Shown here: positions 1 to 64,000 of the stretch, piece by piece
How positions within the stretch are numbered: position 1 is the first letter of the stretch
Layout: the number at the start of each line of letters is the position of its first letter
NCBI GenBank assembly: GCA_002309855.1
Contig: DBYD01000029.1
Span: 10,521-74,520, forward strand
Origin: Bacteroidales bacterium UBA1195
GTDB taxonomy: Bacteria > Bacteroidota > Bacteroidia > Bacteroidales > WCHB1-69
Length of the DNA: 64,000 nucleotides
Reading direction: 5' to 3'
Program-made: the position numbers and the translations under genes
The notes under the pieces: model-generated
Databases searched by the model: none
Seen by the model: the letters and a program-made list of their open reading frames with translations, nothing else
Told to the model about the DNA's origin: nothing

Positions 1-2684
1 CGGAAACGGTGAAGCCGGAGGATGTGAAACCGGAAGAGCCGGTGAAGCCAGAAGAGCCGGCAGAGGTGCTGTCCGCACCGGTTGAAACGTCGGAGCCGGT
101 GGTTGAGAAGACACCTGACGCGCCTGTGAAGCCGGAGCCGGTTGCGGTGCAACCGGACGAGCCCGGGCAGACAGTTGTATCGGAACCTGAGTCTGAGTCT
201 GAGCATGAGCCTGAACCTGAACCTGAACAGACGGAAGAGCCGGCAACCCATTCCGAACCGGAACCGGAAGAACCGGAAACCCCCAAGGTGGAGGTCTTCT
301 CATTGGCCAAGAATGTGGCACGTCCGGCGTTGAAGACCATCGGCCATATCAATCTGGATGAGTTGAACCAGAGCACCAAGCCAAAACGGAAGAGCCAGGA
401 GGAGCGCAGAAGGGAGCGCGATCAGAAGAAACGGAAACAGAAGGAAAAGGAGCAGAAGGCGCAAAAAACTCAGAAGGAGCAGAAAAAGATAGAGAACAAG
501 CCGGAGACTCCGGAGGCTCCCAAGGCTGACAACTTCCTCAAGACGGAGTACACCCGGTTGGCCGGCACCAAGGTGATTTCCCATATAGATCTGGATGCCA
601 CCAAGTCAAAACGGGACAAGTCGGACGGCTCATCGGCTTCCGATTCGGAGGGCGGCAAGAAAAAACGCAAGCGCATCAAAGCCTCCGCCTATTCCGGCAA
701 TGAGAAATCCACCGCTTCGTTCGGTGAGAAGGAGCGTTCCTCAAGATCCAAGTCCAAGGACAAGAAGGGCAAATACAAGGTCGATTTCACTGACGAGGAG
801 ATTACCGAACAGATCCGCAAGACCTATTCCGGCATGGCGCCTGTGAAGAAAAGCCAGGCCTCGAAGCACCGCAAGGAGAAACGCGAACACATCCAGCACG
901 AGATGATGGAGGAGATGGAACGCAACGAACAGGAGAAGAGCGTGCTGAAGGTGACGGAGTTCATCACCGCCAACGAACTGGCTATAATGATGAACAAACC
1001 TGTCACGGACATTATTTCGGTCTGCATGAGCTTGGGGCTGGCGGTGGCCATCAACCAGCGGCTTTCGGCGGAGACGATATCCCTGCTGGCCGAGAACTAC
1101 GGCTTCACCGTCCAGTTTGTCGGACTGGAGGAGGAGGAGGAGAAGCCGCAGGACCGCGAGGAGGATCTGGTGCCGCGTGCGCCCATCATCACAGTGATGG
1201 GTCATGTGGACCACGGAAAGACCTCCCTGTTGGACTATATCCGCAACACCAACGTGATTCAGGGCGAGGCGGGTGGTATAACACAGCATATCGGCGCCTA
1301 TGAGGTGAAGGTGGGCGACAAGTCCATCACATTCCTCGACACGCCGGGTCATGAGGCGTTCACCGCCATGCGTGCGCGTGGTGCCAGCATCACCGACATC
1401 GTCATCATTGTGATTGCAGCCGATGACCAGATCATGCCGCAGACCGTCGAGGCCATCAACCATGCGCAGGCGGCCGGCGTCCCCATGATTTTCGCCATCA
1501 ACAAGATAGACAAGCCGGGTGCCGATCCGGAGAAGATCCGTGCCGCTTTGGCCAACATGAACATCCTTGTGGAGGAATGGGGAGGCAAGGTCCAGAGCCA
1601 GGACATCTCCGCCAAGAAGGGCACCAATGTGGACCTGCTGCTTGAAAAGGTTCTGATTGAAGCCGAGATGCTCGACCTGAAGGCCAATCCGAAGGCCGAA
1701 CCGACAGGCACTGTCATCGAGTCCTCATTGGACAAGGGGCGCGGATATGTGGCCAAGATTCTGGTGCAGAACGGCACCCTGCGGACGGGCGACATCATCG
1801 CCGCCGGCACCAGCTACGGTAAAATCAGGGCGATGTACAACGAAAAGAACCAGATTGTGAAGGAGGCCGGACCCTCCGTGCCGGTGCTGCTGCTCGGACT
1901 GAACAGCGCACCGCAGGCAGGCGACACCTTCCGCACATATAAGACCGACAAGGAGGCGAGAGCCATTGTCAACAAGCGTTCCCAGCTGCTGCGCGAGCAG
2001 GGGCTGCGCACGCAGAAGCACATCACGCTGGACGAGCTTGGCCGCCGTATAGCCGTGGGCGACTTCCAGGAGCTGAACGTCATTGTAAAGGGCGATGTGG
2101 ACGGCTCCATCGAGGCGTTGTCCGACGAAATCCTGAAACTCTCCACCGCCGATGTTCAGGTGAATGTGATCCACAAGTCGGTGGGTCAGGTGACCGAATC
2201 GGATGTGCTGCTGGCTTCGGCTTCGAACGCAATCATCATCGCCTTCCAGGTGCGCCCCTCTTCAGGTGCCAAGCGGGTGGCGGAGCAGGAGCAGGTGGAC
2301 ATCCGCGTCTATTCCGTCATCTATTCCGCAATCGACGACCTGAAGGCTGCTATCGCCGGAATGAAGGCTCCTGAGGTTAAGGAGCAGGTGGTTGCCAACC
2401 TGGAGGTGAGGGAGACCTTCCGCATTTCGAAGGTGGGTGTCATCGCCGGATGCTATGTGCTGGACGGCAAGATCCAGCGCTCCTCCAAGGTGCGCGTGAT
2501 CCGCGACGGCATCGTGATCCATGACAATGGCCGCCTTGGTTCTCTCAAGCGTTTCAAGGATGACGCCAAGGAGGTGACGGCCGGATTGGAGTGCGGTCTG
2601 AATATTGAAAGTTTCAACGACGTGGTGGTCGGTGACCAGATTGAGGCCTACGAGGAGGTGGAGGTGCCGGCACCGGTCAAATAA
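1..2684 (+). CDS. infB: Translation initiation factor IF-2 (5' partial; the ORF is open to the window edge)
   Basis: There is no in-frame stop upstream of nt 9. GTPase motifs are [22 protein letters not shown] and NKIDK. The long Pro/Glu/Lys-rich N-terminal extension and C-terminal beta-barrel domains are typical of IF-2. Confidence 0.95.
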
Positions 2685-2690
2685 AAGAAT

Positions 2691-4745
2691 GTGAGCATGT
2701 ATACAGAATCCAAATACAAACGCTATACTGTAACCACAGCCCTTCCCTATGCCAACGGGCCGGTGCATATCGGGCATCTGGCCGGGGTTTATGTGCCCGC
2801 CGACATCTATGTCCGCTATCTGCGGGCGATGGGGCAGGATGTCCTGTTTATCGGAGGCTCGGACGAGCACGGCGTGCCAATCACCATCAAGGCGCGCAAG
2901 GAGGGCTGCACCCCACAGGACATTGTGGACCGTTACCACAGTATAATCAAGGAATCATTTGCTGAACTTGGCATCTCGTTCGACATTTACAGCCGTACAA
3001 GCTGCAAGGAGCATCACGAGACGGCCGCCGCCTATTTCAAGAGGCTTTATGAGGCGGGAAAGTTCATTGAAAAGAGCTCCCTGCAATATTATGACGAGGA
3101 GGCGCACCAGTTCCTGGCCGACCGCTACATCACAGGCACCTGCCCCCACTGCGGCAACGAAAACGCCTATGGCGACCAGTGCGAGGCATGCGGAACATCA
3201 TTGAATCCGACCGACCTGATCAACCCGAAATCGGCCTTGAGCGGCTCGCAGCCGGTGATGAGGGAGACCAGACACTGGTTCCTGCCGTTGGACAAGGATG
3301 AGCCGTGGCTGCGCCAATGGATTCTCGAAGGTCACAAGGATTGGAAAACCAACGTGTACGGCCAGTGCAAATCCTGGATTGACGCCGGTCTGCAGCCCCG
3401 TGCGGTCACACGTGACCTCGACTGGGGTGTGAAGGTTCCGATTGAAGGCGCGGACGGCAAGGTGCTTTACGTCTGGTTCGACGCGCCGATCGGATACATC
3501 AGCTTTACAAGGCAGCTGAAGGGCGACGATTGGGAGAAATGGTGGAAGGATCAGGAGACCAAGTTGGTGCATTTCATCGGCAAGGACAACATTGTCTTCC
3601 ATTGCATCATTTTCCCTTCGATGCTCCATGCCGACGGCAGCTATATCCTGCCGGCCAATGTGCCTGCCAACGAGTTCCTTAATCTGGAAGGGGACAAGAT
3701 TTCCACTTCGAGAAACTGGGCGGTCTGGCTGCACGAATACCTGAAGGATTTCCCCGGCAAGCAGGATGTGCTGCGCTACGTGTTATGCAGCAACGCGCCG
3801 GAGACCAAGGACAACGATTTCACCTGGAAGGATTTCCAACTTAAGAACAACAGCGAGCTGGTGGCCATTTTCGGCAATTTTGTCCATCGCACCATGGTAC
3901 TGACGCATAAGTATAATGGCGGAAAAGTCCCGGCAGCAGGCCATACCGGCGAACTGGAGCTGCAGCTGGTGAAGGAGATGGAGAGCTTCCCGGAGCGCAT
4001 CGGACGCGCCATCGAGACATACCATTTCCGCGATGCGTTGGCCGAAATGATGAACCTGGCCCGTCTGGGCAACAAATACCTGACCGAGACGGAGCCGTGG
4101 AAAAGGATAAAGGAGAATCCCGATGAGGCGATGACGGCGTTGCACTATTCGCTGCAGATTTGCGCAAACCTTGCGATTCTTTGCCGTCCTTTCCTCCCGT
4201 TCACGGCGGAAAAGCTGTCCCGGATGCTGCATCTGGAGGCGGCGGACTGGCAGGCTGCCGGAAGTGCGCGGCTGCTGCCTGAGGGCGGGCTGCTGGAGAC
4301 ACCCGAACTGCTGTTCGAAAAGGTTGAGGACACGGCCATTGACGCCCAAATGCAACGGTTGGCCGACACAAAGCTTGCGAACGAACAGCAGGCATGGAAG
4401 CCTGAACCATATAAGGATAAAGTGAGTTTCGAAGATTTCCAGAAGGTGGACATCAGGGTCGGCACGGTGCTGGAATGCACCAAAGTGCCCAAGGCTGACA
4501 AGCTTCTGCAATTCCTCATTGATGATGGGGACAAGCGCCGCACCATCGTTTCGGGCATCGCCCAGTCCTATCCCGAACCGGAAAAGCTGGTTGGCCTGCA
4601 GGTCTGTTTCATCGCCAACTTCGAGCCGCGCAAGCTCAAGGGGGTGGTCAGTGAAGGCATGCTGCTTTCAGCCGCCGACAAGGACGGCAGGCTGGTGCTG
4701 CTTACAACCCAATCACCTGTAACTGCCGGCGTCAGTGTCGGATAA
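2691..4745 (+). CDS. metG: Methionine--tRNA ligase with a C-terminal tRNA-binding (Trbp111/EMAP-like) domain
   Basis: HIGH-type motif [15 protein letters not shown]-type motif KISTSRN and zinc knuckle CPHCG..CEACG. The C-terminal segment [17 protein letters not shown]...KLLQ is typical of the appended tRNA-binding domain. An alternative start is at 2697. Confidence 0.95.
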
Positions 4746-4760
4746 CGGTAACTAAGAGGC

Positions 4761-5195
4761 GTGATGGAGGAGGATGTTTTTGAAGAATACCGGCAGATTT
4801 TTTACGATTATCTGGAAAAAAAAGGTTTGAGCCGTACTTCGGAACGTTTTGCCGTCCTGCGCGAAGCATGCAGATGCGGCGGACATTTTGATGTGGAGGC
4901 GCTGCATGCCGGACTGAAGCAGAAAAAATATCAGGTGAGCCGTACAACATTGTACCACACGCTGGAACTGATGGAGGATTGCGGACTCGTGCGCAAGCTC
5001 CGGTTCAATACCGGCGCAGCGGTGTATGAGTGCTCATTCCGGAGAGCGCCGCATGACCACATACTGCTCTCTGATGGCAAAGGCTGCATCGAATTTTCCG
5101 ATCCGCGCATTGATGATATTATCCGTTCGTTGGAGGAGGAGCACCATGTCCGTATCAAGGGGCGTACCATAATCTTCTACGCGGAGACGGTGTGA
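4761..5195 (+). CDS. Fur-family transcriptional regulator
   Basis: Winged-helix segment VSRTTLYHTLELMEDCGLVRKL followed by the HDH metal-site motif (APHDHILL). Its size of about 143 aa fits the family. The likely ATG is at 4764. No CxxC structural-Zn pairs are visible. Confidence 0.8.
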   Translation: MMEEDVFEEYRQIFYDYLEKKGLSRTSERFAVLREACRCGGHFDVEALHAGLKQKKYQVSRTTLYHTLELMEDCGLVRKLRFNTGAAVYECSFRRAPHDHILLSDGKGCIEFSDPRIDDIIRSLEEEHHVRIKGRTIIFYAETV

Positions 5196-5242
5196 GGGCC
5201 TGAATTTTTTGTGACAGAAACATTCATTAATACTGGATAAAT

Positions 5243-8200
5243 ATGAAACGTTTGTGTATTTTATTGTGTGCAGTGCTGCTGTCAGGCGGTACCATGGCGC
5301 AGGACACCTGGCAAAAGGCTGTCCGGCTACAGAACGGCGTGTGGCCAAAGCAGGATTCTGTGGCGAAAAACATTAGGGATGACTATTATTACCGTCTGGA
5401 CATCAAGGGGGAATCATATCTTGATATAGAGATGGCGCTCATTTCTATGGCAGGAGGCAGCAGCTCATTCATCGACATGAGTTTCTACCGGCTTAATGCG
5501 GACAGCACACTCGAGAAAATATGGATGTCCGGCGGGTCAAGCAGTGACAGGGCGTTCGGAAGCAGGGTAGGGGACACGCTGCGCTGGCGTTTCACCAAGC
5601 GTTCCGACGGCACATATTTCCTGCGTGTGAACAGGGCAAGCACAGCTGCATCCTCATTCAAGGTGCGTTATCTTTGGGACGGTGGAGCCGGTTATCCGAA
5701 CGATCCGGAACCTAATAACGACTATTTCCATGCTGTTGAAATCAAAAACGGTGTCACCGCATACGGACATATCGGGTTTGAAAACCATGACTCCTCCACC
5801 CAGGATTTTTACGACTGCTATAAGTTCACTGTCAGGAATGACTGCGATGTGAAGTTGGAGTTCCACATCACGCCATGCCCCGGCACAAATGGGGACAACA
5901 TACGTCTTGACATGGACGGCTGGCAGTTCCTGTATGGTGACAGCACTTTCAGCAACGTGTTCATCGGAGGATGGAGGAATGACAACAATTATGGTGTGTT
6001 TGACACTGTGAAACGGGTGCGGTTCAAGGGCTTGTCGGCAGGCACCTATTACTTCCGCATCTACCCTTACGTCGGTTTTGGCTATTACAATCTGAAGCTG
6101 ACTGTTGACGAATACAATGTGCCGGATGATCCGGAGGAGAACGACAACTACCTGCAGGCCGTTCCGCTGGTACCGGGCAAGACAACATACGGCCATGTCG
6201 GATTTTTCGACAAGGACCGTTTGCAGCATGACTATTACGACTGCTATAAGTTTACTGTAGAGAAGGACTGTGACGTGCGTCTGCTTGCCAATATCCGGCC
6301 AAAGGGCGAAGGGGATTGCCGCTTTGAAATGGACGGTTGGCAGATACGTTACGGTGACAGCATTTTCGGCAACACTCCTGTTGGCGGATGGAGGAATGAC
6401 AACAATTATGGTGTGTTCGACACGGTAAAGCAGTACCGTTACATGGGACTTTCGGCAGGTACCTATTATTTCCGTGTGAGCCCCTCCGTGGGACTATGCA
6501 CGTATGATTTGAAGTTGGATACATTCAATTACGGCGAGCCGTCCGATGCTGAACCGAATGACGAGTTCATACAGGCACTGCCGGTGAAACCGGGTGACAC
6601 CATGTACGGCCATGCCGGTTTCTATGACCAGACCCGGATGGAGTATGACTATAATGACGCATATAAGCTTACAGTGGATAAGGACTGTAATATCAGTGCG
6701 GTCTTCAATATCAGACACAAGGGGGAGGGGGACTGCCGTTTCGATTGGAGCTCCTTACATTATATGATGCCGGACAGTTCGTTTGTATATTATCGCGGAC
6801 TGAACGGCGACTACCAGTCGGTGTGGGACACTCTCAAGCGTGCCCGGTCGATGGGTGTTGGCAAGGGAACCTATTTTTTCCGGATAACACCGTCCGTAGG
6901 TATCGCCACATATGATTTCAATATTAGTTTGGAATATCCTGAAATAGGCAGCGATGCCGAACCGAACGACACCTGGGCGCAGGCAACCGCCTTGCGGGAG
7001 GGGGACACCGCTTTCGGCCATATCGGATATGACGGTGCCATGGACAGCACTGGCTACTATCAGGATATGGAGGACTGGTACATTGTGACGCTGCCTTCAA
7101 ACGGCTCCATCAATGTCTTGTCCCAGTGCTATCCCGGAAGCGGCCATGGCAGTGTGCTGGATGACAAGTTGGGACTCTATTTCAAGCTTTATCAGGTGGA
7201 TGAGGGTGTAGTTGATGAAATAGGCTCATTGTCCGGACCATCCACTTGGGAAAAGGTGGACACGATGACCTATAATTGGAAAACAACTTTGGGCAAGGGC
7301 ACCTATTTCCTACAGGTTTCCCCAAGGGGAGGTTACGGCCAGTACAAGTTCGTGTATGAAACCCGTCCTGCACCTGTAGCCGATTTTGATTTTGTGCAGC
7401 GCATTAACGACAAGGGGCAGACCGAAGTATGCTTCATCAACAGGACAACTGGCAATGCGACCAAATATTACTGGAAATATGACGGGAGCAGTTGGAACTA
7501 CACCTACAATGCTAACCCAACCGTGGTGTATTCCACATCCGGTGTGCGTGAGGTAATGCTGATCGCCTACGGTACTGAGGGTAACGACACTGTTGTCAAA
7601 TATGTGGAGGTTAACGGCCTGCAGCGTGTGGAGTCTCCGAAGGCAGGCCAGGGGGATGTCACGCTGAAATTCTATGCCGGCGGTATTCAGAAAAAAGACA
7701 CCTTCCTTCTGGAAAAGGGCGGTATGGAATATGCAGGCACACTGCTGCGCGAAGTGAGGAAGGGGTGTGTTGAGCTGCGTTTCCATCTGCATGCCGCCCC
7801 TGTGGGGAAATACTCCGCCATTATCCGCCACAGCAATGGCAGCGAAATGCGTTTGGATAACGCCTTTGAACTTGAGGCCGCTGTGGAGCCGGAAATATAT
7901 GTTGATCTGCTTGGCTTGGACAAAATGCTGTATAACCGTTGGCAGGATTATACTGCCGTCATCGGCAACAAGGGCAATGTGGATGCCTATAACCGGACAT
8001 TGTGGATTGTCACGCCGCACGATTCTAACTGCCACATCCAGCTGCGCAACGTCTCCTTCATTATGCCAAAGGGTGACACCTTGCAGTGGGTGAAGGATAT
8101 CCCGCCATATCTGATATACGACAGCCTGGAACCCGGCGGCGGCCCGGTCCGCGTTTATCCGCTGATGTTCTCCGTGATTCCTGCGGGCAGCGAAGTTGAG

Positions 8201-9769
8201 GTTCATTTCCGCATGGCATCGGACAAGAGCGAGCGCATAGGGGTGTTCACTACCGATCCGTTCGTGACCGAAAGCCTGCTGAAGGATTACGACAGCTACG
8301 AAAGCTGTGTGGCCTGGACTATTGCCAAATATGTGGCCGAAAAGGCGGTGGGCTTCCTGTTGGATGAGATTCCCGGTGCAGGTTGTGTGAAGGATGTGAT
8401 CAAGTTCACCTACCAGACAACCGAATCCACGGTGGAGGGCAACATACAGGCTGGCAGCCTGGCCTGGAGCGTGGTCACCACAGCATGGAGCTGCGCCAAG
8501 GATTTTGTCGGGCCGCTCAAAGCCTACAAGATGACCTGCGACATAATTGACCTGATGATTGACATCGCCGACAATTACAGTGCCGACAAGGATTGTCAGA
8601 AGTACAAGAAGAAGAACGGCAAGAACAAGAATGTGCGGGCCGTCTCCTCAATGGATCCGAATGAAATCAGCGGTCCTGCCGGTTTTGGCGAATATAATGA
8701 TGTCTGCAAGCAGGATTTCTCCTATACCATCATGTTTGAGAACAAGGCTTCCGCCAGCGCACCGGCGCAGGAGGTGGTGGTCACCGACACGCTTGACCGG
8801 ACTAAGTTCGATTTTTCCGGCATCCGTTTCAATTCGTTCAGCATCGGGGATTCCATATATACGGTACAGCAGTCTGGGCTGGCTTTCGCCACCGAACTGG
8901 ACTGGGATTCCGTAATCGTACGCATATCCGGACGTATGGACACGGTTTCGGGTGTTGTCTCCTGGCAGTTTGTGACTCTGGACAAAAATAACCGTGGGCA
9001 GGTTTCCGACCCCGATGACGGTTTCCTTAAGCCGAACAAAAATGCTCCCGAGGGAGAGGGCTCCGTCAGTTTCACCATCCCGTTGAAGGCTCATGTGAAG
9101 GACGGGGATGTTGTTGAAAACCGTGCGGTGATTGTTTTTGATGCCAATGCGCCCATCAGCACCAACATTTACAGCAACCGCATTGATGAGAACAGACCGT
9201 CAAGCGCCATTGCCCGCGTGGCGGAGGCGGAAGGCGGGAAAGATGAATACACCCTTTATTTCTCTGGGAGTGATAACGGCAGCGGTGTCTTTTTCTACAG
9301 CCTGTCGGTGTCGGTGAACGGCGGGGACACTCAGTTGCTTTCGGGGCACATCACGGGTGACAGCTACACGATGCCGTTGCATAAGGATTCCGTATACCGC
9401 TTTTTCCTGCTGGCCACCGACAGCCTTTTCCATCAGGAGGAGGTGAAAAGTGCGCCTGACCTGGTGCTAAATGGCGACGGTATTGCCTGCTTTGATGAGG
9501 ACAATGCAAATACGCCGTTGCGTATGCGGCTGAATCCGAATCCTGCACGGCAGCGGACCAATATCACATTTGCTGTCCGTGCAGCCGGTGAAACCTGTGT
9601 GGAAATCTATAATATGCTTGGTGTCCGTGTTGCGGAGAGGAATTTGGGCTATCGTGAGGCAGGGATGCATCAGGAGGTTCTGGATTTGTCCGCACTTCCT
9701 CAAGGTCTTTATGCGGTGCGTCTGCGCTGCGGGCAGCATGTGTGCAACGGAAAGGTGGCGGTGCGGTAG
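5243..9769 (+). CDS. Secreted T9SS cargo protein with tandem PPC (pre-peptidase C-terminal)-like modules, a PKD-like domain and a type-A T9SS C-terminal domain
   Basis: N-terminal signal peptide MKRLCILLCAVLLSGGTMAQ. Repeated (D/S)(P/A)EPN(N)D...A..(I/L/V)..G....GH(I/V/A)GF...D.YD.YK(F/L)TV..DC modules. PKD-like segment PVADFDF...GVREVMLIAYG. C-terminal sorting domain LNPNPARQRTNITF...GLYAVRLRCG...KVAVR. Confidence 0.8.
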   Translation: MKRLCILLCAVLLSGGTMAQDTWQKAVRLQNGVWPKQDSVAKNIRDDYYYRLDIKGESYLDIEMALISMAGGSSSFIDMSFYRLNADSTLEKIWMSGGSSSDRAFGSRVGDTLRWRFTKRSDGTYFLRVNRASTAASSFKVRYLWDGGAGYPNDPEPNNDYFHAVEIKNGVTAYGHIGFENHDSSTQDFYDCYKFTVRNDCDVKLEFHITPCPGTNGDNIRLDMDGWQFLYGDSTFSNVFIGGWRNDNNYGVFDTVKRVRFKGLSAGTYYFRIYPYVGFGYYNLKLTVDEYNVPDDPEENDNYLQAVPLVPGKTTYGHVGFFDKDRLQHDYYDCYKFTVEKDCDVRLLANIRPKGEGDCRFEMDGWQIRYGDSIFGNTPVGGWRNDNNYGVFDTVKQYRYMGLSAGTYYFRVSPSVGLCTYDLKLDTFNYGEPSDAEPNDEFIQALPVKPGDTMYGHAGFYDQTRMEYDYNDAYKLTVDKDCNISAVFNIRHKGEGDCRFDWSSLHYMMPDSSFVYYRGLNGDYQSVWDTLKRARSMGVGKGTYFFRITPSVGIATYDFNISLEYPEIGSDAEPNDTWAQATALREGDTAFGHIGYDGAMDSTGYYQDMEDWYIVTLPSNGSINVLSQCYPGSGHGSVLDDKLGLYFKLYQVDEGVVDEIGSLSGPSTWEKVDTMTYNWKTTLGKGTYFLQVSPRGGYGQYKFVYETRPAPVADFDFVQRINDKGQTEVCFINRTTGNATKYYWKYDGSSWNYTYNANPTVVYSTSGVREVMLIAYGTEGNDTVVKYVEVNGLQRVESPKAGQGDVTLKFYAGGIQKKDTFLLEKGGMEYAGTLLREVRKGCVELRFHLHAAPVGKYSAIIRHSNGSEMRLDNAFELEAAVEPEIYVDLLGLDKMLYNRWQDYTAVIGNKGNVDAYNRTLWIVTPHDSNCHIQLRNVSFIMPKGDTLQWVKDIPPYLIYDSLEPGGGPVRVYPLMFSVIPAGSEVEVHFRMASDKSERIGVFTTDPFVTESLLKDYDSYESCVAWTIAKYVAEKAVGFLLDEIPGAGCVKDVIKFTYQTTESTVEGNIQAGSLAWSVVTTAWSCAKDFVGPLKAYKMTCDIIDLMIDIADNYSADKDCQKYKKKNGKNKNVRAVSSMDPNEISGPAGFGEYNDVCKQDFSYTIMFENKASASAPAQEVVVTDTLDRTKFDFSGIRFNSFSIGDSIYTVQQSGLAFATELDWDSVIVRISGRMDTVSGVVSWQFVTLDKNNRGQVSDPDDGFLKPNKNAPEGEGSVSFTIPLKAHVKDGDVVENRAVIVFDANAPISTNIYSNRIDENRPSSAIARVAEAEGGKDEYTLYFSGSDNGSGVFFYSLSVSVNGGDTQLLSGHITGDSYTMPLHKDSVYRFFLLATDSLFHQEEVKSAPDLVLNGDGIACFDEDNANTPLRMRLNPNPARQRTNITFAVRAAGETCVEIYNMLGVRVAERNLGYREAGMHQEVLDLSALPQGLYAVRLRCGQHVCNGKVAVR
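5702..7358 (+). repeat. Four tandem protein-coding modules of about 135-140 aa (PPC-like), preceded by a more degenerate fifth copy at about 5330-5700
   Basis: Module starts recur at DPEPNNDYFHAVEI, DPEENDNYLQAVPL, DAEPNDEFIQALPV and DAEPNDTWAQATAL. Each module ends in G(T)YYFR(I/V).P..G...Y.(L/F). Confidence 0.7.
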
Positions 9770-9780
9770 CTCCGCCGCCT

Positions 9781-10965
9781 TCACTCCTTTTCCAGTTTCT
9801 GGTAAGTTTTGAGCCAGCGTTCGGGCAGTTCGTCCAAACAGGCGGTTTCGTAATCCTCTTTGGAGCAGGGGATCAGATACATGCGTTCATACTTGGATTT
9901 TTTGTCCGCACAAGGCACCTCCATCCACCAAAGATGGCTGATTTTGCTTTCGTAAAAGCGGATCTGGTACAGTCGCTGCTGGATCTCCACAATGTATTCG
10001 GTGAAATTTTCGCGCATCAGGTCTGGCAGGTCATCACGCCGCAGGCTGAAACCGTCCAGAAAATACCAGAGCATCTCGGCGATAAGGCGTGCGCTCTGTC
10101 CGGCGATGTCGCAGCCGGGATTGTATTCGTAAACACCGAATGAGCTGACACGGGATGAGGCGCCTGCAAAGCGTGAAAGCATACATATCTCCTTTCCTGT
10201 CAATCCGTTGGGGGAGGCATGGCGGCAACCGGGCGCATCTGCGAAGCGTACAGCGGCCATGTCCACGCTAACGATGCCGGCTTCGCGGATCAGCGGTTCG
10301 CATTTCAGAATGTCCTCCTGAACGATGCCCAGACGGCAGGTGTCGAAACGCAGTTTTTCCATCAGGGCGACATCATCCGGGCTCACGAAGTAACTCTGGT
10401 ATCCGATATTGCTGTAATTGAACAGGTAACTTGGCTGTCGCAGGATAATTTTATGGAAAAAGGCATTGGATTCCTGCTCGGAAAGTTTGGCGCCGATGTC
10501 AAAACAAGGGTCAATGGCAGTGATGTTCACAACCTCCTGCCGCTGCTCGTAGGCCAGATAGTTGGCGTATGTCAGATCCTGGCTCCCGCCCAGAATAACA
10601 GGAACAATCCCTGCATCAAGAAGCTGTCCCAGCAGGTCGGCAAGGGCATGGTAGGTGTCCTCGCATTCCCTGCCCACACGAAGGTTGCCGAGATCGGCGG
10701 TTTCCGGCATGTCCGGCATACGGAAAAGTTGGTAGAACTGTTTGCGGATTTCGTCCGGAGCCATGGAGCAGCCCACGTTGTCATAGGCGTTACGCTCCTC
10801 CGGCACACCGATGACTGCAATCCGTACATTGTCCAGGTACGGCAGACCCTTCTCCGCAGTATGGATGTGCAGGCGGCTTCCGATCCGGTTCTTGTCGGCG
10901 GAGCGGGCGAAAAATTCCAGATCATCCGGCGAAAGCGGTTCCAGATAGTTCTCCAAATTTTCCAT
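9781..10965 (-). CDS. Arginase/formimidoylglutamase-fold (ureohydrolase family) protein, possibly with degenerate metal ligands
   Basis: Family-like layout: IAVIGVPEERN, VPVILGGSQDLTY, NITAIDPCFD, GIVSVDMAAVRFADAPG. The canonical GGDHS / DAHxD / SxDxD positions appear partly substituted in a by-eye alignment. Confidence 0.7.
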   Translation of the reverse strand: MENLENYLEPLSPDDLEFFARSADKNRIGSRLHIHTAEKGLPYLDNVRIAVIGVPEERNAYDNVGCSMAPDEIRKQFYQLFRMPDMPETADLGNLRVGRECEDTYHALADLLGQLLDAGIVPVILGGSQDLTYANYLAYEQRQEVVNITAIDPCFDIGAKLSEQESNAFFHKIILRQPSYLFNYSNIGYQSYFVSPDDVALMEKLRFDTCRLGIVQEDILKCEPLIREAGIVSVDMAAVRFADAPGCRHASPNGLTGKEICMLSRFAGASSRVSSFGVYEYNPGCDIAGQSARLIAEMLWYFLDGFSLRRDDLPDLMRENFTEYIVEIQQRLYQIRFYESKISHLWWMEVPCADKKSKYERMYLIPCSKEDYETACLDELPERWLKTYQKLEKE

Positions 10966-13457
10966 CAGCGTTTCCGTTTGGCGGTTTTTCCCGGTGCCCT
11001 ATGGTCTGCTGTCTGCACAATTTCCAGGCATTGGCTGTAGGTCATCTTTCCGGCCTCGCTCCCCTTGGGCAGCCTGTAGTTTTGGTTGTTGTATGATATG
11101 TATGCGCCGAACCGCCCTTTGAGTATTCTCATCTTTTCGTCCTCTTCAAAGCGGCGGAGGATGTTCTTTTCCTCATATTTCCGGATTACCTCCTTGGCCT
11201 GTTCCAAACTGACAGTATGGATGTCCGTTCCTTTTGGCAGGGCGAAGAAATGTTTTTTGTAAAGGATATAGGGGCCGAAACGTCCCACTGCGACGGAAAG
11301 CGGGTCGCCTTCCCATTCGCCGATTATGCAGGCTGCCTTGTCCTGGTCTGATTTCTTTTTGGCCTCCATGATTTCAATGCATCGCTCAGGTGAGATGATG
11401 CGGAGGTCTTCCGTCTTCGGTATGGCGTAGAATTTTCCGTCGTATTGCACATATGGGCCGTAGCGGCCTATGTTCACAACCAATGGCAGGCCGTTGTGGG
11501 TGCCGACCGTGCGCGGAAGCTTGAACAGATCCATCGCCTCCTCAAAGGTGATGGTGTCAATGCTCTGGTGCGGCAGCAGCTTGGCGAAACTTAGCGTGTC
11601 CTCGCTGTTGGAGCGTCCCATCTGCACCACAGCACCGTAGCGGGCCAGCTTGGCGTACACGTTTCGTCCTGAAACCGGATCCACACCCAACAGCCGTTCG
11701 CCGCTTGCCTTTTCCGAAGTTTCGAGTGTGGTTGTGATGGTTTGGTGGAAGTCCTTGTAGAAATCGGCAATCATCTTTTTCCATTCCTTTTTTCCCTGGG
11801 CTATTTTGTCAAAATCCTTCTCCACGCTGGCGGTGAACTGGTAGTCCATGATTTTTTCGAAATGGTCGTTCAGGAAACTGTTGACCACGTTGCCGATATC
11901 CGTCGGAAGAAGTTTGCCCTTCTCATAGCCGATTTTCTCCTTTTTGCTGCTGACGGTGATTTTCCCTTTTTTGCATGTAAGTATGCGGTATTCACGTTCG
12001 CTGCCCTCCTTGTTGCCCTTCTGCACATAGTTCCGTTTCTGGATGGTGGAGATGATGGGGGCGTATGTTGAGGGACGGCCGATACCCAATTCCTCCAGTT
12101 TGTGGACAAGACTGGCCTCTGTATAGCGGTAGGGCGGCATGGTGTGTTTTTCGGTGGCCTGGACCTGCTCCTGTTCCAGGGGCATCCCTTGGCTCAGGGC
12201 GGGAAGCTCGCGGCTCTCCTCCTCCGGCTGGTCTCCTTGTGACTCCTTGTACACTTTCAGGAATCCGTCAAACAGCAGCACTTCGCCTTCGCTGATGAAA
12301 TATTCCTCCAGGTCGGGGCTGGTGATGGTGACGGTGGTCTTTTCCAGCTTGGCATCCGCCATTTGGGATGCTAAGGTGCGTTTCCAGATGAGCTGATAGA
12401 GCCGTTCCGCCTGATTGTCGCCGGCTGAAATTGAATGGGTGTTCATGTAGGTGGGGCGGATGGCTTCGTGTGCCTCCTGCGCCCCTTTGGTTTTCGTGGT
12501 ATATTTGCGTCTTTTGGCATATTTCTCCCCATAGTTCCGGATGATTTCCGCTTCGGAGGTGGCCAGGGCGAGGTCGGAAAGGTTGACGGAGTCCGTACGC
12601 ATGTAGGTGATATGCCCCGATTCGTACAACTGCTGTGCGACCGACATGGTGCGTGCGACCGACATGCCCAGCTTCCGGGCCGCCTCCTGCTGCAGGGTGG
12701 CGGTGGTGAAGGGCGGTGCGGGAACGCGCTTTACGGGCTGGTTCTCCACCGCTTTCACGGTAAATTGGGCGCTTTTGCATTTCTCAAGGAAGGCACTTGC
12801 CTCATCTTCTGTGCGGAAACGGGTGTTCAGTTCCGCTTCAAACGGCACGCTGTCTCCGGAAGTGCGGAAGGTGCCCACCACCTTGTAGAAGCATTCCGGC
12901 TCGAAATGGTTAATTTCCTTCTCACGTTCCACCACTAACCTTACAGCCACCGACTGCACCCTTCCGGCTGACAGGGACGGGCGCACTTTGCGCCACAGCA
13001 CCGGCGAGAGTTCGAAGCCGACCAGCCTGTCCAGCACCCTGCGCGCCTGTTGGGCGTTAACAAGGTTGAAGTCCAGATCCCTTGGGTTCGCGATGGCCTC
13101 TTCAATGGCTTTTTTTGTGATTTCGTGGAAGGCGATACGTCTCGTTTTTTCTACAGGATATTTCAGTTCGTCCAGCAGATGCCACGAAATGGCCTCTCCT
13201 TCGCGGTCCTCATCAGTGGCGAGCCAGATGACATCGGACTCGTTGCCCAACTTTTTCAACTCAGCGATAATCTTCTGTTTGTTTGGCAGAATTTCATATT
13301 GCGGGGCAAATTGGTTGTCAATGTCAATGCCGATCTTTTTTTCCGGGAGATCCCGTATGTGACCCATGGAAGAGCGTACAGTATAATCTTTCCCTAAAAA
13401 TTTCTCGATGGTTTTGGCCTTGGCCGGTGACTCGACAATGACTAGATTCTTGCTCAT
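10965..13457 (-). CDS. topA: DNA topoisomerase I (type IA)
   Basis: TOPRIM N-terminus MSKNLVIVESPAKAKTIEKFLG..GHIRDL, active-site Tyr region GHITYMRTDS, and C-terminal repeated GR(Y/F)G(P/A)Y motifs. Confidence 0.95.
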   Translation of the reverse strand: MSKNLVIVESPAKAKTIEKFLGKDYTVRSSMGHIRDLPEKKIGIDIDNQFAPQYEILPNKQKIIAELKKLGNESDVIWLATDEDREGEAISWHLLDELKYPVEKTRRIAFHEITKKAIEEAIANPRDLDFNLVNAQQARRVLDRLVGFELSPVLWRKVRPSLSAGRVQSVAVRLVVEREKEINHFEPECFYKVVGTFRTSGDSVPFEAELNTRFRTEDEASAFLEKCKSAQFTVKAVENQPVKRVPAPPFTTATLQQEAARKLGMSVARTMSVAQQLYESGHITYMRTDSVNLSDLALATSEAEIIRNYGEKYAKRRKYTTKTKGAQEAHEAIRPTYMNTHSISAGDNQAERLYQLIWKRTLASQMADAKLEKTTVTITSPDLEEYFISEGEVLLFDGFLKVYKESQGDQPEEESRELPALSQGMPLEQEQVQATEKHTMPPYRYTEASLVHKLEELGIGRPSTYAPIISTIQKRNYVQKGNKEGSEREYRILTCKKGKITVSSKKEKIGYEKGKLLPTDIGNVVNSFLNDHFEKIMDYQFTASVEKDFDKIAQGKKEWKKMIADFYKDFHQTITTTLETSEKASGERLLGVDPVSGRNVYAKLARYGAVVQMGRSNSEDTLSFAKLLPHQSIDTITFEEAMDLFKLPRTVGTHNGLPLVVNIGRYGPYVQYDGKFYAIPKTEDLRIISPERCIEIMEAKKKSDQDKAACIIGEWEGDPLSVAVGRFGPYILYKKHFFALPKGTDIHTVSLEQAKEVIRKYEEKNILRRFEEDEKMRILKGRFGAYISYNNQNYRLPKGSEAGKMTYSQCLEIVQTADHRAPGKTAKRKR

Positions 13458-13482
13458 AAAAACAGTTTAAAAAAATCGGCTG

Positions 13483-13490
13483 CAAAAGTA
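13483..13490 (-). promoter_or_regulatory. Candidate Bacteroidetes -7 promoter box (TACTTTTG on the minus strand) upstream of topA
   Basis: Matches the TAnnTTTG consensus, 26 nt upstream of the topA ATG. Confidence 0.4.
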
Positions 13491-13613
13491 CAATATATTA
13501 ATGTATGTTTTTCGGATTCCGGAGCAAAAAAATAAACAGCGGATTGTTCGTGAGTGTAAACTGCTGCCGTTCCGGATGTTCGGATGTTTTTTTGCCGGAT
13601 GCCCCGCTGTCGT

Positions 13614-13646
13614 AAAAAAAGAAAGCGTCTGAATCAGACGCTTTCA
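13614..13646 (-). terminator. Rho-independent terminator downstream of tRNA-Phe
   Basis: On the minus strand the stem GAAAGCGTCTGA / TCAGACGCTTTC is followed by T7, immediately 3' of the tRNA. Confidence 0.6.
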
Positions 13647-13649
13647 AGG

Positions 13650-13722
13650 TGGTGCTGACTGGAATTGAACCAGTGACCTACGGATTTTCAGTCCGGCGCT
13701 CTACCTACTGAGCTACAGCACC
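13650..13722 (-). tRNA. tRNA-Phe (anticodon GAA), CCA encoded
   Basis: The reverse complement is GGTGCTGTAGCTCAGTAGGTAGAGCGCCGGACTGAAAATCCGTAGGTCACTGGTTCAATTCCAGTCAGCACCA. It folds as a cloverleaf with anticodon loop CTGAAAA and T-loop GGTTCAATTCC. Confidence 0.93.
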
Positions 13723-13739
13723 GCGCTTTTTTGAGTTTG

Positions 13740-13747
13740 CAAAGGTA
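13740..13747 (-). promoter_or_regulatory. Candidate -7 promoter box (TACCTTTG on the minus strand) for tRNA-Phe
   Basis: TAnnTTTG match 17 nt upstream of the mature tRNA 5' end. It lies inside a 20-nt motif shared with the ffs promoter. Confidence 0.45.
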
Positions 13748-13830
13748 GACAATTTTCAAATACGAACCGATAGTTTTGCAATAATTTTTTCTAACCCTTA
13801 AAATCAGTTGGTTATATTAAAAAATAACAA

Positions 13831-14185
13831 AAACAACTGCCTAATAAGCCGGATTCTGTAACCGGATTTCTCCGGTTTCTGTCATTTATCTGGGACATTT
13901 GTCGCCAAATGCCTCTATCGACCTACCCTCCGGGATCGGACGAGCAGCCCTCAAACCCCGGTTTACATGGTCTTTCAACCCATAAGGTTTACCGCACCGG
14001 ACAGTCACCTGCCGGTGTGTGAGCCCTTACCTCACATTTTCACCCTTACCCTTGCGGGCGGTATATTTTCTGTGGCACTTGCTGTACTTGTCGCCAAGCC
14101 CTTCCCGTTAGGAAGTATGGTGCTCTGTGTTGTCCGGACTTTCCTCTCCGCACCGGGCGGAGCGACAGAATGGGCAGTTGTTTTT
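13831..14185 (-). ncRNA. rnpB: RNase P RNA (bacterial type A)
   Basis: On the minus strand: the P4 5' element GAGAGGAAAGTCCGGAC, GTGCCACAGAAAATATACCGCC, GGGTAAGGGTGAAAATGTGAGGTAAG, and AGATAAATGAC...ACAGAATCCGGCTTAT. P1 pairing is AACAACTGCC / GGCAGTTGTT. Ends are approximate to about +/-5 nt. Confidence 0.9.
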
Positions 14186-14191
14186 GTAGCG

Positions 14192-14806
14192 TTACAGGAA
14201 ATCCACCGCGCCTTTCCCTTCCCGTGTCACCTCAATCTCCCCGTCCAGGCAGCGGATGACTGTTGAGGGCTCGTGGCCGCCGAATCCGCCGTCAATCACG
14301 ATGTCCACCAGGTCGCGGTAGCGTTCGTAGATGAGTTCGGGGTCGGTCTCGTACTCCACAATCGGATCCTTCTCCTTTACGGAGGCGTTCAGGATGGGGT
14401 TGCCCAACATCGCCACAATTGAGCGGGTGATGTTGTTGTCAGGGATACGGATGCCGACGGTCTTTTTTTTCTGGATCATCTTGGGAACCCTGCTGTTGGC
14501 CTCCAGCACAAATGTGTAGGGGCCTGGCAGCAGCTGCCGCATCAGCTTGAACACACGGTTGTCCAAAGGGCGGCAGTAGTCCGAAAGATGGCTCAAATCG
14601 GAGCAGATGAAGGAAAAGTTGGATTTTTCCCGTTTTTTGTGTGTCAAAGAGCAGAGGCGGTCCAGTGCCTTCGGCTGAAAGAGGTCGCACCCGATGCCAT
14701 AGACGGTGTCGGTGGGGTAGATGATGATGCCCCCGTCCTGCAGGCATTCCACAACCTGCTTGATCTGCTTTTCGTTGGTGTTCTCCTCGTACAGTTTCAA
14801 AAACAT
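14192..14806 (-). CDS. tsaC: L-threonylcarbamoyladenylate synthase (YrdC/Sua5-domain, TsaC type)
   Basis: YrdC-domain motifs IIIYPTDTVYGIGCD, GPYTFVL and VGIRIPDN. At 204 aa it fits the single-domain TsaC form. Confidence 0.85.
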   Translation of the reverse strand: MFLKLYEENTNEKQIKQVVECLQDGGIIIYPTDTVYGIGCDLFQPKALDRLCSLTHKKREKSNFSFICSDLSHLSDYCRPLDNRVFKLMRQLLPGPYTFVLEANSRVPKMIQKKKTVGIRIPDNNITRSIVAMLGNPILNASVKEKDPIVEYETDPELIYERYRDLVDIVIDGGFGGHEPSTVIRCLDGEIEVTREGKGAVDFL

Positions 14807-14828
14807 TTTCGCGCCTTTTTACAAAAAA

Positions 14829-14927
14829 AGGGTAAGCTACTCATATCGCATCGCTCAACCATTTTACCCTTGCTGCCTTCCGACCCTGGGGGAGTTCAAC
14901 AGGAGCAGATCGTATAAGACTTACCCG
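14829..14927 (-). ncRNA. ffs: Signal recognition particle RNA (small 4.5S type)
   Basis: The minus strand contains the domain IV signature CAGGGTCGGAAGGCAGCAAGG (a GGAA tetraloop flanked by AGG / AGCA loop residues). The terminal helix is GGGTAAG...CTTACCC followed by T7. A TAnnTTTG box sits about 5 nt upstream of the predicted 5' end. Confidence 0.7.
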
Positions 14928-14931
14928 AATG

Positions 14932-14939
14932 CAAAAGTA
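14932..14939 (-). promoter_or_regulatory. Candidate -7 promoter box (TACTTTTG on the minus strand) for ffs
   Basis: TAnnTTTG match immediately upstream of the predicted SRP RNA 5' end. Confidence 0.45.
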
Positions 14940-15018
14940 GACAATTTCCGGATATCTTTTGTTACTTCCGCCGAAATTTTTTTGCATGCGTATAATTGTT
15001 TTGTATATAAAAAAGCAG

Positions 15019-15026
15019 TACTTTTG
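15019..15026 (+). promoter_or_regulatory. Candidate -7 promoter box (TACTTTTG) upstream of the RayT-like gene
   Basis: TAnnTTTG match 8 nt upstream of the ATG at 15035. This would give a leaderless or near-leaderless mRNA. Confidence 0.35.
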
Positions 15027-15034
15027 CAAAAAAA

Positions 15035-15760
15035 ATGGAAGTGGATGAAAATAAATACAAAGGAAAATACCGTTTAGAATCGACGCGGTTGCAAAATTGG
15101 AATTACGGATGGAACGCCGTCTATTTCGTCACCATATGTACGAAAGACAGAATCCATTATTTTGGTGAAATTGCAGATGGGAAAATGAATTTTTCACCCA
15201 TAGGCGCCATTGCCGATGTGATGTGGCACGAATTGAAATACCATTTCAACAATATTGAATTGGATGCGTTTGTGGTTATGCCCAATCATATACATGGTAT
15301 TATTGTGATCAAAAATGTAAACGCCGACGACAACGGGGTGACATCGCATACGCGGGATGATTTGCCGCATATTTGGGGTGATTTATCGCATACCGTAGAG
15401 ACAACGCATGCGTTGTCTCTACAATCGCATTTACAATCGCATTTACAATCGCATTTACAATCGCATTTACAATCGCATTTACAATCGCATTTGCAATCGC
15501 ATTTACAATCGCATTTGCAACCGCACCAATCATTTGGACAACAACGGTTCCAACATCAGGGATCAAAAACATTATCATCCATTGTCGGTTCATATAAATC
15601 TGCTGTTTCGCGTCATGTACACCGATTGGGATACGATTTTGTATGGCAATCCCGTTTTTATGACGTTATTATCCGCAATGACATTGCATTGAACAGAATA
15701 CAAAAATATATAAACAACAATCCTGTCAATTGGAAAAAGGATAAATTTCATCTGTTTTGA
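15035..15760 (+). CDS. REP-associated tyrosine transposase-like protein (IS200/IS605 Y1 HUH family, RayT-like) with an internal repeat insertion
   Basis: N-terminus YKGKYRLESTRLQNWNYGWNAVYFVTICT, HUH motif VVMPNHIHGII, and C-terminal helix region GSYKSAVSRH...WQSRFYDVIIRN. No flanking terminal repeats are seen. Confidence 0.8.
   Translation: MEVDENKYKGKYRLESTRLQNWNYGWNAVYFVTICTKDRIHYFGEIADGKMNFSPIGAIADVMWHELKYHFNNIELDAFVVMPNHIHGIIVIKNVNADDNGVTSHTRDDLPHIWGDLSHTVETTHALSLQSHLQSHLQSHLQSHLQSHLQSHLQSHLQSHLQPHQSFGQQRFQHQGSKTLSSIVGSYKSAVSRHVHRLGYDFVWQSRFYDVIIRNDIALNRIQKYINNNPVNWKKDKFHLF
15395..15422. repeat. Perfect 28-nt REP-like palindrome GTAGAGACAACGCA|TGCGTTGTCTCTAC inside the RayT-like ORF
   Basis: Read directly from the sequence. 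It belongs to the same GTA(G/T)AGAC family as the palindromes at 43288, 60023 and 60127. Confidence 0.85.
15421..15528 (+). repeat. 12-bp in-frame tandem repeat (ACAATCGCATTT x8, plus one degenerate copy) encoding (HLQS)n
   Basis: Read directly from the sequence. Copies 7 and 9 carry substitutions. It starts within the last 2 nt of the palindrome. Confidence 0.95.
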
Positions 15761-15938
15761 CAGAATCGGGAATTATCCCGAAGATTTGGAATATGGCCTG
15801 CATTCACCACACGTTGAAGCAACCGCAGATAATCGGAAAATAATCTGTAGAGTTTTTTTAATGCCATATGTTCATGTGTTCTTTTTTTTTGTATTTTTGC
15901 AGTTCGAAAATATTCCAAAACAAAATTAATATAATCAC

Positions 15939-16634
15939 ATGGGAAAAAGAACATTGGCTATTGTCCCCGTCCTTGCTTTGTTGGTAGCGGCCTGTGGCGG
16001 GAACCAAAAGGAAAAGGAACAGAATATTAATCAAGAAAACGAGACTACAATGAACACACAAGATGTCCCCAACCGCACCAATATGGGTGCCAAACTGTAT
16101 GTTACCCCGCAGCCTGCGCTGATGATTGCCACCTATGACGCCGATGGTACTCCCGACGTTATGATGGCAGCTTGGGGCGGACAATATGAGAGCAACCAGG
16201 TCTGCTTCAGTCTAGGCAAACACATGACCACTGACAATCTGCGCCGCAACAAGGCCTTCACCCTCAGCTATGCCGATGCCCGCACGGTGGTGCAGAGCGA
16301 CTATTTCGGCATGGTGAGCGGCAATGACGTGAAAGACAAGGTGGCAAAGGCCGGCTTTACTGTGACAAAGAGCCCCAATGTCAATGCCCCCATTATCAAC
16401 GAATATCCGCTGACCATGGAGTGCAGGGTTGTGGAGATGCGCGACGATCCGGATGGCGGAGCCTGGGTGGTCGGCGAGATTGTGAATGCCAGCGCTGACC
16501 CCAGCGTACTGACGGACGGCAAGATCGATATCAAGAAACTCAATCCCTTGGTGTGGGACGGCTCCACTTTCAACTATTTCACCCTCGGTGATTCTGTCGG
16601 CAAAGCCTGGAACAGCGGCAAGGAGATCAAATAG
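15939..16634 (+). CDS. Flavin reductase-like (FMN-binding split-barrel) protein with a possible lipoprotein signal peptide
   Basis: Core segments PALMIATYDADGTPDVMMAAWGG, VSGNDVKDKVAKAGFTV and YPLTMECRVVE resemble the flavoredoxin/flavin reductase domain. The N-terminus LALLVAACGG is lipobox-like. An alternative internal start is M38 at about 16050. Confidence 0.7.
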   Translation: MGKRTLAIVPVLALLVAACGGNQKEKEQNINQENETTMNTQDVPNRTNMGAKLYVTPQPALMIATYDADGTPDVMMAAWGGQYESNQVCFSLGKHMTTDNLRRNKAFTLSYADARTVVQSDYFGMVSGNDVKDKVAKAGFTVTKSPNVNAPIINEYPLTMECRVVEMRDDPDGGAWVVGEIVNASADPSVLTDGKIDIKKLNPLVWDGSTFNYFTLGDSVGKAWNSGKEIK

Positions 16635-16656
16635 AGTTGTTACAAACTTGAACTGT

Positions 16657-16690
16657 AAAAAAAAGCACGCTTTTAGAGCGTGCTTTTTTT
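16657..16690. terminator. Bidirectional hairpin terminator between convergent genes
   Basis: A8-GCACGCT-TTTAG-AGCGTGC-T7, lying between the stop codons at 16634 (+) and 16709 (-). Confidence 0.6.
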
Positions 16691-16708
16691 GCGGGAAATA
16701 ATTCTGGT

Positions 16709-19624
16709 TTAGTAGCCGAAAACAGTCTTCTGTTTCAGGACCTTCACCTTTCCGTATTTCTTCAGGGCCTTCATGTCCATATCCTTCACCGTGCCGATGA
16801 GGGCGATGGTCCTCGGCTGGCCGCTCACATATTCCTTCTGGAACTGTTTGATGTCCTTCAGGGTCATGCGCTGCACGCCTTCGTAGGTGGCCTTGCGCGG
16901 ATCCTCGTTCAGTCCGAGCTCCTTCCATCCGAGGTAGGCGCTCACCATGCCCTTTTCGCTGATGCGGGCGGTGCGGTAGCTGTTGATGACCGATTCCTTT
17001 GCCACCTGGAATGCGGCCTCGTTCTCAGGCATGTTGTTGAGCAGCTCGTCAAACGCCTCAATGGATTGGATAAGCTTGTCCTTTCCGCAGGCGATGTAGG
17101 AGATGTTCTGGCTGATGCCGTCCAGGTCGCCGGGCTGTGAATACTGTCCCATGGCGGTGTAGGCCAGGGCGCGGGCCTCACGCAGCTCCTGGAAGACGAT
17201 GGAGTTCATGCTGCCGCCGAAATATTCGTTGTAAAGCCGCACTTTCGGACTCAGGTTGCGGTCATACTTTCCGCCGAAGGAGAGGGCGTAGTAGATGGTT
17301 TGAGGAGATTCGTAGTCAATCACAAAGATACGGTCCTTGGTGGGGACGACAGGGTGGAACACCACCTTGGCGGGCACATCCTTCAGGTTGTCGAGCTTAT
17401 GGGTTTCAGATACAGCCTTGACCAGCTGTTCGTAGCTGTCAGGTCCGTAATAGATGATGTACTGTTTGTAGGTGAGCCAGTCCTGAAGCTTTTTGATCAG
17501 CAGTTCTGGAGTGACGGCCTTAAGTTCGGCTTCGGAGAGGAAGGTGGCGAATGCGGGGGAGTTCTTCTCATACACCGCGTAGGTGACCAGGTTGCGCACA
17601 TTGGCGTTCTGGTTGTTCTTCGCGTTTTCGCGCGATTTCAGGATGTCGCTGATGAGGTTGTCCAGCGCCTCCTGGTTCGGTTTGGCGTTTTTCACAACCT
17701 CTTCAAACAGCTGCATGGTCTGCTTCATGTTCTTTGAGAGTCCGCTGAAGCTGATGGAGCTGCGGTTCCCGCCTGCTCCCATGGAGTATTCGCATCCGAG
17801 CTTGTAGAACTCCTCCTTCAGCTGTTCCGGAGTGTACTTGTCGGTGCCGAGGTATTCCAGGTAGCTGGCGGCGAGGTTGAGGTATTTGTCGTGGTAGCTG
17901 CCCATGTCAAGCACGTAGCCAAGGGTGAAGAGCTCGTTGTCCTTGTTCTTGGTGTAGTACACTTTTGTGTTGCTCGGCTGGATAAAACGCTCCTTGATGT
18001 CGTTGACATTCACGAACACGGGCTCAATCGGGGTGACACCCTTCGCCTTCTCCTCCATCATCTGGACAAATTTGCTCTTGTCGCTGCGGTTGATCTTGAT
18101 GGGGGTGTTCTTCGGCTTCTTAACCTTGTCGATGTCGGTCGGTTTGCCCTTGCGCTTGTAGACAATCACGTAGTTGTCCTTGCGGAGGTGCTTGCGGGCG
18201 AAGTCAATGATCTGCTGTTTGGTTATCTTCTCCAGATTGTCGTTGAAGTTCACCTGGCCCTCCCACGGCAGTTCCAGATAGAAGGCCTCCTCCATCTTGC
18301 TCACGCGGCCCGCGTTGCCTTCGTTTTCGCGGATTTCGCGCAGCTTGAGGTCGTTGATGCAGGCTTGGAGCAGCCAGTCGGGGAAACGGCCCTGCTGCAG
18401 GCTGTCGATCTGCTCCAGCAGTATGTCGCGGACCTCCTCCAGGGGTTGTCCCGCTTTGGGGCTGCCGTACATCATCATATAGGTGTAGTCATGCAGCATG
18501 GCGGGGGAGGAACCGGCACCCAGAGTGCGCTGCTTCTGGTTGATGTTCAGGTCGACCAGACCGGCGTTGCCGTTGGTGAGCAGCATTTCGGTCAGCACCA
18601 TCACGGGAATCTCCGCGGAATTGGGGTCGCCGAAACGCCAGGCAATCCGCACATTCTCCGCATCCTTTCCTACCACTTCCTTCACCACCGGCTCGGTGAT
18701 TTTCGGCTCCAGAGTAAAGGAGAAGGGAGGGATGGGTTTTGAGGGGATGTTGCCGAAATATTTGTCAATTAGGGCAATCGCCTCTTCGGGGTTGAAGTCG
18801 CCGGCCATGATGATGGCCATGTTGTTGGGCACATAGTAGGTGTCGAAGAATTTCTTAACGTTGGTGATGGAGGGGTTGCGCAGGTCCTTCTGCGTGCCGA
18901 TGGTGGTCTGTGTGCCGTAAGGATGGTGCGGGAAAAGCCCTTCCATCAGTGCGGTGGAGGCGCGGCGGCTGTCCTGGGTGAGGGTCATGTTCTTCTCCTC
19001 ATAGATGGTCTCCAACTCGGTATGGAAGAGCCGCAGCACCGGGTGCTGGAAGCGGTCTGATTGGATAATCAGGAAGTTCTCCAGCTGGTTGGAGGGGATG
19101 TTCTCGTAGTAGTTGGTGAAATCGACCCAGGTTGCGGCGTTTGTCCCGCTCGACCCGATCAGCGACATCAGCTTGTCGTACTCGTTGGGGATTGCAAGCG
19201 CGGCGGCCAGTTGCGAAATGCTGTCAATCTGTTTGTAGACGGCCTTGCGCTCGGCGGTCTTCGACTCGTCGATTTTCCGGTATTGCTCGAACAGCTGCTC
19301 AATCTGGTCAAGCAGCGGCTTCTCCTTTTCCCAGTCCTTGGTGCCGAAGCTTTCTGAGCCCTTGAACATGAGGTGCTCGAAATAGTGGGCCAGTCCGGTT
19401 GTTTCGGAGGGGTCCAGTTTGCTGCCCGCCCTGGTGGCGATTGTCACCTTGATTTTCGGTGTCTCCTTGTTGACCGACATGTACACTTTCAGGCCATTGT
19501 CCAATGTGTAGATGCGGGCATGGATGGGGTCGTTTGGTACGGATTCGTAGCTGTAGTGTTTCTGCGCGAGCAGACTCACAGAGAACAACACACATACCAT
19601 GCTTAAAATCAGTCCTCTTTTCAT
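16709..19624 (-). CDS. M16-family (insulinase/pitrilysin-like) zinc peptidase, secreted
   Basis: Signal peptide, inverted zinc motif HYFEHLMFKGS (HxxEH), and a two-domain length of 971 aa. Confidence 0.9.
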   Translation of the reverse strand: MKRGLILSMVCVLFSVSLLAQKHYSYESVPNDPIHARIYTLDNGLKVYMSVNKETPKIKVTIATRAGSKLDPSETTGLAHYFEHLMFKGSESFGTKDWEKEKPLLDQIEQLFEQYRKIDESKTAERKAVYKQIDSISQLAAALAIPNEYDKLMSLIGSSGTNAATWVDFTNYYENIPSNQLENFLIIQSDRFQHPVLRLFHTELETIYEEKNMTLTQDSRRASTALMEGLFPHHPYGTQTTIGTQKDLRNPSITNVKKFFDTYYVPNNMAIIMAGDFNPEEAIALIDKYFGNIPSKPIPPFSFTLEPKITEPVVKEVVGKDAENVRIAWRFGDPNSAEIPVMVLTEMLLTNGNAGLVDLNINQKQRTLGAGSSPAMLHDYTYMMMYGSPKAGQPLEEVRDILLEQIDSLQQGRFPDWLLQACINDLKLREIRENEGNAGRVSKMEEAFYLELPWEGQVNFNDNLEKITKQQIIDFARKHLRKDNYVIVYKRKGKPTDIDKVKKPKNTPIKINRSDKSKFVQMMEEKAKGVTPIEPVFVNVNDIKERFIQPSNTKVYYTKNKDNELFTLGYVLDMGSYHDKYLNLAASYLEYLGTDKYTPEQLKEEFYKLGCEYSMGAGGNRSSISFSGLSKNMKQTMQLFEEVVKNAKPNQEALDNLISDILKSRENAKNNQNANVRNLVTYAVYEKNSPAFATFLSEAELKAVTPELLIKKLQDWLTYKQYIIYYGPDSYEQLVKAVSETHKLDNLKDVPAKVVFHPVVPTKDRIFVIDYESPQTIYYALSFGGKYDRNLSPKVRLYNEYFGGSMNSIVFQELREARALAYTAMGQYSQPGDLDGISQNISYIACGKDKLIQSIEAFDELLNNMPENEAAFQVAKESVINSYRTARISEKGMVSAYLGWKELGLNEDPRKATYEGVQRMTLKDIKQFQKEYVSGQPRTIALIGTVKDMDMKALKKYGKVKVLKQKTVFGY

Positions 19625-19747
19625 CTGTAATCGTGTTTAATTATTAATTATGTTAATTTTGTTTTTTTTTTTACCTTTCTGAAATAAGAATAATACGTCA
19701 TATAACGTTATGTTGTTCGTAAATATTACATCAAGTTTAAAAAAAAA

Positions 19748-22315
19748 ATGACGAAACCGGTTAAGAGAATCATTTTTGCAGTGTTGGCTGTCCCTATAGT
19801 GCTGCTGCTGCTGTCGTTTGCCTTGGCCGTCGGCTTTGAGGACAAGGTGGCGGATGCGGTGCTGACCCGGATATACCGTGTTGTGGAGACTGACGTGCGC
19901 CATGAAAAGGTGTCGTTGAACTTGTGGCGCAAGTTTCCGAATGCCGCCTTGGAGGTTCATGGCCTGGAGGTGGCGGATCCATTTGGCACGGGTTCGCTTG
20001 CAAGACTGGACATGGCATGTTTCCAGCTGAACCTTTGGGATTTGCTGCGTGGGCAGTATAATGTCGGGAAAGTGGATGTGCAGCAGGTGTCGCTGCAGTT
20101 GCGCACCGATGCGCAAGGACGGCACAACTGGGATGTTATCCGGACGGAGGAGGATACGGCATCATCGGAGTTCTCGCTGCAGCTCTCCGCTGTGCAGCTG
20201 TCGGATGTCTCCGTGCATTATATGGATGAAAGTTCGGACTTTAAAACTGATTTTCTGCTGCAGAAGATGACCGCAAAAGGGGATTTCACCCAGGAGAAGT
20301 TCACGGTGAAATGCTCCATGCAGCTGCTGCTTCAGACATTGCAGTCGGACACCACCTTCCAATGGGGTGATGTGGCCTTGCAGGCGAGAGGGGAGATAGC
20401 GGTGAATTTGAAGGAGAACAAATACCGGTTCAAGCAGGTAAGGCTGGGCATCAACCGCGAAAAGTTCCAGCTTGACGGCAGTATGCAGACGGTTCAGGAC
20501 AGCCTATGGCGTTATGTCGCCCGTGTTGAGGGCTCTTCGGTGTCGGTCGGCCAGCTGTTGGAGGCTGCACCGGCCGGTTGGGACTCCTTGCTGGCGGGTT
20601 ACCGTGTGGATGGTTCGCTGGATATGACGGTGCAGGCTTCCGGTGTGGTGGGTCGGTCTGATGACATGCGGATGAAGGCCGGTTTTTCCGTCCGGAAAGG
20701 GGAATTCTGGCGGACAGGGCAGCGTGTCGGCCTGAAGGATGCTGCATTCAGCGGCACCTTTGAGGCGGGCGGCCCCGATTTCCCCACCAGCTTAAAACTT
20801 CGTGTCAGGCCTCTGACGGCAAAACTCTCTTCAGGCAGCCTTCAGGGTTGGATGAGTCTGGATAACTTGGCTGCTCCGCACGTGAGGATGCAGCTGAAGA
20901 CCGATTTGCTTCTACAGGATCTCAAAACCTTTTTCCCGGCCTTGGCCGCACTCCGCATGGAGGGACGGACGGAGGCGGATCTGCAGATTGAGAATACGCT
21001 CCCACCATTTTCCGATGTCCGGATGGAGCATTTCCGGAATGCACGGGTCAGCGGACGGCTCCAACTGTCAGACGGCTTGTTCCAAGCCGATTCGGCTGCG
21101 TTGCTGTTTGAGGATTTCTCCGCCAGCATGGCGGTCTCCGACCAGGTGCTGAACATCGCCCGTTTTTCAGGGAAGATTCAGGGGAACAAATGTGAGATGT
21201 CCGGGATTGTACGTAACTGGTTGGATTATTTGTGTACTGAAACAGCGGTTTTGCAGGCAAGCCTGAAATTGTCCTCGCCATATATGGATGTGGATGCCTT
21301 TTTGCCATCAGGCAACGAAAAGGGCGCTTCGGCAGCGACGGAGCCTGCAACGGGCGTGCATCTGCCGGATCGTGTGCAGGCGGAGGTGCAGGTTTCAGCC
21401 AAGCGGCTGAAGTGCGACCGGTTTGAGGCTGCCCAAATCAATGGAATTCTAAGGCTCCTTTCCCGCAAACTTTCCATACAGGGATTTTCGATGGAGGCAT
21501 TGGGCGGCAGGGCGGAACTGAACGGAGAGGCGGCTGCTCTTGCGGGCGGCGGGTTCCAGTTGAAGGCCATGGCAAAAACCGACAAGGTGGACATACAACG
21601 TCTCTTTTATGCGATGCATGACTTTGGCATGGAGCATGATGTGAACGGGCTGACCCACCAGCATATCCGTGGCATTGCAAAAACCGACATACTTTTTTCC
21701 GCCGTGTTGGATTCCACACTTGAACTGCTGCCACAAAGCATACATTGTGATGCGGATGTGAGTGTGAATAACGGCAGGCTGCTGAATTACAAGCCTCTGG
21801 AGTCATTGTCCCGCTTTGTCAGCATTGAGGATCTGAAGGAGATCCGCTTTGAAACCCTGAAAAACCGTGTGGGTGTGCACCAGTCTGTGGTCTCGATTCC
21901 GGAGATGGAGATAAAGAACTCCGCCTTGAACCTCTTCTTATCCGGCAACCAGACCTTCAAGGGCGATTTGCACTATAACCTCAAGCTGCATGTGAGCGAG
22001 CTGCTGGCCAAAAGGCGTCGGGCGCGGTCGCAGGAGTTCGGGGAGGTTGAGGATGACGGTTCCAAGGGGCTTTACCTCTATCTGTTGGTCGCCGGTACCA
22101 CCGACAATCCTGTCTTCAAGTGGAACAGGGAGAAGGCGCGGGCGGATTTCAAGGATAATCTGCAGCAGCAGAAGCAGGAGCTGAAGTCGCTGTTCGGCGG
22201 CGACAAAAAGGATAACGGCGCGGGGACACCGGTCTCACCAGCCAAGGAGGAGAAAAAGAAACTGAACGATTCCAAGCAGAAGCCTGTTGAGCTGGAACTG
22301 GATGACGACTGGTAG
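19748..22315 (+). CDS. AsmA-family outer-membrane biogenesis protein
   Basis: N-terminal single TM anchor RIIFAVLAVPIVLLLLSFALAV, a long repetitive beta-rich body with AsmA-like segments, and a Lys/Glu-rich C-terminal tail. Confidence 0.75.
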   Translation: MTKPVKRIIFAVLAVPIVLLLLSFALAVGFEDKVADAVLTRIYRVVETDVRHEKVSLNLWRKFPNAALEVHGLEVADPFGTGSLARLDMACFQLNLWDLLRGQYNVGKVDVQQVSLQLRTDAQGRHNWDVIRTEEDTASSEFSLQLSAVQLSDVSVHYMDESSDFKTDFLLQKMTAKGDFTQEKFTVKCSMQLLLQTLQSDTTFQWGDVALQARGEIAVNLKENKYRFKQVRLGINREKFQLDGSMQTVQDSLWRYVARVEGSSVSVGQLLEAAPAGWDSLLAGYRVDGSLDMTVQASGVVGRSDDMRMKAGFSVRKGEFWRTGQRVGLKDAAFSGTFEAGGPDFPTSLKLRVRPLTAKLSSGSLQGWMSLDNLAAPHVRMQLKTDLLLQDLKTFFPALAALRMEGRTEADLQIENTLPPFSDVRMEHFRNARVSGRLQLSDGLFQADSAALLFEDFSASMAVSDQVLNIARFSGKIQGNKCEMSGIVRNWLDYLCTETAVLQASLKLSSPYMDVDAFLPSGNEKGASAATEPATGVHLPDRVQAEVQVSAKRLKCDRFEAAQINGILRLLSRKLSIQGFSMEALGGRAELNGEAAALAGGGFQLKAMAKTDKVDIQRLFYAMHDFGMEHDVNGLTHQHIRGIAKTDILFSAVLDSTLELLPQSIHCDADVSVNNGRLLNYKPLESLSRFVSIEDLKEIRFETLKNRVGVHQSVVSIPEMEIKNSALNLFLSGNQTFKGDLHYNLKLHVSELLAKRRRARSQEFGEVEDDGSKGLYLYLLVAGTTDNPVFKWNREKARADFKDNLQQQKQELKSLFGGDKKDNGAGTPVSPAKEEKKKLNDSKQKPVELELDDDW

Positions 22316-22320
22316 CCGCA

Positions 22321-24765
22321 CTACCGGAAAACCGTCACGGAGCCCTGCAGGGTCAGCGGCGGGAGCCCGCTGTCGAAGGTGGCCTTCGCCACCCAGAAAT
22401 AGACCCCGGCCGAGACCGGTGTCCCCCTCATGTCGCGGCCGTCCCACCAGAAGGCCTCGTCCGCATAGTCGGGGCAGCTGCCGCCCGCGCAGTGCTGCCG
22501 CCAGACCCGGTTGCCCCACCGGTTGTAGATGATCATCTCAAAACTGCGGTAACAGCCCTTCTCCTCCATCGGCGTGAAATAGCGCGGCTGCCCGTCGCTT
22601 CCCACCGGCGCAAAGGCGTTGGGGAATTCCAACTTGTCAACAATGCGGAGCGGGCGGAAAGCGGTGTCTTTGCAACCGTTCCCATCCGTCACCACCAACA
22701 TCACACTGTCCTCCATCACCTTGGAATAAATGTGCATCGGATGCCGTTCCGCCGATTGTGAGCCATCAGCCAAAAACCACTGCCACTGCCAAATTGTATC
22801 ATCTTTACTGACAGACTGATCCGTAAAGGTCACCACCATGCCCACATTGGCCATTTCAGGCGTGACCACAAAATCAGCGACAGGACCTTCCACACTGTCC
22901 ACCCGGACATGGCGTTCCACAGTGCAATAGGCATCCTGCACCCGAAGATGGTACCATCCTGCGTGCAACCCGCCCACACTGTCAGCACAAACAACACTGT
23001 CCATCAGGTAGGAAAGCGTAGCTGGAGCATCACTGTGCGCCACAATGGCAATGCTGCCGTCCGAACGGTGGCAATACTCCGGCGTGGAAACGGCCTGCAC
23101 CTCCAAGGAGACAACATGCAGTTCCGATTCGATACTTTGGGTGGTGAACCCATCCTCATAGCAGACCTCCATGCGGAGATGGTAGACCCCGCGTTTGAAG
23201 TATTTGCGCCACACCAGGCTGTCACGAGCCGCCACCTCCTCCACGCTGTCAATGTACCAACGGATGTGTCCAGGTCCATCCATCAGGCTGTCATGCACCT
23301 CCCCCCGAAAAACCACCTCCTGCTCACACAGCCGCAAATCCGGCAGGGAGAGATAGTGGGTGTCGTTGCCATAGAAGGCAATTTTCAGGTTACGATACAT
23401 GCATGAGGCCTGTTCATGATAACTTTCTGCCGTGGAAACGCCGTAATGGTACAGCTGCAGGCCGCAGCAATGATTGGAGATGGTATAGGTCAGCGTATCA
23501 AAGAAAATGGGCATATTGTAGTATGACCATCCGGAGGGATGGTCCCGCCACTGCCCGCCTGAGAGCGGCTGGGGATTCCTTCCGTTGACAGAAACCAAAG
23601 TACTGTCCTTCCCGAATGTGGGTGTTGCCACCAGTGCATAATAAAGGGCGGAAAGAGTGTCATAAACGGTGGTGCCCTGCGGGATTTCATAGGATTTGAC
23701 CAGACCTTGCCGCACCCGCTGTGCGGCAGCGGAAATCCATACAACAGAAGGGTCGCTGTATCCGTTTTGGTGATAATAGTTGTAAGTGGGCATAAAGGAA
23801 TTTACGACAACAGGCCTGTTCGCATGGATATAACAACCGTTGTTTTCCTGGAAAACCTCTATCCAGACCAATTCTCCGGCCTTAAGTCCGGAGAGTTTCC
23901 CCGCTCCGTTGATATTGGTGCGGAGCGTACCGCCATACTGGCGGATATCGGTGTTGTTTTCCGTGGCCATCACCTGTACGAACTCCCTGTCCATACAGGT
24001 GACCGGAACAAAAAACTCCCGTCCCCATGTGGATTGGGGATAATACTGCTCCAATGCTTTGTCCGCACTGCCGTCTATCGGAACATAGGCTAACATCTGG
24101 ATATCAAAAACAGCAATCGGATGGTTGGAATGGAAGCGGCATCCGGTAAGGTTTTCGTTGAACCGCTGGAAAAGGATATCCCCGCGATTCAATGTGCACA
24201 ACGGATTGCCGTTCATCTGCACCACCGTACCATCCCGGTTTGCAAGCAGCAGCAGTTCCTGCGTTTTCGCCCCTCCTGCAAAAGAATAGCGGCCGCTCTG
24301 CATGATCATCCGGTAATCCGTCCCCCATGCCTCCACTGGCAGGAGCTGGGTGGCATCCGAAGAATGTGTCTGCTGTGAGATGACAGATACAGATACCGCA
24401 CTGTCGCTGGTCACACAGACACTCAGGTCGGTCACTTTGCCCAAATCGCGAGGTAGCCTGTGGTAACAGGCCAGAATCTGGGTGTGACTCAACGAATGTG
24501 AATAGGTATGGCCTGGCAGGACAGAAAATGGCACGGTATCCTTGGTGTGTGTAAAACAGATTATGCCGCTGGCATGATGCAGGGATGCAATGTGGATCTC
24601 ATAACGGGAACTTGTTCCATAAATAACCGTATCGCTGAGATTGGGATTATAGTTGCAGCCGAATGAGAACCAATATTCCGTATATGGCTGCTGCGCATGC
24701 AGCCATCCCGTCCTTCCCATCAGGATGGACAGCATCACCATGGCAATACGGAATCTCATCCACAT
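22321..24765 (-). CDS. Secreted protein with an IgGFc-binding-like N-terminal domain, a PKD-like domain and a T9SS type-B (gliding-motility-associated) C-terminal domain
   Basis: Signal peptide. SSDATQLLPVEAWGTDYRMI-type segment. PKD-like VADFVVTPEMANVGMVVTFTDQS. C-terminus FPNAFAPVGSDG...IIYNRWGNRVW...WDGRD..G..VSAGVYFW is typical of type-B CTDs. Confidence 0.8.
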   Translation of the reverse strand: MWMRFRIAMVMLSILMGRTGWLHAQQPYTEYWFSFGCNYNPNLSDTVIYGTSSRYEIHIASLHHASGIICFTHTKDTVPFSVLPGHTYSHSLSHTQILACYHRLPRDLGKVTDLSVCVTSDSAVSVSVISQQTHSSDATQLLPVEAWGTDYRMIMQSGRYSFAGGAKTQELLLLANRDGTVVQMNGNPLCTLNRGDILFQRFNENLTGCRFHSNHPIAVFDIQMLAYVPIDGSADKALEQYYPQSTWGREFFVPVTCMDREFVQVMATENNTDIRQYGGTLRTNINGAGKLSGLKAGELVWIEVFQENNGCYIHANRPVVVNSFMPTYNYYHQNGYSDPSVVWISAAAQRVRQGLVKSYEIPQGTTVYDTLSALYYALVATPTFGKDSTLVSVNGRNPQPLSGGQWRDHPSGWSYYNMPIFFDTLTYTISNHCCGLQLYHYGVSTAESYHEQASCMYRNLKIAFYGNDTHYLSLPDLRLCEQEVVFRGEVHDSLMDGPGHIRWYIDSVEEVAARDSLVWRKYFKRGVYHLRMEVCYEDGFTTQSIESELHVVSLEVQAVSTPEYCHRSDGSIAIVAHSDAPATLSYLMDSVVCADSVGGLHAGWYHLRVQDAYCTVERHVRVDSVEGPVADFVVTPEMANVGMVVTFTDQSVSKDDTIWQWQWFLADGSQSAERHPMHIYSKVMEDSVMLVVTDGNGCKDTAFRPLRIVDKLEFPNAFAPVGSDGQPRYFTPMEEKGCYRSFEMIIYNRWGNRVWRQHCAGGSCPDYADEAFWWDGRDMRGTPVSAGVYFWVAKATFDSGLPPLTLQGSVTVFR

Positions 24766-24781
24766 TTTACTGTGCTAGCAC

Positions 24782-26056
24782 CTACTGTTTTATCAGCTTT
24801 TTCACACAGAAGCCCTTTTCCGTGCGGACGCGGACAAGATAGATGCCCTGTGGCAGTGCGGAGACATTGGCATGTGAAGTCCGCTCCGTGCGCAGCAGCA
24901 CCTGTCCGGAAATGTTGCTTACAACAATCTCCTCCACCATCGATTCGGAATGCACGGTAAAGACATCTCCAGCAGGGTTCGGGTAGAGGGTCACAAAGGC
25001 CGATGCGGGTTTCAACGGCTCCCTAACGGCTATCTCCCCATCGAAGCAGGCCTGGAGCATGGTATCCTGCGTCACCGTGACATGCAGTGCGTTTGACGTG
25101 GATATGACCTTCCCGTCTTTGGTCTTCCAGCCGGTGAAGGTGCAGCCGCTGCGCGGGTACGCCACCAGCGTCAGCTTTTCACCCTTTTTGTAGAAGCGGT
25201 TCTCAAGACCTTCAACATAGCCCTTGCGCTTGTTGTTGAAGCATACCCCGACCGAAATGCCGCCAGCCTCTATCATGAAGTCCTTCCACACCGGAGTGTT
25301 CTTATAAGTCTCCACCGCCGAGGTCGGCACAACAAGCCGGCATTTGGAACGGTCAACTTTGTAAAAAGTATGTGCCATATATCCATCAGGATTAGTTGGT
25401 GTAGGTTCGTAAGGATAATGAAATGTAGGCGGAACAATACTTAGACAGACAATATTTCTTAATAAAGAATCAAAACAAAAAGCTGTACACAAATGTCGCA
25501 AACCGGCAGGAAGAATCGTAGAGGAAAGCGTTGTTCTTTCAAATGCAGCAAACAATGTATCCACTTTATAAGGCACATTGACATGGGTTATCTTATTGGA
25601 GGAAAAACTACACCCGCTGAGATAAAAAACATTTTTTGGCAATATTAAAGTGTCATGTAATCCTGTAGAACTAAATGCAAAACCATTGATAGAATCCACA
25701 TTATCAAGAAATACAATATGTCTTAAATTGCTGTCTTTATTAAAAGCATTCATCCCGATACAGTTCAGACTCTGCGGCAGACTCGCGCCAACCAATTTGT
25801 AACATCCTGAAAGAGCACCTTTTGAAATATATGTAATTCCTTCACCAATAATCGCGTACTTGATATTTTTCTTATTATAGCCCCAAGGAATAGTGCGACC
25901 TTCAACGTGGCCTATCCGACCCTTCCCTGTGAATACGATTGTATCACCTTTCAGTTCCCAATAGGTGTCTGAATCCCAAATGCGCTGTGGCTGGGAATAT
26001 GCGGTCATAGCAAACAGAATACAACATGCTGCAATAAGATAGAACTTTGGTTTCAT
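24782..26056 (-). CDS. BspA-type leucine-rich-repeat protein with a Listeria-Bacteroides repeat and a T9SS type-A CTD
   Basis: Signal peptide. LRR_5-like repeats (ISKGALSGCYKLVGASLPQSL..IGMNAF). YPRSGCTFTGWKT B-repeat. C-terminus LYPNPAGDVFTVHS...GIYLVRVRTEKG..KKLIKQ. Confidence 0.8.
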   Translation of the reverse strand: MKPKFYLIAACCILFAMTAYSQPQRIWDSDTYWELKGDTIVFTGKGRIGHVEGRTIPWGYNKKNIKYAIIGEGITYISKGALSGCYKLVGASLPQSLNCIGMNAFNKDSNLRHIVFLDNVDSINGFAFSSTGLHDTLILPKNVFYLSGCSFSSNKITHVNVPYKVDTLFAAFERTTLSSTILPAGLRHLCTAFCFDSLLRNIVCLSIVPPTFHYPYEPTPTNPDGYMAHTFYKVDRSKCRLVVPTSAVETYKNTPVWKDFMIEAGGISVGVCFNNKRKGYVEGLENRFYKKGEKLTLVAYPRSGCTFTGWKTKDGKVISTSNALHVTVTQDTMLQACFDGEIAVREPLKPASAFVTLYPNPAGDVFTVHSESMVEEIVVSNISGQVLLRTERTSHANVSALPQGIYLVRVRTEKGFCVKKLIKQ

Positions 26057-26077
26057 GGTATTATTCTTTTATTTGGT

Positions 26078-26854
26078 CTAATTATATTTTTCACGTGTGT
26101 CATCACAAGGATCCTCTCCCTGGCTATCAAGAAAAACCTGAAGTATCATCCTACGCTGTTCTTCTGAAAGGGAGCAAGGATTATCCGGATCACTGAAAAT
26201 ATCATATGAAGATTGCTCTTTCTTAGATCCACCATGGTAGTTTAGTGAAAATTTATCACTGACGATCACATTATCTGCATTATTACAATCATATAACTCG
26301 AATTCCAACCTTTTCAACCGTCCATTACAGCACCATCTTTTGAATCTGATGCAAAAACCAAAAACATCCAAGTCTGTAGAATCACAATCAATAGGATTGG
26401 GCACCGCCGGTGCACAACAGCTATTCAGATATTGTGCCAAGTCAACCAAGTCCTGTAATCCACTCAAATGATTACTATATGCCCATGGACCTGAAAAATA
26501 AGCACAGGAACACAATTCGCATGTATGTGTTCTTATGTCCCAATAATATCCCCATCTCCAACCACCATTGTAATACTCTACATGATATGTCTCATAATCA
26601 AGAGTATCATAAACACGTTTGGTCATACAATCTGCCAAATAAATATTTCCATCAATCACACATCTCGGTCCACAACTATCCACAGAATTAAAACACATAG
26701 CGACTATCCTGAAACATACCTTATTACCAAATCTATCAGTTGTAGATACAACTTCATTTAACAAAATAGGAACTTGTGCAGTTGCAATTTGCACTGTTGT
26801 TAACAAAATTACCATTCCTAATTTGGCAAATGTTTTGATATAAAACTTATTCAT
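26078..26854 (-). CDS. Hypothetical secreted cysteine-rich protein (17 Cys)
   Basis: Signal-peptide-like N-terminus MVILLTTVQIATAQ. There are 17 cysteines, including CC and CxC pairs. I recognise no family. The coding DNA is AT-rich. Confidence 0.55.
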   Translation of the reverse strand: MNKFYIKTFAKLGMVILLTTVQIATAQVPILLNEVVSTTDRFGNKVCFRIVAMCFNSVDSCGPRCVIDGNIYLADCMTKRVYDTLDYETYHVEYYNGGWRWGYYWDIRTHTCELCSCAYFSGPWAYSNHLSGLQDLVDLAQYLNSCCAPAVPNPIDCDSTDLDVFGFCIRFKRWCCNGRLKRLEFELYDCNNADNVIVSDKFSLNYHGGSKKEQSSYDIFSDPDNPCSLSEEQRRMILQVFLDSQGEDPCDDTREKYN

Positions 26855-27019
26855 AATAAGTTAGAATATTACCGCATACAAGTCAAACTGCATTCAACTT
26901 ACAAATGCAACTTTGGTTAAAAATTAATTTTTGCAAAAGTAGTAAAAAAATACTCATACGCGGATTAGTACATGACAAAAATTTAATCTAAAAAAAATAT
27001 TATATTGATATTAAAGTAG

Positions 27020-28654
27020 TTATTTATTGTTATCGTTATTGTTGTTGGAATCAAACACTTTGTCTTTAACCAGCTCCTTAAAGTCTGAAGGCATTTTTGT
27101 CGCAGTGGAGACCCTTACGGAAGCCCCCCTGTCGATAATGTTGATGAACCGGTAGTATTCATCATCTATGCCTTTGCCGTTGAGAATGACGGAAGGGTAG
27201 TGCCGCCGGTCCACTATCACGTTGGCGGCGTTTTCCAGGCCATATTTTCTCAACAGGATGTCGGCGTAGTTTTCACCCGCCCGTTCCAACAGGACAAAAT
27301 ATACCCCATGCGCCTCATATTCGTTCTGGTGCTGCCGCATCTCATCCAACAGGTATTCCAAACAATGTCCGCATGGATAATTCATATTGATAATCAATAT
27401 AATGTTGTCCTTTTTGATGGGAATGCCAAGATTTTTGAAAAACACATTGACGGGTATTTTCCCATCAGGCAGAACCGTTGCGGCAGGCTTGTATTTTTTC
27501 ATGAACTCGTCAACCGGGCATGGTGTGGTCTTGTCCGTAAGGCTGACTTCATAACAACGGTTGTCATCCTTGCTTTGCGCCCTCCAGCTTCCGTTGCTGT
27601 AATATGGAGTGTAAAAATGTTCGTCCTCACAAAGGTAGCCTAATGAGTTTAGGTTGGAATCCAGTAGCTGCACAATCCGTGTCCTGCCAAAGCTGCGATT
27701 GGCATACAATTGGATGGTGCGGGTATAGATATTTGATTTGTAGTTCCATTCAGGTGCCAAAAATTTGAATGTGCTGTATATGGAATCCGGTTTCATGGAG
27801 GCGGAATCGGTGTTATGGAAAATGCAGCTGCAGTCACCTGTTAAAAACAGACTGTCCTTGTCAAAATCATAGCAGTAGATGTTCGGAGAATTGGTGAAGC
27901 TCACAATGAGCATGCGCTTTTCATTTCCCCGCCAAGTTGGATGGACGGCTGTGGGAAAAAGACTCTTTACATAACGTTTTCCGATTTCCTCTTGGGGATA
28001 TCTGATGTTCAGCATACGGCAGGTGTGATTCCGCAGGTCATACAACCCCATCAGCGGCAGGTTAATGAAATCATTTACAGGCCGTAATACATTCAAATCT
28101 GCAAAGGCGAATGGAATCAGCAGTTTGCCGTCAACAATACGGTCCTGCATTTTGTCGTTGGAGTAAAAAATGCTGTTGTGATATGAACCCCTATAGATAT
28201 ATGGGATATCATTCAGACTGTAGGTGTCCACAATCCCCCCATCTTTATTGATCATCACAAAATCAGGATTTGTGGTGTCCACATAGACACTTAGGCGGTC
28301 AAAAAAGAGAAAAACCGAATCATGGTTATGATAATAGATGGAGTATATCGGAAGTTTTGGAATCCGATCCAAAGGAATTTGGCGAACACGGTTTGATGTG
28401 TGGTTATAGATGCAAATGTTCTTTTGTTTCATATCCAGACCGATATGGAACAATGTGTCGTTTATCGTCCTGTTCATGTTCATCATCCACCAGTGTGAAA
28501 GGTGTGAGGTGTCCATATATGTGTTGAAATTAATTTCGTCCTGACAAGGCAACCCGGTCGAAAAAGGATATATACCGACACTTTTATGTGTTGTTGTGCA
28601 CGAAATCCCTATAAACAGAAGGAGTAATGAAAACAGGTGGAATGATTTATTCAT
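27020..28654 (-). CDS. Hypothetical lipoprotein with a C-terminal thioredoxin-like region carrying a CGHC motif
   Basis: Lipoprotein signal LLLLFIGISC. The N-terminal roughly 380 aa are beta-rich (propeller-like, unassigned). The C-terminal segment ILIINMNYPCGHCLEYLLDE...VYFVLLE has a thioredoxin-fold-like layout with a CxxC motif. Confidence 0.6.
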   Translation of the reverse strand: MNKSFHLFSLLLLFIGISCTTTHKSVGIYPFSTGLPCQDEINFNTYMDTSHLSHWWMMNMNRTINDTLFHIGLDMKQKNICIYNHTSNRVRQIPLDRIPKLPIYSIYYHNHDSVFLFFDRLSVYVDTTNPDFVMINKDGGIVDTYSLNDIPYIYRGSYHNSIFYSNDKMQDRIVDGKLLIPFAFADLNVLRPVNDFINLPLMGLYDLRNHTCRMLNIRYPQEEIGKRYVKSLFPTAVHPTWRGNEKRMLIVSFTNSPNIYCYDFDKDSLFLTGDCSCIFHNTDSASMKPDSIYSTFKFLAPEWNYKSNIYTRTIQLYANRSFGRTRIVQLLDSNLNSLGYLCEDEHFYTPYYSNGSWRAQSKDDNRCYEVSLTDKTTPCPVDEFMKKYKPAATVLPDGKIPVNVFFKNLGIPIKKDNIILIINMNYPCGHCLEYLLDEMRQHQNEYEAHGVYFVLLERAGENYADILLRKYGLENAANVIVDRRHYPSVILNGKGIDDEYYRFINIIDRGASVRVSTATKMPSDFKELVKDKVFDSNNNNDNNK

Positions 28655-28674
28655 TTTATGAAAGTTTTATCCGC

Positions 28675-30174
28675 CTACGCTTCCGGCAGGGTGATGCGGA
28701 AAGTGGTGCCCTTCCCCGGTTCGGTTTTCCTCACCTCGATCTTCCCGTGGTGGTAGCTCTGGATTATCCGCTGGCAGAGTGTCATGCCCACGCCCCAGCC
28801 CCTGGTCTTGGTGGTGAACCCCGGCATGAAGACCCTCCGTGCATTCTTGCGGCTCATTCCCTTCCCGTTGTCCTGCATGTCAATCCAGATGTTTTTCTTT
28901 TCCTTGCCGCAGGTGATACGGATAAACCCTTCGCCCTCCATGGCATCCACGGCGTTCTTGCCCATGTTTTCCAGCACCCATTCAAACAGGTTCCCGTTGA
29001 GGTTGGCGTACAGCGGCGTGTCGGGCGCCTGCAGTTCAATGGTGATCTTCCCTGAAATCCTGGTTTTGAAATAGCTGATGAAGTGTCGGATGCGTTCCAC
29101 AATGTCCATCCGCTCCAATTCAGGTGTCGATTCGATGTTTGAGAAACGGCGGCTCACAACATTGAGCCGCTCCACATCCTTTTCAATCTCGGTGATGATT
29201 TCCGGATTGACCTGCTCGCTCTTCAGTATTTCCGTCCAGGCCATTAGTGCGGAGATGGGTGTGCCCAACTGGTGGGCGGTCTCCTTTGTAAGGCCGGTCC
29301 AGAGGCGGTTGCGTTCCATCTGCCTGCTATACAACAGCATGATTATAAGGATTATGAAGAAAATGATTATGCTGCTGCCCAGTATGAACGGGAAGATGCG
29401 CGTCATTTTCAACACATTCGATTCGGTGTAAAAGACATATGCCGTGTGCGGGCCGTACTTGATGCGGAACGGCGCGGACTGCCGCTGCATCTGACGGAGT
29501 GTGTTTGCCAGCAGCTCAGGGTTACGGGTTATTGAAGAGTCCACGTTGCCGAAAGTGTACACCTTTCTGCGGGTGGAGTCGGTGACCACGACCGGAACGG
29601 AGGGGGCGTTGCGGATGACATCGTTGGTGAAATCCTCGAAATTTTCGACCAGCAGCTCGCGCAACTGTACGCTCAGGTTTGATTCCTTGTAGTGCAGGTA
29701 GATGTATTTCCCCGGAAGAAAGCGGATGGGGATGGTCTCGTAATGCTCTTCGACCAGCGCCTGCTGCAGCTTTTCCCGGCTGTTGATGCTCTCAAGGTAC
29801 TCCGCACTCACATTCCGTGATGCGTTGATGTTGTAGTCCTCGTCGGTCAGGATGTATGGGATTGACTTGTTGGAGTTGATCAGCTGCTCGTAAAAGGTCA
29901 TGTCCACATTGTTGGGAATGTCGATAATACGCTGGTAGACGGATGCATATATCTGCGCCCTGCTGTTCTCCATGCTGTCAATCTGGTCGAAAATCTCCTT
30001 CGTGTCCTGAATCATCTGCGATTTTTTCTGGACAGCGTTCGCCCAAAGGGCGATGTTGTTCTTTTCCTCTGTCTTCAGCTTTTCAATCAGGCTGTTCGAG
30101 AACATCAGCAGCCCGATAAAGACCATCGAGAAGACCAGCAGCAGGATTATTATGATGCGTTTGCGGTAATACAT
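28675..30174 (-). CDS. Sensor histidine kinase (two TM segments, periplasmic sensor domain; no cognate response regulator in the window)
   Basis: H-box HQLGTPISALMAW. ATPase N/G boxes LENMGKNAVDA, DNGKGM and GWGVGM. TM1 spans roughly aa 7-27 and TM2 roughly aa 265-290. Confidence 0.9.
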   Translation of the reverse strand: MYYRKRIIIILLLVFSMVFIGLLMFSNSLIEKLKTEEKNNIALWANAVQKKSQMIQDTKEIFDQIDSMENSRAQIYASVYQRIIDIPNNVDMTFYEQLINSNKSIPYILTDEDYNINASRNVSAEYLESINSREKLQQALVEEHYETIPIRFLPGKYIYLHYKESNLSVQLRELLVENFEDFTNDVIRNAPSVPVVVTDSTRRKVYTFGNVDSSITRNPELLANTLRQMQRQSAPFRIKYGPHTAYVFYTESNVLKMTRIFPFILGSSIIIFFIILIIMLLYSRQMERNRLWTGLTKETAHQLGTPISALMAWTEILKSEQVNPEIITEIEKDVERLNVVSRRFSNIESTPELERMDIVERIRHFISYFKTRISGKITIELQAPDTPLYANLNGNLFEWVLENMGKNAVDAMEGEGFIRITCGKEKKNIWIDMQDNGKGMSRKNARRVFMPGFTTKTRGWGVGMTLCQRIIQSYHHGKIEVRKTEPGKGTTFRITLPEA

Positions 30175-30180
30175 CGCGTT

Positions 30181-33100
30181 TTACCGTACAATGTTCATTT
30201 TCCTTACCTGTTGCCGGCCGTCGTATTCCATGCGGTAGTAGTATAGGCCGTCTGCCCATCCCTCGGTGCTGATGCTGACGGTGTTCTCACCGGCCTGCGC
30301 CTGGATGCGCCTGCGGTTGATCAGCTGCCCGTTGGCGGAGAGCACGGATATTGTCACCTCGCCACCCTGCGGTAGCGTGAACGGTATGGCGGTCATGTTG
30401 GAGGCGGGGTTGGGTATGTTCTGCCCAAGCCGCCAGTCCATACGTCTTGCAATGCGGATGCCGGTGGTGTCGGTTCCGGTGGTGTCGGTTCCGGTTGTGT
30501 CCGTTGTGTCCGGCACATTGACCTTTCCGGTGAGGGAGATGCTGTTGTCACCGGTGGCGGCATCGCAGGGGAGCAGCGCCTCCAGCCTGAAACTGAAGGT
30601 GGGGTTCTCCTTGGTTGCGAATGGCACCACGAAGGGCTGTGAGAGCTGTTGTGTCACGGAGTCGCCGGCCTTGATGTGCGTGCGCAGCGTGTCCGCGAGC
30701 AGGGCCTGCCCGTTGGCGTACATGCGCAGGACAACCCTGTCCACAGGCACGTTGCCCTTGTTCGTGACCGTGGCTTTGATCTGCAGTTGGTCATCACCGC
30801 TGTACAGTGTTATGCTGTCGATGCCGGAGACGGCCGCCAGCGCGATGTCCTGGCTTATGGATATGGATCCGCGTGCGGTGTCGTTGGTGGGGTCGTCATC
30901 AGGTGTGGCGAGGTGCCCCGTGAAGCTGTATGCACCTTCGGCGGAGAGGTCGAGCGCGGTGGTGACGGTGACGGTGTCGGAGCCGTTGCCCGGTATCGTG
31001 GTGCGGTATGGCAGCGCGAAGTTGCGGCTCGCCGCCCCGCTCACCTGCACCATGACGGTGTCGTCCACGGCTGCTGCAGCCGCTGTCTTGTTCTCCACGA
31101 CCATCCGCAGCGTCAGGTTCTGCAGGCTGCATGCGGAGAGTTTGTCAATGTCGGGGAGCAGCAGGCTTGCGGCGAGGTCGCGCCGTGCGGAGATGCGGAC
31201 GCGGTCGATGCGCTGCCCGGCGCCTCCTGCCACGCCCTCAAGCACGATGCAGAGGCACTTCGAGGAGGTGAACCTGTCAAGCTGGTATTCGTATGGCTGC
31301 CATCCCGCTGTGGCCGCTGCCGCGCAGAGCCGTCCGAGGACGGTGTATGTAGCGCCTCCGTCGGTTGTGGCTTTGACGATGAGCGAGTCACCCTGGTTCT
31401 TGCCGTTGTGGTGCGCGTACCAGAGTGTGAGCTTGGGCTGCACCGCCTGGTAAACGGCGACGGAGTTGAGGATGGCCGCGGTCCTGGCCCCGGTCTGGCT
31501 CCCGCCCTCAAGCGTCAGGCATCCGTTGCCGAATGCGGACGCGGGCGTGCCGGTCGTCGCGCATCTCCACTTGAGGCTGCCGCTGATGCACTCCTGCACC
31601 AGCTCCTGTGGCATGGCTGAGAAGTCGGCGTCGAAGGGGAGACTGACGCGGTAGGCGTTGTACTCCATGGATATGGTGTCGTTGGTGGGGTTGTGGTCGG
31701 CGGTGTCGGAGAGGGTGACGCGGATCTTATAGATGCCGCCGTTCGCCGTGTTGAGCCTCATCGGGCGGAACTTGCCGCTCTGTGCGGGGTCGAGCTTGCC
31801 CTGCCTGATGGTGGTGTCTTTGGAGAGGCTCACCGCCCCTGTGACCGTGACGCGGATCTTCAGCGGTGACTTGGCGAAATCTGCGGCGATGTTGCCGATG
31901 TTGGAGATGGTCACCTCGATGTCGGTGAAGTCACCGTGGCAGGCGACGGCTGATGTCGGGTCTGGGTTCACGAAGGCCACTGCTACAAGGTCGGCCTCCA
32001 GCTTAAGATTCCCGCTGTAGCAGCCCATGGTGGTGACGGTGTTGCGGGTTTTGCCGAGGATGTCCCTTGTGACGTTGTTGAGGCGGTTGCAGGCGAATGC
32101 GCTGTAGTCCTTCAGCTCGAGGCTTGTCGCCTGCTGCACGAACTGCGGCTGCACGGCGACGGAGTGCGCGTCCTGCCCGGTGTTGCTCCTCCAGTCCGCC
32201 AATGTGGCTATGGCCTTACCGAAGTATCCGACCATGTTCCGGGCGTGGTAGTTGTTGTAGTCGAGCACGTAGTAGCTGGATATGGACATGGGCACCTTCT
32301 CGATGTATATGGGATATGCTGTTGCACCCTCCGCCACCAGCAGGTTGTTGAGGAGGTTGAAGGGCTGCTTGCCGCTGTTGTTGTAGAGTCTGACGGCGTA
32401 GGCGTTGCCCTTGTCGCACCTCACGAGGACGCTGTTGTGGGCGATGTCCCATTCCTGGTATGGGTCGGTGAGTGTTATTCCGTATGCGAACTTGGTGCCG
32501 GTGAGTGTTATCTCGGAGTTGGAGAGCAGCCCCTTCGCGCTGGTGTTGATGTAGGTCGACAGGACGATGCCGTACACCCCTGTCGCCTCTGCGCGGACGC
32601 GGTTTGCGTCGATTGCGTCGATGTCGTTGTAGGAGTGGAACCAGAGGCCGCAGTACTCGTCGGCGCCCTTGCGCCCCGTGATGTCGTTGGCGCGGACGCT
32701 CCTGTAGTGGGCGTAGCTTTCGCTGTAGAGGCCGTATGCGGCGGCCTCCTTCAAGGTGTTGCTGTCGATGGTGAGCGATGCGGACGGCATGTTGGTTGTG
32801 GAGCCTGCCATGCACGCCATGTGGATGTTGTATGCGCCTCCCTCAATCCTGTTGCAGACAAGGCGGACATCCTGCATGAACAGGGTGCTGCCGGTGGGGT
32901 TGTTGTACCTGACGGCGGCCTCGGTCTTGACGGCGGTGATGGAGGCCTGTATGTCGCAGTTGCGGATGAGTATGTTGCGGACCATGCCTTCGAATGCAAC
33001 GCCGCACTCCGCCTTGGATGTGTTGCCAAAGGCCACCCCGTCGAAGATCCAGTGCATGGCGTTCTTGAGGGTGGCTCCGTTGGTGCCGTTGTCGAAGCGG

Positions 33101-36100
33101 ACGGTTGCTCCCTTGTCGGCGGTGATGCGGATGGTGCTGGTGGCGCTTGAGCCCGGCACGGAGTCGGCGATGGAGAGTGCGGGGTACTGTCCGGAGCGGA
33201 ACATTAGCGTTACCGCACCTCCGATGCCGCAGTGTGTCATGATGGTGTAGGCTTCGTCAAAGGAGGCGAAGTCGGGGCTGGTGCCGCCGACGGTGTATGT
33301 CCCTTTCATGGGGCTGCCGCAGATGAACTCCTGCATGCGGATGGTGTCGTTGTTGGGGTTGGGGTCTTTGTCCTGGTTGGGCTGGTACACCCATGCGATG
33401 ATGCTTATCTGTTTTCCGCCAGGGGCGTTCACGCTGCCGAGTGTTACGGTGTCGCTGCTGCCGGAGGTGAGCAGGCCGCTCCAGCTCTTCGGGGTCTGTG
33501 CGGTCCCGTTCACGCTCCAACCGATTACTGCTGACTTCAAATCATCGTCGCCGAGGTTGGTGAGGGTGACCTTGACCGGACTACTCTGCCCGCCCACAAT
33601 CTGTGTGCCCGCGAACTCGCCCAACGAGGCGTCCAGTTTGGCCAATTTGCCCGTGTAGGCACCCATTCCTGTGATCTTTTTGCGGAGCGAATCCTCCACA
33701 TCGCGGAGGATGCCCATGTTCGGCACCATGAAAAGCGTATAATCTTTCAGTTGCAGCCCTTTGGTCACATCCACGAATCCCGGGTTCGTGGAGAGACTGT
33801 GAGAATTGTCGTTTGTGGTTGATTGCAGCGTCTTAAGGTCGCTGATGATGGTGGTTCCGATGACGGCGATGTCCTTGCCCTGGTTCCAGTAGTTGTTGTA
33901 GTCTGTCCGGACATTTGGCAGCGCGTCCGCCGCAATGACAAGCGGAAACTGGTTGTTGCCGTCGCAGGCGGCCACCATGTTGCCGTAGGCCTCCACGTCA
34001 GAGGTGGCTCCCGTGATTGAGAGGTCGTGCACCCCCACGGTGTAGTTTGTGGTGTATGCGGCCTTGATGGTGTTGTAGATGCTGTTGTGGATGAACCGCG
34101 CCTTGGTGCCGCCCATCTGCACCACACGGCCGGTGCCCTGGCCGACCCGCCATCCGCCGCTCACCTTTCCAAGGATGACATTGTTGGCGATAAGGGTCTT
34201 CCCTCCGTTGAGGCTGGTGGTGTTTGAAACATTGAACACCACGCCGGTGGGGGCCGCGTCACCCATGAGGCTCATGTTGACGAAGTTGCCGTATACGCTG
34301 TCGCAGGTGGTCTGGTTCAGGGCCACGCCGAACGAGTTCTGGTTTATTTTCTTACGCACAAGGCAGGTGTTGAAGCAGAAGCTGACGCTGTCGGCATATT
34401 CGATGCCGAAAAGGCCGTCGTATGTCTCGACAATCAGGTTGCTGTCCACACGCATGCCGTGGAAGCGGCTGGTGGCGGTTCCGCGCAGACGGTTGCGGCA
34501 ACCTCCGGAGATGGTGTTGCCTATCAGGTGGAAGTTGCGCACAAGCGTGGTGATGGTGTTGTCCCCCTTGCCGATGCAGGAATTTGATCCGGCGGTTGCG
34601 GAGACCGGGGTCAGCAGGTTGCAGCGGTAGAAGGTGACATTTTCGGTCGGGCCTGCGAAGTACACCGCATGTCCGCTCCCGGTGTTGTTAATCGTGATGT
34701 AACTGAATGTCATGTTGCTGGTGCTGTCCAACTGGACCGCTCCGTTGGTTCCGCTGTAGTTGAAGGTGACACTGTCGCGGTTTTTGGCCTTGGAGGTGAT
34801 TGTCAGCCGGTATCCGTTCATGAAGCCGGTGTTGATTCTGATCGGGGTCGAGCCCAAGTTGTAGGTTCCCTTTTCAAAAGTCAGGGTGATGTCCCCGCCC
34901 GCGCCGCAGGCCTCAATGCCCTGGATGGCGTCGGCAAGGCTTTTGTACTGGCTGTTCGGGCCGACATTGTATGTGCCGGAGGAGGCCGAGCTGCAGCCGA
35001 GCGAAATCCGACGCAGCGTGTCGTCATTCACTGCCTTGTCCACCACATTGTTCGGCATCTTTATCCATACGGTCACCGTGTCGTAGGTGTTCATCCGGTG
35101 CATGTATGTGCCGAGCGTTATGGTGTCAATAAAGTCGCAGGGCAGGTTGCCGGTGTATTTTTTCGAGCCCTGGTACACGCCGTTGAGCGACCAGTGCAGT
35201 TCCGCCGACTTCAGGTTGTTCAGACCCTTGTTCTTGAAGCTCACCTGCACGGTCTGCGGGTTGGGAATGGAGACCCGTCCCGGCTTGTCAATTGAATGCA
35301 TTGCGACGGAGTTGCTGTCGAAACCGCCCGGATATTTCACGTAGAATCCGGCGTTGGCCTTGGCGTTGTTGCCGAAGGTGTCGCGTCCGATGATGTAGTA
35401 CTGAACGCTTGTGCCGAAATACTGCTGCGGGATGGTGGCCGTCCACATCGAGTCGCCCGCCGTGGCTTTCATCCTGATGGAGTCATGCTTGCTCTTGCCG
35501 CTGTATAGCGTGACGGTGTGCAGGTATGGAGTGAGGATTGGACCGTTTGTCCGTGTGGCCACCTTTGCGTTGACAACGAAGGGTCCGGTTGTGAACACCG
35601 TGTCGGCGATGTTGGAGGTGAATGCCACCACCGGCGGCTGTATGGCGTGCGCGGCGCAGAGTAGCTGCACATCGTCCACATACCATCCGGCTGCAATGTA
35701 GGAACCCATATAGCTTCCTTTCCTGATTATGAATTTGAAGCGTACTTCGGAGTAGCCAGCGTAGTTGCTCATGTCGAAAATCTCCTCCTTCCACCATCCG
35801 CTGGCAGGCTGGGCTAAGGTGTCGTTGGCCTTCCATTCGGTGTAGGAGCTATGGTCGAAGGCGAGGTTGGCCTTGTAGCCGGTGAACTTGCCCTTGTATG
35901 CATCGTTGGGTATCGGCCTCCATTTGTAGTTGACACCCAATCCCTTCTCCTGATACATGACCTGGCAGATGTCACTGGGCAGCACTTTGCATATATGGCT
36001 GAATTTAAGAATCACATATTCATATTGCTGGCAGTCGAAATAGGGAGTGACCAGTTCCACCGTATCACCGGCGGAATAGGGGACGTAGCCGTGCGCCGCG

Positions 36101-36303
36101 TATGATGCGGAGACAACCAGCCCCTTTTCCGTGCGCCAGCTGGGTGCCATTGTGGAAAAGGCCGGCTGCACCGACCAGCCCTGCGGGGTGTTCTTGCCGA
36201 AGGTCTCGTTGCAGACGTAGGTGCCTTGTGCCTGCGCAGCCATGATGGCGGTTGCGAGCATCATCGGCAAAACGGCTTTTCTGAATATGTCTAAAATGTT
36301 CAT
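30181..36303 (-). CDS. Giant T9SS cargo protein, paralog A (2040 aa from the ATG at 36303). Modules: choice-of-anchor-J/MAM-like N-domain, CARDB-like Ig modules, two beta-helix regions, a second MAM-like domain, type-A CTD.
   Basis: Signal peptide MNILDIFRKAVLPMMLATAIMAAQAQG. Beta-helix rungs of about 22-25 aa. CARDB-like LTNLGDDDLKSAVIGWSVNG. C-terminus GQNIPNPASNMTAIPF...GLYYYRMEYDGRQQVRKMNIVR. The track ORF start at 36330 is a TTG extension. Confidence 0.9.
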   Translation of the reverse strand: MNILDIFRKAVLPMMLATAIMAAQAQGTYVCNETFGKNTPQGWSVQPAFSTMAPSWRTEKGLVVSASYAAHGYVPYSAGDTVELVTPYFDCQQYEYVILKFSHICKVLPSDICQVMYQEKGLGVNYKWRPIPNDAYKGKFTGYKANLAFDHSSYTEWKANDTLAQPASGWWKEEIFDMSNYAGYSEVRFKFIIRKGSYMGSYIAAGWYVDDVQLLCAAHAIQPPVVAFTSNIADTVFTTGPFVVNAKVATRTNGPILTPYLHTVTLYSGKSKHDSIRMKATAGDSMWTATIPQQYFGTSVQYYIIGRDTFGNNAKANAGFYVKYPGGFDSNSVAMHSIDKPGRVSIPNPQTVQVSFKNKGLNNLKSAELHWSLNGVYQGSKKYTGNLPCDFIDTITLGTYMHRMNTYDTVTVWIKMPNNVVDKAVNDDTLRRISLGCSSASSGTYNVGPNSQYKSLADAIQGIEACGAGGDITLTFEKGTYNLGSTPIRINTGFMNGYRLTITSKAKNRDSVTFNYSGTNGAVQLDSTSNMTFSYITINNTGSGHAVYFAGPTENVTFYRCNLLTPVSATAGSNSCIGKGDNTITTLVRNFHLIGNTISGGCRNRLRGTATSRFHGMRVDSNLIVETYDGLFGIEYADSVSFCFNTCLVRKKINQNSFGVALNQTTCDSVYGNFVNMSLMGDAAPTGVVFNVSNTTSLNGGKTLIANNVILGKVSGGWRVGQGTGRVVQMGGTKARFIHNSIYNTIKAAYTTNYTVGVHDLSITGATSDVEAYGNMVAACDGNNQFPLVIAADALPNVRTDYNNYWNQGKDIAVIGTTIISDLKTLQSTTNDNSHSLSTNPGFVDVTKGLQLKDYTLFMVPNMGILRDVEDSLRKKITGMGAYTGKLAKLDASLGEFAGTQIVGGQSSPVKVTLTNLGDDDLKSAVIGWSVNGTAQTPKSWSGLLTSGSSDTVTLGSVNAPGGKQISIIAWVYQPNQDKDPNPNNDTIRMQEFICGSPMKGTYTVGGTSPDFASFDEAYTIMTHCGIGGAVTLMFRSGQYPALSIADSVPGSSATSTIRITADKGATVRFDNGTNGATLKNAMHWIFDGVAFGNTSKAECGVAFEGMVRNILIRNCDIQASITAVKTEAAVRYNNPTGSTLFMQDVRLVCNRIEGGAYNIHMACMAGSTTNMPSASLTIDSNTLKEAAAYGLYSESYAHYRSVRANDITGRKGADEYCGLWFHSYNDIDAIDANRVRAEATGVYGIVLSTYINTSAKGLLSNSEITLTGTKFAYGITLTDPYQEWDIAHNSVLVRCDKGNAYAVRLYNNSGKQPFNLLNNLLVAEGATAYPIYIEKVPMSISSYYVLDYNNYHARNMVGYFGKAIATLADWRSNTGQDAHSVAVQPQFVQQATSLELKDYSAFACNRLNNVTRDILGKTRNTVTTMGCYSGNLKLEADLVAVAFVNPDPTSAVACHGDFTDIEVTISNIGNIAADFAKSPLKIRVTVTGAVSLSKDTTIRQGKLDPAQSGKFRPMRLNTANGGIYKIRVTLSDTADHNPTNDTISMEYNAYRVSLPFDADFSAMPQELVQECISGSLKWRCATTGTPASAFGNGCLTLEGGSQTGARTAAILNSVAVYQAVQPKLTLWYAHHNGKNQGDSLIVKATTDGGATYTVLGRLCAAAATAGWQPYEYQLDRFTSSKCLCIVLEGVAGGAGQRIDRVRISARRDLAASLLLPDIDKLSACSLQNLTLRMVVENKTAAAAAVDDTVMVQVSGAASRNFALPYRTTIPGNGSDTVTVTTALDLSAEGAYSFTGHLATPDDDPTNDTARGSISISQDIALAAVSGIDSITLYSGDDQLQIKATVTNKGNVPVDRVVLRMYANGQALLADTLRTHIKAGDSVTQQLSQPFVVPFATKENPTFSFRLEALLPCDAATGDNSISLTGKVNVPDTTDTTGTDTTGTDTTGIRIARRMDWRLGQNIPNPASNMTAIPFTLPQGGEVTISVLSANGQLINRRRIQAQAGENTVSISTEGWADGLYYYRMEYDGRQQVRKMNIVR
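30461..30514 (-). repeat. 15-bp tandem repeat (about 3.5 copies) encoding the DTT(D/G)T linker immediately before the CTD of paralog A
   Basis: CCGGTGGTGTCGGTT x2, then the degenerate CCGGTTGTGTCCGTT. It translates on the minus strand to PDTTDTTGTDTTGTDTTG. Paralog B has a shorter variant at 36720-36764. Confidence 0.85.
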
Positions 36304-36346
36304 AATGATAATTTTAAAGATTAATCCCAAATTTAAAACGAATTTG

Positions 36347-36354
36347 CAAATATA
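36347..36354 (-). promoter_or_regulatory. Candidate -7 promoter box (TATATTTG on the minus strand) of paralog A
   Basis: TAnnTTTG match 44 nt upstream of the ATG. The identical sequence context GCAAATATA recurs upstream of B and C. Confidence 0.5.
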
Positions 36355-36394
36355 CTAAAAAAAAAAAGACGGAATGAAAACCCCGTCTTTTTTA
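36355..36394 (-). terminator. Candidate rho-independent terminator of paralog B
   Basis: On the minus strand the stem AGACGG / CCGTCT is followed by a T12 run, located between the B stop and the A promoter. Confidence 0.5.
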
Positions 36395-36439
36395 TGTCAT
36401 ATATCATTTTATTGGCAACGCATACCGTAGGGCTGCGTT

Positions 36440-39400
36440 TTACCGTACAATGTTCATTTTCCTGACCTGTTGCCGGCCGTTGTATTCCATGCGGTAGTAG
36501 TATAGGCCGTCGGCCCATCCCTCGGTGCTGATGCTGACGGTGTTCTCGCCAGCCTGCGCCTGGATGCGCCTGCGGTGAACCAGCTGCCCGTTGGCGGAGA
36601 GCACGGATATTGTCACCTCGCCACCCTGCGGTAGCGTGAACGGTATGGCGGTCATGTTGGAGGCGGGGTTGGGTATGTTCTGCCCAAGCCGCCAGTCCAT
36701 ACGTTTTGCAATGCGGATGCCGGTGGTGTCAACATTGTTGGTGTCGGTTCCGGTGGTGTCCGGCACGTTGACCTTTCCGGTGAGGGCTATGCTGTTGTCA
36801 CCGGTGGCGGCGTCGCATGGGAGCAGCGCCTCCAGCCTGAAGCCGAAGGTGGGGTTCTCCTTGGTTGCGGATGGCACCACGAAGGGCTGTGAGAGCTGTT
36901 GTGTCACGGAGTCGCCGGCCTTGATGTGCGTGCGCAGTGTGTCCGCGAGCAGGGCCTGCCCGTTGGCGTACATGCGCAGGACCACCCTGTCCACCGGTAC
37001 GGTGCCTTTGTTTTTGACCGTGGCTTTGATCTGCAGTTGGTCATTACCGCTGTACAGTGTCGAGCTGTCGATGCCGCTGACAGCCGCCAGCGCGATGTTC
37101 TGGTTTATGGTGATGGCGCCGCGTGCGGTGTCGTTGGTGGGGTCGTCGTCGATAGTGTGCAGGACGGCCTCAAACTTGTGGGTCCCCTCTGCGGAGAGGT
37201 CGAGCGAGTCAGTTACAAGCAGGGTGTCGGAGGCGTTGCCCGGCAGGAATCCCTGGCACAGCCGCCTGAACAGCTGGTTCGAGGCGCCGCTTACGTTCAC
37301 GCTGAGATAGCAGCTTACGGTAGCCTCGGAGGGGATGAGGTTTTTGAGAACCACCCTGACCGGGAGGTTCTGCAGGCTGCAGGCTGAGAGCTTGTCCAAA
37401 TCGGGGAGCAGCAGCTGGATGGAGATGTCGTTGCGGCCCGATATCAGGATGCGGTCGATCTGCTGTTCGGCGCCTCCCGCGACGGTCTCCATCACGATGC
37501 AGAGGCATTGTGCGTTGCTGAATTTGTCCAACGGGTATTCGTAGAGCTTCCATCCTGCGGTTGCCGCGGCGGCGCAGAGCCGTCCGAGGACGGTGTAGGT
37601 GGCCCCGCCATCGGTTGTGGCCTTTATGATGAGCGAGTCACCCTGGTTATTGCCGTTGTGGTGCGCGTACCAGAGGCTCAGCTTCGGTTCGGTGGTGTTC
37701 TGTATGTTGATGGAATTGAGGATGATGTTGGTGCGGTCGCCGGTGTGCCCCCTGCCATCAAAGAGCAGGCATCCCTTGCCGAAGGCGGGCTGCAGGGAAC
37801 CGGATGAGGCCACCTTCCAGAGGCTGCCGCCCTTGCGGCACTCCTGCAGCAGCTCCTGCGGCATGGCGGAGAGGTATGTGTCGAAGGGGAGGTACACACG
37901 GTAGGTGTTGTAGTCCATGGAGATGGTGTCGTTGGCCGGGTTGTGGTCTGCGGTGTCGGAGAGTATGACCCTGATGTGTTGGATGGCTGAAATGGTGCTG
38001 ATCCGGAGCAGTCGGAACCTGCCGCTCTGTGCGGGGTCGAGCTTGCCCTGCCGGATGATGGTGTCCTTTAAGATGGAGTTAAGAGGGATGCCGGTGACCT
38101 CAATCCTCACCTTCAGCGGTGACTTGGCGAAATCCGCCGCGATGTTGCCGATGTTGGAGATGGTCACCTCGATGTCGGTGAAGTCACCGTGGCAGGCGAC
38201 GGCTGATGTCGGGTCTGGGTTCACGAAGGCCACTGCTGCGAGGTCGGCCTCCAGCTTAAGGTTCCCGCTGTAGCAGCCCATGGTGGTGACGGTGTTGCGC
38301 GCCTTGCCGAGGATGTCCCTTGTGACGTTGTTGAGGCGGTTGCAGGCGAAGGCACTGTAGTCCTTAAGTTCGAGGCTTGTGGCCTGCTGCGCGAACTGCG
38401 GCTGCACGGCCACGGAGTGCGCGTCCTGCCCAGTGTTGCTCCTCCAGTCCGCCAATGTGGCTATGGCCTTGCCGAAGTATCCCACCATGTTCTGGGCGAA
38501 GTAGTTGTTGTAGTCGAGCACATAGTAGCTGGATATGGACATGGGCACCTTCTCAATGTATATGGGATATGCGGTGGCACCCTCCGCCACCAGCAGGTTG
38601 TTGAGGAGGTTGAAGGGCTGCTTGCCGCTGTTGTTGTAGAGCCGGACGGCGTAGGCGTTGCCCTTGTCACACCTCACGAGGACGCTGTTGTGTGCGATGT
38701 CCCACTCCTGGTATGGGTCGGTGAGTGTGATGCCGTATGCGAACTTGGTGCCGGTGAGGGTTATCTCGGAGTTGGAGAGCAGCCCCTTCGCGCTGGTGTT
38801 TATTGATGTCGAGAGGACGATGCCGTACACCCCTGTCGCCTCGGCGCGGACGCGGTTTGCGTCAAGGGCGTCGATGTCGTTGTAGGAGTGGAACCAGAGG
38901 CCGCAGTACTCGTCGGCGCCCTTGCGCCCGGTCACGTCGTTGGCGCGGACGCTCTTGTAGTGGGCGTAGCTTTCGCTGTAGAGGCCGTATGCGGCGGCCT
39001 CCTTCATTATGTTGCTGTCGATGGTGAGCGATGCGGACGGCATGTTGGTTGTGGAGCCTGCCATGCACGCCATGTGGATGTTGTATGCGCCGCCCTCAAT
39101 CCTGTTGCCGATGAGGCGGACCTCCTGCATGAACAGGGTGCTGCCGGTGGGGTTGTTGTACCTGACTGCGGCTTCTGTCTTGACAGCGGTGTTGGAGGCC
39201 TGTATGTCGCAGTTGCGGATGAGAATGTTGCGGACCATCCCCTCGAAGGCAACGCCGCAATCGGCCTTGGATGTGTTGCCGAAGGCGACCCCGTCGAAGA
39301 TCCAGTGCATGGCGTTCTTGAGTGTCGCTCCGTTGGTGCCGTTGTCGAAACGGACGGTTGCACCCTTGTCGGCGGTGATGCGGATTGTGCTGGCTGCGCT

Positions 39401-42400
39401 TGAACCCGGCACGGAGTCGGCGATGGAGAGGGCGGAATACTGCCCTGCGCGGAAGACGAGCGTGACCGCTCCTCCGATGCCGCAGTGCGTCATGATGGTG
39501 TAGGCTTCGTCAAAGGAGGCGAAGTCGGGGCTGGTTCCGCCGACGGTGTAGGAGCCCTTCATGGGGCTGCCGCAGATGAACTCCTGCATCCGGATGGTGT
39601 CGTTGTTTGGGTTGGGGTCCTTGTCCTGGTTGGGCTGGTACACCCATGCGATGATGCTTATCTGCTTGCCGCCCGGGGCGTTCACGCTGCCGAGTGTGAC
39701 TGTGTCGCTGCTGCCGGAGGTGAGCAGCCCGCTCCAGCTCTTCGGGGTCTGTGCGGTCCCGTTCACGCTCCATCCGATTACTGCTGACTTCAGGTCATCG
39801 TCGCCGAGGTTGGTGAGCGTCACCTTGACGGGGCTGCTCTGCCCGCCCACGAGCTGTGTGCCAGCGAACTCGCCCAACGAGGCGTCCAGTTTGCCCAGCT
39901 TGCCCGCGTAGGCGCCGATAGCGGTAATTTTCTTTCTGGCAGAATCCTCAAAGTCGTTTGTGATTCCGGGATTCGGCACCATGAAAAGGGTGTAGTCCTT
40001 CAACTGCAGCCCCTTGGTCGGGTCAGCAAATCCGGGATCGGCCGAGATGCTGCCTTTGTCATTGATGAGCGGCTGCAGGGCGGCAAGCGAGGTGACTGCG
40101 TTGCCGTTGTAATAGGCTATGGTCTTGCCGCCGTTTGCGAAATAAAAGTTGTTGTGTTCGGAAACAACCTTTCCGGCGGCTGCGGTGGCCGCGGCCACAT
40201 TCAGCGTGTGCTGGTTCTTGTCATCAAAGGCGATGAGCTGGTTGCCCACCATGTGTATGTCGCTGGTGTCATTGATGCCCATCACATAAACCGTCTTGTT
40301 GTTGTTCCCGCTGGTAGGTGCGGCGGAGGTGCGCCCGTTGTAGACGCTGTTGAAGAAGACATCGGCCTGCGCCTTTGAGACCGTGAGCAGGTTGCTTGAC
40401 CCGGCGTTGTTACGCACGTATGAGCTGTTGCTGTAGCCGAGGATGACGTTGTTGGCGATGAGTATGCGCCCCGACTTGCCGCTCCCAGTCGGTTTGCCGG
40501 ATGTGCCGGAGACGGAAATTCCCGGCCCGCCGTAGGTGGTGCCCTGGTTCAGGAATGAGATGAAGTTGCCGCATACGCTGTCGCCCGTGATGACGGAGAG
40601 CTGGATGCCGGGCGACCAGTAGGAGCTGGTCTTGTCCTTCACCCAGACGCGGTTGCGGTTGCAGGTGACACTGTCCGCGCGATAGACCATGATACCTGCG
40701 GCGGTGTTGTCGGTGATGGTGTTGTCGTTGAAGACCAGCCGGTGCAGCCGGTGTGTTGTGGCCATGGTGATGACATTGCGGCAGCCGTTGTCGATGTGGT
40801 TGCCGATGAAGCGCAGGTCGCGCACGAAGGCGTTAAGGCCGTTGTTGCCGTTGTCGTTCGCCTGTGCGGTGGTGGCGTTCAGGGTGGTGGATCCGATGGT
40901 CATCTGGTATCCGCTGGTGGCGAAGCCGGTGCCGTTGGTCCGTCTCAGCACGCAGTGGTAGAAGGTCACATTGTCGATCGGGCCGTTAAGGCAGACGGTG
41001 TTGCTGTTTGATGTGCTGCTGTTATGTATGGTCAGGTAACTGAATGTGACATTCTCGGTGTTGTTTAGGGTGATCATCCCTGGGGCGGTAATGGAGGCCT
41101 TGTAGCTGATTGTCACGCTGTCGCGGTTCTTGGATTTGGAGGTGAAGGTCAGGTGGTGGCCGTTCATGAAGGCGGTGTTAAGCCGCAGTACCGAATCGAT
41201 TATATATGTGCCGTTCTCAAATTCTATGGTGATGTCGCCGCCCGCGCCGCAGGCGTAGATTCCATCCATCGCCTCCTTCAGCGTCTTGTACTGGCTGTTC
41301 GGGCCGACGGCGAAGGTGCCGGATGAGGCTTTGGCGCAGCCGAGCGAAATCCGCTGCAGCGTATCGTCATTGACCGCCTTGTCCGCCACATTGTTTGGCA
41401 TCTTTATCCATACGGTCACCGTGTCGTAGTCGTTCACGCGGTGGATATAGCTTCCGAGCGTTATTGTGTCGATGAAGTCGCAGGGCAGGTTGCCGGTATA
41501 TTTTTTCGAGCCCTGGTACACGCCGTTGAGCGACCAGTGCAGCTCCGCCGATTTCAAATTGTTCAGCCCCTTGTTCTTGAAGCTCACCTGCACGCTCTGC
41601 GGGTTGGTGATCGAGACCCGCCCCGGCTTGTCAATCGAATACATGGCGACGGAGTTGCTGTCGAAGCCGCCAGGGTATTTCACGTAGAATCCGGCGTTGG
41701 CCTTGGCATTGTTGCCGAAGGTGTCGCGTCCGATGATATAGTACTGGACGCTTGTGCCGAAATACTGCTGCGGGATGGTGGCCGTCCACATCGAGTCGCC
41801 CGCCGTGGCCTTCATCTTGATTGAGTCATGCTTGCTTTTGCCGCTGTAAAGCGTGACTGTGTGCAGGTATGGCGTAAGGATGTGCCCGTTGGTTCTTGTG
41901 GCAACCTTTGCGTTTACAACGATGGGTCCCGTAGTGAACATCGTGTCGGCGATGTTGGAGGTGAATGCCACCACCGGCGGCTGTATGGCGTGCGCGGCGC
42001 AGAGCAGCTGCACATCGTCCACGTACCATCCGGCTGCGATGAATGAGCCCGGGTAGCTTCCCTTCCTGATCACGAATTTGAAGCGCACTTCCGAGTAGCC
42101 CGCATAGTTGCTCATGTCGAAAATCTCCTCCTTCCACCATCCGCTGGCAGGCTGTGCGAAGGTGTCGTTAGCCTTCCATTCAGTGTAGGAGCCATGGTCG
42201 AAGGCGAGGTTGGCCTTGTAGCCGGTGAACTTGCCCTTGTATGCATCGTTGGGTATCGGCCTCCATTTGTAGTTGACACCCAATCCCTTCTCCTGATACA
42301 TGATCTGGCAGATGTCGCTGGGAAGCACTTTGCATATATGGCTGAATTTAAGAATCACATATTCATATTGCTGGCAGTCGAAGTAGGGAGTTATGAGTTC

Positions 42401-42646
42401 CGCCGTGTCGCCGCTTGCGTATGGGACGTAGCCGTGCGCCGCGTATGATGCGGAGACCACCAGCCCCTTTTCAGTGCGCCAAGTGGGAGCCTGGGCGGAA
42501 TAGGCCGGCTGCACCGACCAGCCCTGCGGGGTGTTCTTGCCGAAGGTCTCGTTGCAGACGTAGGTGCCCTGTGCCTGCGCAGTCATTATGGCTGTGGTGA
42601 GCATCATCGGCAAAACGGCTTTTCTGAATATGTCTAAAATGTTCAT
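36440..42646 (-). CDS. Giant T9SS cargo protein, paralog B (2068 aa from the ATG at 42646), a tandem duplicate of A with a different first beta-helix cassette
   Basis: It has the same signal peptide and module order as A, and C-terminus ...GLYYYRMEYNGRQQVRKMNIVR. The track ORF extension to 42763 runs through the promoter and is rejected. Confidence 0.9.
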   Translation of the reverse strand: MNILDIFRKAVLPMMLTTAIMTAQAQGTYVCNETFGKNTPQGWSVQPAYSAQAPTWRTEKGLVVSASYAAHGYVPYASGDTAELITPYFDCQQYEYVILKFSHICKVLPSDICQIMYQEKGLGVNYKWRPIPNDAYKGKFTGYKANLAFDHGSYTEWKANDTFAQPASGWWKEEIFDMSNYAGYSEVRFKFVIRKGSYPGSFIAAGWYVDDVQLLCAAHAIQPPVVAFTSNIADTMFTTGPIVVNAKVATRTNGHILTPYLHTVTLYSGKSKHDSIKMKATAGDSMWTATIPQQYFGTSVQYYIIGRDTFGNNAKANAGFYVKYPGGFDSNSVAMYSIDKPGRVSITNPQSVQVSFKNKGLNNLKSAELHWSLNGVYQGSKKYTGNLPCDFIDTITLGSYIHRVNDYDTVTVWIKMPNNVADKAVNDDTLQRISLGCAKASSGTFAVGPNSQYKTLKEAMDGIYACGAGGDITIEFENGTYIIDSVLRLNTAFMNGHHLTFTSKSKNRDSVTISYKASITAPGMITLNNTENVTFSYLTIHNSSTSNSNTVCLNGPIDNVTFYHCVLRRTNGTGFATSGYQMTIGSTTLNATTAQANDNGNNGLNAFVRDLRFIGNHIDNGCRNVITMATTHRLHRLVFNDNTITDNTAAGIMVYRADSVTCNRNRVWVKDKTSSYWSPGIQLSVITGDSVCGNFISFLNQGTTYGGPGISVSGTSGKPTGSGKSGRILIANNVILGYSNSSYVRNNAGSSNLLTVSKAQADVFFNSVYNGRTSAAPTSGNNNKTVYVMGINDTSDIHMVGNQLIAFDDKNQHTLNVAAATAAAGKVVSEHNNFYFANGGKTIAYYNGNAVTSLAALQPLINDKGSISADPGFADPTKGLQLKDYTLFMVPNPGITNDFEDSARKKITAIGAYAGKLGKLDASLGEFAGTQLVGGQSSPVKVTLTNLGDDDLKSAVIGWSVNGTAQTPKSWSGLLTSGSSDTVTLGSVNAPGGKQISIIAWVYQPNQDKDPNPNNDTIRMQEFICGSPMKGSYTVGGTSPDFASFDEAYTIMTHCGIGGAVTLVFRAGQYSALSIADSVPGSSAASTIRITADKGATVRFDNGTNGATLKNAMHWIFDGVAFGNTSKADCGVAFEGMVRNILIRNCDIQASNTAVKTEAAVRYNNPTGSTLFMQEVRLIGNRIEGGAYNIHMACMAGSTTNMPSASLTIDSNIMKEAAAYGLYSESYAHYKSVRANDVTGRKGADEYCGLWFHSYNDIDALDANRVRAEATGVYGIVLSTSINTSAKGLLSNSEITLTGTKFAYGITLTDPYQEWDIAHNSVLVRCDKGNAYAVRLYNNSGKQPFNLLNNLLVAEGATAYPIYIEKVPMSISSYYVLDYNNYFAQNMVGYFGKAIATLADWRSNTGQDAHSVAVQPQFAQQATSLELKDYSAFACNRLNNVTRDILGKARNTVTTMGCYSGNLKLEADLAAVAFVNPDPTSAVACHGDFTDIEVTISNIGNIAADFAKSPLKVRIEVTGIPLNSILKDTIIRQGKLDPAQSGRFRLLRISTISAIQHIRVILSDTADHNPANDTISMDYNTYRVYLPFDTYLSAMPQELLQECRKGGSLWKVASSGSLQPAFGKGCLLFDGRGHTGDRTNIILNSINIQNTTEPKLSLWYAHHNGNNQGDSLIIKATTDGGATYTVLGRLCAAAATAGWKLYEYPLDKFSNAQCLCIVMETVAGGAEQQIDRILISGRNDISIQLLLPDLDKLSACSLQNLPVRVVLKNLIPSEATVSCYLSVNVSGASNQLFRRLCQGFLPGNASDTLLVTDSLDLSAEGTHKFEAVLHTIDDDPTNDTARGAITINQNIALAAVSGIDSSTLYSGNDQLQIKATVKNKGTVPVDRVVLRMYANGQALLADTLRTHIKAGDSVTQQLSQPFVVPSATKENPTFGFRLEALLPCDAATGDNSIALTGKVNVPDTTGTDTNNVDTTGIRIAKRMDWRLGQNIPNPASNMTAIPFTLPQGGEVTISVLSANGQLVHRRRIQAQAGENTVSISTEGWADGLYYYRMEYNGRQQVRKMNIVR

Positions 42647-42689
42647 AATGATAATTTTAAATATTAATCCCAAATTTAAAACGAATTTG

Positions 42690-42697
42690 CAAATATA
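42690..42697 (-). promoter_or_regulatory. Candidate -7 promoter box (TATATTTG on the minus strand) of paralog B
   Basis: A duplicate of the paralog A promoter context. Confidence 0.5.
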
Positions 42698-42815
42698 CGA
42701 AAAAAAAAGACTGGATGAAAACTCCGCCTTTTTTATATCTTTTTCGCTGACATTTTGGTACAATAAAAGCTTTTATGGCACCGTTTTTGGCAGGTGCATC
42801 TGAAAAACTGTTACG

Positions 42816-43271
42816 ATGAAACATTTTTTTCTCCTTCTTTGTATGGCGGCGGCAGGCATCCATGCAGCAGCCCAACAGCCGTTGAACGGAAGCGCTGACA
42901 ATATTGTGGGCAACTATATCGGACGGCAGAACGGCGACTGTTTCAAGGTGCGTGTCACGCGGCTGGCGGACGGCACCTATAGGGCGCAGGTGTATTGGGT
43001 GGAACGGGATTGTGACGAATCAGGCCGGAAAATCCTTGACAGCAAAAATCCGGACAGAAGCCTCCGGCAGACACCCTATGACCAGATTGTGCTTTTCAAT
43101 GGATTGAAATACAATGCAAAGGACAAATGCTGGGACGGCACCAAAATTTATGACCCACAGCGCGGCATCCGCGCGAACATGCGTGCCGATTTCACCCCGA
43201 AGGGGAACCTGCGCATCAGAGGGTCGCTGTTAGGCATCAGCGAAACAATCTATTGGCAGCGTATACCGTAG
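42816..43271 (+). CDS. DUF2147-domain secreted protein
   Basis: Signal peptide MKHFFLLLCMAAAGIHAAAQ. Characteristic segments DSKNPD..LR, DGTKIYDPQRG and LRIRGSLLGISETIYWQR. Confidence 0.85.
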   Translation: MKHFFLLLCMAAAGIHAAAQQPLNGSADNIVGNYIGRQNGDCFKVRVTRLADGTYRAQVYWVERDCDESGRKILDSKNPDRSLRQTPYDQIVLFNGLKYNAKDKCWDGTKIYDPQRGIRANMRADFTPKGNLRIRGSLLGISETIYWQRIP

Positions 43272-43287
43272 GGTTGCATGACAAATC

Positions 43288-43317
43288 TGTAGAGACGCAA
43301 AATTTTGCGTCTCTACA
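43288..43317. repeat. Perfect 30-nt REP-like palindrome TGTAGAGACGCAAAA|TTTTGCGTCTCTACA, probably also a bidirectional terminator
   Basis: Read directly from the sequence. It lies between the convergent DUF2147 and LRR genes and overlaps the LRR stop codon (43313-43315). Confidence 0.85.
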
Positions 43318-45295
43318 ATTTAATGAATTTCCAGCATCTGCCTTCCAACCTCAACATATAGACACCTTTGGCCAGAACGTCCACGCGGATTCCTTCGGTG
43401 GTGTTGTAGTTCCCCTGCATCATTATACGTCCGGTCACATCCGACACCATATAAGGCATGTTTGCGTAACGTTCGCCGTTGGTGAGGAATAGGGAATGCG
43501 TGACAGGATTGGGATAAAGCGCAGGATTATGTGTTCGGATGACACCCACACCGGAGGAATCAACACCTGTTGAATCCGGAACACGGGTGTAGCAGTTGGT
43601 GGGGGAGGTCTCCCCTTTACAGCCATGCAGGTAAGGAATGAAATTGTAGCAATACTGGACACCGGTTTCCACAGCGGTATCCCTGTAATAGGGTTCTTTC
43701 ACCATCGCCACATGACTGCCTTCGCGCAGCACCTCATATTCATCTCCGTTGCCATCCCATGTCCATTCAAAGGCGGAGCCGTCATCGTTCACACGGATGG
43801 AGGTGTCCGCCACCTTTGATTTGTAAATATGCCTGACATAATAGATGACCAGCGTGTCGCAGTGGAGGCTGTCCACAGCAGGTTTGGCCACTGTGTAGAC
43901 GCCAGGCTGGTCTGGGATGAAACCGTACATGGCCTGTATCTGATAGTCGCACATTGAATCCAGCACCACCTCCACCATATCCATTTCGCGGATGTTGGGG
44001 TAGAGATAACGCCATCCCAAATTTTTTTTGTAGGCCTCCAAACTTCCGCACGGCACATAGACCTGGATCCCAGTATAAGGTTTGTTCCTTGCAGTATCCT
44101 TTGCGGTCATCTCAGATGAGGTTGACGAGTAGATGCGGGGAGGTGTTTTTGACTTTAAAATCAATTCCCCTTTTATTTCTTCCCAATCCGAGGTGCTTCC
44201 TATCATATATGACCAGGCTGACATAGATAGGGATTTAAGGTTTTCAGGCAAAACAAGTGAAAAATAGTGCGGACGTCCCCTAAGCCACATCCCCACATCT
44301 GAAGCATTGCCAAAAACATTATGATTTATGTTCTCCAAACATTTGGGCAAGATGATGCTGCGCATCGTTTTGTTGAACAGTGAAGCGTTTATCCATGTGT
44401 GTATACGGCTGGCGGACAAATCCAGATAATGAAGGGAGGTGTCTGCCCTAAAGGCTTGTCCGATGCTGTCCACCGCACCCAGAAAATCCATGGAGGAGAG
44501 GTTGGGACAACAGCTGAAACCACTGATTGTCCTTATAGTGGCTGGAAAGCTGGCTGTTTCCAATCCGGTTTCAGTAAAACCGACTACATATTCAAGCGTA
44601 TTGGGAAACTGTATGTTTCTCAAAGAATAGCAGCTATAAAAACTTGAGTTTGTAATGGAATCCAACCCCTCTGGCAGTATCACCTCGCTCAAATTCGGAC
44701 AATAACGGAAACTTCTTTCTATTTTGTTGAGCGATGGGGGACAGACAAAACGCCGGATGCCGGAGTAACTGAAAGCCTGTTCTCCCAAATGGCTGACCAA
44801 GCCACCCATCTCCACTTCCTCCAAATCTGCGGACTGGAAGCAATAGTTTCCGATATGGCGGACGGAATCGGGCAGCTTGAGTTTTTTCAGTCCGCTGCAT
44901 GATGTGAAATTATAGTCTCCGACACTTTCAATGCCTTCTGGTAGGGAAACGGATGTAAGCGAAATATTGTTAAATGTATATGCCGCAACTGCTGTGATCC
45001 GATATTCAACCGACTGCCAGACCACCTTGTCCGGAACATTCAGATTTCCATGATACATGTTACGTTTGGTCGGTTTTAATTTGTACCAGATCAAATAGGA
45101 GGAATCTGTTTGGCCGGTTGCGGAGTCGCATCGGAAGCTCACCGCCACGGTCTGCGGGGAGGTGATAAGGTAATAAATCGTGTCCCCACTGGTGTTTACG
45201 GCGGAAAAATCAAAGGTGTGTGGAGCAGGCCTTTGGGCAAACAGCGTCATGCCCACCACCATCATTATGGCTGAAAAGAAGAATTTGGCTTTCAT
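43313..45295 (-). CDS. BspA-type leucine-rich-repeat protein with a T9SS type-A CTD
   Basis: Signal peptide. LRR_5-like repeats (LPEGIESVGDYNFTSCSGLKKLKLPDSVRHIGNYCF...). C-terminus LYPNPVTHSLFL...GVYMLRLEGRCWKFIKL. Confidence 0.8.
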   Translation of the reverse strand: MKAKFFFSAIMMVVGMTLFAQRPAPHTFDFSAVNTSGDTIYYLITSPQTVAVSFRCDSATGQTDSSYLIWYKLKPTKRNMYHGNLNVPDKVVWQSVEYRITAVAAYTFNNISLTSVSLPEGIESVGDYNFTSCSGLKKLKLPDSVRHIGNYCFQSADLEEVEMGGLVSHLGEQAFSYSGIRRFVCPPSLNKIERSFRYCPNLSEVILPEGLDSITNSSFYSCYSLRNIQFPNTLEYVVGFTETGLETASFPATIRTISGFSCCPNLSSMDFLGAVDSIGQAFRADTSLHYLDLSASRIHTWINASLFNKTMRSIILPKCLENINHNVFGNASDVGMWLRGRPHYFSLVLPENLKSLSMSAWSYMIGSTSDWEEIKGELILKSKTPPRIYSSTSSEMTAKDTARNKPYTGIQVYVPCGSLEAYKKNLGWRYLYPNIREMDMVEVVLDSMCDYQIQAMYGFIPDQPGVYTVAKPAVDSLHCDTLVIYYVRHIYKSKVADTSIRVNDDGSAFEWTWDGNGDEYEVLREGSHVAMVKEPYYRDTAVETGVQYCYNFIPYLHGCKGETSPTNCYTRVPDSTGVDSSGVGVIRTHNPALYPNPVTHSLFLTNGERYANMPYMVSDVTGRIMMQGNYNTTEGIRVDVLAKGVYMLRLEGRCWKFIKL

Positions 45296-45367
45296 ATATT
45301 ACATTTTTAGGTGACCTCTATTTTTTACTTATTTCCCCATTCTCATTTTGTTCTGGTTTTTAATTAT

Positions 45368-48300
45368 TTACCGGACAATATTCATTTTGCGCGTGATGCG
45401 TTGTCCGCGGTATTCCATGGTGTAATAATATACGCCTGCGGCCCATCCGGAGGCATCCAGTCCGATGCGGTTCTCACCGGCCTCAACCTGGATTGTACGG
45501 CGGTGGATCACCTGTCCGTTGGCCGTCATGACTGTCAGTGTGGCCTCACCGGCCTGCGGCAGGCTGAACGGGATGGCTGTCACCTCCGTGGCCGGGTTCG
45601 GGATGTTCTGTCCGAGGCTCCAGTCAAGACGCTCCGCATCGCGGATGCCGACGCTGTCGCGGTAGCAGCTGAACTGCTTGGCGAGGGTGTCGTTGCTTTG
45701 GATGGTGTCGCCTGCAAAGGCCTCGACGTATGCCTTCAAGGTGTATTTGCCGGTGTAGTCCGGAACCTTGTAGTTCATGGTGAACTGGTGGTTCTTGGTC
45801 TCGTTGACGGCCATGTGGCTGATGTTCTCGCTGATGCTCTCCACCACCTGACCGCTGTTGTTCACAACATCCACATGTATTATGATGTTTTCAGCCTCCA
45901 TGTTGCCGATGTTGGCCACACGCACGGTGGGCGAGAGCTTGGTCTTGCCAAGAGCCTTTTCGGTTGTGGAGATTTCCAGCACCTGGATGTCGATGGAGTC
46001 CGGAATGTTGACCTGTCCCACAATGCTGACCATATCGTTGCTGTTGTCGCCGTCGCATTCCAGATCGCTCTTCAGCTCGAAGAAGTAGTATGGCTGGTCC
46101 TTGCTTACGGCGGGGACTGTAAAGCATTTGCTCATTGTATGGCGAACGGTGTCACCGGCATTGAGGCGTTTGCGGATTGTGTCGGTGACCACCTCGTTGC
46201 CGTCAATGCTCAAACGCAGCAGAACCATCTCCACCGGGATGTTGCCGTTGTTTACGGCCAACGCGCTCACGCGGACGGTGTCGCCGGTCATCTTGAACAT
46301 CTGGCCGTCAAGGCCGAAGACGGTGTCAAGCGCGATATCCTGCATGACAATCAGGCTGGAGTCGCGGATGGTGTCATTGGCGGTGTTGTCGTCAATGGCC
46401 TGCATGCATGCCTCGAAATAGTAGGCCCCGTTTGCGGAGAGGTCGAGCTGTCCGGTGATGAGCAGCGTGTCGCTCTCAAATCCGCCGAGTGTCTTGTTGT
46501 AAACATAGGTGAACTGCTGGTTGCTGATTCCTGTTACACTTACCTGTATTGTGTCATCAGAAACCGATACGGAGGTGCGGTTCAGGTTCTCGACAATGGC
46601 CTTCAGGGGCTGTCCCTGCAGGTGGCAGGCGGAGAGCTGGTCGGTCTCGGGCAGGAGCAGACGCAGCGCAATGTCCTTGTCGGCAGTGATGCGGATGCGG
46701 TCGATGTACTGGTTGCACCCGCCGAAGCTCATGCCCTGGAATGCTATGCAGATGCAGTTGTCGTTGGCGAACTTGCTAAGGTCAAACTCATATTTTTTCC
46801 AGTATACTCCGGTGTCGGAGGCTCCAATCTTGCCAAGTTCGGTGAAGGTCGCACCCTCATCGGTTGTAACCTGGATGCTGAGGAAGTCGCGGACCGCTTC
46901 GTCGGTGTGGGCGTACCAGAAGGTCAGTTTCGGATTGGAGGTCTGGTAGATGTTGACGGAGTTGAATACGGCGTCAGCCACGCTACCGGGCCTGCCCATG
47001 CCGTTGAACACCAGGTAGCCGGTGCCGAATACGGGGGCGATAACGGTGTCTTTCGGCTGCACGCTCCATTCGGTGGAGCCGGACTGTGTGATGCTGACAA
47101 ATTCGGTCGGGGCGGTGGAGAAGTTCACATCGTATGGGAGGTTCACATGGCTCACGTTGTAATCCATGAGAAGTGTGTCGTTCTCCGCATGGTGGTCGGC
47201 GGTGTCTTTGAGCAGAATCTGCAGATGGTAGATGCCGCTTGCCATGGTGGGGATTTTGCCGAGTTTGATTGTGTCGGTCAGTGCGGAGGCCAGTTGGCCG
47301 GTGGTGAGCACGGTGTCCATGCGGAAGTTTCCTGCGCCGGTTACAATCAGGGTGACGGTAAGCGGCGACTGGCTGAAGTCGGCGGTGACCCGTCCGCGGT
47401 TCTGTATGCTGACAGCCACATCGGCGAAGTCGCCGTAGCATTTTATCTCATCGGCAACCATCGGCTGGGTGAACTTCTTGGCGGAGAGGTCAAGGTCGTC
47501 GGTCATTTCAAGGCTGTAGCAGCCGACGGAGGCGACTGGGCCGCGCGGTGTGTTGAGGATGTCAAAAGCCGCCTCGGCCATGCGTGGGCAGGAGAAAGCG
47601 CTGTAGTCTGTCAGCTCAAGGCTTTGGGTGATGTCGATGAAGCTGGGCCTGCTGTTATAGGAGCCGGAATCCTGCGTTGTGGCCGACTGCCAGCCGGCAA
47701 GGCTGTTGATTGCCGAACCGGCGTATCCTACGTTGGTTGCGGTGTCAACCGTGTTGCATCCGTAGTAGAGGTTGTAGTCGAAAATCATGTAGCTCGGTTT
47801 CACGTAGGTGGCGCTTGAGACATATACAGGATAGGCTGTCGTGGATTTGGCCATCAGCAGGTTGTTGCGGAGGCTGATCTTGTAGGAGGTGCTGGTGTTG
47901 TAGAGATAGGCTCCATAGGCTACACTGCCGGAGGATTCCACCCGGATGCTGTTGTTGTAGATGTTCCAGCTCTGGTAGGGGTAGTAGCAATAGATGCCGT
48001 AGGCCGCGCTGCTGTTGGAGACCATTATCTCGTTGTTTGTGATGTTGCCCTGCTTTCCGCCGTAGCTGCCGTAGTTGGCATAGTAGTACATGTAGATGCC
48101 GTAGCCGGAGGCGGCGTTGACATGGATGCGGTTGGCGTCAAGTGTGTCGATGTTGTTGTAATAATAGAGGTACATGCCGTAGAAGGTGCCGCTCCCTGCG
48201 CGGTTGGTGATGCTGTTGTGCGAAATGCTGGTGTAGTGGCTGTAATAGTAGCTGTAGATTCCGTACTGGTATGCATCGGTCATGGTGTTGCCGGTTATGG

Positions 48301-51300
48301 TGACGGAGGCCAGCGGCATGTTGGCGGTGTTTCCGGCCATGTAGTACATGTGGATGTTGGCGACACCGCCCCTGATGTTGTTATTGACGAACCGCACATT
48401 GACAGGATGGTTGCCGCTTCCGCTCGTGCTGTGGAAATAGACGGCCATCGAATTGGAGGTGGCGGTGGTGGAGGCGCTTATGTTGCAGCTGTGGAAAAGG
48501 ATGTCGGTGTTGGAGGATTCCAGCAGCACCCCATAGAGTCCGTTGGAGGTGTTGCCGAAGTTCAGTCCCCTGAACACCCAGTGCGCGGCGTTCTGCAGCG
48601 CGATGCCAGCTTCGAGGCTGCCACCGTCGAAGGTGACCTTGGCGTTGCTGTCGGCAATGACTGTGATGCGTGCGCTGTCGCTTGCGCCGGGAATCTGGCC
48701 TGCTATCTTGAGCGGACCGTAGCTGCCTGCACGCATGGCGAGGGTGACGGGGCCGGAAATGCCGCAGGAGTGCAGCACATAGATGGCCTCCTCGAAATCG
48801 TTGAAATCCGGTTTGTTGCCGCCGATGGTGTATGTGCCGTTAAGTTTTCCGGCGCAGATGTATTCGTACATGGAAATGGTGTCGTTCTGCGGCACCATGT
48901 CGCTGGTCTGGTTGGGGCTTGTGCTCCATGCCGTGATGCGGATCATGCTGCCGATGGCTGCTGTGACACTGCCCAGCTGTATGGACTGTGTGGCTCCTGT
49001 CACCAGATTTCCGCTCCATTTCACAGGAGTCTGCGCCACGCCGTTCACGGTCCATTCAATGACGGCCGATGTCAGGTTTTTCAGGCCGCAGTTCATCAGG
49101 GTGGCATATACGGGACTGTTCTTGGCACCGATTATGTCGGTTCCGGCAAAGTCGGTCAGGCTGGCATCCAGATCCTTCAGGATGGCGGTGTAGGCGCCCA
49201 TGGAGGTGATGCTGTTACGGAGCGAATCGTTGAAGTCGTTGCTGACGCCGGGGTTCGGCATCAGGAAGCGGCCGTAGTTTTTCAGTTCAAGACCTGAAGC
49301 CAGGTTGATAAAGGCCGGGTCGATGGAGACGCTATGCTTGTCCCCGCCGCCTGCGCTTTGCAGGCCGGCAACGGTATAGGCGGGATTGTTGTTGTACATG
49401 GCCACACAACCGCCGCCGTTCCAATAATCGTTGTAGTCGGTGAACGCCGCTCCGGCTGCCAGCGCGTCCACGCCGAGCGGGAACTGGTTGACGGAGTCAA
49501 TGCCTGCAACGATGTTGCCGACCGCACGGATGGATGAATCACCGAGCGATAGTATCTTGACGCCTGCGGTATGCGGTGATGAGCTGTATGCGGTGTTGTT
49601 GTTGAATATGCTGTTGCATACAAAGTCTATTTTGCCGGACAGGCGCACCACGCGGCCCTCTCCGGTGCCCAAACGCCAGCCACCGCCCACATGGGCGATG
49701 ATCACGTTATTGGCCACCAGGATTTTTCCGCCTTTCAGGTTGGTTCCGGAAATGTTGAACACATTGCCGGTGGCGCCTCCGGAGGCTGTGGTGGTGCCTG
49801 TGTTCATGTCGATGAAGTTGCCGTAAATGCTGTCGCAGGTGATATTGTTCAGATGCACACCTGCGGAATTCTGGTTGTGCGCGTTGCGGGAGGTGCCGGT
49901 GTTGTGGTTAAAGATGACGCTGTCAATGTAGTTGATGCGCAGGATGCCGTCGTGCGCTCCGAGGATGGCGGTGTGTTCGATCCGCAGGCCGGAGAGCCGG
50001 TTGGTGGCTGTGCCCAGGATGATGTTCCGGCAGCCGCCCCGGATGGTGTCGTCGATGAAGGTGATGTTTCTGACCTTAAAGGAAAGGGAGGCATTGTCGC
50101 TGGCCGATGTGGCGGTGCCCGGTCCGATTGTGGAGGCACTGCCGGCAGTGGCTGCGGCCGGACTCTCGATGTTGCAGTGGAGGAAGGCGATGTTCTCTGT
50201 CGGTCCGTTGAAGCAGATGGTGTGGCATCCGCTTGTGGCGGTGCTGAGGATGGTGACGTGGCTGAAGGTGACATTGTTCATGTTGTTCAACTGTACCGCA
50301 CCGATGGAACCTGCGTAGCCGAAAATCACGCTGTCGCGGTTCTGGGCGATGGAGGTGACGGTGAGGGTGCCGCCATGCATGAAGTCGGTGTTCCAGTTGA
50401 TGCCTCTTGAGAGGGCATAGGTGCCGCTCTCGAAAGCAAGCGTGATGTCGTTGCCGCCGCCGCATTTGCGGATGATGTTGAAGAGGGTGTCAAGGTCGGC
50501 GTAGGTGTAGTCGGCCTTGCTGGAGTTGCCGATCACAAACCGGCCTGTGACGGCTGAGCTGCAAACATACTGGCTGGCGGTCACGGTGTCGTTTTTCGGA
50601 TTGCCGTCGCCTTTCAGCACAAGGATGGATTCAAACCGGACGTTTCCGCCAGGAATGGCGAAAGTGCCAAGCGGCACGGTGTCCGACATGTTGGTCTTCA
50701 ATGCATTCTTAGGCCGGTAGCTCACATTCGGCTGCGCCGTCCCGTTGATGGAAAAGAGCAGTGTGGCCGAATCGACAGGTTGCGGCCCGACATTTTTGAT
50801 GATGACCGAAATCGGATGTTTGCCGGTTGAGGAGAGGCCGTTCAGCCCGACAAATCCGGTCAGTGCGGCATCCATCGGGTCGCGTGTGGCTTTGATGACG
50901 ATGGTCAGCGTGTCGTTCTTCGCATTGGAGTCCAGCTGGCCGTTCGGGTCGGAGACCACAATTTCGAAAAGGTTGTCCCCCTTGACCAGGGCGACTTGCC
51001 CCAGAGTGACGGTGTCAGCATTCCCTTTGGCCAGTTTGCCCTTCCATGCGAATGGGGTTCCGGCCTTCTGGTTGAGGCTGTATAGTATCTTTGCGGAGGT
51101 GACTGTGGAGTCTCCCGCATTCTTTATGGTGACGGTCAGCGGATAGGGGTTGCCGATTATGGCGGAGGCGTCCGGTGAGAGGATGCTCTGGACGGCCATG
51201 TCATACGGATAGCTGTGGATGATTCCGGCGTAGGCGCCGATTGCGGTGTTGGCGACACGTGCGTTCCCATCAATGTCCTCGCTGTTGCCCGGGTTGGGGA

Positions 51301-52663
51301 TTACAAACAGGCTGTAGTCGGTCAGCTGCAGTCCCTTGGTTGAATCCACCCACTGCGGTGCGTATGAAACGCTGTATTTGTCGCTTTTGGTGAAGGCCTG
51401 GAAAGTGGTAAGGCTGCTGTAGTTGCTCGCGTTGTCGCGCCCGATGAATCCGCCCTTGCTCCAGTAGTTGTTATAGTCGGTGAAGAATGCGCCGGTTGTG
51501 GTGTCGATGCGAAGCGGGAACTGGTTGGAGTCGATGGTGGCCAGCATGTTGCCGATAATCCGCACATCGGAGGAGGCTCCGGATATGTTGAGGCAGTTCA
51601 CCGAATAGGTGGTGTTGGTGGTGATTCTGTTGTTGAAGATGCTGTTGTTGAAGATGTCGGCCTGGATGTTGGCTATGTTGGCCACATGGCCCATGGTGGT
51701 CCTGTATCCGATGGCGGTCTTACCCATTATCACGTTGTTGGCGACCGGGAAGCGTTTGCCGGAGGCCGGTGTGCAGGCGGAGAGGGTGAGTATTACGCCG
51801 GTATGTGTGGCCTGCGTGATGTTGGCATAGTTGATGAGGTTTCCGCAGAATCTCTCCACCACGCAGTTGCTGAGCGTTATGCCGTAGTGGTTGCCGTTGA
51901 TGCCCGGCCTCGGGATGTCAATGTTGTGTGCGAACGACACGGTGTCGCAATAGTTTATGTTCGCGTCCACATCGTAGCTGTTGAGGATTTCGTTGCTGTC
52001 GATACGGATGTTGGTCAGGTGGTTGGTGGCGGATCCGTTCAGCCATATTCCGCGGCAGCCGCCCGTGATGATGTTGCCTACAAAGGCGAGGCCGTTCACC
52101 GTTGCGGTGATGCTCCCCTTGTCGGTGGCGGCGGTGGTGGAGGCGGTGCCGATGGGGCAGCAGTTGCCGCTGGTGGCGGTGCCTGGTACGGCTATTGTGC
52201 ACTTGTAGAAGAGCACGTTCTCCACCGGGCCGTTGGTGCCGACCGCATGGCATGCGCTGGTTTTGGTGCTGCTTATTGTGATGTGGCTGAAGGTCACGTT
52301 TTTGGTGTTGTTCAGCTGCACTGCGGCGATGCTGCCGTTATAGGTGAAGGTCACGCTGTCTCGGTTCCTGTCCACGGAGGTTATTGTCAGGTGGTCCTTT
52401 GCGGTGAACTTGGCCGAATTGACAACCAATGCCTTTGTGAGTGCATAGGTGCCCGGTTCAAAGGCCATCACTATTTGTCCCGACAGGTTCCCCGCCGCGA
52501 TTTCGGTCAGCAGGGAGTCAAACTGGGTCAGGTTATACTGAGCCTTTGACGAGTTGCCGATAATGAGTGTCTGTTGGGCCCTGATTCCCTGAAATGGTAG
52601 GAAACAGAGTAGCAGGATTCCTGCAAGTACTGATGAAATAGATGAGAAAGTTCTCATAATCAA
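45368..52663 (-). CDS. Giant T9SS cargo protein, paralog C (2431 aa), with three beta-helix regions separated by CARDB-like modules, a MAM/choice-of-anchor-J-like domain and a type-A CTD
   Basis: Signal peptide ...LLLCFLPFQGIRAQQ. The module order is conserved with A, B, D and E. C-terminus GQNIPNPATEVTAIPF...GVYYYTMEYRGQRITRKMNIVR. Confidence 0.9.
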   Translation of the reverse strand: MIMRTFSSISSVLAGILLLCFLPFQGIRAQQTLIIGNSSKAQYNLTQFDSLLTEIAAGNLSGQIVMAFEPGTYALTKALVVNSAKFTAKDHLTITSVDRNRDSVTFTYNGSIAAVQLNNTKNVTFSHITISSTKTSACHAVGTNGPVENVLFYKCTIAVPGTATSGNCCPIGTASTTAATDKGSITATVNGLAFVGNIITGGCRGIWLNGSATNHLTNIRIDSNEILNSYDVDANINYCDTVSFAHNIDIPRPGINGNHYGITLSNCVVERFCGNLINYANITQATHTGVILTLSACTPASGKRFPVANNVIMGKTAIGYRTTMGHVANIANIQADIFNNSIFNNRITTNTTYSVNCLNISGASSDVRIIGNMLATIDSNQFPLRIDTTTGAFFTDYNNYWSKGGFIGRDNASNYSSLTTFQAFTKSDKYSVSYAPQWVDSTKGLQLTDYSLFVIPNPGNSEDIDGNARVANTAIGAYAGIIHSYPYDMAVQSILSPDASAIIGNPYPLTVTIKNAGDSTVTSAKILYSLNQKAGTPFAWKGKLAKGNADTVTLGQVALVKGDNLFEIVVSDPNGQLDSNAKNDTLTIVIKATRDPMDAALTGFVGLNGLSSTGKHPISVIIKNVGPQPVDSATLLFSINGTAQPNVSYRPKNALKTNMSDTVPLGTFAIPGGNVRFESILVLKGDGNPKNDTVTASQYVCSSAVTGRFVIGNSSKADYTYADLDTLFNIIRKCGGGNDITLAFESGTYALSRGINWNTDFMHGGTLTVTSIAQNRDSVIFGYAGSIGAVQLNNMNNVTFSHVTILSTATSGCHTICFNGPTENIAFLHCNIESPAAATAGSASTIGPGTATSASDNASLSFKVRNITFIDDTIRGGCRNIILGTATNRLSGLRIEHTAILGAHDGILRINYIDSVIFNHNTGTSRNAHNQNSAGVHLNNITCDSIYGNFIDMNTGTTTASGGATGNVFNISGTNLKGGKILVANNVIIAHVGGGWRLGTGEGRVVRLSGKIDFVCNSIFNNNTAYSSSPHTAGVKILSLGDSSIRAVGNIVAGIDSVNQFPLGVDALAAGAAFTDYNDYWNGGGCVAMYNNNPAYTVAGLQSAGGGDKHSVSIDPAFINLASGLELKNYGRFLMPNPGVSNDFNDSLRNSITSMGAYTAILKDLDASLTDFAGTDIIGAKNSPVYATLMNCGLKNLTSAVIEWTVNGVAQTPVKWSGNLVTGATQSIQLGSVTAAIGSMIRITAWSTSPNQTSDMVPQNDTISMYEYICAGKLNGTYTIGGNKPDFNDFEEAIYVLHSCGISGPVTLAMRAGSYGPLKIAGQIPGASDSARITVIADSNAKVTFDGGSLEAGIALQNAAHWVFRGLNFGNTSNGLYGVLLESSNTDILFHSCNISASTTATSNSMAVYFHSTSGSGNHPVNVRFVNNNIRGGVANIHMYYMAGNTANMPLASVTITGNTMTDAYQYGIYSYYYSHYTSISHNSITNRAGSGTFYGMYLYYYNNIDTLDANRIHVNAASGYGIYMYYYANYGSYGGKQGNITNNEIMVSNSSAAYGIYCYYPYQSWNIYNNSIRVESSGSVAYGAYLYNTSTSYKISLRNNLLMAKSTTAYPVYVSSATYVKPSYMIFDYNLYYGCNTVDTATNVGYAGSAINSLAGWQSATTQDSGSYNSRPSFIDITQSLELTDYSAFSCPRMAEAAFDILNTPRGPVASVGCYSLEMTDDLDLSAKKFTQPMVADEIKCYGDFADVAVSIQNRGRVTADFSQSPLTVTLIVTGAGNFRMDTVLTTGQLASALTDTIKLGKIPTMASGIYHLQILLKDTADHHAENDTLLMDYNVSHVNLPYDVNFSTAPTEFVSITQSGSTEWSVQPKDTVIAPVFGTGYLVFNGMGRPGSVADAVFNSVNIYQTSNPKLTFWYAHTDEAVRDFLSIQVTTDEGATFTELGKIGASDTGVYWKKYEFDLSKFANDNCICIAFQGMSFGGCNQYIDRIRITADKDIALRLLLPETDQLSACHLQGQPLKAIVENLNRTSVSVSDDTIQVSVTGISNQQFTYVYNKTLGGFESDTLLITGQLDLSANGAYYFEACMQAIDDNTANDTIRDSSLIVMQDIALDTVFGLDGQMFKMTGDTVRVSALAVNNGNIPVEMVLLRLSIDGNEVVTDTIRKRLNAGDTVRHTMSKCFTVPAVSKDQPYYFFELKSDLECDGDNSNDMVSIVGQVNIPDSIDIQVLEISTTEKALGKTKLSPTVRVANIGNMEAENIIIHVDVVNNSGQVVESISENISHMAVNETKNHQFTMNYKVPDYTGKYTLKAYVEAFAGDTIQSNDTLAKQFSCYRDSVGIRDAERLDWSLGQNIPNPATEVTAIPFSLPQAGEATLTVMTANGQVIHRRTIQVEAGENRIGLDASGWAAGVYYYTMEYRGQRITRKMNIVR

Positions 52664-52700
52664 ATTGTTTTAATGAAGCAAAATAATTAGAAAGAATGCG

Positions 52701-52708
52701 CAAATATA
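52701..52708 (-). promoter_or_regulatory. Candidate -7 promoter box (TATATTTG on the minus strand) of paralog C
   Basis: TAnnTTTG match 38 nt upstream of the start codon. Confidence 0.45.
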
Positions 52709-52773
52709 ATCATTTTTTTGTAATACAGTTTGTGGTAAGAAAAAAAACTGTATTTATGGGGCGAAAAAGGATG

Positions 52774-53343
52774 CTATAACCCCTGATATTCCTTTTCCGC
52801 ATCAAAGCAGGGGCATTGCTTTTCCGAGAAGCAGTTGTGTCCGTATATTTTTGCGCGGGGATGTTTTTCCTTCAGGGTTTTCAGCAGGAAAAGCAGGGAA
52901 TCCTTCTGTGCCTGTGTGCGTGTGTCAATCGGGTTGCCTTCGGCATCAAGGCCGCCGACGTAGCATACGCCGATGCTGTGGGTGTTATGTCCGAGGCAAT
53001 GTGCACCGACATGGTTGGCGGGCCGTCCCGGATGCACCGTTCCGTCCAGATATATCACATAGTGGTAGCCGATACCGGTAAATCCGCGCTTGAGGTGCCA
53101 TTGCTCTATGTCGTCAATGGTGACCACCGTGTCCCGTGGCGTGGCTGTGCAGTGGATGATGATTTCGTCAACACGTTTCAAGCCGGACAGTTTGTCGGCG
53201 AATCTTATGGCGGAAAAGGTCAGACCGGTCGCAATCAGTGTTGCGGTCAGGAGCAGCAAGGAGGGCTTCGGGGAGGTTTTTCCCCGCTTTGTGGCGTTCC
53301 TGACGGACTGTTTGTGAGGTGTATGTGCCATTGACTGGTTCAT
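52774..53343 (-). CDS. N-acetylmuramoyl-L-alanine amidase (Amidase_2 / PGRP / T7-lysozyme fold) with an N-terminal membrane anchor
   Basis: IIIHCTATP, GYHYVIYLDGTVHPGRP and GAHCLGHNTHSIGVCYVGG. TM segment LLLLTATLIATGLTF. The likely ATG is at 53343 (the track ORF extends to 53430). Confidence 0.9.
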   Translation of the reverse strand: MNQSMAHTPHKQSVRNATKRGKTSPKPSLLLLTATLIATGLTFSAIRFADKLSGLKRVDEIIIHCTATPRDTVVTIDDIEQWHLKRGFTGIGYHYVIYLDGTVHPGRPANHVGAHCLGHNTHSIGVCYVGGLDAEGNPIDTRTQAQKDSLLFLLKTLKEKHPRAKIYGHNCFSEKQCPCFDAEKEYQGL

Positions 53344-53443
53344 GTTGCAAAAATAACAACATTTTGCATACCATCCGCCTTTTTTTGCAAAAAAAATGGG
53401 CGGGTAATCCCGCCCATTGGCATACATCAATTGTACAATTAAT

Positions 53444-56400
53444 TTATCGCGTGATATTCATTTTGCGCGTGATGCGTTGTCCGCGGTATTCCATTGTGTA
53501 ATAATAGACACCGGCGGCCCAGTCGGAGGCATCGACCTCGATGCGGTTGCTGCCCGCTTCGGCCTCGCTCTCCTGACGGAATATCACCTGCCCATTGGCT
53601 GCCATGATGCTGATGCGCACCTGGCCTGCCTGCGGCAGGCGGAACGGGATTACTGCTCCATCGCCCGCCGGGTTCGGAATGTTCTGTCCGAGGCTCCAGT
53701 CAAGACGCTCCGCGTCGCGGATGCCGACGCTGTCGCGATAGCAGCTGAACTGTTTGGCGAGTGTGTCGTTGCTGCGGATTGTGTCGCCCGTAAAGGCCTC
53801 GACGAATGCCTTCAATGTGTATTTGCCGGTATAGTTGGGCACCTTGTAGTTCATGATGAACTGGTGGTTCTTTGTCTCGTTGACGGCCATGTGGCTGATA
53901 TTCTCGCTGATGCTCTCCAGCACCTGCCCGCTGTTGTCAACCACATCCACATGCACAATCACGTTTTCCGCCTCCATGTTGCCGATATTGGCCACGCGCA
54001 CGGTGGGCGAGAGCTTGGTCTTGCCAAGAGCCTTTTCGGTTGTGGTTATCTCCAGCACCTGGATGTCGATGGAGTCCGGAATCTCAACCTGCCCCACTAT
54101 GTTGATAGCGTCGTTGTTCTCATCTGCATCGCATCCCAGCTCCGTCTTCAGCTCGAAGAAGTAGTAGGGCTGGTCCTTGCTTACGGCCGGCACGGTGAAG
54201 GCCCTGCTCATCGGGTGTATGATTGTGTCGCCAGGGTAGAGCCATTTGTTAACGGTGTCGGCAACCACCTCGCTGCCGTCAATGCCCATGTGGAAAATCA
54301 CCTTGTCCACGGGGATGTTGCCGTTGTTGTGGGCAATCGCTGTCACATTGACGCTCTCACCGGAGAGTTTGAACATTTTGTCATCTAATCCGATTACACT
54401 GTCAATGGCGATGTCCTGCATTATAATCAGGCTGGAGTCGCGGATGGTGTCGTTGGTGGTGTTGTCGTCAATGGCCTGCATACAGGCCTCGAAATAGTAT
54501 GCGCCGTTTGCGGAGAGGTCGAGCTGTCCGGTGATGAGCAGCGTGTCGCTCTCGAATCCGCCGAGTGTCTTGTTGTAAATATATGAGAACTGCTGGTTGC
54601 TGATTCCTGTTACACTTACCTGTATTGTGTCATTGGAAACAGATACGGAGGTGCGGTTCAGGTTCTCCACAATTGCCTTCAGGGGCTGTCCCTGCAGGTG
54701 GCAGGCGGAGAGCTGGTCGGTCTCGGGTAGGAGCAGACGCAGCGCAATATCCTTGTCGGCGGTGATGCGTATGCGGTCGATGTACTGGTTGCAGCCGCCG
54801 AAACTCATGCCCTGCAGTGCGATGCAGATGCAGTTGTCGTTGGCGAACTTGCTGAGGTCGAATTCATATTTTTTCCAGTATACGCCGGTGTCTGAGGCGA
54901 ACACCTTGCCCAGCTCAGTGAAGGTCGCACCCTCGTCGTTCGTGACCTGAACGCTGAGGAAGTCGCGGACCGCCTCGTCGGTGTGGGCGTACCAGAAGGT
55001 CAGTTTCGGGTTGGAGGTCTGGTAGATGTTTACCGAATTGAACACGGCGTTGGCCACGCTTCCCGGTTTGCCCATGCCGTTGAACACCAGGTAACCGGTG
55101 CCGAATGCGGGTGCGATGACGGTGTCTTTAGGCTGTACGCCCCATTCGGCGGAGCCGGACTGTTTCATGCTGACAAACTCAGTCGGGGCGGTGGAGAAGT
55201 CCACATCGTAGGGGAGGTTCACATGGCTCACATTGTAGTCCAGCGAAATTGTGTCGTTGCCAGGATGGTGGTCGGCGGTGTCGTTGAGCATGATGTTCAG
55301 ATGGTAGATGCCGCTGGCCATGGTGGGTATCCTGCCGAGACTGATTGTGTCGGTCAGAGCGGATGCCAGTTGCCCGGTCGCAATCACGGTGTCCATGCGG
55401 AAGTTGCCTGCGCCGGAGACCATCAGGGTGATGCGCAGCGGCGACTGGCTGAAGTCGGCGACGACCCGTCCGAGGTTCTGGACGCTGAACGCCACATCGG
55501 CGAAATCACCGTAGCATTTTATCTCATCCGCATCCATCGGCTGTATGAACTTTTTGAGGGAGAGGTCAAGGTCGTCGGACATTTCAAGGCTGTAGCAGCC
55601 GACGGAGGCGATTGGGCCGCGCGGCGTGTTGAGGATGTCGTATGCAGCCTCGGCCATGCGCGGGCAGGGGTATGCGCTGTAGTCGGCCAGCTCAAGGCTT
55701 TGGCTTATGTTGACGAAGCCCGGCGCACTGTTGTAGGAGTTGGAATCCTGTGTGGTGGCCGTCTGCCAGTCAGCAAGTGTGACCTTTGCCGCACCTGCGT
55801 ACCCGACGTTGGTGGCGGTGTCGACCGTGTTGCAGCCGTAGTAGAGGTTATGGTCGAAAATCATGTAGCTCGGATTCACGTATGTGGCGCTGGATACATA
55901 TACCGGATAGGCGGTTGACCCCTTGGCCATGGCAATGTTGTTCTGGAAGCTGATTTTGTAGGAGGTGCTGGTGGTGTAGAGGTAGGCCGCGTAGGCCGCG
56001 CTGGTGGATGATTCGGACCGGATGCTGTTGTTGAAGATATTCCAGTTCTGGTAGGGGTAGTACATGTAGATTCCGTAGGCCGCGCCGCTGTTGGAGACCA
56101 TTATCTCGTTGTTTGTGATGTTGCCCTTCTTTCCGCCGTAGGTGCCGTAGTTGGAATAATAGTACATGTAGATTCCGTAGCCGGAAGTGGCGCTGGCATG
56201 TATGCGGTTGGCGTCCAGAGTGTCAATCGTATTGTAGTAGTACAGGTACATGCCGTAGAAGGTGCCGCTGCCAGTGCGGTTGGTGATGCTGTTGCGCGAA
56301 ATGCTGGTGTAGTGGCTGTAATAATAGCTGTATATTCCGTACTGGTATGCGTCGGTCATGGTGTTGCCGGTTATGGTGACGGAGGCGTTCGGCATGTTGG

Positions 56401-58811
56401 TGGTGCTTCCGGCCATGTAGTACATGTGTATGTTGGCCACGCCGCCCCGTATGTTGTTGTTGACAAACCGTACATTGACAGGATAATTGGTGCTGCCGCT
56501 GGCGTTGTGGAAGTATACTGACATTGACGTGGATGTGGCGGTTGTGGAGGCGTTGATGCCGCACTCCTGGAAAAGGATGTTGCTGTTGGCACCCTCCATC
56601 AGAACGCCGTATAGCCCGTTGGAGGTGTTGCCGAAGTTCACCCCCCTTGAAAATCCAGTTGGATGTGTTCTGCAGGGTGACGCCTGCCGCCGCGCCTCCG
56701 CCGTCAAAGGTGACCTTGGCCCCGCTCTGCGGCATCACGGTGATGGTGTTGGTGGTGTCCGCTCCGGGGATTTCGCCGATAATTCTGATTCCGCTGTAAT
56801 TTCCAGCCGCAACAAGCAGCCGCACCGGAGCCTTCACGCCGCATTGTGTCAGAACGTGTATGACCTCGTTCATGTCCTGGAAATCCTGGTTCGGCCCTAT
56901 CTTGTAGTCGCCGGAAAGTATCTCCTTGCAGATGTATTTCTCCATGGTGAGGGTGTCGTTGCCCTTGAAGCCGTCCTTGCCGCTGTTCGGGTCGGTCACC
57001 CATGCCTTGATGCGGTAGGTGGAGCCAAGCACGGTCTTGAAGGTGCCAACCTTCACGCTGTCTTTTTCACCTAATGCCAGTTTGCCTTTCCAGGGGAACT
57101 TCTGCAGTGTGCCGTCATCCCACATGATGGTGGCCGAGTAGAGGGTGTCCATTCCGGCGTTCATGATGGTGAGGTAGAGGTCGCTGGTGCCGCTGGTGCT
57201 GGCTGTGAAGTCGGTTTTGCCGAAATCGGTCAGTGCGGCGTCCAGCGCGGCGACGGTGTATGCGCCCATTGTGGTGATTTTTCCGCGTGCGATGCCCTGA
57301 TAGTCATCTGTCACACCGGGGTTGGGGACGATTGTGAAGGCTTTGTAGTTGACAAGGTTAAGACCCTCTGTCGGGTCGGCGAAGCCGGGGTTGGTCGAAA
57401 TGCTGCCCTTGTCGTTGATGAGGGTGAGCAGGTTGGCCAACGAGGTGACTGCGGTGCCGCTCTGGTAGGCGTAGTTGGTTCCGCCGTTCATGAAATAGAA
57501 GTTGTTGTATTCGGAAACAATTTTTCCTGCAGAGACAGTGGCCGCTGAAATGTTCATCACATGCTGGTTCTTGTCATCGTATGCTATCAGTTGGTTGCCG
57601 ACCAGATGCAGGTCGCAGGTGTCGCCGATACCAAGGACGTAAACTGTCTTGTTGTTGTTGCTGTTTGTCGGGGCGGAGGAGGTGCGCGCATTATAGACGC
57701 TGTTGAAATAGACATCGGCCTGCACCTTGGAAAGTGAGAGCACGCTGATGGATCCGGAGTTGTTCTTTACGTAGGAACTGTTGTCGTAGCTGAGTATGAC
57801 GTTGTTGGCAATCAGGATGCGCCCCGATTTGTTGGTGCCAGTCCTCTTGTTGACCACGCCGGAGACATTGATGCCCGCTCCGCCGTAGGTCGCGCCCTGG
57901 TTCATGAACGACACGAAGTTGCCGTAGACGCTGTCGCCCGTGATGGCCGAGAGCTGGATGCCTGGCGACCATGTGGAGGAGGTCTTATCCTTCACCATCA
58001 CATGGTTACGGTTGCAGGTCACACTGTCCGCCCTGTATATCATGATGCCGGCGGCGGTGTTGTCGAAGATGGTGTTGTCGTTGAAGACCAGCCCCTGCAT
58101 ACGGTGGGTTGTTGCCATGGGTATGACGTTGCGGCAGCCGTTGTCAATGTTGTTGCCGATAAAGCGGAGCCATTTCACGGTGGTGTCCACTCCATTGCCT
58201 CCGTTATTGTTGTCCTTCACCGAGGTGGAGCTTACAGGGTTGGTGGAGAGGGTCTGCATGCTTCCGCTTGTGGCGAAGGCTGTGCCGCTTGTACGTTTGA
58301 TGTTGCAGCGGTAGAAGGTCACATCCTCCATCGGGCCGTTTATGCAGATTGTGTGGCCGTTGGAGGTGCTGCTGTTATGGATGTTCAGATGGCTGAATGT
58401 GACGTGCTTGGTGTTGTTCACCAGGATGAATCCGATAAGTGCCGCGGAGGTGTTGTAGCTGAATGTCACGCTGTCGCGGTCTTTCGCCACCGATGTTATG
58501 GTCAGGTGGTCCTTGGATGTGAATTTTGCAGTATTTACATTCAGTGCCTTTGTGAATGTATAGGTGCCTGTTTCAAAGGCGATTGTGATTTGTCCTGTCA
58601 TTTTTCCGGCTGCAATTTCCGTCAGCAGCGAGTCGAATGAGGAGAAGGGCAGGTCAGCCTTGTTGGAACTGCCGATAATGATGGTCTTTTGCGCCCATGC
58701 CCCCGCCAAAGGGAGGAACAGGGAGAGCAAAACGATGGACAATCTTTTTGAAAAAATAGATAATGACCTCATAATAAATAAATTAATAATTTTTTTACTG
58801 TGAATATTCAT
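53444..58811 (-). pseudogene. Giant T9SS cargo gene, paralog D, interrupted by a +1 frameshift (it would encode about 1788 aa if one G were removed)
   Basis: Track ORFs 56223..58811 and 53444..56707 overlap. Homology to paralog C switches frame exactly at the G6 run: ...TLQNTSNWIFKG | VNFGNTSNGLYGVL... The total span of 5368 nt is 1 mod 3. The likely true start is MRSLSIF at 58772. Confidence 0.8.
56651..56656 (-). other. G6 homopolymer tract (C6 on the plus strand) at the frameshift site in paralog D
   Basis: The minus strand reads TTC AAG GGG GGT GAA (out of frame). With G5 it would read TTC AAG GGG GTG AAC TTC GGC, i.e. FKGVNFG, matching paralog C (FRGLNFG). Confidence 0.85.
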
Positions 58812-58815
58812 GTTG

Positions 58816-58823
58816 CAAATTTA
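58816..58823 (-). promoter_or_regulatory. Candidate -7 promoter box (TAAATTTG on the minus strand) of paralog D
   Basis: TAnnTTTG match upstream of the D start codons (58811 / 58772). Confidence 0.4.
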
Positions 58824-58977
58824 CAAAAAAAATTAAATGCTTTTTCCTTTGGTTCAGAAATACAGGACATTTTTTTTTACCCACATTCCGCAATCCGTAT
58901 TGCAAAATGTTGTATTTTTGCAAATCCGTTTTTACGGAAACGTTCATTCATTTTTTCACAACCCTAAAATAAAAAAA

Positions 58978-60027
58978 ATGGAATCAACTGAAAGAAACAA
59001 AAGAAAAAAGAATTCCAAAAATGAAGAAAAAAACAAGAAAAGGATGTATCTGAACCCCAAAGCCGACCTGACCTTCAAGAAAGTGTTCGGAGAACACAAG
59101 CATTTGATGATCAGTTTTCTGAATGCACTGCTCCCTCTCTCGGAGAAGGAACAGATTAGCAGTATTGAATACCTGACGCCGGAACTGATTCCGCAGACAC
59201 CGTTGCGCAAGTACAGCATAGTTGATGTGCGCTGCAAGGATGCGCAGGGCCGCCAGTTTTTGGTGGAGATGCAGATACACTGGGCTCCGGAATTCAAGAC
59301 CCGGGTTTTCTTCAATGCGGCAAAGGCCTACGTCCGTCAAGCCGACATGGGGGACAACTACCAGCTATTCCAGCCGGTCTGGTCCCTCAATCTGGTCAAT
59401 GAGGTGTTTGAACCGGACACACCGGACTATTATCATCATTACAAGGTGGTTAACATCAAGGATACGGACAAGGTGATAGAAGGCTTGCAGCTGGTGTTCG
59501 TGGAGTTGCCGAAATTCAAGCCGGGCGACAGCCATGTCAAGAAGATGCAGGAATTATGGCTGCGATTCATGACGGAGATTAACGAATCCACGCAGCGCGT
59601 CCCTGAGGAACTGACTTCAAATGCCGATGTTAAGGAGGCAATCATCCAGTTGCGGGAATCCGCCTTCAATGACGACGAACTTGCTGCATACGATTACTTT
59701 TGGGACGCAGTGAGACTGGAAAACGCCTTCGGAAAAAATGCCGAGGAAAGAGGCCTTGCAAAAGGTCTTGCAAAAGGCCATGCAGAAGGCCACGCAGAAG
59801 GTCTCGCAGAAGGTCTCGCGGAAGGCCGTGCAAAAGGTCTCGCGGAAGGCCGTGCGGAAGGCCGTGCGGAAGGTCTCGCGGAAGGCCGTGCAGAAGGTCT
59901 TGCGGAAGGAGAAAAAGCAGGGTTGGAGAAAGGTATCGAACAAACAAAACTGGAAATCATGAAAAGACTGAATGCGCTGGGACTGCCCGAAGATTTGATC
60001 AATAAGGCCATCGGCAACCGTATGTAG
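58978..60027 (+). CDS. Rpn-family recombination-promoting nuclease / PD-(D/E)XK putative transposase with a C-terminal (E/K)G(L/R/H)A repeat tail
   Basis: N-terminus YLNPKADLTFKKVFGEHKHLMISFLNALL. Nuclease core IVDVRCKDAQGRQFLVEMQ. The start is uncertain (ATG 58978 or 59044). The track start at 58837 is rejected. Confidence 0.85.
   Translation: MESTERNKRKKNSKNEEKNKKRMYLNPKADLTFKKVFGEHKHLMISFLNALLPLSEKEQISSIEYLTPELIPQTPLRKYSIVDVRCKDAQGRQFLVEMQIHWAPEFKTRVFFNAAKAYVRQADMGDNYQLFQPVWSLNLVNEVFEPDTPDYYHHYKVVNIKDTDKVIEGLQLVFVELPKFKPGDSHVKKMQELWLRFMTEINESTQRVPEELTSNADVKEAIIQLRESAFNDDELAAYDYFWDAVRLENAFGKNAEERGLAKGLAKGHAEGHAEGLAEGLAEGRAKGLAEGRAEGRAEGLAEGRAEGLAEGEKAGLEKGIEQTKLEIMKRLNALGLPEDLINKAIGNRM
59749..59908 (+). 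repeat. 12-nt periodic in-frame tandem repeat (about 13 units, GAAGG(Y)C(K)YGC(R)) encoding (A)(E/K)G(L/R/H)
   Basis: Read directly from the sequence. It translates to GLAKGLAKGHAEGHAEGLAEGLAEGRAKGLAEGRAEGRAEGLAEGRAEGLAEG. Confidence 0.85.
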
Positions 60028-60054
60028 AGACGTGGTGCGCTACGTCCCTATACA
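60023..60054. repeat. Imperfect REP-like hairpin TGTAGAGACGT...ACGTCCCTATACA overlapping the Rpn stop codon
   Basis: The same GTAGAGACG arm as the other copies. There is one mismatch in the stem. Confidence 0.5.
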
Positions 60055-60083
60055 AAAACGTATTACTGTTTTCCAAACGCCAA

Positions 60084-60120
60084 AAAAATGACCCACCGGA
60101 AATTCCGATGGGTCATTTTT
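60084..60120. terminator. Bidirectional hairpin terminator between Rpn (+) and paralog E (-)
   Basis: AAAAATGACCCACCGGA-AAT-TCCGATGGGTCATTTTT, with an A-run 5' and a T-run 3'. Confidence 0.65.
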
Positions 60121-60126
60121 AATAAC

Positions 60127-60154
60127 GTATAGACGGTGCATGCACCGTCTATAC
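60127..60154. repeat. Perfect 28-nt REP-like palindrome GTATAGACGGTGCA|TGCACCGTCTATAC
   Basis: Read directly from the sequence. It is a variant (GTATAGACG) of the GTAGAGACG family. Confidence 0.8.
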
Positions 60155-60166
60155 AAATTGTGATTA

Positions 60167-63100
60167 TTAACGGATATTCATTTTGCGTGTGATCCGTTGT
60201 CCGCAGTATTCCATGGTGTAATAATAGATACCTGCTGCCCAGTCGGCGGTGTTCAGTTCAAGGCTGTTGGCTCCGGCCTCACCCTGAATCTCCTGACGGT
60301 GGACAATCTGTCCGTTGGCGGTCATCACGCTGATGCGCACCTGGCCGGACTGCGGCAGGGTGAACGGTATGGCGGTCACCTCCGTGGCAGGGTTCGGGAT
60401 GTTCTGTCCCAGGCTCCAGACAAGCTCTTTCACATTGTGTATGCCAACCTTTTCAACACAGTCGAATGCTTTTTGCAAAGTGTCGTTGCTGCGCAAAGGA
60501 TCTTCAGCCACAGCCCCAACATATGCCTTGAGGATGTATTTGCCATCGTAGTTGGGCACTGTGTAGGTTTGGGTGAACTGCACGTTCCGGTTTTCACCGG
60601 CGGTCAGTCCGCTCACGGTCTCGCTGATTGTTTCAATCACCTGGTTGTTCCTGTCAATTACAGCCAAATACAGTTTGACTTGGGCAGCGGTGCAATTGCC
60701 TTTGTTGGTAATGCTTACCTTCGGCGAAATCTTGGTGTTGCCATCAGCAGGTGAGGTGGTTGTGATGTCCAGCACCTGTATGTCGGTGGTGTCGGGAACC
60801 TCAACCAGTCCGTTCACTCGCATGGTGTCGTTTGTATGGTCTGCATCGCAGCCGGAGGTGGCGGTTACTTCAACCGTGAAATTGGGATTGGTCTTGCTGG
60901 CAAAAGGCGCAGCAAAGCGCAGCACGTGGGTGTCGGAGTCACCGGGATTCAAAACGGCTGTAACAGTATCTTTGAGCACAACGGTTCCGTTTACTTTCAA
61001 CTGCGTGTAGTAGCGGCTCATCTGCATGGTACCGTTATTGGTGACGGTGGCATTGACAGCAAGAGCCGTGCCGGAGGTGTATGCGGTCGAACTGTTCAGG
61101 CCGGTGAGGCTGTTCAAACTGAGATCTCTCATAATCTGTAAGGAGGTGCGGATGGTATCGTTGGCGGCCACATCGTCCTGAGATTGCATCGAGAGTTGCA
61201 GATTATAGGCTCCATCAGCAGAAGGCACAAAGCTTCCGATGGTGATGGTGTCGCTTGCCTCGCCTGCCAGTACCTTATTATAAATATAGATGGCCTGCTG
61301 GTTGACAGCTCCGCCCACTTGCAGATGCAAAGTGTCTTTTGTCAGTGTCAGAGGCTGTTTGGTCTGGTTCGTAATAATAGCTTTGACAGCGACAGGATTG
61401 TTGCTGCAGGCATCGTATTTGGAAATGTCGACTGGCAGCATCGAGATGGCTGCATCCTGCAGGGCTGAGAGCCTGATGCGGTCGATCTGCTGGGCGATAC
61501 CGCCGGTGATGCCTTCAAATACAATGGAGAGGCACGGAGCGGTTGCAAACTTGCTCAGGTCATAACTGTATTCCTTCCAGCCTGCAGTGTTGCCTGCGGC
61601 GGCCAGCCTGCACAGAACAGTGAATGTCGCGCCACCGTCCGTGGAGACTTTAACAATCAGGGAGTCTCCCTGGTTCTTGCCGTTGGTGTGAGCATACCAG
61701 AATGTCAGTTTTGGCTGGGTGTAGCCGTCTATGTGGATGCCGTTGAAGGTGGCGTGGGCCACACTGCCCTTGTTGCTTCCGCTGCCAAGCATCATGATGC
61801 CTTTTCCGTAGACAGGGGCAGGGTTGCCGTTGCCGAACATGGTCCATTGGGCGTCGCCGCTGACAGTGCGGGTCACCATCTCTTTCGGTGCGGAGGTGAA
61901 GTCAACGTCATAGGGCAGTCCTATACGGTAAACCTTATAGGTGATGTTGGACTCGTTGTCGCTTGTGGTGTCGTCGGCCTTGCACTGCAGGGTCAGTTTT
62001 ACATTGTAAACACCGTCGGTGGTTGTCTGGAAGCTGCCCAGCGTGATGATTTCGCTGGATGTTCCCTTAAGACCGCCCTTCTGGAATGTGGTGTCGAAGT
62101 GTAATGTGGCCGCTCCGCTGATGTCAACGCTGATCTTCAGGTTGGCGGTGTCATAGCTGACCGATTTCATGCCACTGTTCTCCAACTCAATCGTAACAGG
62201 GACGCTGCTGCTGTAGCATACTGCGTCGTTTACAGCCTTGGGCGAAATCACCTCCTTGAATTTGAGGTTGGCCAGTTCATACATGTCGATGGAGTAGCAG
62301 CCCATCGGGGTCAGCTTGATCCTTGCCTTGTTGTTGATGTCCTTGCCGACCATTGTCAGGATGGCTGGGGAGCGGAACTGGAAGTAGCTGGTGAGCTGCA
62401 GGTCTTTTGTAAGGTTGGTGTAGGCTGGCAGTGTCTGCTGGCTGTTGGCATCCTGCATGGTCAATGACTGCAGTTGGGCGATGGTTGTTATCGCACTGCC
62501 GATATAGGCCACATTGCTCTTGGAATAGAGGTTGTTCCATTCCCTCACCCCGTAGGTGGCGCCTGCGCAGGAGGCGGTGCCGATTACGAGCGGGTAGCAG
62601 ATGGAGGCATCCGCGTAGATCAGATTGCGCGAGACGTTGACTTTGCACTTGCTGTTGGAATTGTACAGCTCCATTCCGTTGGCGTTGGCACCCTTGGAGT
62701 TGGCCTGCACGTAGATGCTGTTGTGGTGGATTTCCCAGTTGCCGTTGGGCTCGTTCTGGTAGATTCCGCACTGGGTGCTGCCGTTTCCGATAATCTTTAC
62801 TTCATTGTTGGTCATGTAGGCGGTGCGCTTTGTATAGTTGGCATCCTGGTTGCCCTTGATGAGGTAGAATCCGTAGGCTGCGCCGTCGTTGCTGATATGG
62901 ATACGGTTCTGTTCTATCTTGTCCCATACCGCGTAGTTTTCAGAATGAACGGCGGTGTAGTCCTTGCAGACGGAACGGTTGGTGATGGTGTTTCCGCACA
63001 GCTTTTTGATTGCGCCCAAGCCTTCGCTGTAAATGCCATAGGCGAAAGCCTTGCAGAGCGTGCTGGTCTCGATGTTGATGGAGGCCTTGTCCATCTGTGA

Positions 63101-64000
63101 CGGGTCACCTGCGGTGTTGGAGAGGTAGAAGTTGGCGAATCCTCCGGTGATGCGGCACTGCATGAAGGAAATCTGCTGCGGATAGTCCTTGCTCTTCTGC
63201 GGGTTGATGAACTCAATGGCGTTTGACTCGTTCTTAGTTGCGCTTTGGCTGGCGTGGATTGAGCAGTTGTAGAAGGCGATGTCCCTGTTGGTGCCCTTCA
63301 TCTGTATGCCGGTCAGTCCCCTCACGCTGTCACCAATGGAGAAATTGCTGAAAATCCAGTGCTTGGTATTGTCCAAAATCAGGGACGGGCCGTAACTGCC
63401 ATAGTTGATGGTGACGGTCAGGCCGGCATCCGGTGTTAAGGAGATGGTGTTCACACTGCTGCTGCCAGGGACGCTGTCAGACAATATCAGCTGGTTAAGG
63501 GTCAGAGGCATGCCGATGGAAAGTATGACCGCTCCGTTGACGCCGCAGGTGTTCAGTGCCTGCACCGCCTCCTCGATGGTGTTGAAGAGTGTCCTTGCAC
63601 CACCTGACGAGGCGACTGTGAGCGTGCCGGAGAGAGGTCCGTTGCAGGAGAAGAGTTTTGTCTCGATTGTGTCGTTGTGCAGGTTCCCGTCGATGAGGCT
63701 GTTCGGATTCTCAGTCCAGGCGACAAGGGCGATGAAGCGACGTGCTGCCGGGGTGGTGTTGCCGATGCAGACCACGGTGCTGTCACCGGCGGCCAGGGCA
63801 CCCTTCCAGTAGTAGGTCGTCTGCAGCACATTGGCGGATTTCCAGTGAACTTCCACCGATTTCAGGGTGTCGAGACCATTGTTGTACATGGTCACATAGA
63901 TGTTGCTCTGCTGTCCGCCGTTGAGGGTGGTGTTGGCGAAATCGAGCAGCGCCACATCCTCCTTGGCGATCACGTTCAGTTTTGTGGAAATGGTGTCGTT
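60167..64000 (-). CDS. Giant T9SS cargo protein, paralog E (5' end beyond the window; at least 1277 aa visible)
   Basis: The ORF stays open past 63973 to the window edge (...NDTISTKLNVIAKEDV). It has the same core module order as A-D. C-terminus GQNIPNPATEVTAIPFTLPQSGQVRIS...GIYYYTMEYCGQRITRKMNIR. Confidence 0.9.
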   Translation of the reverse strand, partial: NDTISTKLNVIAKEDVALLDFANTTLNGGQQSNIYVTMYNNGLDTLKSVEVHWKSANVLQTTYYWKGALAAGDSTVVCIGNTTPAARRFIALVAWTENPNSLIDGNLHNDTIETKLFSCNGPLSGTLTVASSGGARTLFNTIEEAVQALNTCGVNGAVILSIGMPLTLNQLILSDSVPGSSSVNTISLTPDAGLTVTINYGSYGPSLILDNTKHWIFSNFSIGDSVRGLTGIQMKGTNRDIAFYNCSIHASQSATKNESNAIEFINPQKSKDYPQQISFMQCRITGGFANFYLSNTAGDPSQMDKASINIETSTLCKAFAYGIYSEGLGAIKKLCGNTITNRSVCKDYTAVHSENYAVWDKIEQNRIHISNDGAAYGFYLIKGNQDANYTKRTAYMTNNEVKIIGNGSTQCGIYQNEPNGNWEIHHNSIYVQANSKGANANGMELYNSNSKCKVNVSRNLIYADASICYPLVIGTASCAGATYGVREWNNLYSKSNVAYIGSAITTIAQLQSLTMQDANSQQTLPAYTNLTKDLQLTSYFQFRSPAILTMVGKDINNKARIKLTPMGCYSIDMYELANLKFKEVISPKAVNDAVCYSSSVPVTIELENSGMKSVSYDTANLKISVDISGAATLHFDTTFQKGGLKGTSSEIITLGSFQTTTDGVYNVKLTLQCKADDTTSDNESNITYKVYRIGLPYDVDFTSAPKEMVTRTVSGDAQWTMFGNGNPAPVYGKGIMMLGSGSNKGSVAHATFNGIHIDGYTQPKLTFWYAHTNGKNQGDSLIVKVSTDGGATFTVLCRLAAAGNTAGWKEYSYDLSKFATAPCLSIVFEGITGGIAQQIDRIRLSALQDAAISMLPVDISKYDACSNNPVAVKAIITNQTKQPLTLTKDTLHLQVGGAVNQQAIYIYNKVLAGEASDTITIGSFVPSADGAYNLQLSMQSQDDVAANDTIRTSLQIMRDLSLNSLTGLNSSTAYTSGTALAVNATVTNNGTMQMSRYYTQLKVNGTVVLKDTVTAVLNPGDSDTHVLRFAAPFASKTNPNFTVEVTATSGCDADHTNDTMRVNGLVEVPDTTDIQVLDITTTSPADGNTKISPKVSITNKGNCTAAQVKLYLAVIDRNNQVIETISETVSGLTAGENRNVQFTQTYTVPNYDGKYILKAYVGAVAEDPLRSNDTLQKAFDCVEKVGIHNVKELVWSLGQNIPNPATEVTAIPFTLPQSGQVRISVMTANGQIVHRQEIQGEAGANSLELNTADWAAGIYYYTMEYCGQRITRKMNIR

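Follow-up and report, generated by a model that had tools for sequence, protein, structure and literature searches.

Tannerella TfsA and TfsB are S-layer proteins which are secreted by the T9SS and O-glycosylated. A group of paralogous beta-helix surface adhesins is known from chlamydiae, the Pmps, which are often encoded in tandem, are diversified by recombination and of which some members are switched off through frameshifts in poly-G tracts. As autotransporters of type V, Pmps carry a C-terminal beta-barrel in addition to GGA(I/L/V) and FxxN repeats. In Porphyromonas gingivalis HagA and the gingipains (RgpA, Kgp) possess repeated modules, common to the paralogs and homogenised by recombination, and Flavobacterium johnsoniae harbours SprB and RemA, giant (up to ~6500 aa) repetitive T9SS-secreted surface adhesins, the latter with a lectin domain.

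We studied the region 30181-64000 of a stretch of 64,000 nt (the window) from an uncultured rumen-type Bacteroidales, in which five large paralogs (A to E) form a tandem cluster. The family to which they belong resembles generic Bacteroidota T9SS type A cargo (TIGR04183/PF18962; Tannerella forsythia BspA, TfsA/TfsB) by the Sec signal peptide, a CTD of ~80 aa and a large, modular and sequon-rich build, and a cargo gene of the BspA LRR type (gene X) lies inside the array. It differs from such cargo by the head jelly-roll, the beta-helix/CARDB cassettes and the MAM-like domain, by sizes of 2000-4700 aa, and by the 8 to 14 or more paralogs found in some genomes. The likeness to Pmps includes that D is broken in a G run, although six Gs are few for a tract that mediates phase variation; the C-terminus in the array is a T9SS CTD, the motifs GGA(I/L/V) and FxxN are not enriched in the array proteins, and there is no sequence relationship. 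HagA and the gingipains are likewise T9SS type A cargo with jelly-roll 'cleaved adhesin' domains (MAM-like profile against the Kgp K domain 3m1h, E 0.016). However, this similarity is at the fold or superfamily level only, and the gingipains possess a protease domain and lack beta-helix/CARDB cassettes. Like SprB and RemA the array proteins are giant and repetitive and are predicted to be secreted by the T9SS, whereas SprB has a type B CTD and a PorP/SprF partner; the array CTDs are all type A, the repeat types differ and no sprF-like neighbour of the array genes was seen. Single modules recall two further groups: MAM, NF038128 and InhA-like MAM (PF20773) domains, which resemble the internal jelly-roll of family copies (window copies stay sub-threshold), and surface proteins combining CARDB with PbH1 (NosD/Beta_helix).

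Genes and modules of the array

The five genes are co-oriented and take up 85% of the region (Table 1). A and B share 77% aa identity over their full length, C and D 83% across 1067 aa, and the remaining pairs 34-43%, each over more than 1000 aa; this paralogy is far beyond chance. The ORFs agree with the lengths given in an earlier note on this DNA. Its statement that the paralogs fill most of the last 34 kb is right with regard to coverage, but four interspersed genes had been overlooked. E has a total length of at least 1810 aa according to a 97% identical ortholog.

Table 1. Array genes, modules, expression signals and neighbours (nt positions in the window unless aa is given).
Feature	Position	Strand	Remarks
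Histidine kinase	28675..30174	(-)	HisKA, HATPase_c; begins 6 nt past A stop codon
Gene A	30181..36303	(-)	2040 aa, ORF
A, N-terminal part	aa 1-435		signal peptide 1-26, head jelly-roll 27-218, Ig 227-322, CARDB 346-435
A, helices	aa 442-1552		beta-helix 442-888, CARDB 901-997, core beta-helix 999-1434, CARDB 1453-1552
A, C-terminal part	aa 1558-2038		MAM/choice-of-anchor-J-like 1558-1713, CARDB 1723-1820, Ig 1846-1922, DTT-rich linker 1932-1954, CTD 1959-2038
A, head domain	35650..36225	(-)	family-specific N-terminal jelly-roll
A, core right-handed beta-helix	32002..33309	(-)	N-cap helix, Asn ladder, C-terminal DYNNYY...DIxGxxR...MGAY cap
Upstream of A	36362-36393; 36347-36354, 36328-36335	(-)	hairpin + T-run (terminator-like, between B and A); then two TAnnTTTG boxes
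Gene B	36440..42646	(-)	2068 aa, same architecture as A
Upstream of B	42690-42697, 42671-42678	(-)	boxes; 90% identical copy of A's upstream element
DUF2147 gene	42816..43271	(+)	between X and B; kept there in all related assemblies
Gene X	43313..45295	(-)	660 aa; BspA-type LRR_5 + type A CTD; unrelated T9SS cargo
Gene C	45368..52657	(-)	2429 aa from ATG (2431 from upstream TTG), headless; signal peptide, helix, 2 CARDB, helix, CARDB, core helix, CARDB, MAM-like, 3 CARDB/Ig, CTD
Promoter box of C	52701-52708	(-)	TAnnTTTG
Amidase_2 ORF	52774..53430	(-)	N-acetylmuramoyl-L-alanine amidase-like; between D and C
Gene D	53444..58811	(-)	frameshifted; 1788 aa if repaired, 1775 from likelier start M14 at 58772; signal peptide, helix, CARDB, core helix, CARDB, MAM-like, 3 CARDB/Ig, CTD
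Promoter box of D	58816-58823	(-)	TAnnTTTG
PD-(D/E)XK nuclease family transposase	58837..60027	(+)	PDDEXK_2, Rpn-type, E 2.7e-41; between E and D, divergent from D
Gene E	60167..64000	(-)	3' 1277 codons only, 5' part past window end; CARDB, core helix, CARDB, MAM-like, 3 CARDB/Ig, CTD
MAM/choice-of-anchor-J-type jelly-roll	A 31165..31632; B 37415-37882; C 46661-47131; D 54737-55207; E 61442-61909	(-)	
Type A T9SS CTD	A 30190..30429; B 36449-36688; C 45377-45616; D 53453-53692; E 60173-60412	(-)	TIGR04183, PF18962

All five proteins have in common a core of CARDB, a right-handed beta-helix of ~440 aa, CARDB, a MAM/choice-of-anchor-J-type jelly-roll, two to three CARDB/Ig modules and a type A CTD. 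To this core A and B add at the N-terminus the head jelly-roll, Ig, CARDB and one helix; the extension consists of two helix cassettes in C and of a single one in D. Both the shared order and the differing extensions had been proposed before and are reproduced by family-internal HMMs, the order exactly, and AlphaFold models of A (residues 1-889, pLDDT 84.4; 880-2040, 85.6) agree with the HMM layout in their domain boundaries. The type A sorting domains are likewise confirmed, as all five C-termini reach 37.9-39.7 bits with TIGR04183 (cut-off 23). CARDB modules also pass their curated cut-off, and canonical signal peptides are found.

In the helix profile an Asn ladder extends over seven rungs (N184, 208, 236, 264, 292, 322, 352), which gives a period of 24-30 aa and not the 22-25 aa proposed earlier. 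Window helix copies score 17.3 bits with PF13229, below the threshold of 25.9, although family members reach 1e-10; helix cassettes of relatives match Beta_helix, NosD and DUF1565. The internal jelly-roll contains the motifs already quoted in the earlier note. Thirteen out of 18 family copies match choice-of-anchor J NF038128 (best 2e-8) and nine out of 18 Pfam MAM, but the copy in A itself gives no match at E <= 1. As a profile this module matches binding-type domains: besides choice-of-anchor J, MAM and the gingipain domain these are InhA MAM (5e-5) and CBM4-2 (1e-3).

The head domain is characterised by invariant columns F-x-H-I-C-K...D plus many Trp and Tyr. The A copy finds no match in Pfam and NCBIfam, nor does the domain among PDB sequences, and Foldseek with the N-terminal model of A returns the ectodomains of Eph, RPTPmu-MAM and meprin. 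Because head and internal jelly-roll are only distant relatives (hhalign 86.6%) and choice-of-anchor J is matched by one out of 20 head members, the former designation as a choice-of-anchor-J-like head is loosely right. The window copies of helix, head and MAM-like modules all lie below the curated Pfam/NCBIfam thresholds.

Promoters, frameshift and variation between strains

A, B and C carry TAnnTTTG boxes exactly 43 nt 5' of their start codons, as does D if M14 is taken as its start, in line with the former claim that each of these four genes has its own box. D is split into two ORFs (56223-58811 and 53444-56707) by a +1 frameshift due to a G6 run (56641-56646), and removal of one G restores a single frame of 1788 aa. 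No other G or C homopolymer in the five genes reaches a length of six, the paralogs carry G4 at this site, and the run sits where B-like sequence meets C-like sequence. D may be a pseudogene; its orthologs elsewhere are 89-94% identical.

The locus is not invariant. In three further assemblies of this species C-B-A is kept, D and E are absent from that place and the C-B interval, in which gene X occupies a strain-variable slot, is different in each, so that gene content is unequal among the four assemblies. Within the array A and B are 86-88% identical apart from a helix cassette of 1 kb. The first helix cassette of B (39893-41323) can not be aligned to that of A in nucleotides and is 75% identical to that of D, and the 3' 3.3 kb of D are 84.5% identical to C; D is chimeric, its 5' helix cassette being B-like and its 3' part C-like. 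dS is patchy (0.05 to 0.9), and in the related strain L001 the A-like and B-like genes are 100% identical over a 3.2-kb stretch, which could be an assembly collapse. Mosaic identity, patchy dS and the identical stretch all indicate that cassettes are exchanged and that gene conversion takes place between paralogs; the recombination signatures reported earlier are real. Diversity arises in three ways, all of which are seen here: whole genes are duplicated and lost, helix-CARDB cassettes are gained or lost, and paralogs undergo homologous recombination or gene conversion.

The frameshift in D, the proneness of repeats to assembly error and the incompleteness of E within the window could be taken as signs of a decaying or artefactual array of pseudogenes or mis-assembled repeats without present function. 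We regard this as highly improbable and largely refuted, as A, B, C and the part of E inside the window have uninterrupted reading frames of 1277-2429 codons, the C-B-A order is found again in three independent assemblies, promoter spacing is kept and D has close orthologs elsewhere. Moreover, dN/dS between strains is 0.14-0.20 overall, indicating purifying selection and therefore functional genes.

Possible functions of the array proteins

We think it fairly probable that A to E represent variable, probably glycosylated, T9SS-anchored and non-enzymatic adhesins or coat proteins. The suggestion of a variable surface-coat or adhesin system, made already in the earlier note, is supported as an inference: every test proposed there gave a favourable or neutral outcome. 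The O-glycosylation sequon D-(S/T)-(A/I/L/M/T/V) is enriched 3-4 fold, and the Foldseek matches of the A models are all multi-Ig ectodomains that resemble adhesins, receptors or S-layer proteins. By analogy with what is known for such families, each gene would be driven by its own Bacteroidetes-type promoter and the product exported by Sec through its signal peptide; the T9SS would then read the CTD, which would be cleaved, and attach the protein C-terminally to the cell surface. The mature protein might be an elongated, probably O-glycosylated fibre, in which rigid beta-helix rods alternate with CARDB/Ig spacers, with the MAM/CBM-like jelly-roll near the anchored end and, in A and B, the aromatic-rich family-specific head at the distal tip. 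Such adhesins or lectin-like proteins might bind to the fibre of plants, to other microbes or to glycans of the host.

Many polysaccharide lyases and hydrolases, for instance PL1, PL3, PL9 and GH28, are built on a beta-helix as well, and their catalytic residues may be lineage-specific and hence missed in a divergent alignment. The array proteins could accordingly be read as surface enzymes degrading polysaccharides (pectate/rhamnogalacturonan lyases or other beta-helix glycanases), with CARDB as spacers, MAM/CBM-like domains binding the substrate and the paralogs covering different plant-fibre substrates. This would suit the rumen, gut or digester habitat, the resemblance of the jelly-roll to xylan-binding CBM4-2, the pectinesterase domain in a distant relative (P0119) and the weak profile matches of the helix to a pectate lyase (E = 0.03, its best among PDB sequences) and an alpha-1,3-glucanase (E 0.32). 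Rumen Bacteroidetes employ the T9SS for multi-modular glycanases, according to PMC5831590. Nevertheless we consider an enzymatic role rather improbable. Only the Asn ladder is kept in the helix body, with no invariant D, E, K, R or H among 12 diverse cassettes and 46 core helices, and no window module matches an enzyme family of Pfam or NCBIfam; the former statement that no catalytic motif is recognisable stands. Two to three helices per protein in freely varying copy number are unusual for catalytic domains, and neither SusC/SusD nor other CAZyme neighbours were seen at the window or related loci. Whole proteins have no match among PDB sequences, and no beta-helix protein is among the top Foldseek PDB matches of the A models because multi-Ig matches dominate.

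Unlikely, too, is a structural and protective coat which resembles an S-layer or shields the cell from phage and protozoal grazing, whose variation would reflect phage or predator pressure and which would not consist of specific adhesins. The very large family with many copies per genome, the gene turnover at strain level, a Foldseek match to the S-layer protein 7ptp and a sequon enrichment as in the Tannerella S-layer proteins are consistent with it. However, the conserved jelly-rolls with invariant aromatics look ligand-binding, nothing in the data points to lattice-forming contacts, and several paralogs side by side, each with its own promoter, are easier to reconcile with a repertoire than with one lattice.

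Whichever role the five proteins have, they belong to a large and uncharacterised family of which no member has been studied. The head domain, for which no curated model exists, is present in at least 1394 representative protein clusters, N-terminal in every case, in proteins of up to ~4700 aa; all hosts are uncultured Bacteroidales. The grammar head-Ig-CARDB-(helix-CARDB)n-MAM-CARDB-CTD with n = 0-5 is valid across 78 loci of other genomes, and a fixed grammar joining these modules has not been described earlier. A second family ORF lies within 10 kb at 16 of these 78 loci, the neighbours being mostly co-oriented. T9SS machinery genes are not encoded within the 64-kb window, which contains at least four further CTD-bearing genes. 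In a related strain, too, the histidine kinase gene is found next to the gene that resembles A.

Modular organisation of the giant proteins

The five giant paralogous genes A to E, which according to the earlier note fill most of the last 34 kb of the window, do cover 85% of positions 30181-64000, but four unrelated genes are interspersed among them (see the table). In an all-against-all BLASTP comparison A and B are 77% identical over their full length, and C and D are 83% identical over 1067 aa. The N-terminal part of D shares 56% identity with that of B (about 670 aa) and 36% with that of A (about 680 aa), while all remaining pairs show 34-43% identity over more than 1000 aa. No paralog remnants were found in the intergenic regions. 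The nuclease/transposase gene located between E and D, of the recombination-promoting Rpn type, is divergent from the D promoter; within it, at about 59751-59909, lies an imperfect tandem repeat.

Genes of the array, interspersed genes and head domains (window positions)
Feature	Position	Strand	Length
A	30181-36303	-	2040 aa
Head of A	35650-36225	-	
B	36440-42646	-	2068 aa
Head of B	41993-42568	-	
DUF2147 gene	42816-43271	+	
X, BspA-type LRR protein with its own T9SS sorting domain	43313-45295	-	660 aa
C	45368-52657	-	2429 aa
Amidase_2 gene	52774-53430	-	
D (split)	56223-58811 and 53444-56707	-	1788 aa after frame repair
PD-(D/E)XK (PDDEXK_2, Rpn-type) nuclease/transposase gene	58837-60027	+	
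E (open at window end)	60167-64000	-	at least 1277 aa

Family-internal HMMs, built from 120 homologs, resolve the proteins into one grammar, which bears out the proposed shared core order with differing N-terminal extensions. A and B consist of a signal peptide, an N-terminal jelly-roll (the head), Ig, CARDB, a right-handed beta-helix (helix), CARDB, helix, CARDB, an internal jelly-roll (MAM-like), CARDB, Ig, a linker and the T9SS C-terminal sorting domain (CTD). In C the order is signal peptide, helix, CARDB, CARDB, helix, CARDB, helix, CARDB, MAM-like, three CARDB/Ig modules and CTD, and in D signal peptide, helix, CARDB, helix, CARDB, MAM-like, three CARDB/Ig modules and CTD. The visible part of E comprises CARDB, helix, CARDB, MAM-like, three CARDB/Ig modules and CTD. 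A 97% identical ortholog of E, itself truncated, adds two CARDB modules and one or more helices on the upstream side, which extends E to at least 1810 aa. The module boundaries were reproduced by AlphaFold2 models of A residues 1-889 (pLDDT 84.4, alignment of 42 sequences) and 880-2040 (pLDDT 85.6, 46 sequences), in which confidence is low only at the signal peptide junction and in the DTT-rich linker before the CTD.

Of the profiles suggested for checking the modules, CARDB and Por_Secre_tail exceed their cut-offs, whereas Beta_helix (PF13229) stays below its threshold and the choice-of-anchor J model NF038128 is unmatched in the window copies. CARDB (PF07705) scores 29.2 bits in A and 38.1 bits in C against a gathering score of 22.7, and the family HMMs find four to six copies per protein. 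The Ig modules following the MAM-like domain are CARDB relatives as well (igP2 against cardbA, hhalign 99.5%). When ten modules of A were searched separately in Pfam and NCBIfam, the CTD was matched and otherwise only CARDB and Beta_helix, both sub-threshold.

The helix module comprises about 440 aa, starts with an N-cap helix and ends in a C-cap with the motif DYNNYY...DIxGxxR...MGAY. An asparagine ladder (N184, 208, 236, 264, 292, 322 and 352) marks seven rungs with a spacing of 24-30 residues and is invariant in 12 diverse helix cassettes. In the A model the helix has a pLDDT above 90, with short periodic strands, N-cap helix and C-cap. PF13229 reaches 17.3 bits (E 0.0038) against a required 25.9 on the core helix of A and does not match its helix 1. 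Among 12 family cassettes, however, Beta_helix is found in three (best 1.1e-10), NosD in two and DUF1565 in one, and precomputed PF13229 and PF05048 matches exist for many homologs.

The MAM-like module of roughly 155 aa behaves similarly: the models PF00629, PF20773 and NF038128 were tested, and the A copy is unmatched at E <= 1 in Pfam and NCBIfam, but 18 family copies are matched by NF038128 (13 copies, 2e-8), MAM (nine, 5.6e-5) and InhA-like_MAM (four, 4.7e-9). Its profile finds the MAM domain of InhA (4yu5) in the PDB at 5e-5, and also reelin subrepeats, the xylanase module CBM4-2, the gingipain K adhesin domain and the neuropilin MAM domain. Whole-protein sequence searches of the PDB with A and C gave no match. 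Foldseek searches with both A models, which are multi-domain queries, returned from the PDB only generic multi-Ig and jelly-roll ectodomains with TM below 0.3; a viral library gave nothing more specific, listing right-handed beta-helix and pectate-lyase-superfamily proteins with low TM-scores. Three module types in these proteins are already known: CARDB, PbH1-type beta-helix and MAM/choice-of-anchor J.

Predicted export, probable glycosylation and transcription units

By their C-termini all five proteins are predicted T9SS type A cargo. As the earlier note had recognised, each ends in a type A sorting domain, scoring 37.9-39.7 bits with TIGR04183 (curated cut-off 23) and 33-41 bits with PF18962 (27). 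By inspection A, B, C and D carry signal peptides with a charged n-region, a hydrophobic core and an A-x-A-type site; residues 3-23 of A are modelled by AlphaFold as a helix, and the N-terminus of E falls outside the window. We also considered type B cargo (CHU_C/TIGR04131, SprB-like), but A and C match Por_Secre_tail alone and all five CTDs are of type A. A PorP/SprF-like neighbour gene was not seen in the window or at the related loci inspected, and por, spr or gld genes are absent from the window.

From what is established for T9SS, the proteins would be exported first by Sec and then translocated by the T9SS, and removal of the CTD would lead to covalent anchoring at the new C-terminus. 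Such anchoring would place the CARDB stalk and the MAM-like module close to the membrane, and the distal end would be formed by the helices and, in A and B, also by the head.

D-(S/T)-(A/I/L/M/T/V) is the O-glycosylation sequon of Bacteroidetes. The four full-length proteins contain 26-38 of these sequons compared to 8-10 in shuffled sequence, and the partial E contains 17 compared to about 5; altogether the sequon is three- to four-fold over-represented in the proteins of A to E and X. In A and B the linker preceding the CTD consists of DTT repeats. Judged from this composition, the giant proteins are probably O-glycosylated.

Secreted surface proteins are abundant across the whole window, with at least nine CTD-bearing genes in 64 kb, an indirect sign that the genome may encode T9SS machinery. 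Upstream of the array a 1508-aa DUF7619/PPC protein with a type A CTD is encoded at 5243-9769 (+), an 814-aa IgGFc_binding and PKD protein with a type B (CHU_C) CTD at 22321-24765 (-), and a 424-aa LRR_5 and Flg_new_2 protein with a type A CTD at 24782-26056 (-).

The -7 element of Bacteroidetes promoters is TAnnTTTG. That A to D each have their own box holds true: it lies exactly 43 nt upstream of the ATG in A, B and C, and likewise in D when counted from M14 (MRSLSIF...), the likelier start codon, which also yields a canonical signal peptide. Because only 19 such motifs occur on the minus strand of the window and four of them lie at a fixed distance from paralog starts, this arrangement is not due to chance. 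The four genes have independent promoters, and a hairpin with a T-run forms a terminator between B and A. The 72-nt spacer upstream of X lacks a TAnnTTTG box, so that X may be co-transcribed with C. Around the four promoters we found no convincing inverted repeats of the invertible-promoter type, for which the intergenic spaces leave too little room. Directly past the stop codons of E (60084-60154) and X (43287-43321) lie long palindromes, perfect or nearly so, which are probably intrinsic terminators.

A histidine kinase gene (28675-30174, -) begins 6 nt past the stop codon of A and may be co-transcribed with it. Its position beside an A-like gene is kept in a related strain (96.8% nucleotide identity, dN/dS 0.03). 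A response regulator beside the kinase was not seen in the window; in L001, another assembly of the same species, an AraC-type gene follows. Between the kinase and the LRR cargo gene at 24782-26056, the region 26078-28654 (-) encodes two ORFs of 258 and 544 aa without Pfam match and has an unusually low G+C content of 39%, compared to 53-62% around it.

Exchange between paralogs and turnover between strains

At the nucleotide level A and B are 86-88% identical, but only 52-63% across about 1 kb encoding the first helix, and this first-helix cassette of B is 75% identical to that of D. D in turn starts out B-like and becomes C-like (84.5% over 3.3 kb) at about 56750-56450. Within this junction of roughly 300 nt the gene is interrupted by one extra G in the run 56641-56646, where the minus strand reads TTCAAGGGGGGTGAAC. 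Removal of one G lets ...NWIFKG continue into VNFGNTSNGLYGV..., as in the paralogs. This G6 is the sole G/C homopolymer of six or more across A to E, and the paralogs carry G4 at this place; a search of A to E for phase-variable homopolymers yielded nothing beyond it. The D orthologs P0243 and P0244 stop short of the site and give no evidence on the extra G, which may stem from a sequencing error, mark D as a real pseudogene or act as an on/off switch.

For a comparison between strains three other assemblies were available (L001, L002 and L082; 92-96% nucleotide identity), and the locus is not invariant among them. C, DUF2147 and B are kept in all three, and A is also seen in L001 and L082, whose sequence extends far enough, with the adjoining histidine kinase in L001. 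D and E are absent upstream of C in all three, where thiamine genes or a 255-aa gene are found instead. Between C and DUF2147 lies a strain-variable insertion point, occupied by the LRR gene in the window, by a nitroreductase in L001, by nothing in L002, and by a Fic gene together with a 3101-aa family paralog (P0008) in L082. The segment missing upstream of C in the related strains comprises the amidase, D, the PDDEXK_2 gene and E; the PDDEXK_2 gene may mark, or may have mediated, this rearrangement.

Orthologs are under purifying selection. Between strains their whole-gene dN/dS amounts to 0.14-0.20, compared to 0.03 for the kinase next to A. Being well below 1, these values led us to discard positive selection at the level of whole genes. 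The dS values are patchy, being 0.05-0.2 in most segments and 0.4-0.9 in others, and dN rises along with dS in these patches, as would be expected if segments had been imported. In L001 (10001-22452) the A-like and B-like genes, both A-type there, are 100% identical over the 3' 3.2 kb, while in the window the corresponding stretch of A and B drops in part to 69-74% identity. We take this as a sign of recent gene conversion; an assembly collapse could also have produced it.

Binding or catalysis, and the wider family

The head has no curated model in Pfam or NCBIfam and no sequence relative in the PDB. Among 20 family members NF038128 matches one (1.3e-3) and an M36 peptidase model five. A comparison by hhalign links it, distantly, to the internal jelly-roll (86.6%, E 4.5e-6), and in a Foldseek search with the N-terminal model of A it falls with the ligand-binding jelly-rolls of the Eph LBD, RPTPmu (MAM) and the meprin ectodomain. 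In relatives down to 31% identity F101, H103, I104, C105, K106, D111 and E174 (motif F-x-H-I-C-K...D) are invariant, as are the aromatic residues W56, W128, Y136, Y154, W157, W170 and W207. The conserved residues may line a binding pocket or form a metal or catalytic site. These fold relatives and aromatics suggest that both jelly-rolls are ligand-binding modules, with glycans as probable ligands.

It could be argued that A to E are enzymes, namely beta-helix glycanases, as the best match of the helix to a solved structure by sequence is a pectate lyase (E = 0.03). However, the helix alignments contain no invariant D, E, K, R or H in the solenoid body, helix number varies freely from 0 to 5 per protein across the family, and no module of the window proteins matches an enzyme family in Pfam or NCBIfam, in agreement with the earlier statement that no catalytic motif is recognisable. 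We therefore consider the glycanase explanation improbable and read the helices as putative structural rods or binding surfaces rather than catalytic domains.

We lean towards the view that A to E make up a variable repertoire of fibres without enzymatic activity, serving as adhesins or coat, close to the surface-coat or adhesin system first proposed. This is drawn from the T9SS features, the grammar, selection, cassette exchange, gene turnover, the sequons and the putative binding jelly-rolls taken together. Placed next to these modules, a purely protective coat seems unlikely to us. We regard as rather doubtful a further-reaching proposal, which joins a surface-variation system in a gut commensal to the head as a new ligand-binding or even catalytic module with an invariant H-x-C-K...D motif and aromatic loops. 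Helix-CARDB cassettes and the C-terminal cores would then be actively exchanged among tandem paralogs, possibly aided by the adjacent Rpn-type PD-(D/E)XK nuclease, frameshifts would silence single copies, and the lineage would keep re-tiling its outermost layer, functionally like the antigenic-variation gene families of pathogens but on T9SS cargo.

As a variable adhesin or coat repertoire, A to E would work like other paralogous surface repertoires, such as chlamydial Pmp, the HagA/gingipain adhesin repeats of P. gingivalis, and SprB and RemA, although they stand outside these families themselves. Membership in the Pmp family was rejected: GGA(I/L/V) and FxxN counts are about as in shuffled sequence, and instead of an autotransporter barrel there is a T9SS CTD. 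From SprB-type proteins, which have type B CTDs, they differ by their type A CTDs. The kind of system is already known; the novelty is in the family itself, whose head is unannotated and whose grammar is strict, and in the strain-level dynamics at the locus. No description of the family came up in a literature search.

In uncultured Bacteroidales of rumen, gut and digester the family takes up tens of kb per genome, with copies of 2000-4700 aa. Should these proteins make up the outermost, adhesive layer, they would be prime candidates in the attachment of these abundant but uncultured organisms to plant fibre, partners or host surfaces, as well as candidate phage receptors and a candidate cause of strain-level differences; if they are enzymes instead, they represent a large untapped reservoir of beta-helix glycanases. 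The fixed grammar and the clear cassette exchange also make them a tractable model for the evolution of giant surface proteins. A homolog search with A gave 125 clusters at 90% identity, all from uncultured Bacteroidales and mostly 2000-3400 aa long (some partial), the fullest names being "right-handed parallel beta-helix repeat-containing" or "T9SS type A sorting domain-containing". The head profile matches 1394 representative clusters (50% identity) at E <= 1e-3 and 349 at E <= 1e-30, always at residues 15-230, in proteins of up to 4737 aa. In species-representative genomes 188 head loci were confirmed; nearly all of the loci listed are from Bacteroidales MAGs of rumen, deer, buffalo, termite and digester, and some single MAGs hold 8 to 14 or more. 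A second family ORF lies within 10 kb at 16 of the 78 loci with family ORFs, mostly as a co-oriented neighbour.

What the first reader, a model, noticed from the sequence alone, without database searches (positions are those of the whole stretch)
30181..42763. Tandem duplicates A and B are mosaics of near-identical and divergent blocks (gene-conversion signature)
Aligned by eye, A and B alternate between blocks that are nearly identical at the nucleotide level and blocks that are only distantly similar. Approximate boundaries (A <-> B):
- 30181-30900 <-> 36440-37150: near-identical (CTD plus the last CARDB modules).
- 30900-31860 <-> 37150-38110: divergent (MAM-like domain plus a CARDB module).
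- 31860-33790 <-> 38110-40040: near-identical over about 1.9 kb (second beta-helix plus flanking CARDB modules).
- 33790-34985 <-> 40040-41335: unrelated cassette.
- 34985-36400 <-> 41335-42745: near-identical (N-terminal head, signal peptide, 5' UTR and promoter).

Uniform divergence after a single duplication would not give sharp alternation like this. Segmental gene conversion or cassette replacement would.
Basis: seen in the sequence. Interest (0 to 1): 0.75.

Follow-up and report, generated by a model that had tools for sequence, protein, structure and literature searches.

The report
Mosaic tandem surface-protein genes shaped by recombination
Two neighbouring 6-kb genes for secreted surface proteins of an uncultured rumen Bacteroidales bacterium really are patchworks of about 92%-identical and strongly divergent blocks; this pattern comes from recombination between gene copies, a well-known way for bacterial surface proteins to evolve.

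Summary
"Near-identical" means about 91-93 %, and the longest exact run is 124 nt. The "unrelated cassette" is the same module type in both genes, a predicted beta-helix at about 35-44 % amino-acid identity.

Selection alone cannot explain the pattern, because synonymous divergence differs by block:
- dS is 0.14-0.34 in the conserved blocks, 0.68 in the jelly-roll block and saturated in the cassette.
- B's cassette is closest to paralog D (73-81 % nt), while B's flanks are A-like (max-chi2 719 against a permutation maximum of 25).

It is not an assembly artefact. Zero-mismatch read contigs from the source sample span every junction, and four other rumen samples and two independent assemblies carry the same four divergent blocks.

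Across strains, A and B form separate clades in the head, cassette and jelly-roll blocks but not in the middle and tail blocks. In one sample about 1 kb of the middle block sits at double depth as a single sequence. This points to ongoing A/B gene conversion bounded by divergent domains.

A and B are T9SS cargo proteins. This is a new member of a known kind, of modest interest.

The parts
30181..36303 (-). Gene A, a 2040-aa T9SS cargo protein. Domain order: signal peptide, jelly-roll head, Ig-like, CARDB-like, beta-helix 1, CARDB, beta-helix 2, CARDB/Ig, jelly roll, Ig, CARDB, Thr/Asp-rich linker, type A CTD.
   Evidence: ORF. Por_Secre_tail scores 33 bits (cut-off 27) and CARDB 29 bits. TIGR04183 scores 34.8 bits (cut-off 23). 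AF2 models have pLDDT 81 and 86.
36440..42646 (-). Gene B, 2068 aa, the tandem paralog of A with the same architecture.
   Evidence: A and B are 76.7 % aa identical overall.
36304..36398 (-). Duplicated upstream region of A: a terminator-like hairpin with a T-run, and a Bacteroidetes-type -7 motif TATATTTG (36354-36347) 43 nt before the ATG. The B counterpart is 42647-42739, with its motif at 42697-42690.
   Evidence: Alignment and motif search. Homology starts at 36398 in A and 42739 in B.
35101..36303 (-). Head block (B: 41444-42646). It is 91.7 % nt identical, with dS 0.34 and dN/dS 0.09. A and B form separate clades across strains, and the differences are clustered.
   Evidence: (dispersion 1.97, p = 0.006).
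33831..34760 (-). A-type cassette, the core of beta-helix module 1 (aa ~441-880), with transition zones 34761-35100 and 33681-33830. It is 53 % nt identical to B's cassette and weakly closest to the modules of paralog C.
   Evidence: Orthologs are 96-97 % identical. A 0-mismatch read contig covers 33490-35083.
40019..41116 (-). B-type cassette, the D-like tract in B (B aa 511-876). It is 73-81 % nt and 66-84 % aa identical to D, and 78-90 % nt identical to a gene of another lineage (P0006 / L027).
   Evidence: Self-BLAST matches 40008-41157 to 57361-58510 at 75.4 %. See, max-chi2. A 0-mismatch read contig covers 39743-41426.
31931..33680 (-). Middle conserved block: CARDB plus beta-helix module 2 (B: 38184-39933). 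It is 93 % nt identical, with dS 0.26 and dN/dS 0.07. There are no A/B clades across strains. This is the likely zone of ongoing gene conversion.
   Evidence: X6 contig 32462-33417 at 16.6x against 7.6-8.3x for the unique blocks.
30881..31930 (-). Second divergent block: CARDB/Ig, jelly roll ('MAM-like') and Ig (B: 37131-38183). It is 72 % nt identical, with dS 0.68 and dN/dS 0.43. It is paralog-specific across strains. A's version is 99.7 % identical between the window and L024.
   Evidence: 0-mismatch read contigs cover 30703-31802 and 36953-38049.
30181..30880 (-). Tail block: last CARDB, Thr/Asp-rich linker and T9SS CTD (B: 36440-37130). It is 93 % nt identical with the lowest dS (0.14). 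There are no A/B clades.
57361..58510 (-). The beta-helix module of paralog D that is the closest in-window relative of B's cassette.
53444..58811 (-). Paralog D, split by a +1 frameshift in a G6 run at about 56641-56646. Its 3' half is 84.5 % nt identical to C (45378-48668 matches 53454-56745) and its 5' half is only 37-39 % aa identical to C, so C and D form a second mosaic pair.
   Evidence: The frameshift is confirmed by read contigs in X1-X4.
45368..52657 (-). Paralog C, 2429 aa, with three beta-helix modules, CARDB and the CTD.
60167..64000 (-). Paralog E, whose N-terminus is cut by the window end. It has CARDB and the CTD.

Best explanation
A and B are tandem paralogous genes for giant cell-surface proteins exported by the type IX secretion system (T9SS) in an uncultured rumen Bacteroidales species. 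They belong to a local family of at least five such genes (A-E).

The mosaic is the footprint of homologous recombination acting domain by domain.

1. The first beta-helix domain (the 'cassette') belongs to two old lineages. B's version shares ancestry with paralog D and with a gene of another lineage, not with A. One of the two genes therefore obtained its cassette, or its flanks, by non-reciprocal exchange within the family.

2. The jelly-roll/Ig block is a second block that stays paralog-specific. Its synonymous divergence is intermediate, so it came from an older or outside allele. It is also exchanged between strains.

3. The scaffold and export parts are kept alike by repeated A/B gene conversion. 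This is shown for the middle block (beta-helix 2) and the tail (last CARDB plus the CTD). The head has not been homogenised since the strains split. Conversion tracts end where homology runs out at the divergent domains.

Shown here: the mosaic, block-specific synonymous divergence, discordant segment trees, stability in several samples, and loss of paralog identity in the middle and tail blocks.

Inferred: RecA-type gene conversion as the mechanism; selection keeping the two putative ligand-binding domains different while the scaffold is homogenised; and surface adhesin or glycan-binding function.
For: The mosaic is real.

Synonymous divergence differs by block. dS is 0.34 [0.26-0.44] in the head, 0.26 [0.21-0.34] in the middle block, 0.14 [0.08-0.21] in the tail, 0.68 [0.54-0.86] in the jelly-roll block and 1.12 in the cassette. 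The 4-fold-site differences are 0.22, 0.20, 0.10, 0.40 and 0.49.

The segment trees are discordant:
- B/D identity is 73-81 % nt only inside B aa ~529-869 and about 50-60 % outside.
- In the max-chi2 test, B matches D at 308 of 394 informative sites inside aa 511-876 and matches A at 1388 of 1584 sites outside. Chi2 is 719 against a permutation maximum of 24.8.
- P0006 is 87-90 % nt identical to B in the cassette, about 73 % in the head and about 57-65 % downstream.
- The C/D pair has the same kind of mosaic.

In the jelly-roll block C and D are 84-96 % identical while A and B are 63-74 %, so that block is not intrinsically fast-evolving.

Strain comparison with L022-L026:
- Orthologs are 95-97 % identical and paralogs 91, 59 and 70 % in the head, cassette and jelly-roll blocks.
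- The middle block shows no A/B structure: Aw-Bw 93.5, Aw-A24 94.1, A24-Bw 95.9, A24-B25p 96.5. The tail behaves likewise.
- Fixed paralog differences are few in the middle block.

In sample X6 one 956-nt contig (32462-33417) sits at 16.6x against 7.6-8.3x for the four unique blocks, and nothing else lies on B's equivalent stretch.

Between strains, the A jelly-roll block is 99.7 % identical between the window and L024 while the rest of A is 94-96 % identical.

The mosaic is not an artefact.

All four breakpoints fall at predicted domain borders: aa ~441-511, ~846-884, ~1458 and ~1801.
Against: The orthologous loci are short-read metagenome assemblies, and in 92-94 % identical repeats an assembler can mix the two copies.
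- L022, L023 and L026 show A = B at 100 % over the whole 3' 3.4 kb. These scaffolds contain N gaps, and each carries its own variant on both copies, so this looks like a collapse.
- The 'no clades in the middle block' result rests on L024 and L025 and could be partly affected in the same way.

In the window itself the converted blocks are still 6-8 % apart, so no conversion there is recent.

Quartet site patterns in the head show almost only orthology-type sites: 539 O, 7 C and 6 X over alignment columns 100-3000, which include the cassette. There is therefore no post-split conversion in the head.

Differences in the middle block are Poisson-distributed, so no discrete short tracts are visible in this genome.

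The direction and order of events cannot be resolved (cassette import versus flank homogenisation). No long reads could be found.
Confidence: 0.75

Rival explanations
1. One recent tandem duplication was followed by one or two one-off block replacements: the cassette from a D- or P0006-like donor, and the jelly-roll block from another allele. There has been no ongoing A/B gene conversion, and the conserved blocks simply date the duplication.
For: The head block has clean A and B clades and almost only orthology-type informative sites. dS of the head and middle block overlap (0.34 and 0.26). Differences in the middle block are evenly spread. The duplicated unit includes the promoter and the terminator-like hairpin, as a simple duplication would.
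Against: Tail dS (0.14 [0.08-0.21]) is significantly lower than head dS (0.34 [0.26-0.44]). The middle and tail blocks have no paralog clades across strains. In X6 about 1 kb of the middle block is a single sequence at double depth while the unique blocks are at single depth. Three of the four boundaries are gradual, which fits many tracts with different ends.
Confidence: 0.17
2. There has been no recombination. A single duplication was followed by different selective constraint, with fast or positively selected evolution in the two divergent blocks.
For: dN/dS is higher in the divergent blocks (0.43-0.48) than in the conserved ones (0.07-0.09).
Against: Synonymous and 4-fold-site divergence also differ 2- to 5-fold between blocks, with non-overlapping intervals. 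B's cassette groups with D and P0006, not with A. The same jelly-roll block is well conserved between C and D.
Confidence: 0.03
3. The mosaic is an assembly artefact: chimeric joining or collapse of repeats in a metagenome assembly.
For: Related scaffolds L022, L023 and L026 show suspicious 100 % A = B identity and N gaps. Two related assemblies break inside the repeats: L002 at 30629, and L025 at the contig end within B.
Against: 0-mismatch read-derived contigs from X1 and X2 cross both cassette junctions of A and B and cover both jelly-roll blocks at equal depth. The longest exact A/B run is 124 nt. L024 links the B jelly-roll block, B tail, the whole of A and the histidine kinase colinearly. 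L025 links C, B's cassette and B's jelly-roll block. X6, X9, X10 and X12 hold all four divergent blocks.
Confidence: 0.02
4. This is a programmed, high-frequency cassette-switching (antigenic or phase variation) system. Frameshifted D or other family members would serve as silent donors for the expressed genes, possibly helped by the neighbouring Rpn-like nuclease.
For: D carries a frameshift in a G6 run and holds the nearest relative of B's cassette. A PD-(D/E)XK_2 (Rpn/YhgA-type) gene lies between D and E.
Against: The cassettes are stable: they are 96-97 % identical between strains and hosts, always in the same gene. The B and D cassettes are only 75 % identical, so D is not a recent donor. 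A and B both have full ORFs and promoters. The source-sample contigs show no alternative junctions, although contigs drop rare variants.
Confidence: 0.03

Closest known systems
Porphyromonas gingivalis surface virulence factors, including the Kgp gingipain adhesin domains: domain rearrangement and allelic exchange (Dashper et al. 2017, PMC5266723)
   Same: Both concern Bacteroidota surface proteins. Variation is modular: whole domains occur as discrete variants that form a mosaic unrelated to the strain phylogeny. The paper attributes this to homologous recombination and gene conversion.
   Different: The proteins here are unrelated to those: a beta-helix / CARDB / jelly-roll architecture with no protease domain. 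The organism is a rumen commensal known only from metagenomes. The exchange here is between tandem paralogs, with strain-level evidence of homogenised scaffold blocks.
Concerted evolution of bacterial paralogs by gene conversion, for example Brucella omp2a/omp2b (PMC7050475, from the listing) and, from my own knowledge, Salmonella tufA/tufB and Helicobacter pylori babA/babB
   Same: In both cases non-reciprocal homologous recombination homogenises parts of duplicated genes, leaving blocks of high identity next to blocks that keep paralog identity.
   Different: Here the tracts are bounded by whole divergent domains in 6-kb multidomain genes. The divergent domains have their own affinities to third paralogs. 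No experimental demonstration exists.
Cassette-based antigenic variation systems (Neisseria pilE/pilS and Borrelia vlsE from my own knowledge; Mycoplasma genitalium MgPa/MgPar, PMC2169797 from the listing)
   Same: In both cases segments are replaced from related donor sequences elsewhere in the genome.
   Different: Those systems use promoterless silent cassettes and switch at high frequency within a clone. Here both genes are complete and the cassettes are stable across strains and hosts. The resemblance is in outcome, not in dynamics.
Gene conversion among modules of assembly-line polyketide synthases (GRINS paper, PMC8256042, from the listing)
   Same: Both involve large modular genes in which some module segments are homogenised by gene conversion while others diverge.
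   Different: The protein class is different, and no GRINS-like repeat element was looked for or seen here.

Membership tests
T9SS type A cargo protein | C-terminal sorting domain (Pfam PF18962 / TIGR04183) scoring above the curated cut-off | tested here: met
   For A, PF18962 scores 33 bits and for B 37.5 bits (cut-off 27). TIGR04183 scores 34.8 and 35.6 bits (cut-off 23). AF2 predicts a beta-sandwich at aa 1970-2038.
T9SS type A cargo protein | N-terminal Sec signal peptide | tested here: met
   The sequence reads MNILDIFRKAVLPMMLATAIMAAQAQG, a hydrophobic core followed by AQA. AF2 shows a lone low-confidence helix at aa 3-25. No dedicated signal-peptide predictor was available.
T9SS type A cargo protein | T9SS machinery genes in the same genome, and actual secretion and anchoring | not testable with these tools
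   Only 64 kb of the genome is available. At least nine other ORFs in the window carry Por_Secre_tail or CHU_C domains, which suggests an active T9SS.
Right-handed parallel beta-helix domain (cassette and module 2) | Match to Pfam Beta_helix / NosD, or a beta-helix fold | tested here: inconclusive
   Module 2 scores 16 bits on PF13229 (cut-off 25.9), and the cassettes have no hit. Database homologues carry PF13229 and PF05048. The AF2 model of aa 441-880 is a long run of short strands behind a capping helix, with pLDDT mostly 80-95. Foldseek on the whole three-part model returned only Ig and jelly-roll hits, and the beta-helix part was not searched on its own.
   Pfam gives no hit at E <= 1. 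AF2 predicts a jelly-roll-like sandwich at aa ~1540-1715. Foldseek lists Eph ectodomains and alpha-2-macroglobulins, but TM-scores are about 0.2 because the query is multidomain. 'MAM-like fold' is plausible; membership is not shown.
CARDB domain | Pfam PF07705 above cut-off | tested here: met
   A scores 29.1 bits and B 28.4 bits (cut-off 22.7).
Inter-paralog gene conversion / concerted evolution | Different segments of the same gene pair support different trees | tested here: met
   In the cassette the grouping is (B,D) and downstream it is (A,B),(C,D). Max-chi2 is 719 against a permutation maximum of 25.
Inter-paralog gene conversion / concerted evolution | Synonymous divergence differs between segments | tested here: met
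   dS runs from 0.14 to more than 1.1 with non-overlapping bootstrap intervals.
Inter-paralog gene conversion / concerted evolution | In converted tracts, paralogs within a genome are as close as or closer than orthologs between genomes | tested here: inconclusive
   In the middle block Aw-Bw is 93.5 % and Aw-A24 is 94.1 %, and A24 is closer to Bw and B25p (95.9-96.5 %). X6 shows one double-depth sequence over 956 nt. However, the ortholog assemblies are short-read, and three of them look collapsed.
Inter-paralog gene conversion / concerted evolution | Direct observation of non-reciprocal transfer | not testable with these tools
   This needs a cultured strain or phased long reads. No PacBio or Nanopore runs could be listed.
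Programmed cassette antigenic variation (pilE/pilS type) | Silent promoterless donor cassettes and high-frequency switching within a population | tested here: not met
   A and B each have a promoter-like motif and a full ORF. The cassettes are fixed in the same gene in every strain and sample examined. The source-sample contigs show no alternative joints.

The most novel reading that the evidence does not exclude
The A-E cluster may work as a standing 'domain library'. Complete and frameshifted family members (D has a G-run frameshift) would exchange whole beta-helix and jelly-roll ligand-binding domains by homologous recombination at conserved domain-border motifs. The export and scaffold parts would be kept uniform, and the Rpn-like PD-(D/E)XK nuclease encoded inside the cluster might promote this. 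That would be a slow, population-level counterpart of pilE/pilS-type variation in gut Bacteroidales, tuned to changing glycan, host or phage targets.
Probability: 0.07. Interest if true: 0.7.

Novelty: new member of a known kind. Interest (0 to 1): 0.33.

Why it matters
The locus is a clean, multi-sample example of how very large T9SS surface proteins of uncultured rumen Bacteroidales diversify. Whole putative binding domains are swapped or kept distinct, while the scaffold, export signal and promoter are homogenised.

There are two practical consequences.
- Short-read assemblies of this species break or collapse at this locus (L002, L025, L022, L023, L026), so gene catalogues will miscount and mis-join these genes.
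- The two divergent domains, beta-helix 1 and the jelly roll, are the obvious places to look for differences in ligand specificity between the paralogs.

The finding does not reveal a new mechanism.

Tried and rejected
- An exact look-up of protein A found nothing on record.
- Pfam at E <= 1 on six segments and NCBIfam on the whole proteins gave no domain names for the head, the cassettes or the jelly-roll block.
I therefore could not test directly whether the 100 % A = B identity in L022, L023 and L026 is real. I treat it as a probable assembly collapse, because these scaffolds hold N gaps and each carries its own variant on both copies. I did not use it as evidence.
- A database search with B's cassette alone returned only eight fragments and added little.
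- Foldseek on the two multidomain AF2 models gave generic Ig, jelly-roll and macroglobulin hits with low TM-scores. Single domains were not searched separately.
- Laying reads from X5, X8, X11 and X13 on A alone could not separate the two copies in the middle block, because B's copy also maps there.
- Quartet C-type sites in the head (7) do not exceed X-type sites (6), so I dropped the idea of post-split conversion in the head.
- Rfam and tRNA scans found nothing inside the A/B region.
- I considered a DGR or invertible-promoter explanation but did not pursue it. No reverse transcriptase or recombinase turned up among the ORFs scanned, though not every small ORF was scanned.

Full report
**What is there**

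The minus strand of the window holds a cluster of very large genes that end in a type IX secretion (T9SS) C-terminal sorting domain:
- A: 30181-36303
- B: 36440-42646
- C: 45368-52657
- D: 53444-58811, frameshifted
- E: 60167 to beyond the window end

The listed ORFs of A and B start at upstream TTG codons. The shared start MNILDIFRKAVLPMML..., followed by AQA, places the real ATGs at 36303 and 42646.

The rest of the window is ordinary chromosome: IF-2, MetRS, topoisomerase I, Sua5, RNase P RNA, small SRP RNA and tRNA-Phe, plus further T9SS cargo genes.

The closest public relatives are rumen Bacteroidales MAGs. They include RUG11939, which is 91-97 % identical over the syntenic flank.

**Checking the observation**

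BLASTN of A against B gives two colinear matches, separated by a stretch with no nucleotide match:
- 88.4 % over 1644 nt (36398-34755 against 42739-41101)
- 86.3 % over 3600 nt (33766-30181 against 40019-36440)

A 100-nt sliding window on a global alignment shows five alternating zones.

So the alternation and the coordinates are right to about 100 nt. Three details need correcting:
- "Near-identical" means 91-93 %, and the longest exact shared run is 124 nt.
- Only the boundary at about 31930 is sharp. The other three decay over 200-400 nt.
- The cassette is not unrelated sequence (see the section on recombination).

**Is it real DNA or an assembly artefact?**

Runs X1-X4, one bovine gut sample, hold 71-88 % of the k-mers of this region.

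- Their read-derived contigs match the window with zero differences across both junctions of A's cassette (33490-35083), both junctions of B's cassette (39743-41426) and both jelly-roll blocks (30703-31802 and 36953-38049).
- All of these sit at similar depth, about 22-35x.
- Four samples from other studies (X6 sheep; X9, X10, X12) contain all four divergent blocks at 96-98 % identity. In X6 their depths are equal.
- Independent assemblies reproduce the linkage. L024 runs from B's jelly-roll block through B's tail, the whole of A and the histidine kinase. L025 runs from C through B's head, cassette, middle and jelly-roll blocks.

I could not find long reads. With a maximum exact repeat of 124 nt and these independent confirmations, mis-joining is very unlikely.

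**Is it just different constraint?**

No. Nei-Gojobori estimates with codon bootstrap:

| Block | dS [95 % interval] | 4-fold-site difference |
|---|---|---|
| Head | 0.34 [0.26-0.44] | 0.22 |
| Middle | 0.26 [0.21-0.34] | 0.20 |
| Tail | 0.14 [0.08-0.21] | 0.10 |
| Jelly-roll | 0.68 [0.54-0.86] | 0.40 |
| Cassette | 1.12 (saturated) | 0.49 |

dN/dS is 0.07-0.09 in the head and middle blocks and 0.43-0.48 in the divergent blocks.

Selection therefore differs between blocks, but so does age. In paralogs C and D the same jelly-roll block is 84-96 % identical, so it is not an intrinsically fast region.

**Evidence for recombination among paralogs**

A codon alignment of all five paralogs gives these results:
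- B and D are 73-81 % nt (66-84 % aa) identical only within B aa ~529-869. This is exactly where A/B identity drops to 50-61 %.
- Outside that stretch B/D identity falls to about 50-60 %.
- Self-BLAST finds the same tract: 40008-41157 against 57361-58510, 75.4 %.

A two-breakpoint maximum chi-square test places the D-like tract at B aa 511-876, window ~40019-41116.
- Inside, 308 of 394 informative sites match D.
- Outside, 1388 of 1584 match A.
- Chi2 is 719, against a maximum of 24.8 in 100 permutations.

A's cassette is weakly closest to C's modules. The cassettes of A and B hit each other at E 1e-81, so they are old lineages of one module type.

C and D form a second mosaic pair:
- 84.5 % nt identity over the 3' 3.3 kb
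- 37-39 % aa identity in the 5' half
- a CTD that is no closer in C/D than in C/E

A protein from another lineage, P0006 (Logan contig L027), shows the same kind of discordance with B: 87-90 % nt identity in the cassette, about 73 % in the head and about 57-65 % downstream.

Modules in this family clearly have separate histories.

**Evidence from related strains**

Syntenic loci L022, L023, L024, L025 and L026 are 93-96 % identical to the window. Block-wise distance matrices separate two kinds of block.

- In the head, cassette and jelly-roll blocks, orthologs cluster. They are 95-97 % identical, while paralogs are 91, 59 and 70 %. The A/B differences there predate strain divergence and are maintained.
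- In the middle block there is no A/B structure: Aw-Bw 93.5, Aw-A24 94.1, A24-Bw 95.9, A24-B25p 96.5. The tail behaves the same way.

Further observations point the same way:
- Most Aw/Bw differences in the middle block are not fixed paralog differences.
- The 4-fold-site divergence between paralogs equals that between orthologs.
- In X6, a single 956-nt contig covers 32462-33417 at 16.6x. The four unique blocks sit at 7.6-8.3x, and nothing lies on B's equivalent stretch. In that strain the two copies appear identical there, whereas they differ by about 6 % in the window.
- A's jelly-roll block is 99.7 % identical between the window and L024, while the rest of A is 94-96 % identical. Blocks are therefore also exchanged between strains.

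Caveats:
- L022, L023 and L026 show A = B at 100 % over the entire 3' 3.4 kb. These scaffolds contain N gaps, and each carries its own variant on both copies. I regard this as a probable assembler collapse and do not count it.
- The same weakness could blur L024 and L025 in the 93 % identical middle block.
- In the head, quartet patterns are almost purely orthologous (539 O, 7 C, 6 X over columns that also include the cassette).
- Differences in the head and tail are spatially clustered (p = 0.006 and 0.02-0.04). Those in the middle block are not.

**What the proteins are**

Pfam and NCBIfam recognise only CARDB and the T9SS type A sorting domain. Database homologues are annotated as right-handed beta-helix or NosD proteins.

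AlphaFold2 models built with family alignments give the following layout.

A aa 1-900, pLDDT 81:
- signal helix
- jelly-roll head, aa 28-217
- Ig-like domain, aa 225-322
- CARDB-like domain, aa 333-436
- long beta-helix, aa ~441-880

A aa 1441-2040, pLDDT 86:
- Ig/CARDB domain
- jelly roll, aa ~1540-1715
- Ig domain, aa ~1725-1800
- CARDB domain, aa ~1805-1930
- disordered Thr/Asp-rich linker
- CTD sandwich

Foldseek hits (Eph ectodomains, meprin, alpha-2-macroglobulins, adhesins) fit strings of jelly-roll and Ig domains. TM-scores are low because the queries are multidomain.

The four breakpoints lie at aa ~441-511, ~846-884, ~1458 and ~1801, that is at predicted domain borders. The divergent blocks are thus whole domains: beta-helix 1, and jelly roll plus Ig.

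Each gene has its own upstream terminator-like hairpin and a Bacteroidetes-type -7 motif (TATATTTG) 43 nt before the ATG. Both lie inside the duplicated unit.

**Most likely mechanism**

A and B are long-lived tandem paralogs. Homologous recombination has repeatedly copied sequence between them (gene conversion), at least in the middle and tail blocks.
- The tracts die out at two domains that are too divergent to pair, or whose difference is kept by selection.
- At least one exchange with another family member, or with another lineage, gave B and the D/P0006 lineage a common beta-helix 1.
- Strain-to-strain allelic exchange adds further patchiness.

Shown here are the mosaic, the block-specific ages, the discordant trees, and the loss of paralog identity in some blocks.

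Inferred are the recombination pathway, the order of events, and the idea that the two divergent domains carry different ligand specificities on a common, homogenised scaffold.

**Comparison with known systems and novelty**

Mosaic surface-protein genes produced by gene conversion or domain exchange are well documented. Examples:
- domain variants of P. gingivalis surface proteins, including Kgp (PMC5266723)
- Brucella omp2a/omp2b, M. genitalium MgPa and PKS modules (listing)

The locus does not meet the defining features of programmed cassette switching. Both genes are complete, and the cassettes are stable across strains and hosts.

It is therefore a new member of a known kind. It is a tidy and well-supported example in an uncultured rumen lineage, and it is a practical warning for short-read assembly of this locus. 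It is not a new mechanism.

Noticed in passing
window 56641-56646 (paralog D, 53444-58811, minus strand): D is split by a +1 frameshift in a G6 run (AAGGGGGGTGAAC). Removing one G gives a 1789-aa ORF, and C has AGGGGACTG at the same place. Read-derived contigs from four runs of the source sample carry the G6 form with no differences, so this is not a consensus error. D may be a pseudogene or a phase-variable gene.
   Followed up: partly
window 58837-60027 (+): A PD-(D/E)XK_2 family gene (Rpn/YhgA-type recombination-promoting nuclease or transposase-like; Pfam E 2.7e-41) sits between paralogs D and E, on the opposite strand. Its position inside a recombining gene cluster is suggestive, but it was not tested.
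   Followed up: no
window 22317-28676: A 6.3-kb stretch, low in G+C over part of its length (0.39-0.48 at 24-28 kb), is absent from the syntenic loci L002 (RUG11939) and L024. It carries further T9SS cargo genes (IgGFc_binding + PKD + CHU_C; BspA-type LRR + Por_Secre_tail) and two ORFs with no family. L022, L023 and L026 have an AraC-type gene there instead. This is a strain-variable slot downstream of the histidine kinase.
   Followed up: partly
window 43043-45295: The slot between C and the DUF2147 gene varies between strains. The window has a BspA-type LRR T9SS gene (43313-45295), L022 and L023 have a nitroreductase, and L025 has neither. In X1 and X2 the bin 43043-43500 shows about 1000x contig depth and several loose ends at 43284-43320. 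This suggests a junction with a repeated or highly abundant sequence.
   Followed up: no
L022 12628-16204 and 18876-22452; the same in L023 and L026: In three scaffolds from one study, A and B are 100 % identical over the whole 3' 3.4 kb, including an A-type jelly-roll block, although the scaffolds differ from each other there. L023 has a 10-N gap in B, and L023 and L026 share a 1-nt deletion that splits B. This is probably repeat collapse by the assembler, but a real 3.4-kb conversion is not excluded.
   Followed up: partly
L022 ~21500-21800 (alignment columns 5400-5700, matching window ~31200-30900): A third allele of the distal jelly-roll/Ig sub-block is 73-81 % identical to A's version and 75-82 % to B's. 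More than two types of this domain therefore circulate in the population.
   Followed up: no
window 45368-52657 (paralog C): C contains three successive beta-helix modules (aa ~35-600, ~616-1270 and ~1261-1832) that match each other and the single modules of D. The family also grows by internal module duplication.
   Followed up: partly
L027 6798-7520: Downstream of the P0006 gene (A/B-type head with a B-type cassette) lies the start of a D-like gene (…AQTTIRIGNSPKADLPFASFDSLLTEIGAGK…). The tandem arrangement of an A/B-type gene and a C/D-type gene therefore recurs in another lineage.
   Followed up: no
window 13648-14933 (-): tRNA-Phe (13648-13722), RNase P RNA class A (13829-14181) and the Bacteroidales small SRP RNA (14826-14933) are clustered here. 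These are ordinary housekeeping RNAs.
   Followed up: yes

What the first reader, a model, noticed from the sequence alone, without database searches (positions are those of the whole stretch)
40020..41335. The first beta-helix cassette of paralog B reappears in paralog D rather than in its tandem twin A
The B segment TFSYLTIHNSSTSNSNTVCLNGPIDNVTFYHC...LRFIGNHIDNGCRNVITMATTHRLHRLVFNDNTITDNTAAGIMVYRADSVTCNRNRVWVKDKTSSYWSPGIQLSVITGDSVCGNFISFLNQGTTYGGPGISVSG...RILIANNVILGY has a clear homolog in D at about nt 57,350-58,400. There D reads TFSHLNIHNSSTSNGHTICINGPMEDVTFYRC...LRFIGNNIDNGCRNVIPMATTHRMQGLVFNDNTIFDNTAAGIMIYRADSVTCNRNHVMVKDKTSSTWSPGIQLSAITGDSVYGNFVSFMNQGATYGGAGINVSG...RILIANNVILSY.

A carries an unrelated cassette at the equivalent position. 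In D the roughly 100 aa that precede this cassette (58,380-58,690) instead resemble the N-terminus of C (52,260-52,570). D's first helix therefore looks chimeric. Cassettes seem to be exchanged between the A/B and C/D/E subfamilies.
Basis: seen in the sequence. Interest (0 to 1): 0.7.

Follow-up and report, generated by a model that had tools for sequence, protein, structure and literature searches.

The report
Mosaic beta-helix surface-protein paralogs
Five giant secreted surface-protein genes of an uncultured rumen Bacteroidales bacterium are patchworks, and one of them (B) carries a 1.1 kb beta-helix core that came long ago from the lineage of another (D); this is a real but ordinary kind of gene shuffling in bacterial surface-protein families.

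Summary
B (36440-42763, minus strand) and D (53444-58811) share a beta-helix core: 255/369 aa identical (69%) with no gaps. B's tandem twin A is only 34% identical there, although A and B are 91-100% identical in most windows elsewhere (the exceptions are the core's flanks and a second divergent island).

A maximum chi-square test puts the D-like tract of B at window ~40018-41120 (0 of 100 permutations reached the observed value). Trees for cap, core and tail conflict, each with 100% bootstrap support.

The interpretation needs correcting in three ways.
- **B is the chimera, not D.** D's N-terminal cap groups with the caps of other beta-type cassettes. The cap-1 plus beta-core combination occurs in six other cassettes outside B.
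- **A's cassette is not unrelated.** It is a divergent homolog (E 2e-41) that is coherent over its whole length.
- **The exchange is old.** B-D core dS is 0.72, against 0.14-0.33 for the A-B flanks. The same junction is present in at least four independent assemblies.

The A/B pair appears to be repeatedly homogenised outside the heterologous core, which makes the core stand out as an island.

The proteins are T9SS cargo built from ~450-aa right-handed beta-helix cassettes and Ig-like spacers. The family has about 1,580 cluster representatives. This is an ordinary mechanism in an uncharacterised family, of moderate to low interest.

The parts
36440..42763 (-). Paralog B (2107 aa ORF; the likely true start is MNILDIF at ~42646). 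T9SS cargo made of an N-terminal ~440-aa domain, H1 cassette, Ig-like spacer, H2 cassette, further domains and a Por_Secre_tail CTD.
41123..41344 (-). B cap-2 (aa 474-547), A-like: 68% aa to A and 36-39% to cap-1 types.
40016..41122 (-). B beta-type helix core (aa 548-916), the D-like tract. Breakpoints are estimated at 41117-41128 and 40016-40020.
   Evidence: The AF2 model is a beta-helix.
39842..40015 (-). B tail/linker (aa 917-974), A-like (83% aa). It is low-confidence and unstructured in the model.
30181..36330 (-). Paralog A (2049 aa), tandem twin of B.
33760..34779 (-). A alpha-type helix core (aa 518-857). It is 34% identical to the B core and closest to C's second cassette (47%) and L5_4 (44%).
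53444..58811 (-). Paralog D. It is split into two ORFs by a +1 frameshift; read through, it gives 1788 aa.
58479..58706 (-). D cap-1 (aa 36-111). It is 67-72% identical to C's first cap and 79-83% to the caps of other beta cassettes.
57369..58478 (-). D beta-type helix core (aa 112-481), the homolog of the B core.
56641..56646 (-). G6 run (C6 on the + strand) that causes D's frameshift. It is G5, and D is intact, in contigs of runs X4 and X5.
58160..58660 (-). Patch of D's cassette that is only 80-89% identical to MAG contig L002, which is otherwise 99-100% identical over most of its 4.9 kb (its first ~250 nt are 88-93%). This is a strain-level segmental replacement with an unsampled donor.
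45368..52663 (-). Paralog C (2431 aa). It has a gamma cassette (51179-52591), two Ig-like spacers and a second H1 cassette Cb (49127-50572), followed by a D-like remainder.
60167..64000 (-). Paralog E, cut by the window end. Its ortholog L006 (98.5% nt over the last 908 nt) carries gamma-H2-beta-H2 cassettes upstream.
37094..38143 (-). Second A/B divergence island (B aa 1541-1890; its counterpart in A is 30841-31890). It is 63% aa identical, and no donor is present in the window.
58837..60027 (+). PDDEXK_2 nuclease/transposase-family gene between D and E. It is included as context only; no link to the mosaic has been shown.

Best explanation
A to E are paralogous giant T9SS-secreted surface proteins of an uncultured rumen Bacteroidales bacterium. 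They are built from ~450-500-aa right-handed beta-helix cassettes, each with a cap, a core and a tail, separated by Ig-like (CARDB-type) spacers. Cassette cores fall into deep types: alpha in A, beta in B, D and E-internal, gamma in C and E. C's second cassette (Cb) is an alpha-related H1 cassette.

B is a recombinant. An A-like gene had the ~1.1 kb core of its first cassette replaced by a beta core from the D/E lineage, through homologous recombination or gene conversion. The crossovers sit at the two structurally neutral, sequence-conserved edges of the helix: the NRDSVT motif after the cap, and the end of the folded helix before GLxLxDY.

The event is old, about as old as the split between the beta cassettes of D and E. 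It is fixed in related lineages. Since then the tandem pair A/B has been repeatedly homogenised by gene conversion wherever the two still align. The non-homologous core and a second patch are left as islands of divergence.

- **Shown:** homology, breakpoints, tree conflict, relative ages, conservation of the junction, and the fold class.
- **Inferred:** the direction (B as recipient), the recombination mechanism, and the biological role. That role would be diversifying ligand-binding or exposed surfaces of adhesin-like or glycan-binding proteins.
For: **Core identity.** B-D is 69% with no gaps; B-A is 34%.

**Breakpoints.** Maximum chi-square places them at 41117-41128 and 40016-40020. Inside, 309 of 395 informative sites are D-like; outside, 52 of 306 are. 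None of 100 permutations reached the observed value.

**Trees.** Bootstrap trees are incongruent at 100%.

**A is coherent, B is not.** A's cap, core and tail are each closest to Cb/L5_4. B matches that lineage only in cap and tail.

**Cap-1 goes with beta cores.** This holds in six other cassettes.

**Relative ages (dS).** B-D core 0.72; A-B flanks 0.14-0.33; A-B cap and tail 0.86-1.02.

**Descent, not convergence.** Third-codon-position identity for B-D is 60-77% across most of the core.

**The junction is conserved.** It is present in L003, L010, P0009/L014 and in contigs of four runs.

**Concerted evolution.** The N-terminal domain is 85-98% nt identical between A and B of the window, but 75-87% between B and its ortholog in MAG J6T56. 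A and B of L014 are 100% identical over ~3.3 kb.

**Microhomology at the 5' junction.** A 15-18 nt exact match is shared by cassette types at the NRDSV motif.

**Fold.** The AF2 model has pTM 0.76. All top Foldseek PDB hits are right-handed beta-helix proteins, with E from 1.7e-5 to about 1e-3. pLDDT falls below 50 from cassette residue 438, which is at the 3' breakpoint.

**T9SS CTD.** Present.

**Family size.** 1,580 representatives, mostly 2,000-7,800 aa with 2-15 cassettes.
Against: - No donor closer than ~69% was found for B's core, in the window or among 5.8 billion clustered proteins. The event cannot be tied to a specific donor.
- The breakpoints are graded rather than sharp: A-B identity declines over ~300 nt on each side.
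- The direction rests on short cap and tail alignments. The tail grouping of A/B with Cb has only 74% support.
- Much of the comparative material is short MAG contigs, which can themselves be strain or paralog chimeras. The 100% A=B stretch in L014 could be an assembly collapse.
- The longest exact B-D match today is 26 nt, so present-day exchange between B and D is unlikely.
- The function is untested. TM-scores to solved beta-helices are low (0.2-0.43) and mean pLDDT is 69.
Confidence: 0.78

Rival explanations
1. There was a recent or ongoing cassette exchange. D, or a current paralog, donates its helix to B, or the reverse, as part of an active variation system.
For: - Conserved cap and tail flanks could serve as recombination anchors.
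- Strain-level ~500-nt replacement patches exist inside D's cassette, in backgrounds that are otherwise 99-100% (L002) or 92-98% (L001) identical.
- A PDDEXK_2 nuclease-family gene lies inside the array.
Against: - B-D core dS is 0.72, several-fold above the A-B flanks.
- The same B junction occurs in lineages 83-100% identical to the window.
- The longest exact B-D match is 26 nt.
- No silent cassettes are present, because every copy is a full gene.
- A candidate B-like tract in the D ortholog L001 turned out to be a generally conserved stretch in which the window's D is the outlier.
Confidence: 0.08
2. No exchange took place. A and B are ancient paralogs whose first-cassette cores simply diverged, or B's core converged on D's. 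Concerted evolution of the rest then created the appearance of a swapped cassette.
For: - Concerted evolution of the A/B flanks is supported.
- The A-B cap and tail are themselves old, with dS 0.86-1.02.
Against: - Divergence in place cannot make B's core 69% identical, without gaps, to D's while its cap and tail remain of the A type.
- The core tree places B inside the beta clade at 100%, and the cap and tail trees place it with A at 100%.
- Synonymous-site similarity (dS 0.72 against about 1.1 for A-B) argues for descent rather than convergence.
Confidence: 0.07
3. A is the recombinant. The ancestral A/B gene carried the beta core, and A later acquired an alpha core.
For: An unrooted analysis cannot formally orient the event. 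Beta cores are the commonest type in the sampled loci.
Against: - A's cap, core and tail are all closest to the same lineage (Cb, L5_4) at similar distances.
- Cap-2 is never found with a beta core outside B orthologs.
- In distant relatives (L012, L013) the A/B-type N-terminal domain is followed by a non-beta cassette.
Confidence: 0.07

Closest known systems
Domain rearrangement and allelic exchange among Porphyromonas gingivalis T9SS cargo (Kgp, RgpA, HagA adhesin domains); Dashper et al. 2017, PMC5266723
   Same: Both involve Bacteroidota T9SS-secreted surface proteins in paralog families. In both, modules are shared between paralogs by recombination, which gives mosaics that do not follow the genome phylogeny.
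   Different: The exchanged module here is a ~370-aa beta-helix core, not a cleaved adhesin domain. Per that paper, the P. gingivalis variants are mosaics seen between strains. The B/D event here is old (dS 0.72). The organism is a rumen commensal known only from metagenomes.
Concerted evolution of tandem gene duplicates with islands of divergence (general population-genetic phenomenon; my own knowledge)
   Same: Within-genome A-B identity exceeds ortholog identity in the flanks. Identity declines in a gradient towards a heterologous core that cannot be converted.
   Different: The island here is not merely diverged sequence. It is a segment of a different cassette lineage.
Segmental gene-conversion antigenic variation systems (Neisseria pilE/pilS, Anaplasma msp2, Borrelia vlsE, Treponema tprK; my own knowledge)
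   Same: A variable central segment lies between conserved flanks in a surface protein, and related cassettes sit nearby.
   Different: There is no expression site with silent donor cassettes, because all five copies are complete genes with a leader and a CTD. There is no evidence of high-frequency switching. The exchange predates lineage splits.
Right-handed parallel beta-helix carbohydrate-active and adhesin folds (pectin methylesterase, chondroitinase B/PL6, AlgE4, phage tailspikes)
   Same: The predicted fold class of the cassette matches. All top Foldseek hits belong to it, with probability near 1.0. More distant family members hit Pfam Beta_helix and NosD.
   Different: Sequence identity is 8-13% and TM-scores are 0.2-0.43. 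The H1 cassette has no Pfam hit and there is no PDB sequence hit. Catalytic residues were not assessed.

Membership tests
T9SS type A cargo protein | C-terminal Por_Secre_tail / TIGR04183 sorting domain | tested here: met
   For B and C, PF18962 scores 37.5-37.9 bits against a cutoff of 27, and TIGR04183 scores 32.6-35.6 against a cutoff of 23. A, D and E end in the same LGQNIPNPA...MNI[VT]R tail.
T9SS type A cargo protein | N-terminal Sec signal peptide and T9SS machinery in the genome | not tested
   Hydrophobic leaders ending in AQAQ/AWAQ can be read in the sequence. No signal-peptide predictor was run, and the machinery genes are not in the window.
Right-handed parallel beta-helix repeat protein (Pfam Beta_helix PF13229 / PbH1) | Significant match to the Pfam model | tested here: not met
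   The H1 cassettes of B, C and D have no hit. The stretch of B containing its H2 cassette scores 18.3 bits against a cutoff of 25.9. Distant family members P0014 and P0016 do pass.
Right-handed parallel beta-helix repeat protein (Pfam Beta_helix PF13229 / PbH1) | Beta-helix fold | tested here: met
   The AF2 model of the B cassette has pLDDT 69.4 and pTM 0.76, with a regular strand ladder. The top 21 Foldseek PDB hits (E <= 1e-3) are all beta-helix proteins. The model is of moderate confidence.
Recombinant (mosaic) paralog | Statistically supported breakpoints and conflicting phylogenies on either side | tested here: met
   Maximum chi2 is 258.8 against at most 22.5 in 100 permutations. The conflicting splits have 100% bootstrap support.
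Concerted evolution of tandem duplicates | Paralogs within a genome are more alike than orthologs between genomes | tested here: met
   The N-terminal domain is 85-98% identical between A and B of the window, against 75-87% between the window's B and J6T56's B. A and B of L014 are 100% identical over 3.3 kb, although that could be an assembly collapse.
Programmed segmental gene-conversion variation system | Silent, promoterless partial donor cassettes feeding one expression locus | tested here: not met
   All cassette carriers are full-length genes with a leader and a CTD. No partial cassettes were found in the window.
Programmed segmental gene-conversion variation system | Frequent switching visible as within-population variation of the cassette at one locus | tested here: inconclusive
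   B's core type is constant across assemblies. D's cassette shows ~500-nt divergent patches between strains. Only contigs were available, not reads.
Homopolymer phase variation (for D) | Length-variable homopolymer in the ORF that switches the frame | tested here: inconclusive
   The tract is G6 (frame broken) in the window and in runs X1 and X2, and G5 (intact) in X4 and X5. The tract is short, and heterogeneity within a sample could not be assessed from contigs.
Invertible-promoter control (common for Bacteroidales surface proteins) | Inverted repeats flanking a promoter upstream of the genes | tested here: not met
   Only short palindromes were found upstream of B, C and D.

The most novel reading that the evidence does not exclude
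The array could be a standing cassette-shuffling system. Conserved cap and tail sequences would act as portable recombination anchors that let beta-helix cores move between giant T9SS surface proteins. The PDDEXK_2 (Rpn-like) nuclease gene embedded between D and E might assist this. The result would be population-level diversity of binding or antigenic surfaces in a gut commensal. The ~500-nt strain-specific patches in D, and the A=B identity in L014, would be recent products of such a system.
Probability: 0.07. Interest if true: 0.7.

Novelty: new member of a known kind. Interest (0 to 1): 0.33.

Why it matters
The result shows how an uncharacterised and widespread family diversifies. The family consists of very large T9SS-secreted beta-helix proteins in rumen and gut Bacteroidales.

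Whole helix cores are swapped at structural boundaries, while the rest of the gene is kept uniform by gene conversion. This has three practical consequences:
- Short-read MAGs break or mis-join at these loci, so annotation and binning need care.
- Whole-gene trees are meaningless for this family.
- The variable cores are the obvious candidates for specificity determinants, so they mark the place to look for ligand or phage-receptor specificity.

The mechanism itself is textbook.

Tried and rejected
**Donor for B's core.** A word-indexed search of 5.8 billion proteins returned only B orthologs (88-100%), D-type cassettes (58-66%) and A-type orthologs (40-47%). No closer donor was found.

**Donor for the divergent D patch in L002.** Nothing scored above 84%.

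**Donor for the second A/B island.** A and B are each other's best match there.

**Recent B-to-D conversion in the D ortholog L001.** The stretch at alignment columns 721-815 is 94% identical to B. It proved to be a stretch conserved in most beta cassettes, with the window's D as the outlier, so the result is inconclusive.

**Other searches.**
- A PDB sequence search with the cassette profile gave only chance hits.
- Pfam and NCBIfam gave no hit on the H1 cassette, the N-terminal domain or the second island.
- A search for invertible-promoter inverted repeats found none.
- The genome-contig scan found only two species representatives, and the metagenome scan only four loci. Broad comparative sampling of the A/B backbone was therefore not possible.

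**Cap tree caveat.** The first cap tree suggested that gamma caps nest among beta caps at 100% support. That split was driven by the signal-peptide junction columns and disappeared when they were removed.
Full report
**Anatomy**

The right-hand half of the window carries five large minus-strand ORFs:
- A, 30181-36330, 2049 aa.
- B, 36440-42763, 2107 aa.
- C, 45368-52663, 2431 aa.
- D, 53444-58811, split into two ORFs.
- E, 60167 to beyond 64000, cut by the window end.

D is broken by one extra G in a G6 run at 56641-56646. Removing one G gives a 1788-aa protein colinear with C. B and C give significant matches to the T9SS C-terminal sorting domain (PF18962, TIGR04183) and to CARDB, and A, D and E end in the same CTD sequence.

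Unrelated genes lie between the paralogs:
- DUF2147, 42816-43271.
- A BspA-type LRR protein with a T9SS tail, 43313-45295.
- An Amidase_2 gene, 52774-53430.
- A PDDEXK_2 nuclease/transposase-family gene, 58837-60027.

An HMM built from the first-helix regions finds repeated cassettes of ~450-500 aa. There are high-scoring 'H1' cassettes (one in A, B and D, two in C). There are also distantly related 'H2' cassettes, one in each of the five.

**Check of the observation**

The quoted peptides sit at the stated coordinates.
- B core against D core is 255/369 identical (69%) with no gaps.
- B core against A core is 34% with 47 gap positions, but still E 2e-41. A's cassette is therefore a divergent homolog, not an unrelated sequence.
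- In sliding windows, B-D is 65-88% aa and 70-86% nt across the core.
- Third-codon-position identity for B-D is 60-77% across most of the core. A-B is 24-43% aa in the core.
- Outside the cassette, A and B are 91-100% identical in most windows. The exceptions are the core's flanks and a second island at B aa ~1541-1890.
- D's first ~75-100 aa are 67-72% identical to C's first cassette.

The mosaic is not an artefact of the window's assembly. Single Logan contigs from four public runs span both junctions of B: X1 and X2 with 1684 nt and 0 differences, X4 and X5 at about 97%. Independent assemblies show the same cap-2 to beta-core junction:
- L003, from MAG GCA_017650125.
- L010, a syntenic metagenome contig.
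- P0009/L014, a 65.7 kb scaffold.

**Source organism**

Related sequences come only from rumen and gut metagenomes.
- L002 ('MAG: Bacteroidales bacterium', GCA_017618975) is 97% identical over 4.9 kb.
- The end of L006 ('uncultured Bacteroidetes bacterium RUG11939') is 98.5% identical to window 63093-64000.
- Bovine gut metagenome runs of 2011 and 2015 from one sample (X1, X2) hold 99% of the sampled words.

The window is therefore from an uncultured rumen Bacteroidales bacterium.

**Breakpoints and tree conflict**

I ran a codon-aligned triplet test on A, B and D. The best two-breakpoint partition falls at B aa 546-549 (window 41117-41128) and aa 915-916 (window 40016-40020).
- Inside the partition, 309 of 395 informative sites are D-like. 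Outside it, 52 of 306 are.
- Chi2 is 258.8, and the maximum in 100 permutations was 22.5.

The D-like tract is therefore ~40018-41120.

I aligned 16 H1 cassettes from the window and related loci and split them into cap, core and tail. Neighbour-joining trees with 300 bootstraps gave:
- Cap: (A, A-ortholog, B, B-ortholog), 100%.
- Core: (B, D, D-ortholog, L4_1, L6_3, L5_1), 100%, and (Ca, L6_1), 100%.
- Tail: (A, A-ortholog, B), 100%.

**Which gene is the chimera**

Cores fall into three deep types:
- alpha: A and its orthologs, with Cb and L5_4 as relatives.
- beta: B, D, E's internal cassette L6_3, L4_1, L5_1, L15_P1 and L15_D.
- gamma: Ca, and E's first cassette L6_1.

Caps fall into three types:
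- cap-1, found with all beta cores outside B and with the gamma cores.
- cap-2, found only in A, B and their orthologs.
- an intermediate type in Cb and L5_4.

With the signal-peptide junction columns removed, D's cap groups with other beta-cassette caps (D1, L2, L4_1, L6_3; 100%). It is 79-83% identical to them, against 68-69% to the gamma caps. D is therefore coherent along its length. Its likeness to C's N-terminus reflects a cap type that beta and gamma cassettes share.

A is coherent too. Its cap, core and tail are each nearest to Cb/L5_4, at 43-58%. B alone combines a cap and tail of that lineage with a beta core. B is the recombinant.

There is a weaker hint that C's cap has been replaced. 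Ca and L6_1 have cores 80% identical but caps only 65-69% identical, and Ca's cap is 75-79% identical to the beta cap of L4_1. Bootstrap support for this is low.

**Age of the event**

Nei-Gojobori dS values are:

| Comparison | dS |
|---|---|
| A-B flanks | 0.14-0.33 |
| A-B cap | 0.86 |
| A-B tail | 1.02 |
| A-B core | 1.09 |
| B-D core | 0.72 (dN 0.21) |
| C-D remainder | 0.49-0.64 |

The three beta cores of this genome lineage (B, D and E-internal) are about equidistant, at 67-71% aa. The present D is therefore not a recent donor. B acquired its core at about the time D's and E's beta cassettes separated.

No closer donor exists among 5.8 billion clustered proteins. The longest exact B-D match today is 26 nt.

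**Why the core looks like an island**

In the N-terminal domain, A and B of the window are 85-98% nt identical. B is only 75-87% identical to its ortholog in MAG J6T56, which is equidistant from A and B. The beta core of the same ortholog pair is 91-95% identical.

In scaffold L014, A and B are 100% identical over ~3.3 kb downstream of the cassette. That stretch includes the second island, which is A-type there. This could be a very recent conversion or an assembly collapse.

A-B identity decays gradually over ~300 nt on each side of the core. Together these results fit repeated gene conversion between the tandem copies, with conversion tracts ending where homology runs out.

**Ongoing, smaller-scale exchange**

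L002 is 99-100% identical to the window from ~57370 to ~62000, except for a ~500-nt patch at 58160-58660 that is 80-89% identical. In that patch the window is 94.6% identical to L001. L002's version has no match above 84%.

L001 conversely carries a divergent mid-core patch. Segmental replacement inside the cassette therefore continues among strains, from unsampled donors. Chimeric MAG contigs cannot be excluded.

**Structure and family**

An AF2 model of B's cassette, built from a nine-sequence alignment, has pLDDT 69.4 and pTM 0.76 and shows a long ladder of short strands.
- The 21 Foldseek PDB hits with E <= 1e-3 are all right-handed parallel beta-helix proteins. They include pectin methylesterases, chondroitinase B/PL6, AlgE4, GH87 and a phage tailspike. 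TM-scores are low, at 0.2-0.43.
- The 5' breakpoint (cassette residues 73-76) lies just after the capping helix and first rungs, at the conserved NRDSVT motif. A 15-18-nt exact match is shared between cassette types at that motif.
- The 3' breakpoint (residues 442-443) coincides with the end of the confidently folded region, where pLDDT falls below 50 from residue 438. The swap therefore respects structural boundaries.

A profile search of 1.84 billion representatives finds 1,580 proteins at E <= 1e-3 and 276 at E <= 1e-30. Most of the best 150 are 2,000-7,800 aa long with 2-15 cassettes. The two relatives scanned against Pfam (P0014 and P0016) both hit Beta_helix. P0016 also hits NosD and Por_Secre_tail, and another relative (P0052) is named 'right-handed parallel beta-helix repeat-containing protein' in NCBI.

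Fragments of B's beta core and of C's gamma cassette occur at low depth in rumen metatranscriptome assemblies, so the genes are probably transcribed.

**Mechanism and function**

Shown:
- The homology and the breakpoints.
- The conflicting trees and the relative ages.
- Conservation of the junction.
- The fold class.
- The T9SS tail.

Inferred:
- Homologous recombination or gene conversion at conserved cassette edges produced B.
- Gene conversion homogenises A and B outside the core.
- The cores are the specificity-determining surfaces of adhesin-like or glycan-binding proteins, kept diverse by selection.

On the last point, dN/dS is 0.29 for the B-D core, against 0.07-0.11 for the long conserved A-B flanks (the N-terminal domain and the CARDB-plus-H2 stretch).

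**Comparison with known systems**

The closest described parallel is domain rearrangement among P. gingivalis T9SS cargo proteins (PMC5266723).

The locus does not meet the defining features of programmed gene-conversion variation systems. It has no silent cassettes and shows no frequent switching at the B locus. It has no invertible-promoter repeats.

**Verdict**

The general reading, that modules have crossed between subfamilies, is right. The specific reading, that D is chimeric and the exchange is current, is not supported. The phenomenon is a well-known kind, seen here in an uncharacterised family.

Noticed in passing
window 56641-56646: D is frameshifted by a G6 run. Contigs of the likely source sample (runs X1, X2) also have G6, while contigs from two other studies (X4, X5) lack one G and encode an intact D. 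This could be a pseudogene allele or a phase-variable tract.
   Followed up: partly
window 58837-60027 (+): A PDDEXK_2 (PD-(D/E)XK nuclease family transposase, E 2.7e-41) gene sits between D and E and is conserved at that position in L002. No link to the mosaicism has been shown.
   Followed up: partly
window 43288-43317: A perfect 15+15 nt palindrome, TGTAGAGACGCAAAA/TTTTGCGTCTCTACA, overlaps the stop codon of the BspA-LRR gene. The same ~31-mer appears in many rumen metatranscriptome contigs with unrelated flanks, so it is a dispersed repeat or a terminator-like element.
   Followed up: no
window 37094-38143 (B) and 30841-31890 (A): This is a second island of A/B divergence (63% aa, dS 0.67) with no donor in the window. 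In scaffold L014 the B copy carries the A-type version.
   Followed up: partly
window 60167-64000 and L006 6839-14331: E is cut by the window end. Its ortholog in RUG11939 (98.5% nt over the overlap) has gamma-H2-beta-H2 cassettes upstream, so E is probably about 3,500 aa and itself carries a beta and a gamma cassette.
   Followed up: partly
window 51372-52600 vs L006 6923-8151: C's N-terminal gamma cassette is 81% nt (80% aa core) identical to E's first cassette, while the rest of C is D-like. C is therefore a mosaic as well.
   Followed up: partly
L014 ~11950-15250 and the matching part of the next gene: A and B of this 65.7 kb ENA scaffold are 100% identical over ~3.3 kb. This is either a very recent gene conversion or a repeat collapsed or duplicated by the assembler.
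   Followed up: no
L014 7425-8012, L011 128-793: In other strains a nitroreductase gene, not the BspA-LRR gene, precedes the B-type gene. L011 also has a different signal peptide on an otherwise 99% B-like N-terminal domain. The array's gene content varies between strains.
   Followed up: no
L004 ~1135-1137; L009: L004's beta cassette has an in-frame stop. L009 (bovine gut/rumen metagenome, run SRR094424) joins pieces of A/B, B and the LRR gene out of order, so it is probably a chimeric contig. Short-read assemblies are unreliable at this locus.
   Followed up: no
window 22321-26056: The window holds further T9SS cargo genes: an IgGFc_binding + PKD + CHU_C protein (22321-24765) and a second BspA-LRR + Por_Secre_tail protein (24782-26056). 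The region is a surface-protein island.
   Followed up: no

Follow-up and report, generated by a model that had tools for sequence, protein, structure and literature searches.

A probable, very recent single-base frameshift in a short G-run of a large T9SS cargo gene from a rumen Bacteroidales population

The best-described counterparts of a surface-protein gene broken at a G-run are the SSR contingency loci, which include the poly-G loci of Campylobacter, Neisseria and Haemophilus (PMC6321876, PMC11868660). In these loci a G-run lies in the 5′ half of a surface-protein ORF and its length toggles the frame. The tracts have 8-10 or more nucleotides. Work on poly-G phase variation applies a cut-off of at least 7, and tracts of 8 or more have been shown to switch (PMC6321876). 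Short tracts in ordinary genes have been described in Mycobacterium tuberculosis, such as the 7C tract of glpK, where +/-1 frameshifts are reversible and sometimes adaptive (PMC6667613, PMC10334774). The cut-off applied there is also at least 7, and a 7G tract was measured at only 3e-8 per generation (PMC10334774). Phase variation in Bacteroides is invertase-based (PMC11868660). No relevant report of homopolymer phase variation in Bacteroidetes emerged from a literature search. A further class, homopolymer-slippage frameshift alleles in bacterial surface-protein genes, consists of young pseudogenes with a single-base insertion in a short run. At the protein level, the closest group is the T9SS type A cargo of Bacteroidota, with its large beta-helix/Ig-repeat adhesins.

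The window, meaning the whole stretch of 64,000 nucleotides analysed here, derives from Bacteroidales bacterium UBA1195 (GCA_002309855.1 DBYD01000029.1:10521-74520). It carries five paralogous surface-protein genes, A to E, and positions are counted from its first letter. A preliminary description of this DNA had read gene D as two long overlapping ORFs that change frame exactly at a run of six G. Both ORFs are present on the minus strand, one of 862 aa (56223..58811) and one of 1087 aa (53444..56707). Their frames share an overlap of 485 nt, with no break in the downstream one. The G6 run (C6 on the plus strand) was also found, although its coordinates had been given as 56651-56656 and were off by 10 nt; it actually lies at 56641-56646. 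The upstream frame reads ...NWIFKG at the site (...TLQNTSNWIFKG) and is followed by 139 out-of-frame nonsense codons. The other frame reads VNFGNTSNG... (VNFGNTSNGLYGV...) and is open to the natural stop. The coincidence of frame change and tract is exact because the surplus G is itself the lesion.

As had been predicted, the removal of one G joins the two reading frames (58811..56223 and 56707..53444) in a single ORF of 1788 aa with zero internal stops. The addition of one G, giving G7, results in a stop at codon 724. The tract lies where a change of its length turns the gene on or off, with G5 giving the 1788-aa ORF and G6 and G7 giving truncation. The true start of D is probably the second ATG at 58772 (MRSLSIF...), which is the start of most orthologues. 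Merged D is colinear with paralogue C, as first described, with 65% identity over 1751 aa. At the corresponding site C does have GGGG followed by A (protein HWVFRGLNFGNTSNG, DNA TTCAGGGGACTGAAC), in the codons TTC AGG GGA CTG AAC (FRGLN). The features of the locus are listed in Table 1.

Table 1. Features of gene D and its neighbourhood, in window coordinates.
Feature	Position	Strand	Remarks
G6 homopolymer, frameshift lesion	56641..56646	-	one G surplus relative to the in-frame G5 allele; G5 in the closest relative (L007), G6 in contigs of the source sample (S1)
D, N-terminal in-frame part, codons 1-722	56647..58811	-	putative signal peptide, first beta-helix region, Ig-like segments, first rungs of second beta-helix
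D, out-of-frame tail, 139 codons and stop	56223..56640	-	Q/H/R-rich nonsense; read if ribosomes keep the upstream frame past G6
D, C-terminal part, original frame	53444..56640	-	rest of beta-helix with GIYxYYY rungs, Ig-like, CARDB, T9SS sorting domain; without its own signal peptide
Right-handed parallel beta-helix domain, merged residues about 630-1070	55601..56924	-	predicted, AlphaFold2 model; cut by the frameshift after the first rungs
T9SS type A C-terminal sorting domain, merged residues 1712-1785	53456..53677	-	PF18962, TIGR04183; parted from the signal peptide by the frameshift
Promoter-like box of D, TAAATTTG	58816..58823	-	putative; matches TAnnTTTG, just upstream of the D start codons
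Paralogue C, 2431 aa	45368..52663	-	nearest intact paralogue in the window; 80-97% nucleotide identity to D from about D codon 776 to the end
Rpn-family PD-(D/E)XK nuclease/putative transposase gene	58837..60027	+	between paralogues E and D, divergent; also beside intact D of the closest relative

Merged D has four recognisable parts: a signal-peptide-like N-terminus, a Beta_helix match, a CARDB match and a T9SS type A C-terminal sorting domain. The N-terminus (MRSLSIFSKRLSIVLLSLFLPLAGAWAQ) resembles a signal peptide as judged by eye. The Beta_helix family PF13229 matches merged residues 129-272 with 25.3 bits, just under the gathering score of 25.9. The sorting domain is matched by PF18962 on the C-terminus of merged D (E=1.6e-7) and by TIGR04183 on the orthologue P0038 (E=1.7e-9). 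The NCBIfam and Pfam collections gave only the sorting domain, CARDB and the weak Beta_helix match on D, with no curated family over the body of the protein. A PDB sequence search with a profile of D orthologues gave no solved relative. An AlphaFold2 model of merged residues 561-1110, made with 22 homologues, has a mean pLDDT of 87.4 and a pTM of 0.84. It confidently places the tract in a strand of an early beta-helix rung (fragment residues 157-162). A Foldseek search with this model retrieved pectate-lyase-fold enzymes, tailspikes and adhesins, a similarity at fold level only (TM 0.3-0.4).

The D product is best explained as a T9SS cargo protein of roughly 1775-1788 aa. It would comprise a putative Sec signal peptide, two beta-helix regions, Ig-like segments, CARDB and a type A sorting domain. 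Like other T9SS type A cargo of Bacteroidota, including the BspA-type LRR proteins of the same island, D combines a putative N-terminal signal peptide with a PF18962/TIGR04183 sorting domain at the C-terminus. The large multi-domain layout of beta-helix and CARDB and the clustering with other T9SS cargo genes are also shared. D differs from this group in that its body lies outside curated families and has no solved sequence relative. T9SS cargo needs both a signal peptide and a sorting domain.

The state of the tract was followed in public runs, in which the sequence is distributed across ruminant gut metagenomes; near-identical proteins are labelled as Bacteroidales MAGs. Contigs were obtained from 24 runs representing 24 samples other than the source sample S1, in 17 studies (cattle, sheep, goat and unspecified gut), and all 24 are in frame. 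The tract is one base shorter, G5 (AAG GGG GTG), in 16 runs (X5, X7, X8, X11, X15-X19, X32, X34, X35, X36, X39, X40 and X43). It is interrupted (AAG GGA ATA) in the other eight (X6, X9, X10, X12, X13, X14, X45 and X46). Alleles with G4, G6 or G7 were found in none of these 24 runs. A search with a 60-mer centred on G6, the words of which are nearly all G6-specific, returned only the four runs of S1, on the basis of sampled 31-mers. The adjacent 60-mer, used as a control, was complete in at least 19 runs: the four of S1 and at least 15 from 15 other samples. An exact scan of genome and metagenome contig collections for the DNA flanks with a variable tract gave 0 matches, in collections from which the window itself is also absent.

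The orthologues agree with the runs. Full-length D orthologues of 67-98% identity have 1754-1788 aa and read KGVNFG, KGINFG or EGITFG at the site. The protein cluster at 90% identity contains the intact full-length P0033-35, P0037 and P0038 (1756-1788 aa). Several MAG proteins in the same cluster are cut off by the contig but continue across the site, with KGVNFG or KGINFG. A contig end accounts for every truncated member of this cluster except the 862-aa product of the window. The exact sequence of this product is present in the NCBI protein collection, on a contig of 75,210 bp, whereas a look-up of contigs encoding it gave none. The more distant orthologues, of 67-87% identity, are likewise intact (1754-1779 aa). 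The DNA of L002 (87%) and L003 (72%) has GGC ATC or GGA ATC at the site and no G-run. The tract is therefore not conserved, as orthologues read GGA ATA, GGC ATC or GGA ATC. In a profile search of genome contigs, the only relatives were distant ones: RUG11939 (54%) and a Saprospiraceae MAG (26%). Rumen metatranscriptome contigs match both halves of D at 90-100% identity, with DNA carry-over possible; none spans the tract, so they are uninformative on its state in RNA.

The age of the lesion can be judged against L007, the closest relative found, which encodes P0038. It has 97.2% nucleotide identity to the window over 10.5 kb and likewise carries the Rpn-family gene beside D. Within these 10.5 kb the two differ by a single uncompensated coding indel, G6/G5, and D contains no other stop or uncompensated indel. 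Between window and L007, dN/dS amounts to 0.056 for the part of D upstream of the tract and to 0.159 for the downstream part, and the latter value resembles those of comparisons with other intact orthologues (0.14-0.20). Upstream of the tract, 20 synonymous codon changes and 1 non-synonymous change are private to the window; downstream the figures are 18 and 4 (38 and 5 in total). Both halves of D remain under purifying selection (dN/dS 0.06-0.16). Taken together, the private changes and the dN/dS values indicate that, along practically the entire private branch, the downstream 3.2 kb evolved as translated sequence. As the rest of the gene is undecayed, the frameshift is placed as very recent. 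The very recent pseudogenisation listed among the initial options is borne out by these data: G6 occurs in S1 alone, every relative is in frame, and there is no further lesion or relaxed selection.

The probable explanation of the locus is a very recent +1 slippage null allele that is private to one lineage and arose by accident, not as an evolved switch. One sub-clade of the species would have gained G5 (AAG GGG GTG, Lys-Gly-Val) via three substitutions from AAG GGA ATA (Lys-Gly-Ile). As the tract is interrupted or absent in relatives, G5 would be a derived accident of that sub-clade and G6 a single further event. Replication slippage in the S1 population may then have added one G to convert G5 to G6. 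Translation of this allele would leave the frame inside the beta-helix strand and end after the 139 nonsense codons. The N-terminal product would keep the putative signal peptide but have neither the sorting domain nor the greater part of the second beta-helix. The downstream 1065 codons would keep the sorting domain and have no signal peptide. Since neither product would possess both, no T9SS display would be expected and the allele would be null. G6 could revert at ordinary slippage rates, like any homopolymer indel, at what would be a weakly slippery site. Fast switching appears to be absent.

In its features D resembles young slippage pseudogenes: a single-base insertion in a short run, private to one lineage, with intact orthologues and no secondary lesions. 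It differs from them in nothing substantive, and only the size of the gene and the early stage at which it was caught are uncommon. It is probably an ordinary young null allele. For annotation, the two ORFs should be merged into a single frameshifted gene, recorded as a null allele of a conserved T9SS cargo gene, instead of being listed as two proteins; the wider import is small. Three checks separate a contingency locus from an accidental frameshift here, namely metagenome-wide typing of the tract, its conservation among orthologues and, for the branch concerned, the numbers of synonymous and non-synonymous changes.

The suggestion that the G5/G6 tract is a reversible ON/OFF switch of one member of a surface-protein array, with S1 caught in the OFF state, is unlikely. 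Like an SSR contingency locus, D has a G-run in the 5′ half of a surface-protein ORF, where its length toggles the frame. The lesion falls exactly in a homopolymer inside the ORF of such a paralogue, and D is free of other decay, as expected for transient OFF states. Tracts of 7 nt are reversible in M. tuberculosis glpK (PMC6667613, PMC10334774). However, at G5 for ON and G6 for OFF the tract of D, with its 5-6 nt, is below the cut-offs of at least 7 and shorter than the 8-10 or more of the contingency loci (PMC6321876, PMC11868660). The variants of M. tuberculosis rest on homoplasy, that is, many independent arisals, and on tracts of at least 7, whereas D represents a single arisal in a tract of 5. 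All 16 carriers of G5 are in frame, and G6 words occur only in S1. The tract is interrupted in 8 of the 24 samples and absent in the orthologues of 72-87% identity.

The homopolymer content of the window also argues against a switch. Four G/C runs of at least 6 were seen, none of them longer than 6, against 33.6 +/- 5.5 expected under a first-order Markov model. G/C runs are thus depleted about 8-fold in the 64-kb window, which also contains 29 other runs of G5/C5. The tract in D is the only G/C run of at least 6 in the five paralogues, the other four being without any. The length of the G6 tract is in itself not unusual. Unlike the tracts of SSR contingency loci, that of D is not conserved, is not over-represented and has no recurrent length variation among related populations. 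Those loci are repeat-based, whereas the phylum of D is known for invertase-based phase variation; DNA inversion is the known mode in Bacteroidales (PMC11868660), and no credible inverted repeats flank the D promoter. The contingency-locus idea put forward in the preliminary description is not supported by a tract that is short (ancestrally G5) and not conserved, with no other out-of-frame length in 24 samples and G/C runs depleted in the array.

A weaker form of the same idea, which is quite improbable, treats the G5 run of the sub-clade as an incipient, low-rate reversible switch. S1 would then be a mixture of G5 and G6, with loss of the surface protein transiently favoured, for example by phage, protozoal or antibody pressure. 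If true, this would add repeat-based phase variation to the surface-protein arrays of rumen Bacteroidales, in a phylum known for invertase-based switching.

It is equally improbable that the true sequence is G5 and gene D intact, the extra base being an artefact. Homopolymers are a classic site of indel errors, all evidence for G6 comes from the one sample S1, and the run platform is not on record. The window matches the S1 runs X1 and X2 (bovine gut metagenome, one cow rumen) in 98% of its words. Over 56357-57000, the Logan contigs of S1 runs X1-X4 have zero differences and no gap relative to the window and carry G6, at depths of 29.5, 23, 6.5 and 6.1. These four runs, all from one sample, were assembled separately from the deposited record, and G6 is therefore not an error of the deposited assembly or of one assembler. 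A sequencing or assembly error, which had been among the readings offered at the outset, is accordingly unlikely on the evidence of the contigs. G6 is the majority state in S1 at contig level; contigs drop rare variants, and a minority of G5 cells is possible.

At 3.0-3.6 Gb, the two largest S1 runs, from 2011 and 2015, have what we take to be a typical Illumina size. Illumina rarely miscalls a 6-mer at consensus level, which would speak against an artefact if the platform has been rightly judged from run size. The other three C6 runs of the window (23301, 27124 and 28235) sit in intact long ORFs, and many A/T runs across the 64 kb also leave their ORFs intact. On the other side, the isolated 1-nt differences between the window and L007 all lie in homopolymers (4/4), with the window longer by one base in every case. 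These four +1 differences could hint at a homopolymer bias. Three of the four, however, lie between genes, in strains that differ by 2.8%, and a common direction in all four is not significant.

A silent, untranslated donor cassette was also proposed. That D plays this part, passing sequence to expressed paralogues through gene conversion, is very improbable. The mosaic relation of D and C is in keeping with such a donor, as the high nucleotide identity from codon 776 onwards (Table 1) falls upstream of it to only 30-55% at the amino-acid level. The exchange of sorting domains and the adjoining gene for an Rpn-family recombination-promoting nuclease also fit. Against this, D has a start codon, a putative signal peptide and a promoter-like -7 box, and in all other populations the orthologous genes are full-length ORFs under purifying selection (dN/dS 0.06-0.2). 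The metatranscriptome contigs on both halves point the same way, and paralogue recombination is possible without a silent copy. The donor claim therefore finds no backing in D or in its intact, selected and RNA-matched orthologues.

RNA polymerase and ribosomes can slip on homopolymers, and productive transcriptional slippage is known at runs of at least 9 A/T. Programmed recoding, in which a +1 ribosomal frameshift or transcriptional slippage at the G-run would still give the full-length protein, could draw on the 485-nt overlap and the intact downstream frame, but is excluded in practice because shift sites are conserved among orthologues elsewhere and here every orthologue is a single in-frame ORF without one, while the site in D has no stop, rare codon or known slippery heptamer and G6 is shorter than those A/T runs.

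An invertible-promoter switch for D was considered separately and rejected, as no credible inverted repeats flank the promoter. Inverted repeats of at least 40 nt are absent from 30-64 kb of the window, and near the D promoter there is only a 12-nt AT-rich pair. The putative promoter box TAAATTTG matches TAnnTTTG, the -7 promoter consensus of Bacteroidetes. The Rpn-family gene is not linked to the lesion, since the closest relative has it beside an intact D as well.

The paralogues as a group are mosaic, and C-terminal sorting domains have been exchanged between alleles and paralogues. This modular, recombining architecture of the array is more interesting biology than the ordinary G-run. D lies within a chromosomal island of T9SS cargo genes, together with paralogues A, B, C and E, BspA-type LRR proteins, an IgGFc-binding/PKD/CHU_C protein and a DUF7619 protein. 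The island adjoins infB, metG and topA.

Judged by their sequences, the paralogues D and C are modular genes. The N-terminal ~720 codons of the two share a protein identity of just 30-55%, whereas from about codon 776 of D through to the end their DNA identity is 80-97%. The boundary is located ~50 codons downstream of the G6 run, the surplus base of which shifts the frame of D. This disparity between high C-terminal and low N-terminal identity suggests a C-terminal module that is shared or gene-converted between D and C. A mosaic pattern is seen at the sorting-domain ends. The final 240 nt of the intact D of L007, the closest relative found, are 88% like the C of the window and only 79% like its D. 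Such mosaic ends indicate recombination among paralogues or alleles.

Across the 10.5 kb compared, the window and L007 differ by four isolated indels of one base. Each lies in a homopolymer, and in every case the window carries the longer allele. One of these falls within the A/T runs of 8-11 nt that are present shortly before paralogues A, B, C and D begin. Homopolymers of G/C are strongly depleted across the whole window, with 33 runs of at least 5 nt against the 125.5 expected from a first-order Markov model, and 4 of at least 6 nt against 33.6.

Within the bovine gut sample from which the window derives (S1), contigs from three runs (X2-X4) contain a second variant of a short segment of D, with 3 differences and a depth similar to that of the window's variant. 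Beyond this segment it diverges. This second variant represents either a different paralogue or a second strain within S1.

The start of D in the style of annotation (MNIHSKK...) probably lies 13 codons upstream of the true one. In most orthologues the protein starts from the second ATG (MRSLSIF...).

A gene for an Rpn-family PD-(D/E)XK recombination-promoting nuclease/putative transposase separates paralogue E from paralogue D. It is missing at the corresponding position in the more distant relatives L003 and L008. The gene contains a 12-nt tandem repeat, encoding 4-aa units, the copy number of which differs by one unit between the window and L007. The array itself is flanked by further genes for cargo of type IX secretion (T9SS).

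Features in and around the paralogue array (window positions unless stated)
Feature	Position	Detail
D/C region of high identity	53444-56480 (D); 45368-48400 (C)	
Sorting-domain ends compared	53444-53690; L007 15120-15367	
Second variant in S1	56300-56386	
Indel	56646	G6; L007 G5
Indel	58878	A9; L007 A8 (run 58870-58878)
Indel	58933	A5; L007 A4
Indel	60088	T7; L007 T6
A/T runs	36357-36367, 42700-42708, 52740-52747, 58825-58832, 58870-58878	
Start of D, annotated style	58811	
Start of D, second ATG	58772	
Rpn-family gene	58837-60027	+ strand
Tandem repeat	59739-59942	
Flanking T9SS cargo genes	5243-9769, 22321-26056, 43313-45295	
T9SS cargo near array		DUF7619 protein
T9SS cargo near array		IgGFc-binding/PKD protein, type B (CHU_C) sorting domain
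T9SS cargo near array		BspA-type LRR proteins (n=2)
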